Below are positions 1 through 64,000 of a stretch of 64,000 nucleotides of DNA, in pieces. The stretch is taken from positions 558,001 through 622,000 of the forward strand of contig OZ237758.1 of assembly GCA_965178125.1 (NCBI GenBank). Direction: 5' to 3'. The position numbers and the translations under genes are program-made. This DNA comes from Bilabrum cf. latius. Taxonomy: Eukaryota. Numbering within the stretch: the first letter of the stretch is position 1; each line of letters begins with the position of its first letter. The notes below the pieces were generated by a model. That model was not told where the DNA came from, did no database searches, and worked only from the letters and a program-made list of their open reading frames with translations.

Positions 1-2
1 TC

Positions 3-3000
3 GATTTCCAGGAGCTGCTCGAGGCGCTGCTCCCCGGAGCTGGTGGTTTCTCCTCGGAAATGTTTGCAGCACAGGTAGAGGGGACCGGGGTGGTGGAAGC
101 GCAGGTGGCCGCGGCGGGCGGGATGGGAGACGGCCGCAAGCGGATCAAGAAAGGGACGATTCCGCACGACGAGGGCGCCATGAGTCGGGTGCGGCGACTA
201 CGTTTGCTCGCGCGACAGCGGTCGATAGGGAACAACAAGGGCGCGAACGAGATCGGCAGCCGCCCGGGCACCAGCAGCACCGGCCACTTCGAAAGCGGTG
301 CGGCTGCAGCGGACCATCATGCCGCGGTATTCAAGCAGCCGCTTCATGATGCCTCGCATGAGGACCAGGACCAGGACCAGGAGCTTGAGAGACCGAGGAG
401 GGGATAGCTGAGGGCCCTCGCGCATCGGTCAAGGGAGAGAATCAGCCTTAGGCTAAAGGCAAGCAGCAGCTTGGCGAGTCGCGTGGGTGCTTCGAGCTAG
501 AGGCACCTCGATAGGGTGCAGGAGGAGGCAGCGCAAGAAGCAGAGCGGATCCAGAGGGCAGGCAAGGCGCAGCTGTCGGAGCTTGGGGCACCCAGGGGCG
601 ACAATGATGCCAGTGGGGCGGGCTTTACTAGCAATGGCCGCGTAAGAAGTCGCAGGACCATCCTGTCAGGGACAGTGGCTGGGCCCGCAGGCTCAGGCAC
701 AGCTCAGTCGCCTCAGTCTGCGAAGTTTCGGTTCGAGGAGACGGTCCGCCGCGGGCGACTGCTGGACAAGCAGAGAAAGCTAGTGATGGAGAGGAGAACG
801 CTCAGAAGGAAAGCACGCGCGAGGCTTCAGCTGGCCCAGTACCTCGCGGGTCGATCTGAGGCAGGGGCAAGCATGGAGCCGGGTGACATTCACGGGGCGT
901 GCCTATCGTTCGGGAAGGGCTTGTTTGAGGTGCCAGTCCCCGGCATGCCCGCGCCTTGGCCAGGGTCGATCCGAGCAGGCACCGGCGCCTCTGGCTCAAG
1001 CACTGGCATGGGGCTTGAAGCGAGCACCCACAGCAACAGAGGCATGAGTCCTGCGGGGGTGGCCGATCAGGGGTGGGACGAGGGTGGTGCCACTGGCAGC
1101 GATGCGGGCTCCATGCACCCAACCGTGGCGCACTCGAAGGCAGAAACGATCGGGCTTGCGTCCAAGCTGGGGAGGGTTGGTGCTCGTGCTGGTGGGGGCA
1201 CTCCAATTGGCTGGGATCCCGAGAACGGTGGCGGCGAAGATGGGGGATCTGAGGATTCTGACGTGTTTGCGGCGAAATTGGGTGGGGGCGTGTCGCATCA
1301 TGCGGTGAGGGCTCGTCGAGCGTCAGTCGTGAGGTGGCAGAACATGCGAGGGGTCCAAGATGAGGGCAGGGAAGGTGGTGTCGATCGGGACCTGGGCCCC
1401 GCTTCAGATACCCCCGGTTTGGACTCTGCTTCGTCTTTGGCCAGGTTGCGGGAGTCAATCTACGGCAAGTACGAGACCCACATTGTTGAGGGAGCCGAGA
1501 CGGGGGCCACGCTATCAACGGAGCACAAGATGGAGCTGCTCCGCTCCATGCCGCGTCCCAAGGGTGCCGATATGCCTCACTACAGGATCGGCACGGTAGG
1601 TCAGCAAGTGCAGAGCTCATTGGCAGAGCTGGCTAGAGTCGGCGATGCGATGAAGGAGGCGAGGAGGGCGGCCATTGTGGGGCATAGGCATGGTGATGCG
1701 AGCAAGCAGGAGCCGTCGGGCGACTTGGACAAGCAACAATCGATGCGTCAATCTGGCAGCAACAGCAGCATTCTAGAAAGGTAGAGCGGGCGTGGCATGG
1801 CTTCAACAGCAGCTCCTTCAGCAGCAGCTCCTTCAGCCAGCTCTGGGCGCACCCAGACGCCCATCCTCGACAGGTGGAACGCAGCAAAAATTGCCAAGAG
1901 CAAGGGCCGGGGAGATAACAAGGCGCGCAAGGGAAGCAAAAAGGATATCAATCGCGCGCATGAGAGGCCAATTGGGCGTGCCACCGGAGATGACATGACG
2001 CACGACGGCGCTCTCAGCGTTGCCATGCCGACCCACGAGGTGCTTCAGAACGAAGCGGGGGCGGGCCATGTGCAAGGCGGCGTGGCGCTGAAGAAACTTA
2101 TCGATGTCCTGCTCGCAGACAACGTCGGTGACGACGCATGGAAGGACAGGCTGGAGCTGCCTTCGAGGCTGGTGATGCACCGGAGGCACTTCCTCATCAG
2201 CACCGTGCTCAACGCCCGCAGGATCGAAGCCGTCATCAGCCACCTGGTGGAGCTGGGTATCGAGGAGGCCAGAGAAGCGGGCGACGCCGAGGCGCTTTCT
2301 AGGCTGTCTGTTGTGAAGAACAGGCAGTACGAGAGGCAGCTGGAGCGGTCCGAGAGACTCAGCGCGTTGCGTTCCATCCTGACCAGGTCGCTGCAGGAGA
2401 GGAGGCAGGATCGCGCCGAGAAGGAGTAGAAGGAGGCTGTCGCGATGGAGAGGGCGGCGAAGGAGATGGGCGTGATCCCGGGCAATTTGGAAGCCGAGGA
2501 TTGCACTCGGGGTGGTGCCACTGCTGCTGCTGCTCCTGCTCCTGCTGCTCCTGCTGCTCCTGCTATTCCGCATGGGGACGGTGAGGCGCACGTGCACGGG
2601 TCTGCGGTGCTCTCCAACGCATCCAGCCGCCGCAGCAGCATCGACGGTCAGCCGGTGCAGCATTCCAGGAACCGGATCTTGGATCCTGAGGACAGGCCCG
2701 CCTCCGCTTTGTCCACCCTTTTCGACCCGCGGGAATTTGCGACAGAGGCGGAGAGGCCCGAGTCGCACTCGTCACACTCCCGACGAGGTCGCTCCCGCGT
2801 GATGGACCCGGACGCGGACGATTCGGACGACTCGATAGACAGGGCACAGGCAAGGCGACGGGCAGCAGTATCGAGGTTCCAATCGGCTGTGCGGACGGTG
2901 ATGCTGACGATCAGCGCAGAGAGAAGTCTCAAGGCCCGCGCGCAGGGGAGGGCGAGGCAGTTCGTGCGCGAGATCATGCGGCTCGCATCCCGTTCGGCTG

Positions 3001-3860
3001 GCGGGGAAGGCCAGGACGGTGGTGGAGGAGAGGAGAGCGGCCCGCGAATCAGCGAACTCAGGGAACGTTCGCTGGGTGCGGAAAAAGGAGGGCTCGTGGA
3101 CGGGAGGGCCAGAAAGAAAGCGGAGCAAGAGAGGCAGGCGAGAGCCGAGGCGAAGGTGCTCGTGGAGGCGGCGGTGCGTGCGGGGCAGCGCGCGGCAGGA
3201 GGGGCGGGGGCCGCGAGGGGGACGGGCCAGAGCAGCAGCAGGCAACTGGAGCTGCTGCCCGGCTTCCAGGACTCGACGCAGCCGCGGCTGAACGAGGCCA
3301 TGGCCGCCGCAGCGCTGAGGTCGGAAATCGGAGTGAGCATCAAGCAGCCGCAAGGTGACCCGGGCACTGGCAGCAGCAGCACCGACTTCGATTCCAATAG
3401 AAGAAGCAAGCAAGGCTAGTTTTCGGGAATGCATGGCGCTTCTTAGCTGACTACCATCGCGCTGGGCGCGCACGAGCGCCGCCGAGCAGATGCTCTGAAC
3501 GCTGCGGACGGTGTTTCAGGTGTGGCTGCTCGCACTAGGCTCGGAGCTGCGGGTGCCTCTGTCGTAGGAAAAGCCGCGAAATCAGCCCCTCCTGGTGTCG
3601 TCTCGACGGTTGGTAGCCTTGGTGGTTTAGTTGATGCGATGCGGGAGGGTGGGAAGTTTCTCAAGAGAGCTGGCAGGCAGCGAGCCAGAGCGAGTGCCCA
3701 CCCTCGGCCTCCCCCGGATTTCGAGGCAGAAGGGGGATCCCCTCGGGGAATGCAGTTTGACATTGGGTCTACAGAAGATCAGAAGGTAAAATTAGCGAGA
3801 GTGCGCGCCGGGGCAGCTGAGGATGCCGCAGGGGTGCTCGCGAAAGTGTCTCGGAGGTGA
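3..3860 (+). CDS. Large low-complexity/coiled-coil hypothetical protein, 5'-partial (TAG read as Gln)
   Basis: Track ORFs 60..407, 516..1784, 1797..2429, 2445..3419 and 3522..3860 share one frame, broken only by TAG (405, 498, 1782, 2427, 3417, 3444). The frame is open from the window start and ends at TGA 3858-3860. No domain recognised. Confidence 0.75.
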
Positions 3861-4482
3861 TGCCTTGCCGAAGTGCAGTCGATAGTATTGTTGCGTGCTA
3901 TTTTATAATCACATTTCTTGCTGCGCGACTTCCCGTCTCGAGGGTCGGGCGACAACACGGCCACTCTCCCGGTGTCCCTAAGTCATGGGACTGTGTGGAT
4001 CAAAGGCTGATATCAGTAATAGTCCCAGTAGTGGGGCTGGGGCAGGAGGACCCTCTGCGACTGGAGACGCCTGGAAGGTGAGCTTCAGGAGCTGAACTCC
4101 CGCACGACAGCTTTCTCCAGTATTTTCAAACAGACAGCCCGATGCTCTGAATAGTTTGGTATTACACTTCGATTTTGATGCGATATGGCAAGTGTTCATC
4201 CTTTGGTACGAGAAAAGCTGGATGTGTTCGTTGGTGTCCGGTTGCTGAATGTTGATTCTAGCCCTTTGCGACGACGATTATCATGGATCGCAACGTCGGC
4301 CTTTTAATGTTGCTCTTGTTTGGGTCACTGAGCATTTGATTTTTTTCATGCTGAGGTCGAACTCGAGCTGCCAGCCCCTGGCAAGGTGATCCCCGGGACT
4401 CAGACTGCTAATTTGCTCCAGTTGGGCGCTGCAAATACCATGAACAGCAATTTATCGCCTCACGAATATCTTTTTACCGCAG

Positions 4483-5727
4483 CAAACTACAATTGATGCT
4501 GATTATCGGTTCGACTCGAGCCCGAACGCAATCCTTGGAAGGGGGGCTTCGTCCGTTGTTCGGAGAGCCGTGCACAAAGCGACTGGAACTGTTGTAGCTG
4601 TCAAGGTGATGACGAAGAAGAAGCTATCGAAGGAGGATATTGCCGGCGTATACACTGAAGTTGAGGCGATGGAGAAGCTGAAGGGACACCCGAACCTGGT
4701 GCAGTTGCTGGGATTCTATGATACTAAGGAGCGGTTTTATGTTGTTCTTGAGTTCTTGGAGGGAGGCGAGCTGTTCGATAGGCTTACTCACAAGGAAATG
4801 TACATGGAAAGCGATGCGCGAGAAGCGATGCGCCTGCTGGTGGACGCGGTGCAGCACTGCCATACAAAAGGCGTTGCTCATCGCGATCTCAAGCCCGAGA
4901 ACATCCTTCTCAAAGATAAGGATTCCGATACCACCGTCAAGCTAGCTGATTTTGGATTTGCCAAGTCGTGCAACCACGGCGAGAGGCTTCTCCGGACGGC
5001 GTGCGGAACACCTGGGTGAGAAATCGAGCAATGGCAAGCAAGCGAGCGAGCGAGCGGACTTTGCCACCCACTGCCCTGCGGCTCTTGCTGATCACTGGCA
5101 GCTGCTGTGCGGAATTTCACGGCGCGTCTCTTGTGCCTTTTGTATCCTACTGCATCGTTTGCTTGGCTCCTTGCTTCTCTTTTATGCAGGTACGTGGCCC
5201 CGGAGATCTTGCGCAGGAAGCCTTACGGCGTAGAGGTGGACGTGTGGTCGCTCGGAGTGATCATGTACATTTTGCTGTGCGGATACCCACCGTTCTGGAG
5301 CGAGGACGAAACCGAGCTGTTCCGTCAGATCAAGACTGCAAAGTTCGAGTTTCACATGCCGGAGTGGAAGGACATCTCCAAGGAGGCGAGGGACCTCATC
5401 GGCAGGATGCTCGTCGTGAGCCCCGATGATCGGATCACCACGGCGCAGGTGCTCGAGCACCCGTGGATGAAGAAGGGACTGGAGCAGAAGAACCTCACGC
5501 AGACCAAGCAGGCCCTCAAGGGCTTCAACGCGCGCAGGAGGATGAAGAAGGCCATGGTGGTGGTGCGGGCCACCCTCAGGATGAGGATGCTGCAGGGGGC
5601 GCTGAAGGCCGCCGCGACGGACCTGAAGAAGCAGGACGAGCAAGAGGAAGAGGCGGCTGCGAAGGGGAGCGAGGAGGCGGAGGAGGCCGCGGGAGGTGCC
5701 AATGGGGCTGCTGCCGTGTCCACGTGA
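4483..5727 (+). CDS. Ca2+/calmodulin-dependent protein kinase (CaMKI-like); 5' exon unresolved
   Basis: Motifs LGRGASSVV, VAVK, HRDLKPEN, DFG, and GTPG|YVAPE joined across GT-AG intron 5016-5189, plus DVWSLG and a C-terminal FNARRRMKKAM CaM-binding-like segment. Acceptor at 4482; stop TGA 5725-5727. Confidence 0.9.
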
Positions 5728-5993
5728 AGTGGCCCTGGGTGTCTACCAATGTCGATGGGCCGGGGCGGCGGAAGCTGCTCAAAGCGGAGGCTCACACGCG
5801 GTGCCCAGTGCTCTCCGAAATCATCTTATGTGTTGGAGTACAATTTTTGTATCCTTGGCTGCTTTCTGCCATGGCCAAAGCCGGTCGCGGTGCGTATGCA
5901 TAATTCAGATCTGTGCTTAATTGTAGCGTGCACTGCGAGCCGTTGGCAAGGTTGCACAGGTGCCGTCCACCGCCCCGATACTGAGCGCGCAAA

Positions 5994-8900
5994 ATGTCCA
6001 GCCTTGCTGGTATTCCGTCTCTGGGATCATAGCGTCCTGGAAATCACGGGTCTTCTGGCGGTGGCCTGGGCCTAAGCTCGCTGGCATCTGCCCCATCGCT
6101 CACGGGCGGATCGGCGAATGACCCCAACGCACCCGGAAACACCTCCGGAGATTCTCTTGACGCCAATTTTGATGCCATGCTGTATCCTTCATCGAAAACG
6201 AAGAGGACATCGTCCCGTAGATCAGGAAGGGACAAGTCTTCGAGGAAGAAAGGCAAGAAATCGAAACGAGAACGAGGTTCGTCCTCCAAAAAGTCAGGTA
6301 AATCGAGCAAAAAGAAGGAGTCCATCAGATCGGAGTCCATCAGATCGCCTGGGCTAGCTAGCTCAGGTGGCTTTGATTTTGACTCCCCAGCAAAGTCTGA
6401 CCTCAGCCAGAGCGGGACAGGCATGAGTGGATTCTTTGACGAGGACGCTGGCCCGGGCAACGAGGGTTCATCTGCGGCGAGCGCGTCAATTCCGACGGGC
6501 AGAAGCGGATCACAAGGCGGGGGATTGGGACTGGGCCTCCAGAGCAGCGCCGGTGGCGGCTCAGGTCGCGATGCGCTGGAGCGAGCACTCTCTGGCACGG
6601 GCACCCGCCGCCGCGGCCTGGGCCTGGGGCTAGGGGCGGGGGGCGACAGCGCTGGACCTGCCCTTCCTTCCTCGGGTTTGAGCTACGGTGGCGGCAGCGG
6701 CACCGGTTCTCGCGCGAGTTCTGTGGCGGGCGCGGCCACCACGGGTGCGGGCGGTGCCGGTGGCGTGGAGGGGGGTCCGTCGAGCAGGAGATCGAGTCTC
6801 GGAATGACGATGGATGGCGGGGTCGCGAGAGGGGTCGGTGGTGGGAGTGGTGCTAGCGGATCAGGGGCTTGGGATTCAGCGCTCGGGGACGACTATGATG
6901 ACGATGACGACGACGACCATGATGACAATGGCAAGGGTGGCGGCGGCGGGGGAAGCGGGGGCGAGGATGTGGACGAGGAGGAGCTGCAGAGGCAGATCAA
7001 CGAGGCCCTGGGCCTAGCACCACCTGCTAGCAGCAGCGGCAGCGGCAATTCGAAGCAGAAAAGAAAAGAAAAGGAGAGCAAAAAGGACCCCGTCGCTCTC
7101 GGCACGAGAAGGAGAGGGGGAGGCGCAGGCGTTGCCGCCAGTGAGGCCGGCGTGCCGGAGCTTGGTATCCGCAAGCCGCCGAGCGGGAGCGGGGGTGCAC
7201 TGCACGGTGATGCTTTCGGTCCGTCTCCCCGCCCAGACTCTCGCCGCCAGCTAGGACCGCCACTCTCCTCTGACGAGGGGCCTGGCACCAGTAACGGCCG
7301 CATGCAGGTGCACGGCCACAGCTCTCGCAACCCCTCCAATTCTTCCACAGCCGCAAATTCCCCGCGAGATGCGGGTGCTTCTTCCAAAGGAGCCAGAGAT
7401 GGAACGGGCCGGGATATCACGGGCAGCCCGGGCAGGCGCCAGGTGGAGGGCGACTCGGCAGAGACGGGCTGGACGGGATCATCTGGCCTGGGCATGGGCT
7501 CGGCCGGGGATGCTGGACTGAGCGCTGCGCACGGGTCTAGACGGAGCTCAGGGGATCTGATGGGTGACGTGACGGATGAGGGCCGCCGCCGAGGCTCGGT
7601 GCCTGGGACCAGGCCGGCTGATGGCCATGGCAATGGGAGCGGCAGCGGTGCGCACGTTGGCTCGGGAAGTGGCGGGAAGGACGGGGGGGGGGATGAAGGG
7701 CTGCTGGGGAGGGACGATTCCTTCGGAATCGGGGGCGCGGATGATGACGACGACTGGGACGACTACGATGCCTCCATAGGAGAGAGCAAGGGGGTCCAGG
7801 GAACAAGCGGTGGCCAGGGAACACAATCGGGGACGGGGGTTGCCCCTGGTGACCTATCCCAGCTGCGGTCCCCACGGGGGATTCGCGGCAGTGCTGATAC
7901 CAGGGGTGGCGCAGGGGCCGCAGAAAGGGTCACTGACGATGATGGAGGATCTGCGTCAGGGTACGGGTCCTCGGCCAACAAGGACGGACAGGAGGGCTAC
8001 AGGATCGGGGGCGGGGCACAGGGTGAGCAGGGCCGGGGCAGCAGCCCGAGCCGCGCCTCCCTCTCTTTGAAGCTTCCCCTGGACAAGTCAGGCCACACCC
8101 CGTCGTCCTCGACCCGCAGCGGACCGCTCAGTCCCTCCTCGGGGTCAGGAAGGCGGAGAAGGGGGATGGCGTCAACGCCTGCAGAGGCTGCGGCGGCTGC
8201 CGCAGCAGCCGTCGCGGCGACATCGAATGCTTCAGACGAGCCGCGCGTGGGATTTAGCCCCGGTACGGGCGTGCATCTGGACGACGAGTACAGCGCCGAT
8301 TTCGACGACACCAGGCAGCAGGAAGGCGCGCGAGATGGGAGCAGCCAGGGTGGCGGTGGCGGGGGTGCGACTGGCGGGCCATCAAGCAAGAGGACCGGGA
8401 GCGGGAAGCAATCGTCCAGGAGCAAGCACAGGAGCTCATCGGACTCTCACGGTGGCAGGGGAGACCGCGCACTTGATTCCGCGAGAAGGAGAGCGGAAGC
8501 AGCGGAAGCGGACGCCGAGTCGCTTCGCGAGCAGCTGTCCAGGGAGCGTAGGACTGCAGCGGAGCGGCTCGAGGCGGCAAATCGGCGACATCGCGCAGAA
8601 AAGGAAGAGCTTGCGGCCGCCGAATAGCGCGCTCTTGACACGCTGAGGCAGTAGCTGGAGGCCGAGGCCCGGGAGCAGCGGGCCGGCGGAGAAAGGGCGA
8701 GAGCGGCCGAGCGCCGTGAGCTGGAGCAGAAGGCCGAGGCTGCTCTGGCGAGAGAGAGGGCGGCTCTGGCGGAGCTCCGTGCCAGGGTGGAGCAAGCCAC
8801 TGCAAGCGCCCAGCGGATTGCCAGGGAACAACAGGAGAGGGAGATGGAGCAGTTCCGGACCAGGGTGTCCAAAGAGGCCGAAGCCGAGCTGGAGAAGGAG

Positions 8901-10190
8901 AGGGCTCGTTTCGAGCAGCAGTTGCAGGAGACCAGGGAGGCACACAGGGAACAAATGGAGGAGCTTGGCCGCAGGCACGAGCACAAGCAACAGCATACCG
9001 ACGCCGCCAGGGAACTAATGCAAGCCACTGAAAAGCTCCAGAAGCTGGAGCAGCAGGTTTCGGCAGCCAGCCAATAGGCCATGGACCGCCGGGAGGCGGC
9101 AGTCAGCGAGCGAGAGGCAGCCGTCCATGAGGCAGAGAGAGAGGCCAAGAGGGCCAGGGAGGACGCGGCTCGGTCGGCAGAGCGGTTGAGCGAGCTTGTT
9201 TCGTCCATGGAGCGGGCCGCATCATCGGCGCGCCTCTCGACTGAGGACGAGAGGGAACGACTCAGGGCGGAGGCGCAGCGGCTCAAGGCCTGGCAGGACT
9301 CGTTGCAGTCCAGGGAACAAGCGCTCGCGGAGGAGAGGGCGACGGCGGGCAGGCAGGCAGCGGATCTGCGCGAGGCAGCCGAGGCGGACGCGGCCTCTGC
9401 CAGGAAGGACGCGGCCAGGGCCCGGGAGGAACAGGCGCAGGCCGTGCGGGCTGCGGCGGCGGCGCTTGAGGCCTCGCGCAAGGACTCCGAGTCCGCGAGG
9501 CGCGCGCTGTTGTCCGCGGAGGAGGACCGTCGGGAGGCGCACGAGGCCCGCAGGGAGGCGGAGGCCCTTAGGGAACAAGCGGCGAGGGAGAGGGAGGAGG
9601 CAGGCGAGGAGAGGAAGCTCGTGAGCGCGGAGCAAGGAAAGGTGAGAGCAGCGGCAGAGGCGCTCGGGGCGCGGGCGGACGAGCTGCGGAAGCTGCGGGC
9701 AGAGGCGCAGGCCGCGCAGGAGGCCGCTGCGGAACATCGGCGCCGCGCAATGGAACTGCACGCCAGCACGCGGGAGGCCGAGGCCAGGGCGGGCCAGGTC
9801 CGCGCCGAGGCGACTCAGGCAAAGCTCGCGGCAGACGAGGCCCGGCTGCAGCTAGCCCAGGGCCGGCGAGCCGCGAGGGGCCGCATGCCAGTGGAGGAGC
9901 ACGCGGGCCGCTCCTCGGAATCGGCCCAGTCTACTTTCGTGGCGCCTCCGCAGCTGCCGGGCGGCGGAGCGGCCGGTGAGTACAATCAGCAGCAATGGGA
10001 GTATCGTGGCCATGGGAGCGCAGGCAATGCAGTTGCAGGGCCGGCTCCGTCAGGCGGGTCGCCAGGCGCACAAGGTGGTAACACGGAACTCAAGGTAACT
10101 CCGCTCCATGACCAGTGGATGAGGGAGATTGGAAGGACAAGGGACATTCTGAAGGAGTTCGACATCTCGCTAGGGGCGGCTGGTGACTGA
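5994..10190 (+). CDS. Gly/Ser-rich N-terminus plus C-terminal coiled-coil protein (possibly FBF1-like)
   Basis: Single frame from ATG 5994 to TGA 10188-10190, interrupted only by TAG (6030, 8625, 8652, 9075). The segment ERLSELVSSME...ERERLRAEAQRL loosely recalls the FBF1 C-terminal coil (weak, from memory). Confidence 0.75.
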
Positions 10191-10321
10191 TCTTCATTGA
10201 CTGGGCAGGAGGTGCTGCGAATTGCTGTTGTTCGACATAAGTTTTCGAATCAAGCGAAGGAGCGCTTGCAACGTCATGCTCACGCGCGTTTGTATCTGTC
10301 CATTTCTGTTTCAAGCTTCGT

Positions 10322-12313
10322 TCACTGCCTGCCATCAGCTCCGGTCTAACTGCCATCATCGCCAGCTGCCCCCTGGCCTCCGCCAATCCGGGCAGCCTCA
10401 GCTGCCTTCCGCTTGGCATCGATACAAAGGTGAAGGTCTGCCTTGGTAATCGGGTAATGCTCGTTGCATACCCTGCAGACCAGCGTCTCGGCCACCTGCT
10501 CCGATTCCTCTGCGTCTTTCTCGCCCTGCGCGCCTGCTGCCAGTGTCGCGGCATCCTCGCCATCCGCATCCCCAGGCTAATCCTCGCTCTTCTTCCCAGC
10601 CTCGTTTACCATGGTGATCAATTCCTCCTCGGGAAGGCTGGCCAGCCGCGTGAGGAATCCAGCCTTGCTGCAGCGGCACAGGTAGTGCAGAGGCGTTGAA
10701 ACTGGTGCGCCAGCCGATGCGCTGCCTCCCTCCTCCTGTACATCCATTGCGGATTCTGCTGCAGAGGGTGTACCAGCAGCATCGGCAGCATCAGCAGCAT
10801 CAGCAACTCCCGAGGCCCTAGCAGCATCAGCTGTCGAGTCAGCCTCGGCCGGCTCGACATCGAGCCAAGGGTAACCAGCACTGGCAGGCTCGTCATCGAG
10901 CCAAGGATATCCACCCAGCACCATCGCAGGCGCGCTGCCATCCTCCTCGCGCGATTCCAGGTCGCAGATCCCGCCGGCGCTCCAGGGAACAATGAGGCCC
11001 GCCACTTCCTGCGGGGTCGCGCCTCCCCTCTATATCAGCGTCTCGAGAACTCCTGCCTCGCTCTTGTATCTCCGTGGGCCGGAAGTCAGCTGCCCTGCCA
11101 CTTCGGCAAGTTCCCGGTAGGCCAAAGTCGTGGCGAACTCCGGCTTGTGCGCTCCGTCGTTGATACTGTCGGTGTTCCCCTCGAACTTTCGCCCAGCCTT
11201 GACCTGGGCCAGCAAGTCGCCATCTCCCCACGCCTGCAGAATTCCAGCCGCTTTGGACGAAGAACGTGCCACTGAATGCCGATACTAGAATGCGCGGCCC
11301 GCCCACGCCCGTTTCAGAGCATTGATGCCCGTTCCGCTGAACGGACCCATGGCCTGCTTTATCGATTCCGGGTCTGTTCCCCGGTACTTGCCGAGGATGG
11401 CCTAGGCCTCCTCTTCTGCCCATGCCTCTGCCGCCTTCTTCGCTTCCTCTTCCGGAGACATCGCGCTGCTACCGATGCTACTACGGGTGACACGATGCGA
11501 CGATGCAGACGGTTGAGGCTTTGCAGGGAGACGGAGCACTTCCCTGAGCAACTGCTCGGGAAGGTCACTTTCTACGTTCCAGATGTCACTATTGTTTCCT
11601 AGAACTGCGTGACCCAGCAAGCTGCGGGCCAGGGCCAGCTCTGCAGCGCTACCACCGGGCATGAGTTCCAGAACGGCCGCGCCGGCAAAAGTTACTTCCC
11701 AACCTTCGTCGCTTTGGCAGCTTTCTAGCTCGATTGTGTCCTCCTATGTGCCGCTTTGTTCACCATTGATAAAATGAGCTTCACGCCCATCCTTGCTGCG
11801 GCACCTCACCTCCGAGTGCACCACAGCGGGAACCTGCTCAGAGCGAGCGTACCATTCTCGAAGGTCGTCAATCACGTTTCCGTGCGACAGTGGCGTGTTG
11901 CTCTGCGCGGGTCGGCGCATGTTGTATAGGATTTTATTTACTGAGAATGATGCTGGGGATGCATTGGTATCGAATTTGCCCGACCGCAGGTGTTGCAGCC
12001 CTCGCAGATAGCCACGGACTTCCCCTACTCTGATCGCCTCCGTGTACAGCTCCGCACCACCTGCTGACATTCCTACCGCAACCCGCTCCTAGCCTTTCTA
12101 AAATGAAGCCAGAGCCGTCGATGCACAGATACCATTGGCCAATAATGCGGCATGGTGTGGCACGCCCACATCGAAGCGTCGCCTTGCTTCCTCTGCCGCG
12201 CCGGTTGCGTGTATCACCGATGCCCTGATGCTGGGCGAAAACGTCCTAACAATAGTATCTTTCTATGCATCTCGAACTAGCCTGTACGCAGAGCGCAAAC
12301 CGGGGCGTGGCAT
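10322..12313 (-). CDS. Hypothetical protein with C-terminal CxxC..HxC zinc-knuckle-like motif
   Basis: Track ORFs 11744..12070, 11402..11662, 11030..11272 and 10577..11005 are one frame joined through about 9 TAGs, ending at TGA 10322-10324. First ATG at 12313 (an upstream exon is possible). CRVCNEHYPITKADLHLC lies near the C-terminus. Confidence 0.65.
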
Positions 12314-12434
12314 GCCTCGAAATGTGTCATCTGTTCAATCCACGTCTCTGGCCAATATGGAACGTTCGACCAGGTTCCTTGAAATGACGGCCAGTCACCC
12401 AATCATCTTTCACAAGTTCCGTGCGGTCGTAAAC

Positions 12435-14134
12435 ATGGCAGTATCAAAGCCGTCGACGGAAGAATTAGATATTGGTAAAATTCTTGCACGAGCCTAGGCG
12501 AAAGCTTTGCGCGGTGGAGTGCCTGGTATGATTGCAATGGCTACACAAGGTGAGCTAGGTAGGTGGTTTGATCCCCCGAGTTTTGCCCATGACATGTGGG
12601 TCCGATCCGCCAAGATATTGAACTGGTTTGTGATAAACGCAAATACATCACGACTGGCAGGCTTTTGCAAGCTTGTGGACCGGCATGTGCGAGGTTTGCA
12701 GCTTGCTATCGACCGGTTTTGCGTCTGTTCCTACTTCCTCCAGAGCACCACTCGGCAGCGCGATGGCCAAAATCTGTTCATGTTGGTGTAAACTGGCATG
12801 TTCTACAGCTTTGTAGTATTGGGAAGAGTATTTTATTACAGGTTTAGCTGCTCAAGTTGTAGTTGGCTTCCGGAGGCTGTCGGTCCCGTCACGCTTCACA
12901 TCGAGCAGCTGATTCATTCGCTGCGAACAAAGCGGGCTGTGTGTTTGCTTTGTATCAACTTGGAAGTGTTGTGTTGGATTTTGGCGCATCTGATTCGGTT
13001 GGAAGGCAGGCTCAATGCGTTCTACGGTTCTGAAGTAGATCTTGATACCAGGCTACTTGCGCACTTCTGGAAGCTTCATTCATTGAGATTTTGGGCTACT
13101 GTGGTGCCCAACGAATTGCTGAGCGCACACTCTTCCAGTGTACTCGCGATCTGTTTGTGGCGTCCTCACTTTAGCCTACCCATCCAATCCCCACCCTATC
13201 CAGCTGCTCGCTCTTTCACCCGGTCGCAGTCCTCTCCCTCATGTGGATGCGGACGACCATGAATTACCAGTACAGGCATGGAACTTCAACCATGCAAGCA
13301 CTCCGCACGCTCTACTCCCAGGGCGGGGTATTCAGGTTCTACCGCGGCGTGGGTCCGGCCCTCTTCCAGGGGCCACTGAGCAGGTTTGGAGACACGGCTG
13401 CCAACGAGGGAATCATGTCTCTCTTCGAGTCCACCCCGGAAATGAAGGCCACCCCCACTTTCATCAAGACCGCCGTGGCAGGCCTCGGCGCGGCTTCTTG
13501 GAGGATCTTCCTGATGCCCATTGACACTCTCAAGACGACGCTGCAGGTCGAGGGCAAGGAGGGACTCAGGCTGCTCACCTCTAAGATCAGCACCAGGGGA
13601 CCTACCGTGCTCTACCACGGCGCACTGGCGGCATCCACGGCCTCTTTCGTCGGATTCTATCCCTGGTTCCTCACGTTCAACACGCTCTAGGAATCCATCC
13701 CCAAGCCCGACAGCGTGCCCATGCAGCTGGGCAGGAACGCCATGATCGGCTTCATCTCGAGCTCAATCAGTGACACTTGCAGCAATTCCATCCGAGTCGT
13801 GAAGACGTACAGGCAAACCAGCTCCGAGGTGGTGTCCTACCCCGAGGCCGTCAAGAGCATCATCGCCAAGGAGGGGCTCGTGGGTCTCTTCGGCAGGGGC
13901 CTGCAGACGCGCATCATGGCGAACGGCATGCAGGGCGCCATGTTCGCAGTGGCCTGGAAGTACGTGCAGAAGATCTGGGACAAGCACGTGCCGCAGGAGC
14001 AGGAGGGCGGCAGCCAGGGGGCTGCCAAGGCCGGGTACGAGGGCGTCGCCAAGGAAGCTGCCGCTGCAGTTGCGCCACCTGCCGCCAGCAGCGCCTCCGG
14101 CTCCAAGTCTGGCGGAAACGACGGCCGGCAGTAA
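12435..14134 (+). CDS. Mitochondrial carrier family (SLC25) protein
   Basis: Exon 1 12435-12549 (TAG 12495), intron 12550-13229, exon 2 13230-14134 (TAG 13688). Carrier signatures WMRTTMNYQ, PIDTLKTTLQ, SIRVVKTYRQ, FYRG, LFGRG. Stop TAA 14132-14134. Confidence 0.92.
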
Positions 14135-14731
14135 GCTACGAGTCGCCGGTACGCTGATTTGCGCCGGCTGTTGATGGAGCGCCCGGCGAATCGCATGGCG
14201 CACTCACTCAGACATGTGTCGCCTTCGGGATCGGGATGGAAGAAAGAGCGCAAATTAGGATAAAAGGGAAATTTAGTAGTGTGAAACATATGCGCTGGAC
14301 AGCGTGTTCTCAGCGGTTCGTGCGCTTTTGCTGCTTGAGTGCGCAAGGAGGCCCGCTGCTCGGCTTTGCCGGAGGCTTGTTGCTTGGCACCGCCACCGCC
14401 GCCGCGCTTGATTCCTTCCCCCGGCCCCCGATGCACCCACTGGCAGATCCGTTCGGCTTCGTCTCAGGACGGGGTGAACTGGCACTGCTACTGGAAATCA
14501 TTGGGTGTTTGCCGCGGGAGGACGGTGCTGCAAGGTGGTTGTGCTCGCACGCTTTGAGGCAGCCGAGCAAGTGCCCTTGCGCTCGCTCGCTTGCATGGAT
14601 AGGCGCAGAGAGCTCTTGTCTGAGACATCGTGCTTGAATCCAGTGGAAACCATCAAATTCAAAACGAAGTGATGCGGTGCATGCTATCATCCATTCCACG
14701 CTTTTGTATCTGGTGCGCCGCGACGGCAAGA

Positions 14732-15832
14732 TCACGACCGGAGACGCTTGACCGGCCGGTACGTCCTGTCCCTCCGCCCACCCCCCGAGGAAGCCTTCTC
14801 GCTCTGACTGCTCGCTTCCTCTCTCGTCCTCTTCTTTGCCTTGATCCTGCCGCCCTTCCTGGCCCTCTGGCCCCTGACCATCTCCGCCTTGTAGTATTTG
14901 TCCGCGAACCGCTGGATGCGGTCGTCTGCTGCCACCTCGTCCAGGATTGTCTTCTTCCGGTCTTTCTTCTTGATCTTCATGTTCCTTCCCTCGCCCACGC
15001 CCTCCACTACCGTTCCTAGCTGGTAGTACACCATCCCCATCTTGCGCTGCTCTGCCGTGGTCTTGAAGTGCCTCTTGGGATCCATGTAGCCCCTGTTCCT
15101 CAAGATCGCTACCTCGCGACGAGCCTCAGCGGTCGGCTCTGCCTTGGGCATGTCAAACCACATGCGACCGGCGGTAGCCTTCTGTTTCCTCGCCTTGGCT
15201 CGTATGGATTCTCTGTTGGCGATGGCGGCTGCCTTGGCACGCATCGAGGTCCTTGGGTCCGACATGTCTTCGCCACCAGCATGGTCAGCGCCACTGGGAT
15301 TTCGGCTATGAAATGACGGCGTTGCACTTGATGATGCAGATGAGGAAGCTGAGCTGGCCTGCCTGCCTGTCCCTGGGGCGTGGGACGCCGCCGCTTCCCC
15401 GTACGCAGAATCGTGCAATGCTGCACTTCTTGATGCAGCTTTTGTGACGCTTGAGGACGACTATGTCGATGCGTCCGTCTCTCGCAGATACCCGTCAACT
15501 TTGCTTCCGGCGACGCTTGAACTAGCTCCCGGCAGCTGAGGCAACAGGGGCATCTGCAACAGCCGAGTTGCCTCTCGTACCGCATCCTCAGATTCATCCG
15601 TAGATCGCGACCCTGATCCAGCGCCTGACTTTCTGCTGAATGCAAGCAAGTCCATGCCTGCCAGCTGGTCTGCTGCATCCATCTCTTCATCAGAATCTGA
15701 ATCGCTGCTGGTCGAAGACTCGGATTCTGAAGCGGCCCCAAATTCTTCCTCAACGCTGGGTTCCTCCGCTTCATATTTCGCAGCTCCATCATCAACACTA
15801 TCTTGGCTTTTAAGGCGCCTGGAGCGACGCAT
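14732..15832 (-). CDS. FCF2: Fcf2 pre-rRNA processing protein (DNTTIP2/Fcf2 domain)
   Basis: TAGRMWFDMP...RNRGYMDPKRHFK...YYQLGTVVEG...KKTILDE matches the Fcf2 domain. The acidic N-terminus is joined in frame through TAG 15461-15463. ATG 15832, stop TGA 14732-14734. Confidence 0.88.
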
Positions 15833-16032
15833 AATCTGATCTGAATGTGGTACTGCAGTCAAGAATGGATTGTGCCCAAAATCTGATTTCTCGAGCTTTG
15901 TACAGTGCTGCATTCTGTGCATGCTCGGGTGTCCTTCGTCGACAGTAGAGAGGAGGAAATAGTGCATTGACGCTGTCAATAATACTGTTACAAACAATTT
16001 AATTGCCTCTGCGTAGTGTCACACGGTCCCAG

Positions 16033-19000
16033 ATGGCGGCATCGATGCTGTCCATCGCGCAAGCTCTTTGCGAAGCTCCGAAGCGTGACCGTTGCAGCAT
16101 TTTGCTGCCAGACACCATTATCCTCGGACAAGTGAGGGTCTTCATTGGACGCATAAATCGTCATTAAGACTAAACAAAGTCATTACCGCCTAGTGTTACT
16201 CGTCTATGGTGTCTAGTTTTGCAGGTCAATCCGTCGTCCCCTTGCGTTGCTGTGGCATGGGTTGGAACTTCAAAATCTGGGACTGTTGGAAAGAAGAAGG
16301 AATCGTTTTGCACGGTTGGAAAAATACGGGAAAGATTTCTTAAGGGGCATCAAGATACAGCTCGAATTATTGCAGCTGCGCATCGGACAGGTGGGCGAGT
16401 GGCTGGACTTGACGGCAGGTCTCTAAGCAGCCTCCTCAACTCGCTTGAGAAAGGAACCCTCAGAGATGTTCATCTCTTGTAGTCTAGATTACATCTGGGA
16501 AAGCTTAAGGGGAAATACACCTGCGAAATCGTGTCGTAGAATCTACCGGACGGCTCTGAGCGGCTCGCGACACAGGTGCGCTCTTCGGTGGGTGCTATTC
16601 CAGAGCACTTGTACTCTTCCGTGGAGCGATCAGCGACAGAATTGCGCAAGTTCATTTGTTCCGCCATGGTGAGTCTATCGCAGCGAACGTGTTTGGATGC
16701 CTGCCTTGCACCCGTTGCCGAAGCGCTGAAGCATCGCGTCGTCGCGTGGCAACCTCCTTCTCGAATTTCGCAGTTTGCCCGAGTGGAAAGGATAGTCACG
16801 GAATGGTCCATCAACCAGCACCAGCAAGTCTGGCTCACTGGCGCCTCGGCTCTCGACACTGTTCCCCGCAGGACCGGGCCTCAATCCGCCCCTGGCTCAG
16901 ACACGGGCCCGGCCCAAGCAAGCGCTGGAATGGCCCCAGATGGGGGGCTTGGCCGACCAGGCAGCAACCCAAGCCTGCCAGAGCTGCAGACCACGAACAT
17001 AGAAGGCGCATCCCCGGGCTCGAGGGGGAACTACGGCTAGCTGGGCACGGCTGGGAGCCTAGTCACGGAGTTGCTTCAGGATGAGGCGACAGGAGCTGCT
17101 GGGGGATCACAGGGCAATTTGCAGCCCAATCGGCGAGTTCTTCCCTTTGCAGCCACGCCAGGCACTGCAGGGAGTATCCCGACCCGTCCGATGTTTTCTA
17201 GCGGAAGCGCATACATGTCAATGCAGCCAGCACCACCTGCAGCGGCCCATCGAAGCGCAGGTACGCCAACGGGCGGCATGGAGAGCTCAACGCCAGGAGA
17301 TGCATGGCGGCGAGCAGGCAGCCAGCCCATGCCGAGCAGCTCGACCATTCTGACAAACGCGTTTCCATCCAGCATTGATGCGCGGGCAGAGCTGGGCCGC
17401 ATGCGGGAGCGTATCGATCAGCTGGAGCAGGAGCTGGCGCGCACGCGGCATGCCTCGGCCGAAGCAGAGCAGGAGGCCGGTGCTTTGAAAGCATAGCTGG
17501 CGGGTGCGACTGCAAGGGCAGACGCGGCACAGGCAGCTCTTGATAGCGGAGGAGATGCGCACCGGACTGTTGAGCGCGTTGCTCAGCTGGCATAGGCGCT
17601 GCAGCAGGCCGAATCGCGGCTGGACAAGCTAAGGCTTTCGGCCGACGAGCGAGTCAGGCACGTCTCAGACGCCCTACAGGAACAGCATCGACGAGAACTC
17701 CGCAATCTCAAGGACAAGTTTGACCGCGTTGATTCGGACGCGACTGTGGCTCGTAGTCAGCTTGCGGCTATGCAGCAAAGGCTGTCAGAGGTGTCTGAGA
17801 ACGAGAGCATCGCAATCGCGAGGGGCGATAGGGCCGCCGCAGAAATAGCTCGCTTGATGGAGTAGCTCCACATAAACTCGAAGCAAAGAGCTAGCAGCAG
17901 GACTGGTGCCAGCACCACAGACGATGTTGATTTGCTCACAGCGGAGTTGCGGCAGACCCAAGATCAGGTCTACGACCTTCGCTCGAGGCTAGAAGCTGAA
18001 ACAAGAGGGAAAGGATAGCTCAGGAGCATGCTTGACGAGCAGCAGCAGCACCACCTGAAGCGCGAGAGACAGCTTACTGCGGCTCTGGCGGACGCTGAGC
18101 AAGCCGCGGAAGACGCTGCCGGTGCTTTAAACCGCTCTCAGGCTGGTCCAGGTTTTATGACTTCTCTAAGCGCCTCTGACTCCCAGCCCGACATTCCCGG
18201 CTTAGCTCGTCCATCTACCAGAGGAGAATCGTAGGTCAGGCCGCCAACACGATCGGCGGTTGCAGCTGAAGCAAAGTTGTCTGTGCAGCAAGCGGAACAG
18301 GAGGCAGAGCAGGCGAGGCGAGAACTCAGGCGGATACGAGACCAACTCAATGAGCAAGAGCTGCAGCTCCACGAGCTCCGCAGGTCAGAGGCTACGCTCC
18401 GGTCCAGGTTAGAGTCCGAGGCGCCATTGCGCACTGCCCTTGAGGAGGAGCTGCGATCGCTTCGCGCCAAAGCGGCTGTCCGCACTGAGCAGCGAGGTTC
18501 TGCGGGCGGCGAGACTCCAGCTGATGGCAGTGATTCGCCCAGTGGCGGCAGTGACTTTGCTCGAGATTCTCGTGTGGAATCAGTGCAGATGAACGATGTC
18601 ACGGTCGCAGCGGTCGGGAGCGCGGCCGCGGCAGAAATTGCGTCCACAGCAGAGGGAGCCAAGGTGCGACGGCTCGAGCAAGAAGTCGCAATGCTTCGCT
18701 CTAGACTGGAGATGGAGGCAGCCAACGGGGTCCATCTGCAGGAGTACGCCCAGAGTCTTCACGACAAGATCAAGTCGCATCAGGAATCGGCCGAGCTTCA
18801 GATCGAGCAAGCCAGGGATGCGTCCAGGAAGGAAGCGGCAGCGGCCATGGAGCAGCTCAGGGAAGAAATGACCGAGAAGGCGCAAGCTGACCTGCAGCTA
18901 GCCAAGGATGCTTGGGATGACGTCAGGGGCAGACTCGAGGCGGAACTCAAGGCCAGCCAGGACCGCTACAGGGCTGACCTGGCTGACCTGCGGAGAGACC

Positions 19001-22000
19001 GCGATTCAATGGCAGCTGCATCGGAGACCCATGTGATCAAGCTGCAGGAAGCACTCGAGAGCGCACAAGGGGATGCTGGTGAGACCAAGTCAGATGGGAC
19101 AGCTGATCCTGTGCTCGAGTTGTCTAGACGGCTAGCTGAAGCCCAGGAGCAAGTACTTGAAGAGCAGCGCAGACGGGAGGGCGCCCAGGCTGCTGCCTCC
19201 ACCGCCATGGCAGACACAGTCAGGGAGGTGGAGGCGGTCCGCGTGTAGCTGGAAGGAAGGGTGTTGGCCGAGCGCAGGCAGTACGAAGCCATGGCAGAGC
19301 GACGAGCAGCCGTGCAGATCGATGGTCTCAAGGCGTCGGTGGAGGCCCTGGCCAGACAGGCGCAGGAAGGCCAGGCCGCGCAAGAAGCCCTGGATCGAGC
19401 GCAAGGTGAGCTGGACCAGCTCGGTAGGGACCTCAAGGAGTCTAAGCAGCGGCTCAAGGCAGAACGCAGCGACCGCGAGAAGGAGCTGGCAGCCATGGAA
19501 CACAAGCTCAAGCATGAGGTGCAGCTAGCGGCAGACAAGGCCAAGACAGAGTCGGAGGCGAATGCTGCGGACGAGATGCAGGCTGAGCTGAGGCGATGGA
19601 GAGATCAAGCCCGCGAGATAGCACAGTCAACACTGAACGGCGGTGACAGCCAAACACCGGAGTCAAGCACAGCGGTTGATGCGCTGGCCGAGGCAATCCG
19701 GACAACCGACCGGCAGAGTCTCGCAGATTCCAGAAAGGAGATCGCCAGCATGAGAAAGGCCTTCATAGCAGAGATGCAGACCAAGGAATCCGAACTACAG
19801 ACAGCACTGAGCGAGGCGCGAGCGGCGGCTGTGGATGCGCACCTGCAGTCGCTCAAGGCCGCGCAGTCGGCTCGAGCTGAAGAGCAGACGCGGCAGAGGC
19901 ACAAGATGCAGAGGCTACACCGCAAACTCAGAAATGAATCGCAAAGGAGGGTGCTGGAGGCCGAGCGAGCCTCAGAACAGCTCTGGAGCGCCAGATCGAT
20001 GGAGATGAGGCAGAGGCTGGAAGAAGCCACCGAAGAGAGGATCCGCCTGCTGACCCAGCAGCTCCAGCACACCCATCGCTTGGCTCTGCAGGCTGTCGAA
20101 GCTCGGGTCAGATCCCAGACCCAGCAACAGCTGCTGCCGCCTAGTCCCACCAAGCGATCAACTGCTGCTTCACCAATGCGGGCTGCATTCGGCTCGTCGC
20201 GCGACGCATCGCAACCCCTGTCTCCGGGCACCTCTGCAATGCACCAGCTGCGGAACCGCGCAGAGCAGACCGAGAAAGACATGGATCGTATGCGCGAGGC
20301 TCACAGGAAGGAATTGGACAGGATGTCACGGGCCCATGAGAGCGAGACACGAGCGCTGCGCGCAAAGGCAGAAGCGGCGCAGCAGCAATGGAAGGACGAG
20401 TACGACGCGCTTGTCAAGCTGAACCGGTCCATTGAGGAACGGCTGTCCCAGGCCGTCGACGAGCACAAGCGCAGATACGAAGATATGCTGGAGAAGCAGG
20501 CCGCAGCAGAATCGCGGTCGCAAGCCGAGGCACAGGCTCAGTTCAAGGAGCTTCTGCGCGAGAGTGTGGAGCGCGCCACCGCAGCAGCACAGGCACACCA
20601 CGGTGGATCAGAGGGAGCGTCCGCCTCTACTCGCGTGGTTGAGCTCGAGCAGGAGCTGGCAGCCGCGAAGGCACGCGCTCTCAGCGCAGCCGCAGATATG
20701 GAGCAGAAGCTGGCTCGAGCTTTGAATGAAGCAGCAGCCGAGGCCTCTGCCAAGCATGCCAGCGCCCTCGAAGCCCTCGGGGCCAAGCACCGCGCTGAAC
20801 TGGCAGAGTCGCGAGCTTCTGCCATCAATGAGGCCAATATGCGAGCAGACGAGAGGGTTGCCACTCTCACGCAGCAGCACAGGGAGGCGTCCGAGCAGCT
20901 GCTTGAGGAGGCCGAGGCACTTGCTCGAGGCACAGCAGGTGCTGCTAACGGCGCTTCGGCTGCTGGTCCGGGACATTCCTAGCCCACGCTGAGCGATGAT
21001 GGTGGTGTGTCCGGCACAGCCGCACTGCAAGCGAGGATACAAGAACTTCAGAAGCAGCTGGAGACAGAGAGGCAGGAAGCTGCAGAGAAGCTGCAGCAGC
21101 TCAAGAGCAGCTCGTGGAGCGAGTCTGCCCAGCTGAAGCAAGAGCTTGCAAGTCTCAAAGAAAAAGAGAGCCAGGCCCTGCAGCAGCTGTGGAAGGCAGA
21201 AGAGCAGGCAAGGCGAGCGGTGGAAGAGGCCCGCGACGAGGAGGAGAGCAAGCGCAGAGCAGCCGTGGACGAGGTCGCGCAAGACCTCAGAGCCAAGCTC
21301 GACAGCGCGCTGGCGGAGAGCGAGCAGGGGGCCGAGATCATCGCCAACCTGATGCGGGAGAGCGAGGAACAGGCGCGAAAGCTGGGCGAGGTGAGAGGCG
21401 CGCTGGAGGCAGCAGATCGTGCCAAAGAGCGAGCAGCCGTGCAGCAGGAGCAGCAGATCAAGACCCAGGCAAAGAAGATGCAGGCGGACTTTGACCGCAA
21501 GCTCAAGTCCGCGCGACAAGAGCTCGAAGCAGAGGTGAAGCGGTGCAAAGACGCCCTTTCTAAGGCCCGTGACGAGTGGTCTGCCGAGAGGTCCAGGATC
21601 ATCCGCGAGGCGCATCAGGACAAGCAGGTGTTGCTGCGGCAGGTCGAGGAGTCAGGCCGCAACTCGTCCGAGGCAGCCCGACGAGACCTCAAGGCAGAGC
21701 TTGCCAAGGCAGAAGAAGCTCGTACCAGGCAGCTCAGGTCCGAGCACGCCGAAGCCATGACAGCCCTCAAGTCGCGGCACGACGAGGCCATGAAGACACT
21801 CAGGCAAGAGATTGAAGCTGACAAGCAGGCTGCATTCGAAGCGCTCCGATCTTCCATGCAAGAGAAAGCAGACGAGGCGCTGCGATAGGCCGTGGAGGAC
21901 GCGGAATCCAAGCACACGAGGAAGATCCGCGAGCTGGAGACTGCAGTGCGCGAGGAGCTGGACTCTGCGCAGGCAGATGCCCGCAAGGCCCAGGATGAAG

Positions 22001-25000
22001 CCGAGCTCCAGATCGAGCAAGCCAGGGATGCGTCCAGGAAGGAAGCGGCAGCGGCCATGGAGCAGCTCAGGGAAGAAATGACCGAGAAGGCGCAAGCTGA
22101 CCTGCAGCTAGCCAAGGATGCTTGGGATGACGTCAGGGGCAGACTCGAGGCGGAACTCAAGACCAGCCAGGACCGCTACAGGGCTGACCTGGCTGACCTG
22201 CGGAGAGACCGCGATTCAATGGCAGCTGCATCAGAGACCCATGTGATCAAGCTGCAGGAAGCACTCGAGAGCGCACAAGGGGATGCTGGTGAGACCAAGT
22301 CAGATGGGACAGCTGATCCTGTGCTCGAGTTGTCTAGACGGCTAGCTGAAGCCCAGGAGCAAGTACTTGAAGAGCAGCGCAGACGGGAGGGCGCCCAGGC
22401 TGCTGCCTCCACCGCCATGGCAGACACAGTCAGGGAGGTGGAGGCGGTCCGCGTGTAGCTGGAAGGAAGGGTGTTGGCCGAGCGCAGGCAGTACGAAGCC
22501 ATGGCGGAGCGACGAGCAGCCGTGCAGATCGATGGACTCAAGGCGTCGGTGGAGGCCCTGGCCAGACAGGCGCAGGAAGGCCAGGCCGCGCAAGAAGCCC
22601 TGGATCGAGCGCAAGGTGAGCTGGACCAGCTCGGTAGGGACCTCAAGGAGTCTAAGCAGCGGCTCAAGGCAGAACGCAGCGACCGCGAGAAGGAGCTGGC
22701 AGCCATGGAACACAAGCTCAAGCATGAGGTGCAGCTAGCGGCAGACAAGGCCAAGACAGAGTCGGAGGCGAATGCTGCGGACGAGATGCAGGCTGAGCTG
22801 AGGCGATGGAGAGATCAAGCCCGCGAGATAGCACAGTCAACACTGAACGGCGGTGACAGCCAAACACCGGAGTCAAGCACAGCGGTTGATGCGCTGGCCG
22901 AGGCAATCCGGACAACCGACCGGCAGAGTCTCGCAGATTCCAGAAAGGAGATCGCCAGCATGAGAAAGGCCTTCATAGCAGAGATGCAGACCAAGGAATC
23001 CGAACTACAGACAGCACTGAGCGAGGCGCGAGCGGCGGCTGTGGATGCGCACCTGCAGTCGCTCAAGGCCGCGCAGTCGGCTCGAGCAGAAGAACAGACG
23101 CGGCAGAGGCACAAGATGCAAAGGCTACACCGCAAACTCAGAAATGAATCGCAAAGGAGGGTGCTGGAGGCCGAGCGAGCCTCAGAACAGCTCTGGAGCG
23201 CCAGATCGATGGAGATGAGGCAGAGGCTGGAAGAAGCCACCGAAGAGAGGATCCGCCTGCTGACCCAGCAGCTCCAGCACACCCATCGCTTGGCTCTGCA
23301 GGCTGCCGAAGCTCGGGTCAGATCCCAGACCCAGCAACAGCTGCTGCCGCCTAGTCCCACCAAGCGATCAACTGCTGCTTCACCAATGCGGGCTGCAACC
23401 GGCTCGTCGCGGGACGCTTCGCACCCCCTGTCTCCGGGCACCTCTGCAATGCACCAGCTGCGGAACCGCGCAGAGCAGACCGAGAAAGACATGGATCGTA
23501 TGCGCGAGGCTCACAGGAAGGAATTGGACAGGATGTCACGGGCCCATGAGAGCGAGACACGAGCGCTGCGCGCAAAGGCAGAAGCGGCGCAGCAGCAATG
23601 GAAGGACGAGTACGATGCGCTTGTCAAGCTGAACCGGTCCATTGAGGAACGGCTGTCCCAGGCCGTCGACGAGCACAAGCGCAGATACGAAGATATGCTG
23701 GAGAAGCAGGCCGCGGCTGCATCGCGGTCGCAAGCCGAGGCACAGGCTCAGTTCAAGGAGCTTCTGCACGAGAGCGTGGAGCGCGCCACCGCAGCAGCAC
23801 AGGCACATCACGGTGGATCAGAGGGAGCGTCCGTCTCGACTCGCGTGGTTGAGCTCGAGCAGGAGCTGGCAGCCGCGAAGGCCCGCACTCTCAGCGCAGC
23901 TGCAGATATGTAGCAGAAGCTGGCTCGAGCTTCGAATGAAGCAGCAGCCGAGGCCTCTGCCAAGCATGCCAGCGCCCTTGAAGCCCTCGAGGCCAAGCAC
24001 CGGGCTGAACTGGCAGAGTCGCGAGCTTCTGCCATCAATGAGGCCAATATGCGAGCAGACGAGAGGATTGCCACTCTCACGCAGCAGCACAGGGAGGCAT
24101 CCGAGCAGCTGCTCGAGGAGGCCGAGGCACTTGCTCGAGGCACAGCAGGTGCTGCTAACGGCGCTTCGGCTGCTGGTCCGGGACATTCCTAGCCCACGCT
24201 GAGCGATGATGGTGGCATGCCTGGCACAGCCGCACTGCAAGCGAGGATACAAGAACTTCAGAAGCAGCTGGAGACAGAGAGGCAGGAAGCTGCAGAGAAA
24301 CTGCAGCAGCTCAAGAGCAGCTCGTGGAGCGAGTCTGCCCAGCTGAAGCAAGAGCTTGCAAGTCTCAAAGAAAAAGAGAGCCAGGCCCTGCAGCAGCTGT
24401 GGAAGGCAGAAGAGCAGGCAAGGCGAGCGGTGGAAGAGGCCCGCGACGAGGAGGAGAGCAAGCGCAGAGCAGCTGTGGACGAGGTCGCGCAAGACCTCAG
24501 AGCCAAGCTCGACAGCGCGCTGGCGGAGAGCGAGCAGGGGGCCGAGATCATCGCCAACCTGATGCGGGAGAGCGAGGAACAGGCGCGAAAGCTAGGCGAG
24601 GTGAGGGGGGCGCTGGAGGCAGCAGATCGTGCCAAAGAGCGAGCAGCCGTGCAGCAGGAGCAGCAGATCAAGACCCAGGCAAAGAAGATGCAGGCGGACT
24701 TTGACCGCAAGCTCCGGTCCGCGCGACAAGAGCTCGAAGCAGAGGTGAAGCGGTGCAAAGACGCCCTTTCTAAGGCCCGTGACGAGTGGTCTGCCGAGAG
24801 GTCCAGGATCATCCGCGAGGCGCATCAGGACAAGCAGGTGTTGCTGCGGCAGGTCGAGGAGTCGGGCCGCAACTCGTCCGAGGCAGCCCGACGAGACCTC
24901 AAGGCAGAGCTTGCCAAGGCAGAAGAAGCGCGTACCAGGCAGCTCAGGTCCGAGCACGCCGAAGCCATGACAGCCCTCAAGTCGCGGCACGACGAGGCCA

Positions 25001-28000
25001 TGAAGACACTCAGGCAAGAGATTGAAGCTGACAAGCAGGCTGCATTCGAAGCGCTCCGATCTTCCATGCAAGAGAAAGCAGACGAGGCGCTGCGATAGGC
25101 CGTGGAGGACGCGGAATCCAAGCACACGAGGAAGATCCGCGAGCTGGAGACTGCAGTGCGCGAGGAGCTGGACTCTGCGCAGGCAGATGCCCGCAAGGCC
25201 CAGATCGACGCCTTGGAGGCCGTTCGCTCCTCTCACGCAGTGGAGCTGCTGAACTTGCAGGACGCCCATCGGAGGCAGGTGGGCGCTCTTTAGGAAGAGC
25301 TGGAAGGGCACCGCAGGCACGCAGGCAGACAGATGGAAGCCAAGGTAGAGGCTTTGGCAGAGGAGCACGCTACAGAGCTATCTGCCCTTGAGGATCGGTT
25401 CAAGCAAGCAATGAATGCCGCTAGGGACAGGGCAGAGCGCGAGACGAAAGTCGAGGTGCAGAAGGCCGTTGCCCTTGCGCTAGCAGCCAAGGAGCAGGAG
25501 AGGCAGGGCGAGTCCGGCGCCATGCAGGAGAGGCACATGCAGATGGTAGGGGAGCTCGAAGGGGCCAACCACCGGCTGTCCGCCGCGGAAAGCGCCTTTC
25601 GACGGCTGCAGCGCAAGTATGACCGGGATACTGACGATCTCACTTTGCAGGTGGAGCGTGCACGCATGCTGCTAGAAGACAACCTTGGCATGATGCGACA
25701 GCTGGAACCGGAGGCCATCGAGGCGAGGGTGGAAGCAAGCTTGCAGGCAGCCGAGCACGAGGTCAGAGAAGCAATCACCAAAGCTGAAGCTGCCACTGAC
25801 CAGAGGCTCGAGCTAGAGCGAGAGGAAATGCAGAAGAAATCTGCCGAGCAGGCCGAGATGGTGACCGGCATGCGAAAGGAGTGGATGCAGGAGCGGCAGG
25901 GACTCTTGAATGACCTAGAGGAGGCCAAGGCCGCGCATGCCAAAGCTCTGGGAGAGATCAATCGAGTGAAAGAGCAAGCAGCATCCGAGCTGGAAATTGA
26001 GAAAGCCGAGAGGCAAAAGCATGTGGACCGTGCCCTCGCAATCGCGCGATCCAGGCATGAGGAAGCAGCCACCAAGGCGCTCGATGCAGCCTCAACTCAA
26101 GCGGAAGAAGTGACCCACGAGCTGCTTGTCCGTGAGAAGGCCAAATGGGACACCCGCAAGGCCGATGAGATTCGTAAGCTGAAGGAACAGTTCCAGAGTA
26201 GCATGCAGGACTTCGAGCAGGAAGCCAGGGGCATGCAGCAGGCGCAAGTGGAGAACCTGGAGGCCAAGCACCGTGCTGGCGTTGAGACCGCATTCAAGCA
26301 GGCAATGGAGGCGAGGGACCAAGCTATCCGCAAGGTACTCGATGAGAAGAACGAGGAAGTGAGGCAAGTGCAGCAGAATGCCATGGAGGCTGCGCACGAG
26401 GCGCAGAAGCAGCACGAGGCGGCCATGCGGGAGGCAAAGGAGGAAGCTGACCGGTTCCACTAGAGAGCCATGGAGGATGCCAGTAAGAGGCAGGAGCAAG
26501 CCGTCGCCGATGTCATCCAGCAGGCCAAGGAGATGGGAGAGAAGGCTCTTGAAGATGCCGAGCGTGCTTGGGGCGAGAGGATGGAGGAGATGTCCAAGGC
26601 CAAGGATGAGGAATCAATGCAAGCCATCGTGGAGATTCAAGAGGCCGCGCGGGGTCTAACTGAAGAAAACGCAAGGGCGCTTGAGATACAGCAGATGAGG
26701 ACCGAGGAATTGCGAATCAAGCTCGTGGATGCCCACGCTTTCGAGCTGGACCGCAAGCTGAACCACATGGCTGACGAAGCCGAGGCCGAAAAGGTTGCCG
26801 CCTTGGAGACATTCAACGCGGAGTGGACTGGCCGCCTGCAGCAGCGAGAGCAAGAGCTGCTCCATGAGAAAGACCTGGCGGTCACGCGCGCCAGGGCTGA
26901 TTTCAATGCCGAAATGGACCAGGCTCTAGAGGAGGCCGGGCGGCAGGCAGAGTAGACCCTGTCGAACCGGTTGCAGCAGGCTGCCGACGAAGCCGAGTAC
27001 CAGCAGCAGCAGCTGAGAGAATAGGCTGAGTCCAGGCTGCAAGAGGCGCTTGACAAGGCGCAGCAAGAGCTGGAAGAGCGACTTGCCCTGGCCGAGGAGG
27101 AGAAGCAGTCGGCTCTGGATGATGCAAAAGTCAACGCGGCACAAGAGCGCCGTGCATCCGTGGAGGCAATCCGTAAGCAGGCAGCAAAGGAGCAGGAACG
27201 GGCCATGGAAGAGCTGCGAGATGAGAGCGAGAAGCTCCTTGGATCGATCGAGTCTGCAATGAACAAGCTAAGGGAGGAGAGGGACCTGGTGGAGGAGGAC
27301 CTGGCAGAGGCACGGGCGCAGGTGCAGCAAGCGGAGGACAGGGAGCTGGTGCTGAGGCAGCAAATCACGGGGTATCAAAAGGCAGGCAAGCTGCAGAAGC
27401 TGCAGATCGCGTTCTTGATCGCTAGATACATCCAGAGCGCGCGCGGAATCCGAGAAGACATGGAGCGGCGCATGGGTCGCATGGAGGACAGGATCAACGA
27501 GAGGTGGAGAGAGAAGTGCACGCTGATCGAGGAGGACTTGAGCATGTAGAAGGAGAGGCTTGCGGAGCTGCTCAAGATGAAGGGCAGCTTCCGCGAGGCG
27601 CTCATGTCGCACAAGCGCGAGCTTTTGATCGAGCACAAGATGAACTCGGCCGCCGTGCAGAAGGCGCTGGCTGAACTCACCGAGCGAAAGCAGGATCTGC
27701 AGACGCAGCATGGGAAGATGAACCGAACCATGTCCGAGATGGAAGGCGGGGTGCGCACGCTCGAAAAGGAGATGCAGGAGCTGGCCAAGCAGTCGGTCAT
27801 TCAGGACGGCAAGATCAACGTGACTCTCGCGAGGAAGAAGAAGCGCGTAGACCGCGATCTGGACAACATGCTGGTGCGGATCAACGACCACCGCAGCCTG
27901 CTACAGGACATCGAGCAAGACATGAATGCCACGGAGGACGAGCGCGTTGAAAAGGAAGAGGAGCTCAAGTTCATCGAGGGCTAGCTGGTCACCACCATGA

Positions 28001-28485
28001 TTCAGCAGCAGCGCAACCTCATGAAGATATTGGGCACTTGCAAGGTGGGTGATGATGATGAGTACGAGCAGGGCAGGCCACAGAGGTCTGGAGTGCGGTT
28101 TGCTCTGTCAAGTGAAGGGCTTGGAGATGGGGATGGGGATGACAACAGCGAGGGTGGCGAGCATGATGGCGCTGGTGCAGGTAGCTAGGAACATCATCGC
28201 GGAGGCAGCGGCATTGGCAGCATGGGTAATGAGGCAGAGCGGACTCCTGTCAAGTCCACAGGCAGCACCATGCGAAGCGGAATCGCCACAGTGGGCATAA
28301 GCGACGGCTATGGAGCGACCGGTGAGCTGGAGCAGAAATCCCCGGAGGATGATCAGCTCCCAAACTACCCCAGCATGGAGGATGGTGCCCCGGAGGGTCC
28401 AGGCGGCCAGTCAAACGATAGTACTGACCCACTGCACGGCGGGGAGGTGCATGTGCACCGCGCTCGCAGTGGCATCATGCAATGA
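16033..28485 (+). CDS. Giant (~4,100 aa) coiled-coil protein with a 1,070-aa internal duplication
   Basis: Exon 1 16033-16131, intron 16132-16224, then one frame 16225-28485 with 22 TAGs and no TAA/TGA until TGA 28483-28485. E/Q/A/R/L-rich, heptad-like composition. Confidence 0.85.
18781..25203 (+). repeat. Direct tandem duplication, two copies of a 3,210-bp unit inside the coiled-coil gene
   Basis: Constant offset of 3,210 (18781/21991, 19261/22471, 21007/24217, 21892/25102). The copies differ only by scattered substitutions and the unit length is a multiple of 3. Confidence 0.97.
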
Positions 28486-28640
28486 CTTACACCAAGACAA
28501 AGTCTAAATCTGAACTGGAATTCTTCAGCGGCGGGAAGCAGAGCCAGCACACCACGGAGCACGACTTTGCCTCTAGCTTTCACATCAACGTACCCTCCAA
28601 ACCCACCCATGTCCATTGGCATAGATCTAGCCCTTTTCAA

Positions 28641-31600
28641 TCAAACGCCCCGGATACGCCTTGAGGTGCCCGGCCGAAGCACCACGGCACCGCGCCTCTT
28701 TGGACCTCCGCTTGCGCCTGCACCTGAAGCAGCGGCTTCACCAGCTGCCGCCCCTCCGCTCGCGCACGGCCCCGCCACCCGGCTGGAATCGCTAACGCCG
28801 ATTGAGGTGGACAGCTCTGCGAACGAAATGAATCCGTCGCGGTTGGCGTCCAGCACGTCAACGAACGCCTCGAGAGCATCTTTAGGCAGGTCTACACCGA
28901 TTGAATCCAGGCAAGACACCAGCTGAGCAGGGGTCAGCTTGCCGCCCGACTTGTCCGCCGCAAACGCGTTGAAGGCCAGGCCAAGCTCGGGCAGCTTCTT
29001 TCGCAGCTGCGTGAGCACCTCGTCGATGACCATGCTGGCGTGGTGCTGCTGCATCTCTACCGACCTCTTCTTCCTGAGAGCCGGCTTCGACAGGGACCCA
29101 GATTCCCTGTCTGCTCCGTCAGACTCGTCGTCGGCTGCCGCTTTCGGCTCGAAATGCACCTGAAATGCACCCTTGAACTCATCCAGGTCAATCGACCCGT
29201 TGTGGTCTTTGTCAACAGCACCTACGGCCAGCTCTATCTCTCGTGGAGTCAAAGGGGGTTCCAGCTGGACCTTGCTCAGCAAGGTGGAGAACTCTGCGTG
29301 GCTCAGCGCACCAGAGTGGTCTGCGTCAAGCACCTCAAAGAGCTCACCAATGGGTGTGCCGCTCTCTAGCACAAGCCTGCCGATGCGAGCCAGTGCTGCC
29401 TGGGCGATCTGTTCGTCGCTTCCTTCCTTTTCTGCCGCAGCAAGATCTTCCGCAGTTGTGGTGCGCCCCAGGTACTTGGGGGTAAAGGCGCTCTCGAACT
29501 CCTCCTTCGAGATTGCACCGTCGCCATCGCTGTCGATCGCGTAGATTAAGTTCACGATCTGCGAGCGGGTCAGCCCGATGTCCATGCCGGACAAGCCGTC
29601 AGCCAGCTCTGCCGCGCTCAGCTTGCCGCTCCCGTCCACGTCAAGCTCAGCGAACACGCGATCGATGCGGTCCTTCCGCGTCAGGAAATTGCGGAGGAGA
29701 CGGGCCATGAGCTCGCGAGTGGCGCCCTCCTCCTCTGCAGTGCCCGAGGCAGCCGACGAAGAGGAGGAAGACGAACTGCTGGAGAACGTTCCCTGGTACC
29801 TCTGCAGGAAGGTCACGTAGTTGATGCAGCCTTCTTTGTCCACCTCCGTGAGCTTGAAGTGTCGGTTGAGCACGTACCACGAGACAGCCTTGAACTGGCA
29901 GCACGCCTGCATGCCCTCCACCCACACCTGCACGTGGATCCTGCCGCTCTGGTCCAAGTCCCTGTCGTTCCACCACCAGAAGAGGTCGTCCTTGGCCTCT
30001 AGGATCTCCTGGATGAGCCTCTTCCTCGTGTCCTCATAGTCCTCTTCGGCGAGCTGCCGGGCGGCCTCCCTGCGCTCCTTGTCTGCCTCTGGTGACAGCT
30101 CCATCGAGCCGCCCTCGGGGAGGCGCAGGCTATCCGCAGCCACCGCGCTATCGGGCAGCTCCCGATGAGCGCCAGCGCCGCTGCCCGAGGCTGCAACACC
30201 GGGGACTACGGGCGGACTGACGGCCTTGTGGCCGGTTGCAGCTGCGGAAGCAGGATCAGCAGCAGCAGCGCTGGAACCTGCACGAGCCGCGGCAGCGGCA
30301 GCTGCGGCGTCTTCCTTCTTGATGCGGTCAGCCACGACCTTCTTGACCTTCCAAGGCTTGAGCACGCAGCGGTGCAGCGCCGGCGCGGAGAATCGCTGCA
30401 CGTCCTTGGTCAAATCGTGGTTGAAAATGATCACGGCGCCCATGGAGTGCTCGACTTTGCCTCGCACGTGACAGTGGGTGTAGTGGCACGCGGAGAACAC
30501 GGTGAGCAGTTTGCTGTCATGCATCGAGCAATACCCGGCCATCTGCGCTTGGTGCGACCGTACGATGAAGGAAAGACCGTTGTCGCTGCAGAACCTGCGC
30601 GTGATGTCTGGACCGAAAGCACAGGGAATGTCACCCCTCTCGTGGTTGACACGGACTCCCGAGTCTTCCATCGGATCGGCCCACATCATCTGTGTGAACA
30701 GACGGTCCTCCACGGTCTCGCACTCCACCGGCACGCCACGACGCCTCCGGATCCGCTGCAGCTGCGCAATCGTCACGCCTCTCTCCATGAAGAGCCCGCC
30801 GTGCACCACCATCATCTTCCTCTTGGAGCCCATGGATTCCACCACGTGCGCCAGGGGAATGCTCTCGAACAGAGAGTGGAAAGCGTCATACACACGCCTA
30901 TCGTCTTCTCCGTACTTGCGCGCGACCTCGATGTGGAAGCCGGTGTGGTGCGCGCGGGAACCATCGTACTGCTGATTCTGAAGCATGTCTTCGTGGCTGC
31001 GGTAGTGGAATGATCGGGGTTGGGACTGATGGCAGAAGTCCAACTGATATGCATGACCAGCGGGTCGCCCGAGAGGAGCGTTGGAAGGCGAGGGGAGGGG
31101 ATCCAGAGATGACAGGCGGCATCACGGGGGGGCGACTCGCAATCGATGAGGGTAGAGGCGCAGCAAGCTGGTCTCTTCGAGCAGAAACTAGTGGAATCAT
31201 GCATCTCACTTTCCTCTGTTGATGTGCACCCAGTCGGGGAAGAGCAGCTTGAATGCGATGATGGTGCACACGATCTCCGAGCCGAAGTCTGCCCTGTCTA
31301 CGAAATCGCCGTTGAATATGTAGTGGTTGCCAGGCCCAGGGGTCCCGTTGTTGGCCAGGATGAAGTAGAGGCTGTTGATGTGCCCGTGCGTGTCTCCCAC
31401 CACGGTCAGCCTGTCGCCCTTCTTGAGCTGGACCGTGGGGATGTTGGGCTGTTTGTCTAGGAGCTCGCGCGCGGCGCCCAGCAGCGGAACCAGAACTCGC
31501 GCTGGGACGGGTTTCACTTTGCAGATGTAGTCCGTCAGCTTAAAGGCCTTCTCGGGCGTCAGCGGCAGAGGTTCTTTCGGCCCGGTGTAGTCGCTGGGGA

Positions 31601-32267
31601 TTGGCGCCATCCCGTGTATGCTGAAGATAGGGTCGTCGGAGGCGGTCGTTCCCGGGGCGGGGGTCGGCGGGGCTGCGTCCGCGCCTGCACTGGATCCTTT
31701 CGCTTCGGAATCACCGGCGACAGCCGCCTCAAGCTCTACGAGCCCCCTGGCCCTGGCGATGGCCGAGGCGGCAGCCTCCTCCTGCTCGCTCCCACGGCCC
31801 GCCCCGCCTTCCGGACCTCCGTACATGGCCTGGCGCCTCACCTTAGTCATCATGGCATGCTTCTTTCTCGTATGATTCATGACGGATTCCTCGTGCTCCT
31901 CCAGCTGAGCCATTACGCTCAGGTACTCGGCTGCTTCAGCCTTCCGAGCGTCTTTCGTCGCCTTTAGCGAGCGCTGAATCACCGCAGCGGCCGCAGCCTC
32001 CGTAGAGTATGTTTTGAGATCTCCAACGGGAACTAGTAAGCAGTGACCGTCTGCACCTGTGAAATGGTACTCGCCATCAACTGTACCATCGTGACCGCCT
32101 GGAATCGCCGAATCAAACTCTACCCCTGCCTAGCGAGGAGACCCGCTGCTACTTGACGAATGAGCTGCGTTGTTGGATATGCATGGAGATGATCGAGATT
32201 CGTTTCATGGGCACATTGGGAAGTTCCAAACACATGGCAAGGCGTCGTTCTGCGCAGTTCTACCCAT
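28641..32267 (-). CDS. PPEF/PP7-type Ser/Thr phosphoprotein phosphatase with IQ-like motif and multiple EF-hands
   Basis: PPP motifs GDTHG, GDFVDR, RGN|HED (intron 30997-31209), HGG, RSHQ. IQ-like AAAVIQRSLK near the N-terminus. EF-hand loops DVDGSGKLSAAE, DSDGDGAISKEE, DADHSGALSHAE, DKDHNGSIDLDE, DANRDGFISFAE. TAG 32130; stop TGA 28641. The 5' end is tentative (ATGG micro-exon 32264-32267, intron 32165-32263). Confidence 0.9.
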
Positions 32268-32644
32268 GTTTGGCTCGAAAAACTCACTAATACAGGCAAC
32301 TGTCCCGGTATGTAAATTGCGATATATTACTCTGTCTCCTGGACAGAGTCTGGATGACGGCATCTCTGCGGGTAGGCGAGAAGGGGTGAAGTATGTCTAG
32401 CAGCTTGGATCGCCAGCCAGCTATCGAAACTGTGACGGGGTGACTGCGATTGAGGTGCACACACCTGATTAAGAATGCGAGCGATCTACTCTTCAATGGC
32501 AAAGCTTTGCCTACGCAGTGCTTGTAGGGTAGGCTGATCGGTTGGCGGTTCTCGGGAGGCCGGCCGATGAGCGGTTGTAACCAATATTTCAATTTGGGTG
32601 ATTCAGGACACTCGAAGTTGCATGGCAATGCCACTCGCAATCTT

Positions 32645-35600
32645 TCAATCTCCGTCATGTGTGCCAGGGCCATTCGCCATCCGATCACCCGCGAGACCTT
32701 CGACCACCTCCCGTGCCTGCAGGAAGAGGCCGAACGCCAAGTCCTGCTCCATCGCCGCGGGGCTCACTGACCTCGCAAATCGGAAGTGGAAGTGCTCGGC
32801 CAGGTGCAGGTACATTGGTAGCCAACGCACCACGGGCACGGGCAGCACGAGCGGTTTCGGGGACGTATCGCCCGCGGCCGGTACCGCCGCCCCCACCCCT
32901 TTCATGCCCCCTTCACCCTGCTGCATGCTACCAGCACTGGCGCTCCCACCATCCTGCTCCGCGACAGCCCGTCCCCCGGATCCCATTTGCCCGCTTGTAT
33001 TGTCCCAGCCCCATTCGGACGAGCTGCCGGAAGACGATGTAACGGCGCTGCTTTTGCTGCCATTCCTCGGCCGACGATCCACAGCTGCGACACAGATGGC
33101 GTCGCTGCAAACACTCGTCACGTCATCGCTGTCTGACGTGACCGTCCCACTCGTCATACCACCCACGCTGGGAAACGGTCTCTTTCTCCCCTTCTTGTCT
33201 CCCCTCGATCGAGATCCACCCGCGGAGCTACCCCCTCCCGCGGCCCCATCGCCGCCCTCGTCCTCGTTGTCTGACCCATCCTGCCAGAACTCGCCACCGA
33301 TGGCCCGGGCACCCACTCGATGCACGGGTGCCGATGCCTGCCTCACCTGCCTGATCGAGCCCCCCGTATCCCTCTTCTTCTTGGAGCCACCCTTGCTCCG
33401 TCGGCCACTCGTTCTCGGCGCACTGTCACTTTCGTCATGGAGACCCCCAGCAACGGATCGATCCAGCTGCGTAGAGCCGCCTCTTTCGGAATCGCGCTCA
33501 GTAGCACGGGCTGTTCGCCCATCACTGGGATCGCCCGTCTCCGCCAGCTGTCTCCTGGCATGCCTCGAGCCTGGGCTAGGAGATAGCGGCAGCAAATTGA
33601 GACCTTCGGACCCATCGCCGTCACCGCCAGACACCCGATCACCTACACCATCGGCTGTGCCACCGCCACCTCCTTCTGGCTTCGTGAAGTGACTTGCAGG
33701 ACGTGCCTGCGACGACTGCCCAGTCGCTGCATACGGCAGCAGGGAGCCGAACTCGGCCCCGATGGAGGATAGGCTCCCGGCTCGCTCTCTGGCAGCTCCT
33801 GCTGACACTGCAGCTGAAGGTGCCCCAGCCGACACTGCCAGCAACCCAGTACTCGTGGAGCGTTTCTAAAGGCCTCCTGCAGTACCAGACGCGGTAACAT
33901 CGCCTGAAGCAAGGTGCGAGGGGGAGGACAGGTCTCGGCCCGTGGCGCCGTGCCTGGCAGAAAACCCGGCCATGCTGGCACGCAAGGTGGCAGCTCGCGC
34001 AGCAGCAGCAGCGGCGTGTCTGCTGCCAGTGGACACAGCGCGCCGCCTCTAGAGCTTGCTGAAGACAACGTTGCTAGACACGCTAGTCGCTGCTGCGCCG
34101 GCCATCCCGGCACTAGCACCCGCAGCCTCAGTGTCGCTTGCCGCCAGTCTGCCAGCACCCGCCACTCTCGATAGCTCCATGCTGTGCCTGCGATTTGACG
34201 AGCCCGCGCGAGACCGCGTGACTTGTAGCGCCAATTGCTTCCTCTCTTGCTGTTCCTTGCGCCGCGTGCGCCGCTGCTCCCTGCCTTTGGCGTGCACCGA
34301 AAGGCCTCCGTCTGCCCTAGCGGCACCTGACCTTTCCGCGATGCGTGCTTGCACGAGGGCGTAGGCAAGAATGGTGCCCTTGTCAGTCGGAGCTAGATCA
34401 ATGTTCACTGCGACGAGGAAGAAGAAAGGATAATGGATGTGCAAAAACTAGCGTGAACTCAATGCAAAGGAACCAGACTATCCGTCGTCTGGGTGCCGAG
34501 CCATGCCGCGTTGTTGGCCATGCATAAGAACTCACTCGCGTCTATCTCCATCGACTCAACGTGCGCCTGCACTGCGTCTGTAACCGTCCTAACCGTGTCT
34601 CGCATCACCTGCAGAATTTCGAGGGACGTGCGGCAACTGGCCAGACGAGCCAGCTGGCCCACCACTGGCATGACGTCGCACCTGAAATCTTCTTTGATCC
34701 CATAGTGCTGCTGGGACTGCTGGTCGAGCTCTTCCAAGCACACCTCAAATGCTGCTGCTTCCTTTTGGAACTGCAGCCTAAGAGCTCGCAGCAGAGGTGG
34801 AGCCAGGGACGACAGAACCCACGACTCGACCGCCTGCCTCATCTGCCCCTTGAGCTGTTTCTGCCGCACTTGCGCGCGGCGCTTGCGCTCTGCTTTGATC
34901 TGCTCAGGGCTGCGAGAGGGGGTGGATCCTACCCCTGTGCTTCCCTTTCGGATCAACGCGTCTCTGTCAGCCCCACCAGCGTAGAATCCACCGGCGTCCC
35001 CTGAGCTACCCCCTCCGGACCCTCTGCCCCCTTCCCCTGTCCCGTCAAGCAGCAGGCCTAAATCTGCCCTCTGAAAACAAGAGCAAGTATCGCAGAACGC
35101 GGCGCGGAGGCACCGCCTGAAAGCACGGGTGCAGCCCACGCACCAAGCCATGCATCCATTGCAGCAACCGGCTTGTTCTCGCTTGCTCGCCGACACACCC
35201 ACCCCTTGCAGGCCCTGACCGCCCTCCGACAGGTGACTGTACCTACCACCCGATGCACTACCACCGCCAGCATTTGCACCAAGCCCCGTAGACTAGTACC
35301 CGACACCCCCCCCGCTGCTACCCCCAGAACCATCGCCACCGCTGCCGCTGACAAGTCCCATCAGTCGACCCACCCCATACCCGGGAGAGACAGGGAAGGG
35401 TGCTACGGGAGGCTGGTCTCCAAGGGCAGACGGAGCGGCAGCGGCGTGTGAAGCAGCCCCACCGCTCGTCCCACCACCGCCGTCACTGCTGCTGCCGTCG
35501 CTGCTCTGTGACGGCAGACTGCCCCTGGTTGCGAGCTGGATCCCGCCCGCCGACGCAGACGCCGACGCACCCTTCCCCTTCCCCTTGCCCTCCGGCTCGT

Positions 35601-36588
35601 GGCCCGAGTCCACCAGAGCCCCCTAGATCCTAGAGCGCCGGCTTGTTTCGGTTTGCGCGGTGGGCCTCCTTGAGTTGACGGCCGCCAGCTCGGTGCGGGC
35701 TGCCTCAAGGTCGTCTCCAGCGAGGGCTGGCGCCTCGGCTGCGGCGAGCTCGGCCAGGACCGAGCCGGCTTCAAGGGCGTAGTAAGCGTGCTCGCACTGA
35801 GTTTCGATGTGCTCGGCTATTCGCATAGCGGAAGAGGTCGCAGAGGAGCCGCCGGAGCTGGCCCCGGAGCCAATGCTCGTTTTCCTGTCCTGGCCCGATA
35901 CGCCGGGGCGAACGGTAGGAAGGCCACTCGGGCCAAGCTCGTCCAATGCCTGGCCCATGGCAAGTGAGAACTGCTGCAGCTAATCGAATATTGGCTCGGT
36001 CTCGGGAAACAGACGCAGGAACGACACGGTACCCTGCACAACCGGCCACGACATGTCAGCTGCGCTGGAAGGTGCATTCAGGCCACCAGTCAGAGGCCTT
36101 GTTATGAGACACAGCATTGGAGCGCGCGGTGCTTGGGCCTTGGTTCTCGTAGGCGAAGTCTTGCGCTTGGATTCCTTATTGGTCTGGTCGACCGCTCCAT
36201 ACGACGGCCCTGCCGTTGCTATGAGGGCTGCCGAGGCTCTCGACTAGTCAGCCTCGAACTTTCGAATGGCTTCCATGGAAGGCTACAGCTTTTGCGTGAG
36301 AAGCACATTTGCCACGACTCTACGGTCGAAACCTTGCCCTGTCCTAACGTCGGCCGGAGAAAAGTGGACCTCCTTCCCATTCAATGTATTGAAGACACCC
36401 CTCCTCCCACTAGGAACAATAACATGAGTCAAAATAGCATCGCGATCAACTTTTAGGCTTCGAAGAGAGTTAGTCTACGGAACAAGGACGGTCAAACCGT
36501 CTTCGCAAACCCTCCGCCAAACCTCCGTATACCGTGTAACAAGCTCCTGAAAGAGGCGAGCCTCGTGGAAAGCTTCGGATGCACCCAT
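32645..36588 (-). CDS. VPS9-domain Rab GEF-like protein with VARP/ANKRD27-like N-terminus and no ankyrin repeats seen
   Basis: Frame from ATG 36588 through about 8 TAGs, intron 34408-34535, stop TGA 32645. N-terminal VLVP*...HVIVP...FNTLNGKEV...TGQGF...LCLITRPL resembles the ANKRD27 N-terminus. VPS9-like helices LARLASCRTSLEILQVM and LAPTDKGTILAYALVQA. Confidence 0.7.
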
Positions 36589-36769
36589 GCACTTCTTAGT
36601 TTGTAATAGCAACCAGTGCAACCATGAAGCCAGATAGATGCCTGAATGGAGCTCGTCCTGCCAGCCATGGCCAATCCACTGGCACGCTGACGAGCCCGCC
36701 GCCGGCGCCGGGAAACAATCAATCAGCTGCATGCACGCCCGCGTCAAAACCACAGTACTATTGGAGCTT

Positions 36770-39700
36770 TCACACGAACGAGTTGTCTGCGAACGCATCC
36801 ACGAACGGTTTCGACCCCACCGCAGCGGCAAGCGGGCTGTACTTCTCGTCCTCGCTCAGGTAGATCACGACCCTGCCCTCGATCCCCAGCTCGGGCACCG
36901 CCGCCTTGACCACGATCTGCCTGTCCTCGGGCTCGAGCTGCCTTGCACGCACTCCCCCAGGGGTCTGCTCCTTGTCGATCTAGTCGATCCACTGCAGCGA
37001 TGCAGGTCTCGCGTCCACGGTAACCCGGACAGCAGCTCGGGACATGCCGTGGTAGAGGCTGCGCCAGCTGGCGGCGTTCGGCTCGTGGCTGGAAGGGTCC
37101 CCGTTGGCCACACCCCACACATATGCCGGCCCCTGCTCGATCTCAAAGGTGGTGTTGTGGCTCGCCATGGAGCACTTGCAGCCATACTCGTCGACCAGCA
37201 CGGCACGAACGAGAGCGACATCAGAACCGTCTGCGTACAAAGCCTCTCCTGTGCCCGTCGTCTGCACCGGGGCGTCAAGGGTCACCCGAAGGGCAGAGGG
37301 CTTGCCTGCCGTGCACCTCACGTTGGAATCGCCGGTTCGCTTGCCAGTGTGGTCGATGGCAAAGGCCTCTAGAGTGCCAGGCTGAAAGTCGGAGATGTTG
37401 AAGGTGGCGTAACCGTACTTGCTGACGGGGCTCTGGCCCAGGGCAGTCGACTTGCTCCCTCCATTCGGGGTGACCTGAAGGTGCACACTGGGCGCCGAGG
37501 TGTACACGTGGATCTGGCTCGGTGTGTTGCCCCAGGCATCCGGTGCCCACTCCTCCACGATCTGCACTCCAAAGGTGCGGCCGGACGGGAGGACCACGGG
37601 GGAGCGCCCGGGGTCCGTTTCCGTGAGGTTGTAGAGCCACCAGGCCCTCCACCACTCTGCCTGCGGCTTGGCAAAGCCCGCGAGATCAAACTGCCCGAAG
37701 GAAGAGGAGATGTGGGGCCAGCCGCCGTCCTCGCCATAGTAGTCAGTAATAGTCTGCGTACAGAAGACAACGCGAGATAGCGAGCAAACCAGGGGTCGAA
37801 TGGTAGGCAGCATAGCACGAAAAAGGAGTTCGGCATTAGTAGACTGGAGTGTCGTACATCCGGGCATGCACCGATGCACGACACGGTGGCCACAACAACA
37901 TGACTCAAGGGACTGCCTCTGGCAGCATTCAGCTCACCCATACTCCCAGACTGCCAGACACGTAGTCGAGCTCGTACGACTTCAGCAGCGTCCTTGCGAG
38001 GCAGTCCCCATCAAATACAGGAAAGAATGCCCCGCTCGTCTCGTTCTTTGTGTTTTCTCCGCGCTGGGTAAGGCAGGAGCAGCATTCGGACGCCACCACG
38101 GCCTTGTTCGGGTACTGCTGGTGGTACTCGTCGAAAAGCTCCTGCTTCTGGTGGGAAAATCCTTGCACGTCAAGGAAGGCCCACTGCACGTCCGTGGACG
38201 CGGGGTCCATGTTGGCACTGAGTGGCCTGGTGCCGTCCAGGGCCCGCTGGGCGGACTTGAAGGCAGAGATGGTGGCAGTTGCACTGGCCATGCCAGTGAC
38301 GGCGCACTCGACCTCATTGCAGGTCGACATCACGGTAACGCTTGCGTGGCTCCTGTCCCTGCGGAGCATGGCCACCCAGTCCTCGATGAACTTGATGTCG
38401 TAGTCTCTCTGCTCGTCCCATGTGAGCACACCCAGCCTGTCTAGCACGTCCAGCTGGACGGGATCCGGGGGGTTGTGGCTCTGCCGACGGAACTGCGCAC
38501 CCGTGGATCGCAGCGACTGCATCTGGTACAGGTGCACTCTGGCCGACATTGCCGTGCCAAGCCCGCCAAAATCGTTGTGGTTGGAGAACCCCCTCAGCTC
38601 CACGCGCTCCCCATTCAGCATGAAGCCGGCCCCGGGCCACTCGATCGATCGGAACCCGATGGTCTGCGTCAGCTGGTCGCACACCGGCCCGCTCGCAGAG
38701 CCTTGGTGCACGGTCGATCGCAGCAAGTACAGGTTGGGTTCGCGCACGGACCACGACTTGACCGCACCGCCCTGGATCTCCATGCCGTCACCAGGCAGAG
38801 AGATCGACTTGCTATCTCCTGGAGCCATGGTGACTGCATCGGAAGCGGCGCTGGCGATGGGATCGCCTTCGGGGATGGCCATAGTACCGTTGAAGGGGAA
38901 AAGCTCATGCACCACGACGACAGAGTTGTCCGCAATCGGTGCCAGGGAGCTGATTCTTCCCGTAGGGTCCGCAGCTCGCGGGCCCGTCTGGTCCAGGTTG
39001 ACGAGGCTGGTCGTGTTGAAGTTCACGTCTGCCTTGACCTGCACCTTGAAGGACCTGCCCGTCCCAGGGTTCACGTTGGTGTCGGGGAACACCGCGCCTG
39101 TGCCGATGGCGTCAAAGCTGAAGGGGCCCTTGGCGCGGATGAGGTGGACGTCCCTGTAGATACCTGCTCCGCTGTACCAGCTGCGATGATAAGGAAGAGG
39201 GGGAGCAAGGGCAAACAAGCGGTCAGACACGGAGCTGCTGTAGGTCAGCCGCATTGTTGAGTGCTGCATGAAAGGCGAGGCGGGGGCTGGCCAAACAGAC
39301 CACGACTCGCGGGTGCAGGAAGCATTAGCTGGTACCAGCCACACGCACACACGCCCCGTTCGATTCCTTACTGTTCCGAGCCAAAGGTGGCATCTGCTCG
39401 CACCGAGATCACGTTGGTTGAATCCGCACCGAACCGCACGAGGCCAGGCTAGACGGCATCCGCCGCGGCGCCGGACAGCGGAACCACCACGGGCACGTAC
39501 CCGGAGCCATAACGACCCATGTACTATCCGTTGAGCCACACCTGGGCCACGTGCTCGATTCCCTCGAAGCGCAGGTACACCACAGAGCCGTCGTTCCATT
39601 CCTGAGGCAGGCTGAAGTGCTTCCTATACCAGGTCACGTTGCGGTTGAAGTACCCGCGGGATTCGTCGTTCGATGCGGCGTACGGATCGCGGATCATACC

Positions 39701-40231
39701 GTCGTGCGGCGCGTCGATCAGCTCCCACGAGGAATCGTCCGTGCTCGGGTCAGCGAACTTGTACTCGGTCTGGCAGGGCGGCGCGTCATCGCGCTCGCTG
39801 CCGTGGGTGAACAGATGCGAGTCTTTCGTCTGGACGCACTCGGCGTTCTTGTCGAACGTCAAATAGCAGCCTCCAGGCGTGTTGTCGACGGACCACCAGT
39901 GGCCCCAGCTCCACTTGTAGCAGCCCTCGAAATAGCAGCAGGCAAGCTCGCACCCAGATGGATCCTCGCGTCCCATGTCGGTGAAGATGGAGCCTGTGCA
40001 GTTGAGTCCGCTCAGATTTCGGCCAGAAAACTGGCATGGCTAAGCATCAGGGGAATCCCCAAGGTGGAAACGCCATCCATAGTTGAAAGACACGTCGGAT
40101 CTGCTGCTGGCCTCGGAGACGGATTCTGCGAGCAAATCGGCATCGATTTGTCCATCTGTGGGGGCATCAATGGCTGCAGCAGATAGCTGCATACATGATG
40201 CAGCTGCTGTAACGATCAAGACAATATGCAT
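36770..40231 (-). CDS. Secreted glycoside hydrolase family 2 (beta-galactosidase-like)
   Basis: Signal-peptide-like start, FNYGWRFHLG, WYRKHF, LRFEG, VWLNG*Y, H|WYSGAGIYRDV, GFRSI, LRGFSNH, RQSHNP, CNE acid/base motif, SEC nucleophile region, W|TITDYYGE, GVANGDP. Introns 39181-39371 and 37754-37937. TAGs at 40040, 39524, 39449, 36980; stop TGA 36770. Confidence 0.93.
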
Positions 40232-40395
40232 TGCCGTGAATGTCGAGTAATGTAGCAGTTGCCGTAGGCGCTCTAGAGGCTGCTGCTCTGGTATATTGAT
40301 GGAGTTGCGTGTATTTAGAGACACACTCATCACACTTGCAGCCACGCGGCGAGGTGATGTCGCCTCCGCAGCGCATCAGCAAACAAATAATTACT

Positions 40396-42007
40396 ATGGC
40401 CGCTGTAGCAGGCAGTGCAGTAAGCGCAGTATCTAGTCTGAGCTCTTTTCGAGAAGCGGTTGCGAAAGGATCTACGACTGGACATGGGGTTATCCTGTTC
40501 TGGGCAGACTACCACGCTGCATCTCGCCCCGGGGGCACCCTAAACTAGCTGATCGACGCACTTGCGGCTGCGAACCCCTCCATTGCATTTGCACGATGTG
40601 ATAGCGAGGCAGCAGATGACGATATCCTGGACGAGTGCGACGTGGAAGTGGTCCCGACTACCGCATTCTTCGCTGGTGGTCGCCTGGTTTCAAAAGTTAC
40701 CGGCAGTGACGCCAAGCAGGTCGCATCAGAAGTTGAGAAACTCAAATCGGTTGCGCCATCAGGCGCTTCCTCCGCGGCGTTGAGCTCTTCTGCCTCGCCC
40801 TCGAAGCCTACTTCGGTTGTTGCCGAGCTGTCGCCTGCCCTGCGTACTCGGCTCAGGGCCCTGACGACTCAAGCTCGAGTAGTTTTGTTCATGAAAGGTA
40901 CACCAGACAAGCCGCGGTGCAAGTTTTCTCGCGCCATGATCGAGTTGCTCGCTTCGAACGGCGTCAATCCGCCTGCCTTCGCCACCTTCGACATCCTGTC
41001 TGACGAGTAGGTGAGGGCGGGTCTCAAGATTTTCAGCGGGAAACCCACGTTTCCCCAGTTGTATGTGGAAGGAAAACTGCTCGGTGGGCTTGACGACACC
41101 AAGGCTCTGGCAGCCAAGGGCCCCTTGTCCGAGCAGCTGCTCAAGTCGCCGGGCGCACTCGCAGCAGGGGGGCCGCCCGCCGCTGCTACCCCGAGCACCG
41201 GCGACGCGATGGCCCGTTGTGCTGCACTGGTAAAGAGGAGCAAGGTCATGCTGTTCATGAAAGGCAACCCAGACGCGCCCCGGTGCGGTTTCAGCAGAAC
41301 CGCCGTGGAGATGCTGCGGGGCGCAAGCATCGATTTCGATTCGTTCGATATTTTGGAGGACGAGGCAGTGAGGCAGGGTCTGAAGGAGTTCAGCAAGTGG
41401 CCTACGTATCCCCAGCTGTACGTGAAAGGCAAGCTGATCGGCGGGCTGGACGTGCTGAAAGAGATGGTGAGTCTGCATGCAAGAAGGTGCGGTGACGCGC
41501 CACGGTAGCCATCCGCCCCCACCCATTTTTTGGCCCTGGGTTCTGTGCTTTTGGTTCCTACAACATGCGCACGTGTTCTTGCGCGCGAAGATCTCTGCTC
41601 GACCGCAACCCCCTTTTCCACACCCCTTCCTCTATTCTGGCTCGCAGGCCGAGGAGGACGAGCCTCTGAGCGAGCAGCTCGGGATCGGGCCAGAGTCGCC
41701 TGAGGATCTCAAAAAAAGGCTCGCTTCCCTGGTAAAGAGGAGCAAGGTCATGCTGTTCATGAAAGGCAACCCAGACGCGCCCCGGTGCGGCTTCAGCAGA
41801 ACTGCTGTGGAGATGCTGCGGGGGGCAAGCATCGATTTCGATTCGTTCGATATTTTGGAGGACGAGGCGGTGAGGCAGGGTCTGAAGGAGTTCAGCAAGT
41901 GGCCTACGTATCCCCAGCTGTACGTGAATGGGTCCCTGGTCGGTGGGCTGGATGTGCTCAAGGAGCTCGAGGAGGACGGAGAGCTCGACGAGGCGCTCCA
42001 GGGCTGA
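40396..42007 (+). CDS. Multidomain monothiol glutaredoxin (Trx-like + 3 Grx domains; GLRX3/GRXS17 type)
   Basis: N-terminal Trx-like domain (VILFWADY...[10 protein letters not shown]), then three LFMKG-x-P-x-x-P-x-C(K/G)FS...PT(F/Y)PQLYV.G.L.GG domains. TAG at 40546 and 41008; intron 41467-41647; stop TGA 42005-42007. Confidence 0.93.
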
Positions 42008-42196
42008 TGCTACAGCAGCTTGAGTTGATTGCCTCTCAATGCCCTACATCTTTACATGATTCAGACCACTAATCCGTGCAGATGATCACATCCGGATCGA
42101 TGCCACTGGGCTCTCGATTTTTGCTCGCTGCGGGTTCGTTGTTGGGGTGCTGCACATCTAAATCACACCAAGCGTCGCCTTATAGAAAATGACACT

Positions 42197-42721
42197 TTAT
42201 TGAATCAATTCACTTGCAGCCCAGTCCTCATATGACCCGTCGGGAAGGTACCTTCGTACAATAATTGGCATTTTGTTTTCTCGCAGCTCCTTCATTGCGA
42301 TCCGAAGCGGGTCTGTCTCGCCCTCAACATCCACCATGGGAGGTGCATTCATACTGCGGTTGTATTGAAGTGCAACCCAAGGAGCCAGTAAATGCATGCA
42401 TGCGAACAGGTTGGCTTGAAAACGGAGTTGCGGTGCTCACCTGATCTGCAATGCCCTCGTCCCCAATATTCTGGCTTTCTCGTACTTGGTCATGTACCTT
42501 GTTGTTGTCCTTCGGCTATCACCAACTCCAAGGCCCTTTCCTGCCACACCAGGAGCTTCTCCAGTTTCGACTACGGTGTGGTCAACAGTATCATCAACCA
42601 TATCGGCGGCTCCAGTCTGCAGTTCCAGGAGCGACAAGGATCAAACTAGTAGCTTGCGTAAACTACAAACAAATTTTATTGAGACTGCCAGTTCATCACT
42701 CACTCCACCAGCAGCTGCCAT
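42197..42721 (-). CDS. RPB6: RNA polymerases I/II/III shared subunit RPABC2
   Basis: [26 protein letters not shown]...[12 protein letters not shown]...[14 protein letters not shown]. Exons 42704-42721, 42441-42616 and 42197-42353; stop TAA. Confidence 0.96.
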
Positions 42722-42819
42722 GGCTATTCAAATGGCTTACCGATTCTCGTTCGGCGCCGCGCAACAGCAGCGATTGCGGAACCGATGACTTGGTGCTCCG
42801 CTCTCCGGCAATCTCCTAC

Positions 42820-45246
42820 ATGCTGGCACATGCTAGTGCAATGTAGACAGATTTATCGTGTCTGGAGATACATCTTGATAAAATGTACGCGAGGAGTTGC
42901 AGCAGGTAGCGTGGGATGGACCTATTCCGGCTGAGACGATCGGTGAGACAAGAACATCACAACAAACGGCCATGGTGCAGCTCGCAACGAATATTGTGCA
43001 CGACTACTAAGATAAACGCCCCGCAGCTCGTTAAATTTGACAAGAACAAGTTTAAACGCTTTGCTTTTCTGGATCGGAGAGGTCGACGTATCAAACGACA
43101 CGACGAATTTGGTCATTTGGTTTCAGAGATTGTGATAGATGGTGCTGTACACTGCAGAAGCCCAAGGCGGAGGGGCAGATGCAACGATCGTCAAAGTGAT
43201 CAAAGTAGAGTCAGTGCACAACGCGACGGCGCATTTGACCACGTTTCATGCAAAGGCCAGCATAGAGTGACACCCCCGGGCCGCAGAACATGCGATCGTC
43301 CAGCAATAGGCGAAACCAGTCACACTGAGATGGGGAATGCGCATCACGATGGTCTCCCTCGAATGGGATCAGCGCGATCTGATGCGAACAGGGGTCACTC
43401 TTCGGGAGACAGACGCACTTTCAATCGGCTTGGCACTTCACCGCAGTTGAGCCGAGCGAGAGACGCTCCAGGAGGCTCAATCACCCCATCGTACTAGCAA
43501 GTGTCACCATGCACGCCTTTGCTCAGCTAGGCAGACTCGTATCTCGCAAGGCTGCGGGCTAGCCGGCAGTCCCCAATCGTACAAATAATCACCGATTCGC
43601 ATCGAAAGGCCCAGGAACGTTCTTGGACAGACGAGCTGCAACTACTGGCAGCTGCAAGCTACGCACCGACACGAAATAGAGAATGGAACATCATGTCGCC
43701 CGGGCCAGCTCCACCATCGGGCTCTGCACTGTCCAAATGGGGGTCCACTCCGCCACTAGCGGGTGCTCCTACTGGCATGGGACATCAGCCCACTGCCAGT
43801 GGCAGGGCAATCTCTCGGTTTGCACTCGGCATGGACGAGGTGCGCGACGTGCGATCCAGGTTGGCCGCAGCGGCGGCCAGGCGCAAGCAACAGCACCTCG
43901 CGCCTACCACCGCGGTGCATAGTGCTCAATCTCCCCGTACAGTCGTGTCCGTGTCGGGTACAGGAAGGCAGCCGATGTCTCTGGACCGCAGGACGGTCGT
44001 CAGCGAGATTGCGTCTCCCCTCACCGTCCCAGGGGTGACGAAGGACCACGCAGGCGAAACAGCACAATCATGGGGGTCTAGAAGTAGCCGCGCAGGGTCA
44101 AGAAACGCGCACACAGGAGCCAAGTCTCCCGCGAGTGAAGCCGAGCTGCAGGCGCGGGCCTCGCTGCAGTCGGCATTGGATGACTTCGAATCCAACGGAC
44201 TCACATCCGCCCTCGCGTCACCAACAGCACCAAACGAGCCGCCAGCGCTATTTGGAGGTGCATTCACACTACCCCCAGACAACACTTACCATGACCTGCG
44301 CCGGCGTGCCGCTGTAACGTCGCCAATGGGAAGACAAGGCAGTCTCTCGGGCAGCCCTGCTCAAGTCGCCGCGGTCAAAGTATCCCACAGCAGCTCATCT
44401 CAAAGGAGCACAGCTGGGACACAGTCTTTGCAAGTTGGGCTCCTTGGAGTGCGCTCCGGCGCTGCTGGGGCAGATGGGGCTGGAATTCGGCAAAACCACG
44501 GGCGAGCGATGACGGCAGGCCAGCAAGCTCGTGCTGGGCTCGTTGTTGGTGCGATGCCCCCGATAGCTTCGAGGTGCAGGGGGTCACCTGAGATGCTTCG
44601 CGCACCTGCAGAGACTGGAGCTGCATCGGCCATCGTGCAAGCCGGCAGCCCGCACAACCTTGCCTAGGGCCTGACGTGGACGGCTTCCAGCGGTCTGACC
44701 GTCCAGACCACTCTTGCCGCCAAGCCTGTGCTCGCCCCCAAAACGCCTCTCGACCCGATTGTTACACATCATCAAGATAGAGTGACGATTTAGGGAATGG
44801 CCAAGCACAGAGCGCGAGCGGTCAGTGCGATGCAGTCCACGAATGGTACCGCCGGCGCATCCACATCCAAGGCTGAAGGAGACGGCGCCAGCACCAGCGA
44901 CACCGGTACCAAGAGAGGTTCGGCGAATATCTCTCGCCAAATGATGGACCCTCTTGATGGTGTCTTGATCACTGTCACAGTAGTTTAGGACAGGATACAG
45001 GGGGCGCGGGTGTCTGCGGTGCAGGCCGCCACTGGGCTGTCTGCCAGTGTGGTGCTTGGACACAGGTAGGTCTCTAAGGCATCAGCGACGGCTGCAGGCG
45101 TGCAAGGGACCCACCTGACCAAGATTGTTGCCCAGCAGGTGGCAAGTGAGCTGTTTGATGCGGTATCGGTGCGGGTGGACGAAGGCATGCTGGCAGCCGT
45201 GGTGGTGGCAGGCTCGTGGCATGGCGAGCCAAGGACTGAAGCGTGA
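42820..45246 (+). CDS. Hypothetical Ser/Ala-rich protein (~800 aa)
   Basis: ORFs 42916..43497, 43693..44667 and 44797..44988 are one frame broken only by TAG, ending at TGA 45244-45246. Start could be ATG 42820, 42883 or 42916. No domain recognised. Confidence 0.6.
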
Positions 45247-45600
45247 TCCAAACTGGCTGCACACGCCTAGTTGAAATGCCACCAATGACTATGTCCTAGT
45301 CCAACACGCATTGCACAAACTTTGGTGAACACCAGCTGAGGACTAGCCTGCCCTGTTGCATTCGGCGCTACCCCTAGCTTCTTGCCGTCTTGCGGGACGC
45401 CGCTGTGGCTAATACTAGCAATGCCGATCGCAAGGCAAAGCTTCAAGGGAAGTCCGCCGCAGGTCTCCGACTGCCATCGGACGACAAGGCCAGCAAAGCA
45501 GCAGCAGCAGCATCCACTGAAGCAGCTGCCTCGTCAAGCGCGCCCCCCTCGTCACCCTTGCCAGCTACCGCAGCACCACCCGCCCCTGCATCGGGTGTAG

Positions 45601-46215
45601 CAGCCCCAATATCCATCCGAAATACGATGCGAGACTCCCCTGCTGCTCGCCTGTGATCTCGCGGCGCCGGCTGCCTGCGTAGAGCCTCTGCTCGACACCA
45701 TCGGACGCCTCCTGTCGCACTCGTCACAGGGTCTCCCGTTCGGAGCAGACCTCGTATCTGGAGCTTTGGCATCCAGCAAGCCGACAAGTCTCGGAGCACC
45801 GGCTGCTCCCCAGGACGGCGCTGCCAGCGGTTCTGGCGCTGGCGGTGGCGCCGAGTCTGCTGGGGTGGGCGGGGCTGGGCCCAGGACAGGGTGCCAAGCC
45901 ACAGCAGCAGAAGCAGAAGCTGAAGCAGAAGCAGAAGATCAGGGGGCAGGAGCCCTCTCCACGGAGAAAGGAATGCCTGGGTTTGACCACCTCCCTGTGG
46001 TCAGACCTCCGGATCTTACGGGCGACCGCGACCCCTCCTGCAAGCTCCTGTACCTGCTGCAATCCAGGGAGCGCGAGTTCACTCCGCCGCTGCTCGCAGG
46101 TCTGGCCAGGAGGGGCTACCACATGGCCAGCATCTCGCAGGAGATGTGGCACCCTGAGTATCGTGCTGACAGGATTGTGTTCCTTCGGGTGACGGCGCCT
46201 GGTGCAGACCAATGA
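45601..46215 (+). pseudogene. C-terminal half of a METTL21/family-16 lysine methyltransferase-like sequence, apparently truncated or frameshifted
   Basis: LLLACDL...VEPLLDTIGRLL and QSRERE...WHPEYRADRIVFLRV recall the C-terminal half of METTL21-type enzymes (from memory). No SAM-binding motif I was found upstream in frame. Stop TGA 46213-46215. Confidence 0.35.
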
Positions 46216-46331
46216 TGTGCTTGCGGCATCGATCTGGACACATCAATTGTACCTCGAGCGCGTGTATGGCGCCCGCCTTCTCCGGGAGTTTCGAATCAAG
46301 CAGCCCACATCATGAAGCTGACCCAGCCGCT

Positions 46332-48122
46332 TCAATGCAGTCGTGACATGTGCGTCTTGAGATTACCTGCCTCCCCGAAGCGCTTGCCGCACACCATGCA
46401 CTCGTGCTTGCGCTCCCCCAGATGCACGGTCCTGGTGTGCGTCTTGAGATGGCTTGCCAACCCGAAGCGCTTGTGACACACGCTGCACTCGTGCTTGCGC
46501 TCCCCAAAATGCACTGTGCTCATGTGCGTCTTGAGATGGCCTTTGTGCCCGAAGCGCTTATGACATACCATGCACTCGTGCTTGCGCTCCCCAAAATGCA
46601 CTGTGCTCATGTGCTTCTTGAGATCATCTGCCCGCCCAAAGCGCTTGTGACACACGCTGCACTCGTGCTTGCGCTCCCCCAGATGCACGGTCCTGATGTG
46701 ATTCTTGAGATTTTCTGCCCGCCCGAAGCGCTTGTGGCACACGCTGCACTCGTGCTTGCGCTCCCCAAGATGCACTGTGCTCATGTGCGTCTTGAGATGG
46801 CCTGCCACCCCGAAGCGCTTCCCGCACACGCTGCACTCGTGCTTGCGCTCCCCAAAATGCACCACAGTCATGTGCCTCTTGAGATTGCCTGCCAGCCCGA
46901 AGCGCTTGTGACACACGCTGCACTCGTGCTTGCGCTCCCCAAAATGTACTGTGCTCATGTGCTTCCTGAGATCATCTGACCACCCAAAGCGCCTGTGACA
47001 CACCATGCACTCGTGCTTGCGCTCTCCCAGATGCACGGTCCTCAGGTGCTTCTTTAGACTGCCTGCCTGCCCGAAGCGCTTGCCGCACTCGCTGCACTCG
47101 TGCTTGCGCTCCCCCAGATGCACTGTGCTCATGTGTGTCTTGAGATTTTCTGCCCGCCCGAAGCGCTTGTGACACACGCTGCACTCGTGCTTGCGCTCCC
47201 CAAAATGCACTGTGCTCATGTGCTTCTTGAGATCATCTGCCCGCCCAAAGCGCTTGTGACACACGCTGCACTCGTGATTGCGCTCCCCCAAATGCACTGT
47301 GCTCATGTGCGTCTTGAGATTTTCTGCCCGCCCGAAGCGCTTGTGACACACGCTGCACTCGTGCTTGCGCTCTCCTAGATGCACTGTGCTCATGTGCGTC
47401 TTGAGATGGCCTTTATGCCCGAAGCACTTGCCGCACACGCTGCACTCGTGCTTGCGCTCCCCCAGATGCACTGTGCTCATGTGCCTCTTTAGACTGCCTG
47501 CCAGCCCGAAGCGCTTGCCGCACACGCTACACTCGTGCTTGCGCTCCCCCAGATGCACCACTGTAACGTGCTTCCTCAAGCTGCTCATCCTGCTCAGCAC
47601 CTTCCCGCACACCTCACATCGATGCCCCTCCTTCTCCTCTTCCCCATCCCGACCGGCCTCCCCCCGCCGCCTCTTCAACGCCCCTCCAGCGCTGCTCACT
47701 GCTGAGCCATCGTCATCCTCATGGTTCCTGCCCCGCTTCTGGCCGATGGACGCAGGTGCGCAATCGGTAGCACCAGCACCTGCAGAGCTTGGCATGCTGA
47801 CCAGGCCCGCCATAGATGGTGATGATGATGACAATGAGCTGCCACCCCATGATGCGACGCCCACACCGCTGCTCCATGAAGCAGACGCCTCCCTGCCGGT
47901 GGGCTGCACCCCTGCTGCATTCGGCGCTACCCCCAGCTTCTCGCCGCCTTGCGGCACGCCGCTGTGGATCATGCTGGTGATACCAATCGATGATGACTAT
48001 GCACTGCCCAAGGGTCTTTCCTCATCGCTGTCATCGTCGCTGCTGCTGGATTCGCTCACAAGATCCACGTAGTCGGAATCGATGCTGGCAGGCTTCACGT
48101 CCATAGAGCCCGTCTGATCCAT
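46332..48122 (-). CDS. C2H2 zinc-finger protein with 15 tandem fingers
   Basis: 15 units of C-x2-C-x12-H-x4-H with (L/F)GERKHE linkers (the terminal finger has H-x4-H then stop). The acidic N-terminus is joined through TAG 47997, with basic NLS-like KRGR...KRRR. ATG 48122; stop TGA 46332. Confidence 0.95.
46335..47624 (-). repeat. 87-bp coding minisatellite (zinc-finger array), 15 units
   Basis: Near-identical DNA units; e.g. 'gcactcgtgcttgcgctcccc' recurs every 87 nt. Confidence 0.95.
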
Positions 48123-49241
48123 ATGCAGACACTTCGCAGTATGCAGCTCGCCAGGGAAATACGCGGGGACTGGTATGGCTATCAGACACAGATTGCAATC
48201 AGAAGTTCGCACGCGGCTGAGAGAAGGTTACCAGCAGGTCACGACCTCCAGGTGAATGACAACAAAAGCAGTGAATGCAAACCTTCCAAATGCTAACAGG
48301 CCACAAGAGCCAGAGTCTCAATTTGCGAGCAATCCGTTGAGAAAGACTTGCTGTCTTCGTCTTCGAAATTGGGAAACAAACGAAACGCTTCTCATCACAC
48401 GCGCGCCTACCATGCCAGCGACACAATCACCAACAATACCACTGCAACGTGCTGCACAAGCTCCCCGTCAACCCCTGTCACGTCGCACAGGGCCCCAATC
48501 CCACCCCTCACCGCCATCCTGCCGCCCCGCACCACCGCCCTCAAGGCCCCAAACAGCCCCGCGCCTGCCCCCCTCGCAGCACCCACCCCCACCAAGCCCT
48601 GCTGCCGCCCCAGCACCTGCTGCACAATGCCGCCCAGCACTCCACCTGCCGCTCCGCTCGACTCGGCCCGCATCCCCGCCAGTCTCCTCTGCGCCTGCAG
48701 CCGGGCCCATGTCCGCAGCAGGTTCGGCCGACCCGCCAGCGCGAGCTCTGGGTATGCGTCCAGCCGGAGTACCGGAAGCCCCGCGGCGATCCGCCACCAC
48801 AGGTCCCAGTCAGCGCTGCCGTCCTCTTGCCGCCCCTGCGGTAGCGCCTGCTCCTTCTCCTTCTCCTCCTCGCCCTCGAATGCCACAGCCCCTGCACTCG
48901 CCTCCATCCCAGCCCTACCAATGGGGTCACCACTGATACTTGAAGTGCTTGCTGCACTGCCCGCGTGCATCCCAGCGGCGGGGTTGAACCGCATCGACAC
49001 ACGCCTGAATGCATCATCAATGGCACGACCCGGTTCATCTGGAGCTTTAGCATCCAGCAAGCCGACAAGTCTCGGAGCATCGGCTGCTTCCCAGGACGGC
49101 GCTGCCAGCGGTTCTGGCGCTGGCGGTTGCTGTAACGCCGGGTCTGCTGGGGTGGGTGGGGCTGGGCCCAGGACAGGGTGCCAAGCTAGAGCAGCAGAAG
49201 CAGAAGCAGAAGCACAAAATACGGGAGCAAGGGTATTTGAG

Positions 49242-52200
49242 TCAGCTCTGGCCGCCGAGCAGGGCAGCCAGCCCGCCCGCTGCGTCCCCACCAGCACCGC
49301 GCTTGCCACCCTTCTTCTTTTTCTTCTTCTTGCGCTGTTGCTTCTTTAACGGGAGCGCATCTGCAGCTTCCTGTGCAGCTGCCTCATCACCGTCTCCTGT
49401 GCTGCCTCCACTGGCACGTGCAGCAGTGCCACCCCTGCCAGCCTGGGACAGCACGCCGCTGCCATGCAAAGCATCGAACAGCGTGTGGCCGGCCCCGGAG
49501 AACGAGGACGCACCCATCGCCGCCCTGGTAGCCGAGCCCCAGGCACCTCCTTGCACCACCCCTCCTGATTTGCTCGCTGTCCTCTTGGCCAAGCTCGACC
49601 ACAGGTTACCGGCAGCTGGCGGCACGAGCTCCGTTGGCTCCTCGCTCGCCAGCTTCGGCGATGCTAGCCCCAGCTTGCCTGGGTCCGCGTGTTCCGTCCT
49701 GCCCTATGACTACCCCGCTGATGCTTTAAGCGCCTTTTGCATCGCTTCTCGCTCCATTCGACGCCTCTCTGTGGCCTCACGCTCTGCTCGAGCAGCCCTC
49801 GCGGCCTCCTGCAGCTCCCGCCTGTGCGCCCGTAGCGTGCGATCGCGTTCCTGCCTCCGGGCCTAGAGACAGGAGCAGGCACTATAGTGCAGCATCCCCG
49901 GGCCATCTTTGCCCTGAGGGCGACGGGACGGCCCCTTGAGGATATCGCGGGTCACGATGCCTCGCATGTCCACCTCGGCGAGCGCGATCGTGCCCAGCGC
50001 GGGCCAGTGCGGCGGCAGCGCTCCAGACCTTGGCCCGCGCATCCCGACCCGAGCGATGGCATCGGCATCATTGGATGCCACAGCTCGTGCGTCGGCGGGA
50101 TCTAGTCTGGCTTGCCCGCAGTCAACTTCAAGGACAGAGCCGTGCACCACTGGTGGTAGGCACTGGTGCCAGCACACGTCCCGGCCCAGCTCCATTGATG
50201 CTGCCGCAGCCCTTGCCTCTGCTTGTACTCGCAGGAGGGCTGTGCATTCGGGCAGCAGCAAGCAAGGAGCGCCAGTCCACTCCTGGTAGAAGTACACATA
50301 ATCGCCATCGTCATCATCCCGGCGCCGCGAAGCAACTCCACCAGTATGGCCAGAAGAGGACTGCTTGGACTCAGTCACTGGCATCTGGCCTGCAGCTCCC
50401 GTACCGACACTGGCTGGAACATGGCTATGAGCTGGAAGAGGGAGCCCTGGGCCAGTCGGGAGACCCCCCCGAACCGGTAAGGGAGCCGACGCACCTGAGC
50501 CGCTCGCAGGGAGACCTGGGCATTGCGCTGCTTGCCCAGGGACGAAGATGGGCGCGTTCACGTCCAGCGAGAACCCTGCTCGCCCCTGTACAGAACCATC
50601 CGACGACATTATCCCGCCCTCAGTGGGTCCCGTGCCTGCGCGCGGTACGCCGACCCCTAGCGCAGGGGCGAGTACAGACGGCTGCGCGCCGCTGTCACCA
50701 CGAGCCCTGGGCAGCCCCACTGATGGCACATCTTCAACAGGGCCTGGCAGGGTCAGCTGCCGCATCCCTGGTGCTGCTGCTCCTGCAGATGCGCTGCGCG
50801 GAGAGTTGCTATTCGACGGCACGCTAGGAGAGTGGGCTTGCAGCCCAGGTGAAGCAATGGGCATCGCGTCGACGCCCGTGGCCACCAGGGCAGGCGTGCC
50901 CATCTCGCTGCCTGCCGCACTGCCAGTGTCAGTCGCCGTGTCACGTCCACGAGAAGCAGCGCTAGCTGCGATGGATCCATCCAAGGAAGCTGTGCCCGGT
51001 GGGCGCTCGGCCATGGACCTTGGGTCAGTCCTGAGTCCAGTCGCTGCCTGCGCTCCGAGCTGCATGCTCGCGTCGCTGGAACTAGCAGCCGCATTGATCT
51101 GGTCGAGCACTCGTTTGGGCAGCTGATTCAAGGGCCACCCGATGTCCGGATGCACCGTGTCTTCCTCGTTCTCTCCCGCACCACCTGTAGCCTTGATCGA
51201 TTCGGACGCATACACCCCACCCTCGCTCAACAGCAGCTGCCCCATTGCCCTCTTGGCTACCGTCGCCGCGTCCACCCACATCTGCGCGGCATTGCCCATG
51301 TCAAGCTGCTCCTGCACGATCTCAGACACAGCCTCTTGCTCAAATCGGGAGAGCTGGCGAAGACCTCGCTTGGCGCTCCTGCCCTTCAGAACGCTCAGTC
51401 CCCCGCCCACCCCCCAAGCGCCGCTGCTCGATGGCCCAGCGGTACCCGGCGTAGGCAAGGCAGCCAAGCCAGGGCTGGCATCACCGGCAGCTCCATCGCT
51501 TGCACCAGTAGCAGCACCGACCTTGCCCGAGCTGCTCGCACGCGCCAGCATCGGACCTGCCTGGATCGCGGCCCGGGCCGCTTCAGGCGCGGAGACCTGC
51601 CTCGTGAGGGTGGGCCCGGCGCCTGGCTGCTAAACCGCCCCGATGGTCCAATGCCTAGGGTCTGGGGTCGACCTGGCTGCTTCGATGGCGGCATTTGCGG
51701 CGCTACGCCGTTTCTCAACTTCCTGCCGGTGAGGCTCTGCCAGCCCGTCAAGCACTCGCTACAGGTGAGAATGCAGCCGCTGCCGGAAGGATAAGGATCC
51801 CTGCAGTGCGGTGCAATAGGCAGCGGCTGGGTCCTCGGTGCTAGGCATCGCATCCCTTTCATCTGGCCATTGCAGGATCGATGAGGCATGGGTGGACTGG
51901 GAGGTCGTGCCAGATCCAATGCCCGTTGCCTCGGCGCTACCACCATCGACTGCAGACTAGGCAGATCCAATACCAGTTCCTGGAGCAAGGGCCTTTGAAG
52001 AAGATCCTGCTGCACCGGAGATGAGCTGTGTTTGATCGCTATCACATACAGGCACGATACTAGTAGGTAGCTATGGCTAGTGGAAGTGCACTCTCTCAAC
52101 GTGCACCGCTGATGCAGCCGATGCTACATATGCTCTGTGGCCATGGCCAGTTTTATGGGCCCGCTTGACTCGAAGAAGGACGAATGACGTTCGAGGGGGC

Positions 52201-53018
52201 AAGGCAGGGATGGCCGATCGCTCCACATCGACGTGCCGGGGTGCCCTGCCCCCCCTGCGGGGCAGAGCAAGTGCAGCGGTTCGGGGGTGCCTCTGGCACC
52301 CGCTCTAGGAGGCTCTGGCTCTGTTTCTCCCTCTGTCTCTGCCCCTGGCACTGCCTCCTTTTGCTGCTGCTCCGGCCCCGCCCTTGCTTCCCATTCCATG
52401 GTGCTGCATCACCACGTCACCAACCACCTGCTGCTCGCCGTCGTCCAGTCGATCCTTGGCTCGTCCCGCCTACACTGCCAGCTGGTAGGCTAGGCTACGA
52501 GATTGGAACGCAGATGAAGGGGGCTTGGGTACAGCCTGCCCAGAGTACATGGATATTGCCTGGCTGGGTACCGCCACAAGCGGTCGTAGCGTGGAAAGGA
52601 CGAGAGGAACCGCATGGATTGGGCACTTTCCGATGATCTCCGGATACTTAGCACTCAATGACGGCTAGCTATCACTCCCTATGAGATGCCTACACACAGC
52701 CATTATACCAAACTGCTGCCCGTGGGGTGCGATGCATGGATCTTCAGGAACGTCCAAATCGATGGGACAGTATATATCGTCCTCTTGGCTACGGCAGGCA
52801 GCGACTGCGTACTTCCAGCTCCACAAGCACGAATAAACACTTGTTGAATATACCAAACGAGAGCTGAGAAGCGTGTGCACGGCTGGGGGGATTGAAACCT
52901 GTTCAGAGCTCCCAGACGCTGCATCCATTCCAGACTTCGGACCTTTCCTGTAATTCCTTTGCCGTCCCCTGCCGCTCCTGTCTCGATCTACCTGCTAACT
53001 GCGCTATGATCTGTCCAT
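49242..53018 (-). CDS. RNF10/Mag2-like protein with degenerate RING domain
   Basis: One frame from ATG 53018 to TGA 49242 through about 13 TAGs. RING-spaced CPIDL..P...IAPHGQQF...KCPIH...LRP. RNF10-type blocks YVYFYQEWTGAPCLL, LPPVVHGSVLEV and IALAEVDM, a coiled segment and a poly-Lys C-terminus. Confidence 0.75.
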
Positions 53019-53180
53019 CTTACTAATTACTGCGTTGTCAGCAGATATATTGACATGGTTTGTTGGATTCTGTCGCACTCGTCATCACATGTACCAACAC
53101 GTTTCAATACTCTCAAGAATCTGTATTAGGATGTTCGTCGGAACAAATCCATACTAACTACAGCACCGCAGTAGCTAAAC

Positions 53181-54293
53181 ATGCAACAAGGGGCAGCATC
53201 AGGATCTGGGTCAGATGGAAAAGGGGGAGCCGCTGCAGCGGGTCGTACCGCAACTCCTGTTAAGGCGCGATTCGGCTTCATTGGCATTGGCAAGATGGCA
53301 ACAGCAATCATCAAGGGTATGCTGGACAGCGGCATGTCGACTGCCGAAAACATCATCGGATCGGCACCCTCGGATCGGAACATGGGACCCTTGAAGGAAA
53401 TGGGCGTAAAGACTACCCACGACAACCTGGAAGTTGCACAGCGATCTACAGTGATTGTTCTTGCGGTAAAGCCGCAGCTTTTGTGGCCCGTTGTTGAGCA
53501 GATCCGGTCTCGCGTGACGCCCGGCCATCTAATTGTATCGGTCGTAGCGGGTGTATCTACGGAGCAGCTGGCGGCAGCATTTGGCAAGGGAACTCGTGTC
53601 GTGCGAGTCGTCCCGAACACTCCGTGCGCCATCCGCCACGGGACAACAGCGGTCACTGCCGGCTCAAACGCCACGCCCCAGGACACCGAGCTAGTGCGTT
53701 CTATTTTTGAGCAGATGGGCGTGGTCCGCGTCCTCCCCGAGAGGGTCATGGATGTGGTCACGGGCCTGGCTGGCTCCGGCCCGGCCTTTGTCTTCCTTTT
53801 CCTGGAGGCTCTGAGCGATGGGGCCGTGCAGGCGGGGCTGCCGAGAGACGTGGCACACGAGTTCGCAGCGTCCATGGTGCACGGCGCCGCGGCGCTCGCA
53901 AAGGAGACGAGGACCCACCCTGGGGTGCTCAAGGACGCCGTGTGTTCCCCCGGGGGAACAACCATCGCGGGGGTCAGGTCCCTCGAAGACGCTAGGTTCC
54001 GCGCGGCCGCCATGGGGGCGGTTACAACCGCCGCGGCCCGCTCCGAGGAGCTGAGGCTCAAGGGGCCCTCCCCTGCTGAGCTGGCAGCCAAGCTGGCGGC
54101 GTCCAGGGGAGGCGGAGGCGGTGCGACGGCGGTTACTGCGGCTGCGGCCGGGTTTGGCAAATAGGAGGGTTCGTTCGAGGGTTCCACCAAGGCGGTTGTT
54201 CCCTCTGGGGAGGCACCCGCGGCGGCAGCAGCTCGGGGCAGCCCGGTGGCAGGCGGCGAGGGCGGGAGCGGGGCTGGAGACGGAGGGAGATAA
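53181..54293 (+). CDS. P5CR: Pyrroline-5-carboxylate reductase
   Basis: GFIGIGKMA, LAVKPQ, VSVVAG, RVVPNTP, TGLAGSGPAF, VCSPGGTTIAG. Read through TAG 54162-54164 to TAA 54291-54293. Confidence 0.96.
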
Positions 54294-54605
54294 GTGGGAA
54301 ACAAGCGAATGGTGAACCCGTGGTGCCGGTGATATGAAGCTGCCTTCTGTTAATACTAGGGGGGTAGGTCAGAATCGCTAGGTGGTGCTGGGAAGTTATT
54401 GAGGGTTGAATCGATGAAGTCTGCTGGTGACGCAAACAGCCCCTTCTAGTTGTGTCCCACTCCCCCTCTTGCTCCGGTAAGGTCTCAATTGAGCGGCATC
54501 GCAGCTCGGCCCTACCAGAGACAATCACAATTCCACAAGAGCTGCCAGTGGCACGGGTGCGACACCCCGCGAGAACCGCTCCACAGCTGCACCGCACTGC
54601 AGCGC

Positions 54606-55650
54606 TCACGCCATCTGGCCCAGCTCGTTGAACCGCTTGTCCAGCCCCTCCATTGCGTTGGGATCCACGTGGAGGTTCCTCAGCCGGATGCCCATGTACA
54701 CCACGAGCCCAACAACTCCCACCAGGATCAGCATCATGATGACGAGCACGACACCCTCGGCGCTCATGCCGTTGCTCGCCGGCTTCACTTTCTTCTCGCA
54801 TCGTGACCCGTCGTGGCCGTCGTTGCAAAGGCACCTCGCTCCAGATGCGATGGTGTCATACGCGCAAATGCCGTGTCCGGAGCAGATGGACGTCGGCGCT
54901 CGCCCGGAGGCCACGTCAATGTCGGTGCACTCCGTGGGGCAGCCGTAGATGCTCTGGATGAACACGTCGTAGTGGCAGCTGTTGCTCTCCCAAACGGGTT
55001 CTTCCTGCCCGTCGAACGTGTTGTCTGGGTCAGGGGCGCATTCGAAGTGCAGAGAAAAGGACCTGTTCACGCGGGCGCCGTCCACGAACTAGCACCCGTC
55101 GTTGGAACCGCCCTCATACGACAAAACCACACCCCGACCGGGCACCTCAGGGTCTGCGACATGGAGATAAGCGAGAATAAGTTTAAACACTTGGTCCAAT
55201 TAGGCATTTGGTTTGCACCGAGGGCCACGTGCGACTCTTGGGTGCCTTTCTCATCGGCTCGGCTGAGCATGCAGAACGGCTGAGCATGCCCTCACTTGTG
55301 TAATTGAACTTCCATGGCTGTGAGTCTACCGATGCACCCAATGGCTAGCAATTGTCATGAGTCTATGTGGGCCTAGGCTGCATCTGGAATACCGGCGCTT
55401 CCGTAGTGCAAGTCTCTTCGCTTGCCCTTGGCGGAACATCCGTGTTGCCGCACACGTTAAAAACGTAACTGAAATCATGGTTAGGATCATTGGTCCCATT
55501 TCGAATGTCAACGACGCTATAGCTGCTCGCCGCGTCTCTGCTAAGCATGGAGAGGTCGAATGTCACCCCATTCTCTGACCAGGAGCAATCCTGGGCAAAA
55601 ACAACAAGACTGACCGAGCTCAAAACAAGCGTGGAAACTAGTGTGCGCAT
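54606..55650 (-). CDS. Type I membrane protein with MRH (mannose-6-phosphate receptor homology)-like and EGF-like domains
   Basis: Signal peptide, FDLSML, YVFNVCG, GVVLSYEGG..C, RSFSLHFEC, CHYDVFIQSIYGCP, EGF-like CSGHGIC...CLCNDGHDGSRC, TM helix and short tail. Intron 55154-55295; 3 TAGs; stop TGA 54606. Confidence 0.8.
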
Positions 55651-55806
55651 AACTCTGACTGCTGAGATTTCTACAGTATATTTCTAGCCACTTCTTGGAT
55701 CCTTCCGCGAGGATCTGGTTTGGTTGCAGTTTGTAACGTGCTAGAATTTGACAGCCGAATCCTGAGAGAAAACGGTGAGATTCACGAAGATCTAGACCCT
55801 GCAGCC

Positions 55807-56512
55807 ATGATGCGCCAGCTCGGACGTGTCGCCCGACGTGTAAAGGTGCCGAGCTTCGCTGCTCCTGGCGCCTGCATGCACACAGCTCGGTTCATGTCTA
55901 CTGTTCACTATACCGAAGAGCACGAGTACGTCAAGGTGAGATTGCTGCCACACAGAAGCCAATAATTCAGCAGTCATAGCATATTATGCTTGGAAATATT
56001 GTGAGCAATTGTTGCAATTGTGAATTTTTGCTCAATGCGTCGTTTCGCAGGTGGATGGGGCCAAGGCTACCATCGGGATCACTGACTTTGCATAGAACCA
56101 GCTCGGTGACGTGGTGTTCGTCCAGCTACCAGAGGTCGGCGACTCATTTGATAAAGGGTGAGGTAGCCTTGATGCAGGCGTCACTGGTTTGCTTGGGCAG
56201 GTACCGAGGCACGTCAGCTGGGCTCGCAGTGACGGTGCACGTCAACGATTAACACGATTTTTCAAATATCTGAATTCCCGCAGGGATGTTATCGGAGCCG
56301 TTGAGTCTGTGAAGGCAGCTTCGGACGTGTACGCTCCCGTGAGCGGCACCGTGGTGGCAGCGAACGAGGATTTGGCCGAGAACCCGGGCCAGGTGAACGA
56401 GAGCCCCGAGGACAGCGCGTGGTTCTGCACCATCGAGTCGGATGAGGCCAAGCTTGCCGAGGAAACAGCAGAGATGATGAGCGCCGAGAAGTACAAGGAA
56501 TTCTGCGACTGA
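55807..56512 (+). CDS. GCSH: Glycine cleavage system H protein, mitochondrial
   Basis: Arg-rich transit peptide, [27 protein letters not shown], lipoyl motif [21 protein letters not shown]. Exons 55807-55935, 56051-56157 and 56284-56512; stop TGA. Confidence 0.97.
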
Positions 56513-57468
56513 GCAATGCGCGCGCGTCCCAGCAGCCAGCCCCATCGGAGAAGCTCCACGCGTGTCATTGGCTTCTGCCACTGCCTGCGTCTACAATTGA
56601 ATCTATGGAGAAACACGAAAGGCGGCGATCGATTAATATGTGATTCTCTCGTGTTGAGGAGATTTGCAGTCCGAATTCACTTGCATTGTTTCGTGTTCAG
56701 CGCGCACGCACGCCTCTACGTCCTGCCAGTGGTTGAGCAGGTGCAGTCAGTCAGCCCCCGCCCACTTGCAGCGGCTGACCTTAACTCCACCCCGCCCACT
56801 GGCAGCCAGGGTGCTCCGCACCTCAAAAAAATCGGCGGGCCTAGGGCCCCACCTTCCTGCCTGTCTGACCACTTTCTTCCCCCATTCGTCCGCTTGTGCC
56901 TTAAGTCGTGCTTGCTTCTAGGGTAGGGTAGGGGCCCGCGACACGCAACCCACTCCACTGGCAGATCCAGAGCTCCTGATACCACCCAGGCGCCCGGTAG
57001 AGCGAGCAAATCCTCCTTGCCTACCTATTGCCAGCGACTCCCGTCATCCCCTCGTCATTCGGTGCGAGGTCTTCAAGGCGGAATGCATCGCCAGCGGACC
57101 CCATATCAACGAATGGGAGGGGCGAAGTCAGGATCCACCATACTGAGGCCCACTGGGTGTCCCGAGCTGAGAGCATACGTCCTGCCAGAGCAGAGCAACC
57201 GACCTGCAAGACTAGATCTGCCTATCTGGTATTACTCTCGCGCGTGGCAGGTACCCCCAGTGGCGCAGCCGCGCAATCGGTGACCCATCGATGACGAGGT
57301 GGAGCCATCGCGACCATCGGCGATGGAGTGCAGCCGCCTGGCCGTGCAGTGCATTGCAGTGCAATGCAGTGCCGTGCCTACCGCCACTTCCTGTCCTCCC
57401 GATCAACGGATCGGTTGCGCGGATCGATGGTAATCCACTGCTAGATCCAACTAGTCCCACTCATCACA

Positions 57469-59406
57469 TCAGGTACCAGACCCACCCCCCTGCGCCTGCG
57501 AGCCGCCCCCGGCATCTCCCGCGCCTGACCCAGGCGTGGCGCCCCCCCCTCCCTCTCCATCCCCCCCCGCTCCCTTGTCGGCCTTGTGGATGGCTTCGAT
57601 GTCCTCGCGGAGGAACGGGTGGTTCAAGGCCTGCATGGGCCGTATCCTGACCGCGGGGTCCCATTCGAGCATCCTCTCGATGAGGTCAAGGAACAAGGCG
57701 TAGTCACGCTCGGTGTGACCGGTTGTCTCATCGGCTCGCCTGCCGGAGGGTCCCTTGGTGTGCACACCGAGCACGGTCCTCAGGTCCGTGAATACCTTTG
57801 GCTCTCGTGAGGAGGGCGGCTTGGACCTTGGCTTGACCGAGTACACGCTGGGGAGGGGCTGCTTCCCCAGGTGTTCCTTGCGGAACCTCGATCTCCTCTC
57901 CCTCAGCCGCTGCTGCTGCTCCCTCTGCTTCGCTGTGCTCGCCTCCGAGGCGGCTGTGGAGCACTTGCCCGTGGAGTAGGGCACCACCACCACAGAGCCG
58001 GCAGATGCCTCTGGCCCGTCCGACGTCTCCGGCGGCTCGCTGTCCGACATGGGTGCGGAACCGCTTTGCGCGGCGCCGGATCCGCCACCCCCGGATCTGC
58101 CGAGACTGCCTGGCGGAAGCCCCGCCGCCGGCCACTCGTCATCCGACTCCTCGCCCAGCAGCGCCTCAAGCTCCGCCGCACTTCGCCTGACCTTCGAGTC
58201 GCCCTCCTTGTTCCCTGGGTCGCCTGCCCCAGAGGACGGAGCGGTCGCGCTGGTGGAGCTAGAGGCGGACCCTGCAGCAGCCGAGGACGACGAGCCGCCC
58301 TCAGCGGCCGCGCCGGCCCCCGGCGGCAGCGCAGGGGCCTTGCCCTCCTTGGCCCGTTGTTCCCTGAGCTTGGCCAGCCTGCCGGACACGTCCGAAGGGG
58401 TGGCAGCCTCGGCCGGCCGCACGTCGAAGAAGTGCTTGGTTTTCTTCCCCTTCTCAAGCATGGCCCGCGGAGGCAGCCCCTTGAGCGTCACGAACCGCCT
58501 CATCTGGTCGCTCTCGTCCCGGCCCGCGAACAGGGGCACCCCCGTGTGCATCTCCACGAGGATGCAGCCGAGGCTCCACATGTCGATGGCCTGCGTGTAT
58601 CCCAGGCCCAGGATCACCTCCGGGCTTCGGTAGAACCTGGACTGGATGTACACGTACACCTGCTGGTCCCTCCGGCACGACGACCCGAAATCGATGACCT
58701 TGATGGCAGACCGGGTAGGCTGCCTGAACAGGATGTTCTCTGGCTTGAGGTCGCAGTGGATGACGTCAATGTCGGGGAGGGAGAGGAAAGCCAGCGTCTT
58801 GAGGATCTGCCTCGCGAACTTGCGGATGAGGTTTAGAGAGACGCCACGGAAAGAGGTCCTCCTGAGCAGCTCGTATAGGTTGAAACTGAGGTGTTCAAAC
58901 ACGAGGCACGTGTGCCCCGAGAAGTCAAACTGCTCGTAGAACCTGACGATGCACCACTGGTCGTCAGGGTCCATTTTGTTGAGCAGCTCGAGGAGCTTGA
59001 TCTCGGTCTTGGCCTGCCGCCTGAACGCCTCCTTGCTCTTGACCACCTTGATGGCGACCTTGCGCTCTGTTCCGTCTGGATTCGTTTGCTGCGTGTCAAT
59101 CGCGGACACGACCTGCCCGAACGAGCCCCTGCCCAGCGATTTCTGCACCTTGTACCTGCCGTGGATGATCTGCCCCTCCTGCACTTCGAAATCGTAGGCC
59201 TTCCTGCCTTCCTCCTTCTGCTTCTAGCGCTCTCGCTTCTTTTTGTAATAAACCTCGTTGATGAGCTTGTACGTTCCAAGCAGGTGGGTCGTGAGCTTGC
59301 GCATGGGAGCGTCCTTGCTCTGTCTCGATGGCTTCTTCGATTCGTCACTTCCACCGTCACCTCCGTTGCCGCCCGGCCGATCCCCCGACCCGCTTGCCTA
59401 TGCCAT
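57469..59406 (-). CDS. DYRK1-like dual-specificity kinase
   Basis: N-terminal APMRKL...TYKLINEVYY box, GRGSFGQV, HCDLKPENIL, DFGSSC, YxY activation loop VYVYIQSRFYRSPEV. ATG 59406, TAGs at 59398 and 59224, stop TGA 57469. Confidence 0.94.
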
Positions 59407-59936
59407 TGTATCAATATGAAATGGATAATTTGCAACAGCTGGTGTCCGATCTTCTGGATCGGGCTGGCGCTGTGTTCAGGTCCAACAGAACAATTGTGTG
59501 GGCAAAGCCTCCTTCAAGCGATCCGCTTCAACTAGGTTGCAGCCTACAATGCCTAGTCGAATTCAATGTGCTATAGCAATGGCTATTTAGCACTATTCAG
59601 CTTAATCGTATGACCAGGTGTCACTGCAGCCCTGTCTGTATCAGCAGGCCCGTTGGAGACCGATGGTCCACTTGTTGCAATCAAGCCCAGTTGATGCTTC
59701 TGTACGTGGAGCGATTTGAATATTTATAGTACTCTGATTCTCAAGCTCTAGCCCCAGAATCAGCTGCACGTTGTGTGCGTAGATAAAAGAGGAGTTTCTG
59801 TTCAGCCGTTTGCAACCAAGCAACCAACGGCAATCCAATATATCAGTATTAGTTCGCTACATAAGAGGTTGCAACCGATCCGATCCAATTCAACCACGAA
59901 CAGCCAATCGCAAAAGAATCGGCCAGTAGAGGCGCC

Positions 59937-60491
59937 ATGGTGAAGCAGAAGATCCACACCAACCGCAACCAGTCTTTCAAGAACCACCGCAACGGTAAGT
60001 TTGCAGTAGTTATCCGTGATAGGGCACACATGTGCTGTATTCAAGGCATCGTGCCCTCTGTCTGGATTGGTTTGCTTTGGCCTTGGCAGTGTGTCCCATC
60101 TTCTTCCCTATTTGTGCCATGTATGTTAGATACATTGGTATTCAAGCATTTTGTCTGTGTTGTTTCCAGAGTAATACGCCTGGAACGAAGGAAATGGACC
60201 CGCGCGGCTGTGCGAATGATGCAGCATCGCTGAGCTGGACCTATCACGTGCCCAGTTCCAGTACATAGTCTTCGTTGCTTTTTTCATTTGATCTTGCTCT
60301 ATACTTTGCGTACTACTTGTCACCCCTTGACGACTATCTTCTGAGTTTTGCGATCTCTCGCAGGTATCAAGAAGGTGCAGAAGACCAGGTACAGGTCCAC
60401 GAAGGGCATGTGCCCCAAGTTCCTGCGTAACCAGAGGTATGCTAAGAACGGACAGCTGCGGGCAGCCCGTGAGGCCGCCGCCTCCGCGTGA
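59937..60491 (+). CDS. RPL29: 60S ribosomal protein eL29
   Basis: MVKQKIHTNRNQSFKNHRNG|IKK...STKGMCPKFLRNQRYAK. Exons 59937-59994 and 60364-60491; stop TGA. Confidence 0.95.
60105..60268 (+). ncRNA. Candidate intronic box H/ACA snoRNA
   Basis: In the RPL29 intron: hairpin ~60111-60141, ANANNA box AGAGTA 60168-60173, perfect 7-bp stem CTGGAAC 60180-60186 / GTTCCAG 60255-60261, ACA 60263-60265. Confidence 0.4.
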
Positions 60492-60776
60492 ATGCCTCGC
60501 TGAGCAATGACGCAGTAGGGATGTGCCTGTTGGACAGCCATCTCGTCAGTAAATTGCTCCTGCTGCAAAGATGTGGCGTGATTGTACACATTGTGGTGAT
60601 GGACCAGCGCTACGGGGTGGAATGGTTTCGCGGTACAGCAGGATTGCACCGCTACCACGAGCATCACGGGGCGGATCGAGCGCAAGAGACGATTATGCGT
60701 GCATGCAGCAACCGAAACATGAGCGACCAAATCAAACAGGTACCATTCAATATATATTATTAGATCACACTTCAAG

Positions 60777-62959
60777 TTACTAAGCGGCCTTTCGAATGGC
60801 AAGCGTTCCAACCTTGCTCGCCTCCCTGGCAGCGGCAAGCAAGTCCTCCACGATCTCCTAAGGCTCGCCCTTCGGGGCAGACTGGGCGTACTCCGCTGCA
60901 CTTCTGGCCGCTGCAATTGCCTGATTCAACGCGCCGGACTCGCCCTCCCGAGCACTTGCTCGGGCAAGACGAGCGAGCGCGGCGCGCAGCTGCTCCCTTG
61001 CTCGCTCTGCGACCTCCTCCGCACCCTCGTCGCCCCCAGCCCCCGCACCCGAAGACGCCCCCGAGCTCGTCCCATCACCACCATGCGATGCACCCTTGCC
61101 TCGCAGGAGCACTTCCGCAGTCGCTCGCAAGACAGCTCCAATGCATCGCACCGAAGTCTCGGCTACTTGCAGGCTGACCCCCCCGGCCTCCCACAGGGGT
61201 GTACCCCCCCCACTGCGGGGTACAGCCTCCAGGGCACACGCCGCGAGAGCACCAAGAAGCGGCCATGCACCCGCTACACTGCCATCCCCCGTGGCAGACG
61301 CCTCGCCCGTGCCCGTGCTCGTGCTCGCCTCTCCCGGAGCACTTGCTCCGGTGCTCCCCCCTGCTCCCACGATGGCCGCACACACTGCCAGGCCCCTGGG
61401 CCCGTGCAGCAACCGGAGGAGGCACCTCGCCGCCTTGGAGCGGAGCCTGCCCTTGTCCGGCCAATCGTCAGCGCTCGCAGATGCGCGGCGCCGGTTCCGC
61501 AACAGCATGGCCTGCAGCAGGAGCGGTAGCACGGGCGGGTTGTTCGGAGGCTCGCCCAGCCAGCCCTTGCCCGCCTCCGCTGCCCCGTCCGATCCTGTTT
61601 CTGGTGCTGGTCCTGGCGTTGGTGCAGCCGCCACGGAACTGTCCCCACCTTGTGCGGTTGCAACCGGCTATGTCGCAGATCCGGAGCTAGAGCCCTCCTC
61701 TGTAGCGGACGGGGCCGCAGCTGTGGGGCTGGGGCTTACTATCATCGAGGTGGACACGGAGGTTCCGCTGGCGGGCGGCGCCGCGACAGGAGCCGGTGGA
61801 GAGGTGCCTTCGCTCGTTTTCTGCTCCTCTGCCTCTGCCCCAGGGGCCGGCTTGGCTGTCCCGTCCGGGCTTGTTCCGGGTTTCAGCGGGGCACTTGCCG
61901 CGCCGGGGGCGCCATCGTGCGCGATGGATCGCATCTGCAGCGCCACGTCCTGGGCCGGGGCGAATCCCCCGAGGAGAGAGGACAGAGCGAGCACGCACTT
62001 GGTCGCAACTCTGGCCTCGCCCACCGCTGCTGCGGCGCGGCCCGCCTGTTCAGGAGGAGCGCCAGCGCCAGCACCACCACTATCGGATGTTTCACTTTCA
62101 GCGAATGATTCACTCGTGCGTCGCAATGCGGTGGACAGTCTCCGAAGCACGGCGTGCAGTGCTCCGTTTCTCAAAGCAAGTGCTTGGGCCGGCGGGTGGT
62201 TCTGCACCACAGTAGACAGCGCCTCGCAGGCCCCTGCTGACACGCGGGGTGACGAGTGCGACGTGAGCCGGATCAGAGGGACCATTCCGCCCATGGCTCC
62301 AAGAATCGTGCTGTTGTCGCTGCTCGAGCAGAACATGTTCAGCTCGTCCAGAGCGTCCGCCAGCCGCTCCGGGTCGCTGGCCACGGCAGCCTCCAAATCT
62401 ACCCCCTCAGCAGCGCTTGCCAATTCCGTGTCCGTGCCCGAGCTAGCACTGTCTGCGCTTGATTTGGATTCGCTGGCGGCAGATGCATCGCTGGGGGCTG
62501 CTCGCGGTGCAGGCGGCAGAACTGCACCGTCGCGTCCGACCCTCGCACCCTTTTGCATGAGCGGCGCTACGGGTACGCCAGCTGCCCTTGATATCGTGCG
62601 TGCCAAAGATCGCACCTGCTCAACTTCATCGATCTGCATAGATCGATAGATTGGATGGATGGAAACATGACGAAACACGTGGAACTTGGACACACTCTCA
62701 AGCAAAAGCCAGGAAAGGCACCGATTTCTCTCAGAAATGAACTCACGGTGATTGACTTGATGGCATTCTCCAAAAAATCCTTGTCGGCATCGCTCATCGG
62801 CTTTGGGGGATCCATTGCGTCGCTGCCGCCGGCCGGTCCGGGCAAGTCCCTGATCTCTACACCATCAAGAGCAGATCGGCCAGCTCTGGGATCTCTAGCG
62901 TTGCTAGTGTGCTCAATTGCCCACCGAAAAACGGACAAAAACTTATCGGCATCCGACAT
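60777..62959 (-). CDS. Hsp70 nucleotide-exchange factor FES1/HSPBP1-like ARM protein
   Basis: FRWAIEH, MSDADKDFLENAIKSIT|IDEVEQV, LDELNMFCSSSDNS...MGG, TVVQNHPPAQ, KCVLALSSLL. Intron 62634-62746; TAGs at 61668, 60858 and 60780; stop TAA 60777-60779. Confidence 0.85.
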
Positions 62960-63115
62960 AAGTCTGTGAATTTACAATATGATAGACTTGCACTCGTGGC
63001 TGTTCTTGTTGGTTCCGTTTGGGCAAACTGCGCGGCGCTGGTGACGACGGGTACCCGGACTACTCGTTCCTTGCTGTTACAACGGTACCCACCAAAGGTT
63101 CATAGTGAGCACTTA

Positions 63116-64000
63116 ATGGGGTGTGGTGCATCGAATAGTGCTGCAAGTGGAGGAGCGGCGCTCTCTGAAGCCGATGCAGCGATGCAAGCAGCGCGGGAAG
63201 CTGACAAGAAGCATCATAGAGTATTATTGCTAGGTAAGAAAAGGATATATGTCCATGATATGCCCGCAACATGCATGCAAGATATCTTTGGTCCAAAAGG
63301 TTCCGGAAAATTGTGATTCCATGCACGTCGGATGCTACCGTCGGGTGTGTTCGTTGCATGCCTACTGGCACCAAGTCACAACCTTGTGGTTTGCACTGTT
63401 GCAGGAACGGGGGAAAGCGGAAAGAGCACAATTATAAAGCATGTCTAGATGTAGCTGCTAAAAGTGAGGAGAATATCTGCGTGTTATCTCCACAGTGCCT
63501 CCCAACTGCCGCCAAGGCATCGAAGTCATGACAACGGAATTATTCCCAGCGTCCGCAGGGTGGCATTCCTGAAGCTAGTAAGAGTACTTTCAGGGATGGA
63601 ATACGATAGAACTGTTTAGACTGCATATAGGCGCTTGTGGAAGCTACTGAGTCATTGGAAATAGATATTGAGGACGAAGGCAACGCCAAGCTCGCCGAGG
63701 AGGTGAGTTTGCTCGATTGAGCCACGCCAGGTTCTATTTTCTTGCAAGACAGCTGTGTAAAGAATTTAGGGTCTTTTCAAAAGTCGTTCCGAGTTTTCCT
63801 CTTTCAAAGGTCCCGTTGCGCAGTTGCTAGATGTGACGTTAGACGATTTTGGTCCGGATATTGCAAAGAAAGTCACGTAGCTTTGGCACGATGACGCCAT
63901 CCAGGCGGCGTACGAGCGAAGAAATGAATTTTGGCTGCTGGACGCGTGTCCCTACTACATGGAGCACGCGGAACGCGTGGCCGCCGAGGACTTTGAGCCG
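63116..64000 (+). CDS. Heterotrimeric G-protein alpha subunit, 3'-partial
   Basis: MGCGAS acylation motif, VLLLG|TGESGKSTIIK P-loop, LWHDDAIQAAYERRNEFWLLD..YYM. Introns 63234-63404, 63464-63558 and 63703-63823. TAGs at 63446, 63452, 63607, 63628 and 63878. Confidence 0.95.

What the first reader, a model, noticed from the sequence alone, without database searches (positions are those of the whole stretch)
3..64000. Non-standard nuclear genetic code: UAG is a sense codon while UAA and UGA remain stops
Seen: 19 of about 22 genes, on both strands, carry in-frame TAGs (roughly 90 or more by hand) and no internal TAA or TGA. These include conserved housekeeping genes such as GCSH, the SLC25 carrier, glutaredoxin, DYRK, G-alpha and GH2. 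Gene ends are TGA (18) or TAA (4: carrier, RPB6, P5CR, FES1-like), never TAG. Established: most eukaryotic reassignments change UAA and UAG together; split codes are rare (e.g. UAG=Gln in the fornicate Iotanema spirale and in a few ciliates). Inference: this GC-rich, intron-containing genome does not look like those lineages, so it may be an independent and possibly undescribed origin. That would require a tRNA with a CUA anticodon and an eRF1 that ignores UAG but recognises UAA and UGA.
Basis: partly seen in the sequence, partly recalled or inferred. Interest (0 to 1): 0.97.

Follow-up and report, generated by a model that had tools for sequence, protein, structure and literature searches.

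The report
UAG read as glutamine in a protist
This GC-rich protist nuclear DNA uses the stop codon UAG as a glutamine codon while UAA and UGA still end genes, a rare code variant so far reported only from a few ciliates and one anaerobic flagellate.

Summary
With TAG read through, the window opens into frames of 4104, 1402, 1286 and 1280 codons; reading TAA through changes nothing at the top of the ORF list. In 19 curated ORF segments (15,560 codons) there are 77 in-frame TAG, 0 TAA and 0 TGA. Twenty or 21 gene ends are TGA (16-17) or TAA (4), none TAG.

TAGs are in mRNA. Contigs of three runs carry GT..AG splice joints that the DNA run lacks, and they cover TAG codons of Grx3, DYRK, P5CR, the MRH/EGF gene and one unknown gene without a changed letter.

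The amino acid is glutamine:
- The glycine-cleavage H protein has TAG at a Gln present in 5 of 5 solved homologues shown.
- Close relatives have Gln at 5 window TAG sites in Hsp33, SLC25 and DYRK.
- A syntenic metagenome contig uses in-frame TAG itself.

TAA is a true stop at the conserved C-termini of RPB6 and SLC25.

Its proteins lean towards stramenopiles, not ciliates or fornicates. Seven literature searches found no such report. The tRNA and eRF1 could not be tested because no genome is held. It is a new member of a known kind of code.

The parts
3..3860 (+). Open frame of 1285 codons (5' end cut by the window), unknown protein, 6 in-frame TAG, ends TGA
   Evidence: no Pfam family
4444..5727 (+). 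CaMK-like protein kinase gene, at least two exons, no TAG seen in the last exon, ends TGA
   Evidence: kinase motifs read in the translation; not scanned against Pfam
5985..10190 (+). Open frame of 1401 codons, low-complexity N-terminal part and coiled-coil C-terminal part, 4 in-frame TAG, ends TGA
10322..12334 (-). Hsp33-like chaperone gene with 9 in-frame TAG (12263-12265, 12098-12100, 12089-12091, 11744-11746, 11402-11404, 11285-11287, 11030-11032, 10577-10579, 10346-10348), ends TGA
   Evidence: Pfam HSP33 1.2e-21. Relatives have Gln at the 1st, 2nd and 5th sites and TAG at the 3rd. Coordinates.
13250..14134 (+). Last exon of a mitochondrial carrier (SLC25) gene, one in-frame TAG at 13688-13690, ends TAA
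   Evidence: Pfam Mito_carr 4.3e-22. The 76%-identical orthologue in L001 has Gln (CAG) at the TAG site and ends at the same two last residues with TGA.
14732..16018 (-). Fcf2 pre-rRNA processing gene, 1 in-frame TAG (15461-15463), ends TGA
   Evidence: Pfam Fcf2 5.1e-24
16174..28485 (+). Giant coiled-coil gene, open frame of 4103 codons with 22 in-frame TAG (20 after the first ATG), ends TGA; holds a 3210-nt tandem duplication
28641..32204 (-). Phosphatase gene (Metallophos domain with EF-hands, weak CAP-Gly match upstream), no coding TAG, ends TGA
   Evidence: (nearest Atlas clusters are phosphatases with EF-hands)
32645..36855 (-). Two overlapping long open frames (628 and 798 codons) of unknown proteins, 4 and 6 in-frame TAG, each ends TGA
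36770..39749 (-). Glycoside hydrolase family 2 gene in at least two frames or exons, in-frame TAG at 36980-36982 and 39624-39626, ends TGA
   Evidence: Pfam Glyco_hydro_2_C 1.5e-12, Glyco_hydro2_C5 4.9e-13
40396..42007 (+). Grx3/PICOT-type monothiol glutaredoxin gene with an intron at 41466-41646, in-frame TAG at 40546-40548 and 41008-41010, tentative TGA end at 42005
   Evidence: Pfam Glutaredoxin 2e-35. The splice joint and TAG-bearing contigs have 0 other letters in X7 and X8. Homologue columns.
42197..42950 (-). RPB6 (RPABC2) gene with two 87-nt introns (42354-42440, 42617-42703), no TAG, ends TAA at 42197-42199
   Evidence: the last exon aligns to within 0-3 residues of the C-termini of solved RPB6 chains.
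46332..48227 (-). C2H2 zinc-finger array gene, 1 in-frame TAG (47997-47999), ends TGA
   Evidence: Pfam zf-C2H2 9.4e-67
49242..53081 (-). Open frame of 1279 codons, unknown protein, 13 in-frame TAG, ends TGA
   Evidence: An X6 contig with 0 other letters covers 3 of its 13 TAGs.
53181..54293 (+). Pyrroline-5-carboxylate reductase gene, one TAG (54162-54164) in the tail behind the conserved domains, ends TAA
   Evidence: Pfam P5CR_dimer 3.9e-38
54606..55900 (-). Membrane protein gene with an EGF-like domain, intron at 55154-55295, 3 in-frame TAG (one at 55089-55091), ends TGA at 54606
   Evidence: X8 contig 54429-55153 has 0 other letters.
55800..56512 (+). Glycine-cleavage H protein gene with introns 55934-56048 and 56157-56282, in-frame TAG at 56093-56095 in the 108-nt middle exon, ends TGA at 56510
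   Evidence: Both joints are seen in X6, X7 and X8 and not in X3. Spliced frame. The TAG aligns to Gln in 5 of 5 solved H proteins shown.
57469..59406 (-). DYRK1-type kinase gene, in-frame TAG at 59398-59400 and 59224-59226, ends TGA
   Evidence: Pfam Pkinase 1e-45. Contigs 57570/57578-59782 have 0 other letters in X6, X7 and X8. Gln at the second site in 5 of 6 well-aligned relatives.
60777..62864 (-).
63000..64000 (+). 5' part of a G-protein alpha subunit gene (cut by the window end), in-frame TAG at 63878-63880

Best explanation
The window is nuclear DNA of a GC-rich, intron-bearing protist. In its genetic code UAG is a glutamine codon, about 9% of the Gln codons in the window. UAA and UGA remain the only terminators, with UGA used at about four ends in five.

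Shown here:
- TAG is frequent in frame.
- TAG stays in spliced mRNA.
- TAG sits where close relatives and conserved families have Gln.
- TAA and TGA never occur in frame, and they close genes at conserved C-termini.
- At least one, probably two, related environmental organisms share the trait.

Inferred, not shown:
- Decoding by a tRNA-Gln with anticodon CUA. It would be derived from tRNA-Gln(CUG) by one anticodon change, as proposed for Iotanema in PMC5304391.
- An eRF1 that no longer, or only poorly, recognises UAG but still recognises UAA and UGA.
- Origin by loss of UAG as a terminator in a genome where UGA already dominated, followed by capture of UAG.
For: (1) ORF statistics. TAG read-through gives frames of 4104, 1402, 1286 and 1280 codons; TAA read-through does not lengthen the top ORFs. 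In-frame counts in 15,560 codons are 77 TAG, 0 TAA, 0 TGA.

(2) Transcripts.
- Contigs of X6, X7 and X8 carry GT..AG or CT..AC joints at 41465>41647, 42353>42441, 55153>55296, 55933>56049 and 56156>56283. The DNA run X3 has none of them.
- Contigs with 0 other letters cover these TAGs: Grx3 2 of 2, DYRK 2 of 2, P5CR 1 of 1, the unknown 49242-53081 gene 3 of 13, and the TAG at 55089-55091.
- The 108-nt GCSH exon that holds TAG 56093-56095 is bridged by joints on both sides.

(3) Residue.
- GCSH: TAG aligns to Gln in 5 of 5 solved H proteins shown, of 13 matched.
- Hsp33: TAG sites 1 and 2 align to Gln in the syntenic relative L001, and site 5 to Gln in relative P0122.
- SLC25: TAG aligns to Gln in the 76%-identical L001 orthologue.
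- DYRK: the second TAG aligns to Gln in 5 of 6 well-aligned relatives out of 22 compared.
- Grx3 site 1: Gln in 56 of 120 homologues.
- Summed mean BLOSUM62 score over 11 site sets: Gln 27.9, Glu 13.5, Leu -14.6.
- In the coiled-coil genes, TAG sits at core heptad positions a or d in 19-30% of cases, like Gln (13-15%) or Glu (16-18%) and unlike Leu (53-59%).

(4) TAA is a stop.
- If TAA:TAG followed CAA:CAG (155:598), about 20 in-frame TAA would be expected; 0 are seen.
- RPB6 ends at TAA within 0-3 residues of solved C-termini.
- SLC25 ends at TAA where the relative ends at TGA, after the same two last residues.

(5) The relative L001 has 4 in-frame TAGs in its Hsp33 gene, one at the same codon as the window.
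Against: - Distant homologues do not always show Gln at TAG columns. The second Hsp33 site is Leu in 91 of 134 and Gln in 10. The third is Glu in 92 of 134. Grx3 site 2 is Glu in 68 of 120 and Gln in 7. The G-alpha site is Ala in 5 of 5 shown.
- In less well aligned parts of Hsp33, L001 has Val, Asp and Ser opposite window TAGs.
- The runs that I treat as RNA are only guessed to be RNA by the tool, and X6 is flagged 'probably DNA'. Their RNA origin rests on the splice joints.
- Only 40 of about 240 difference rows were shown. For the GCSH exon I cannot cite a zero-difference row.
- No tRNA, eRF1 or peptide evidence exists.
- A terminal TAG followed by open frame cannot be recognised from sequence. 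One TAG lies directly before a TAA, and one lies in the unconserved tail of P5CR.
- All evidence comes from one 64-kb window plus one 3.7-kb relative.
Confidence: 0.9

Rival explanations
1. [quoted passage not shown]
For: - Three genes have a TAG close to the annotated end. The FES1-like frame ends TAG-TAA. Hsp33 has a TAG 7 codons before its TGA. P5CR has a TAG in its unconserved tail 43 codons before TAA.
- Relative positions of TAG in the ORFs show mild excesses in the first and last fifths: 27, 13, 10, 10, 17.
Against: - None of the 20-21 gene ends needs TAG.
- The ends that could be checked against homologues fall at TAA or TGA: RPB6, SLC25 and, by the end of the conserved part of its translation, GCSH.
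- The excess in the first fifth is more simply explained by 5' leader included before the true start codon.
- TAG occurs all along long ORFs, including 20-22 times in one gene.
Confidence: 0.07
2. UAG is a sense codon for another amino acid: glutamate most likely, leucine as in the rhizarian exLh, or serine as reported for Scotinosphaera.
For: - Glu is the commonest residue at two TAG columns: Grx3 site 2, 68 of 120, and Hsp33 site 3, 92 of 134.
- Leu is the commonest at Hsp33 site 2, 91 of 134, and in 2 of 2 solved Hsp33 structures.
Against: - Close relatives have Gln at 5 sites, including the 'Leu' column of Hsp33.
- The GCSH site is Gln in 5 of 5 shown.
- Leu occurs in 2 and 0 of 120 homologues at the two Grx3 sites, and Ser in 1 and 3.
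- The heptad test disfavours Leu by 2.7-6.5 log-likelihood units.
- Summed BLOSUM62 score: Gln 27.9, Glu 13.5, Leu -14.6.
Confidence: 0.02
3. The TAGs are not translated: sequencing or assembly errors, pseudogenes, codons removed by splicing, or codons edited in the RNA.
For: Nothing positive. One ORF-internal TAG (frame 31209-32204, 25th codon) is probably an intron acceptor, not a codon (my reading).
Against: - 77 in-frame TAG against 0 TAA and 0 TGA in 15,560 codons.
- An independent DNA run (X3) and three transcript-like runs give the same letters.
- TAGs lie in exons of spliced contigs.
- The same codon is TAG in a relative that is only 64% identical in that domain.
Confidence: 0.01

Closest known systems
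Iotanema spirale (Fornicata) nuclear code, UAG = Gln with UAA kept as a stop (Panek et al. 2017, PMC5304391; abstract and passages read)
   Same: - Same assignment: UAG is Gln, and UAA and UGA terminate.
- Same kind of evidence: in-frame UAG at conserved Gln positions.
- The same mechanism is proposed there: a tRNA-Gln(CUG) gene mutated to CUA.
   Different: - Different organism type. The window's best protein matches are stramenopiles, and the genome is about 60% GC with introns.
- UGA, not UAA, is the main terminator here.
- Iotanema was known from a transcriptome only, according to the passages read.
Ciliates with UAG = Gln only: Hartmannula sinica, Trochilia petrani, Protocruzia tuzeti (NCBI translation table 15; McGowan et al. 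2024, PMC11687900; passages read)
   Same: Same code table: UAG is Gln and UAA is kept as a stop.
   Different: - In those ciliates 93.5-100% of the C-terminal alignments ended at UAA, per the passage read. Here 16-17 of 20-21 ends are TGA.
- A 64-kb GC-rich contig with multi-exon genes and stramenopile-like proteins is not ciliate-like.
Rhizarian exLh (Sainouroidea), UAG = Leu (PMC5304391)
   Same: UAG alone is reassigned; UAA and UGA are stops.
   Different: - The residue is Leu there: 82 of 86 hyperconserved UAG positions. Here it is Gln, and Leu is rejected.
- There the stops were UAA 56 and UGA 15.
UAR = Gln codes (NCBI table 6 type: many ciliates, hexamitid diplomonads, Streblomastix, ulvophycean green algae, Amoeboaphelidium; listed in PMC11687900)
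   Same: A stop codon is captured for glutamine, probably through a mutated tRNA-Gln.
   Different: UAA is reassigned too in those lineages. Here there are 0 in-frame TAA where about 20 would be expected, and TAA closes 4 genes.
Phage 'genetic code 15' (TAG = Gln in crAss-like and Lak phages; seen in search listings only)
   Same: Same codon and the same residue.
   Different: That is a viral, late-gene recoding in bacterial hosts. This is a cellular eukaryotic nuclear genome.

Membership tests
UAG = Gln, UAA/UGA = stop nuclear code (NCBI table 15 type) | In-frame UAG in conserved protein-coding genes, present in the mature mRNA | tested here: met
   77 in-frame TAG in 15,560 codons. TAG-bearing contigs belong to runs that show GT..AG splice joints.
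UAG = Gln, UAA/UGA = stop nuclear code (NCBI table 15 type) | UAG falls at positions where orthologues or conserved families have glutamine | tested here: met
   GCSH 5 of 5 shown. Five sites have Gln in close relatives. Grx3 site 1 has Gln in 56 of 120. Gln has the best summed score. Against: three columns where distant homologues have Leu, Glu or Ala.
UAG = Gln, UAA/UGA = stop nuclear code (NCBI table 15 type) | UAA is absent in frame and is used as a terminator | tested here: met
   0 in-frame TAA against about 20 expected. TAA sits at the conserved C-termini of RPB6 and SLC25.
UAG = Gln, UAA/UGA = stop nuclear code (NCBI table 15 type) | UGA is absent in frame and is used as a terminator | tested here: met
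   0 in-frame TGA in 15,560 codons. 16-17 gene ends are TGA.
UAG = Gln, UAA/UGA = stop nuclear code (NCBI table 15 type) | UAG is never used as a terminator | tested here: inconclusive
   No gene end needs TAG, but a terminal TAG followed by open frame cannot be recognised. TAG-TAA closes the FES1-like frame, and one TAG lies in the P5CR tail.
UAG = Gln, UAA/UGA = stop nuclear code (NCBI table 15 type) | A tRNA-Gln with anticodon CUA | not testable with these tools
   No genome is held. No tRNA gene was found in the window or in L001.
UAG = Gln, UAA/UGA = stop nuclear code (NCBI table 15 type) | eRF1 with an altered N-domain that spares UAG | not testable with these tools
   eRF1 is not in the window, and no genome is held.
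UAR = Gln code (NCBI table 6 type) | In-frame UAA as well as UAG | tested here: not met
   0 in-frame TAA. TAA read-through does not lengthen the top ORFs.
UAG = Leu nuclear code (rhizarian exLh type) | UAG at conserved leucine positions | tested here: not met
   Leu is found in 2 and 0 of 120 homologues at the Grx3 sites. The heptad test goes against Leu. The one Leu column in Hsp33 is Gln in the closest relative.
Ambiguous stop/sense codes (Condylostoma, karyorelicts, Blastocrithidia) | All three, or at least UAA or UGA as well, occur in frame as sense codons | tested here: not met
   0 in-frame TAA and 0 in-frame TGA.
UAG = Ser nuclear code (Scotinosphaera, as cited in PMC11687900) | UAG at serine positions | tested here: not met
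   Ser is found in 1 and 3 of 120 homologues at the Grx3 sites. The summed score for Ser is -2.5 against 27.9 for Gln.

The most novel reading that the evidence does not exclude
This is the first nuclear stop-codon reassignment in the stramenopiles. It would be an independent origin of UAG = Gln, with UAA retained, in a GC-rich heterotrophic lineage near the Labyrinthulomycetes, shared by a clade that also lives in sampled environments (at least two relatives seen here). Because UGA already closes about 80% of genes and TAG makes up about 9% of Gln codons, the clade would be a natural system for asking why UAG and UAA can be uncoupled. It would also allow tracing the order of events (loss of terminator use, tRNA, eRF1) among close relatives with and without the change.
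Probability: 0.45. Interest if true: 0.85.

Novelty: new member of a known kind. Interest (0 to 1): 0.8.

Why it matters
Nuclear codes in which UAG and UAA differ in meaning are very rare. The passages read in PMC5304391 and PMC11687900 list one rhizarian, one fornicate, one green alga and a few ciliates.

A further, apparently unrelated lineage matters for three reasons:
- It has a high-GC genome, real introns, long contigs, transcript data and environmental relatives. It adds an independent case for testing the rule that UAA and UAG evolve together.
- It allows a test of which eRF1 changes let a cell ignore UAG alone.
- It allows a test of whether capture follows from disuse of UAG as a terminator.

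There is also a practical point. Gene calling with the standard code breaks this organism's genes into pieces. The database already holds such pieces of a relative's Hsp33, cut exactly at TAG. Any annotation of this genome or its relatives needs translation table 15.

Tried and rejected

- Whole genome: not held. Genome-wide code inference and searches for tRNA, eRF1 and 18S were therefore impossible.
- tRNA and Rfam scans of the window found nothing. A tRNA scan of L001 found nothing.
- The word-index search with Hsp33 found nothing. The full HMMER search did.
- The look-up of sequencing runs listed no holder on record as RNA. I used the splice joints seen instead.
- Parts without transcript-like cover, such as 42868-45535, say nothing.

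**Hypotheses considered and dropped**
- UAG = Leu. I took this up seriously after both solved Hsp33 structures showed Leu at one TAG site. I dropped it after the relative's Gln, the Grx3 columns and the heptad test.
- UAG = Trp at the weak CAP-Gly match, the first residue of a match below Pfam's cut-off. I read that TAG as the end of an intron. This is not verified.
- The E-to-TAG difference between the two copies of the tandem duplication in the giant gene is uninformative, because the copies differ at many other residues too.

**Uninformative results**
- The G-alpha column is variable (Ala in 5 of 5 shown) and tells nothing.
- Taxon. The call with the TAG-free phosphatase gave no taxonomic lead.
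- The accession prefix of a recurring EukProt homologue was not found in the papers. The listing of cluster members gave no names.
- The Grx3 tree is unresolved, with no starred clade holding the window. The DYRK tree is a single-gene FastTree.

**Not done**
- Supplementary files of papers were not asked for. Codon tables of Panek 2017 and McGowan 2024 that sit in supplements were not seen.

Full report
**What the window is.**
The 64 kb are 56-64% G+C throughout and hold no tRNA or Rfam family. Pfam scans of the long frames find ordinary eukaryotic genes:
- Hsp33, Fcf2, and a Metallophos phosphatase with EF-hands;
- a GH2 glycosidase, and a Trx-Grx-Grx monothiol glutaredoxin;
- a C2H2 zinc-finger array, and pyrroline-5-carboxylate reductase;
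- a mitochondrial carrier, and a DYRK kinase.

RPB6, the glycine-cleavage H protein and a G-alpha subunit were recognised through solved structures. Introns are real. Contigs of three public runs skip 181, 87, 87, 142, 115 and 126 bases with GT..AG ends (CT..AC on the minus strand), and the DNA run laid beside them shows none of these joints.

**Check of the observation.**
- Stop-to-stop ORFs under the standard code reach 865 aa.
- With TAG read through they reach 4104, 1402, 1286, 1280 and 934 aa.
- With TAA read through the top of the list does not change.
- With TGA read through the longest is 941 aa, although TGA is twice as frequent as TAG in the sequence.
- In 19 curated ORF segments totalling 15,560 codons there are 77 TAG, 0 TAA and 0 TGA. 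From the background frequencies, about 207 TGA and 39 TAA would be expected in non-coding frames of that length (my arithmetic).
- I count in-frame TAG in 18 of 21 recognisable genes, and at least 82 TAGs in all. A 22nd frame, 42445-45246, is of doubtful coding status.
- Gene ends are TGA in 16 cases, 17 with the doubtful frame, and TAA in 4.

**Are the TAGs in the mRNA?**
The look-up of sequencing runs listed no holder on record as RNA. However, X6, X7 and X8 contain spliced contigs and X3 does not, so they hold transcript-derived sequence. X6 may hold DNA too.

Contigs with 0 other letters cover these TAGs:
- both Grx3 TAGs (X7, X8). The contig abuts the spliced Grx3 contig;
- both DYRK TAGs (X6, X7, X8);
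- the P5CR TAG (X6);
- 3 of the 13 TAGs of the 49242-53081 gene (X6);
- the TAG at 55089-55091 of the spliced MRH/EGF gene (X8).

The GCSH TAG (56093-56095) lies in a 108-nt exon with a splice joint on each side in all three runs. For that exon no zero-difference row was among the rows shown. So the TAGs are neither spliced out nor edited, as far as these contigs reach.

**Which amino acid?**
The two solved Hsp33 structures show Leu at one TAG site. Since a rhizarian is known to read UAG as Leu (PMC5304391, passages read), I tested Leu seriously.

(i) Heptad test. In the coiled-coil genes, TAG falls on core heptad positions a or d in 19-30% of cases. That is like Gln (13-15%) and Glu (16-18%) and unlike Leu (53-59%). 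Leu is disfavoured by 2.7-6.5 log-likelihood units, with some sites counted twice because of an internal duplication.

(ii) Grx3 columns. Over 120 Grx3 homologues, the first TAG column is Gln 56, Val 28, Glu 12, Leu 2. The second is Glu 68, Asp 20, Ala 9, Gln 7, Leu 0.

(iii) Close relatives of Hsp33. The full HMMER search found short database proteins that are pieces of close relatives' orthologues, cut by standard-code gene calling.
- One piece led to a 3,663-nt metagenome contig, L001 (55.6% GC). It carries Hsp33 and the SLC25 carrier head to head, as in the window.
- In L001 the window's first two Hsp33 TAG sites are Gln (CAA, CAA), and the third is TAG as well.
- The SLC25 TAG site is Gln (CAG) in a 76%-identical orthologue.
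- L001 has four in-frame TAGs of its own.
- A piece from a second relative (79% identical) has Gln at the fifth Hsp33 site and ends where the window has its sixth TAG.

(iv) DYRK. The second TAG is Gln in 5 of the 6 relatives that align there without gaps (Leu in the sixth), out of 22 compared.

(v) GCSH. The TAG sits in the lipoyl-protein motif where 5 of 5 solved H proteins shown have Gln, with 13 matched.

Against Gln:
- Distant Hsp33 homologues have Leu (91 of 134) and Glu (92 of 134) at two sites.
- G-alpha has Ala in 5 of 5 shown.
- L001 has Val, Asp and Ser at three poorly aligned sites.

A rough sum of mean BLOSUM62 scores over all 11 site sets gives Gln 27.9, Glu 13.5, Lys 2.2 and Leu -14.6. 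I conclude that UAG is Gln.

**Are UAA and UGA really stops?**
- CAA:CAG is 155:598. If TAA were Gln too, about 20 in-frame TAA would be expected beside 77 TAG; there are none.
- The last RPB6 exon aligns to solved RPB6 chains up to 0-3 residues from their C-termini and is followed by TAA.
- The SLC25 gene ends with TAA where the relative's orthologue, with the same last two residues, ends with TGA.
- GCSH ends with TGA after the conserved domain.
- Whether UAG ever terminates cannot be decided. One frame ends TAG-TAA, and P5CR has a TAG in its unconserved tail.

**Mechanism.**
- Shown: the codon's use and its meaning.
- Inferred from what is established for other reassignments, and proposed for Iotanema in PMC5304391: a tRNA-Gln(CUA) that arose from tRNA-Gln(CUG), and an eRF1 that spares UAG.
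- Neither could be looked for, because no genome is held.
- TAG makes up 77 of 830 Gln codons. UGA closes about four genes in five, which fits capture of a terminator that had fallen out of use. That is inference only.

**Who is it?**
- The run labels are coded.
- The best named Grx3 matches are stramenopiles (a pelagophyte, brown algae, oomycetes, a raphidophyte), at only 40-45% identity.
- The best named DYRK match is the thraustochytrid Hondaea, at 62%.
- In a single-gene FastTree of 88 DYRK sequences, the window sits in a well supported group of 12. The other members are unnamed environmental sequences and one EukProt transcriptome entry. That group lies within a supported group of 29 that also holds Hondaea, apart from the diatoms.
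- The Grx3 tree is unresolved.

This is a lead towards a heterotrophic stramenopile, not a placement. It is clearly neither ciliate-like nor fornicate-like.

**Comparison with what is known.**
The assignment equals NCBI table 15. According to passages read in PMC11687900 and PMC5304391:
- UAG = Gln with UAA kept as a stop is reported for Iotanema spirale and for the ciliates Hartmannula sinica, Trochilia petrani and Protocruzia tuzeti;
- UAG = Leu is reported for the rhizarian exLh;
- UAG = Ser is reported for Scotinosphaera.

Seven full-text searches found no paper that reports a nuclear stop-codon reassignment in a stramenopile, or UAG = Gln in any other non-ciliate. The library lacks most subscription journals, and the runs date from 2025, so an existing or forthcoming description cannot be excluded.

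**Verdict.**
- It is a new member of a known kind of code, probably in a lineage where none was known, and it is shared with environmental relatives.

Noticed in passing
window 18776-25219: A tandem duplication with a period of 3210 nt (1070 codons), 98% identical, lies inside the giant coiled-coil gene. The copies keep the reading frame and share three TAG sites. One further site is GAG (Glu) in one copy and TAG in the other.
   Followed up: partly
window 45536-47536: The C2H2 zinc-finger array gene has a summed contig depth of 4,600-12,600 in DNA run X3, against about 100 elsewhere. It also shows many 'goes back' joints. This points to a very large, near-identical finger-repeat family or many gene copies in the genome.
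   Followed up: no
window 41647-42007: Behind the Grx3 intron lies a third glutaredoxin domain whose residues are almost the same as those of the second domain. This looks like a recent internal duplication. The four 'other letters' at 41289-41322 in X6 and X7 may come from cross-matching between the two copies.
   Followed up: no
window 10322-14134 and L001 1-3663: Hsp33 and the SLC25 carrier are divergently arranged neighbours both in the window and in a metagenome contig of a relative (64% and 76% protein identity). Public protein collections hold that relative's Hsp33 only as pieces cut at TAG.
   Followed up: yes
window 10322-12334: The Hsp33 gene is unusually long, at 670 codons. About 300 low-conservation residues lie between the N-terminal domain and the C-terminal cysteine pairs. 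Two distant homologues of 460-473 aa have the same layout.
   Followed up: no
window 28641-32204: The phosphatase combines a Metallophos domain and several EF-hands with a weak upstream CAP-Gly match (23 bits, below Pfam's cut-off). The TAG at the start of that match is probably an intron acceptor.
   Followed up: no
window 60777-60785: The FES1-like frame ends with TAG directly followed by TAA.
   Followed up: partly
window 45897-45937: A CAG/CAA-rich stretch differs in length between runs. One loose end in X8 shows a TAG inside a run of CAG and CAA triplets. The reading frame was not established.
   Followed up: no
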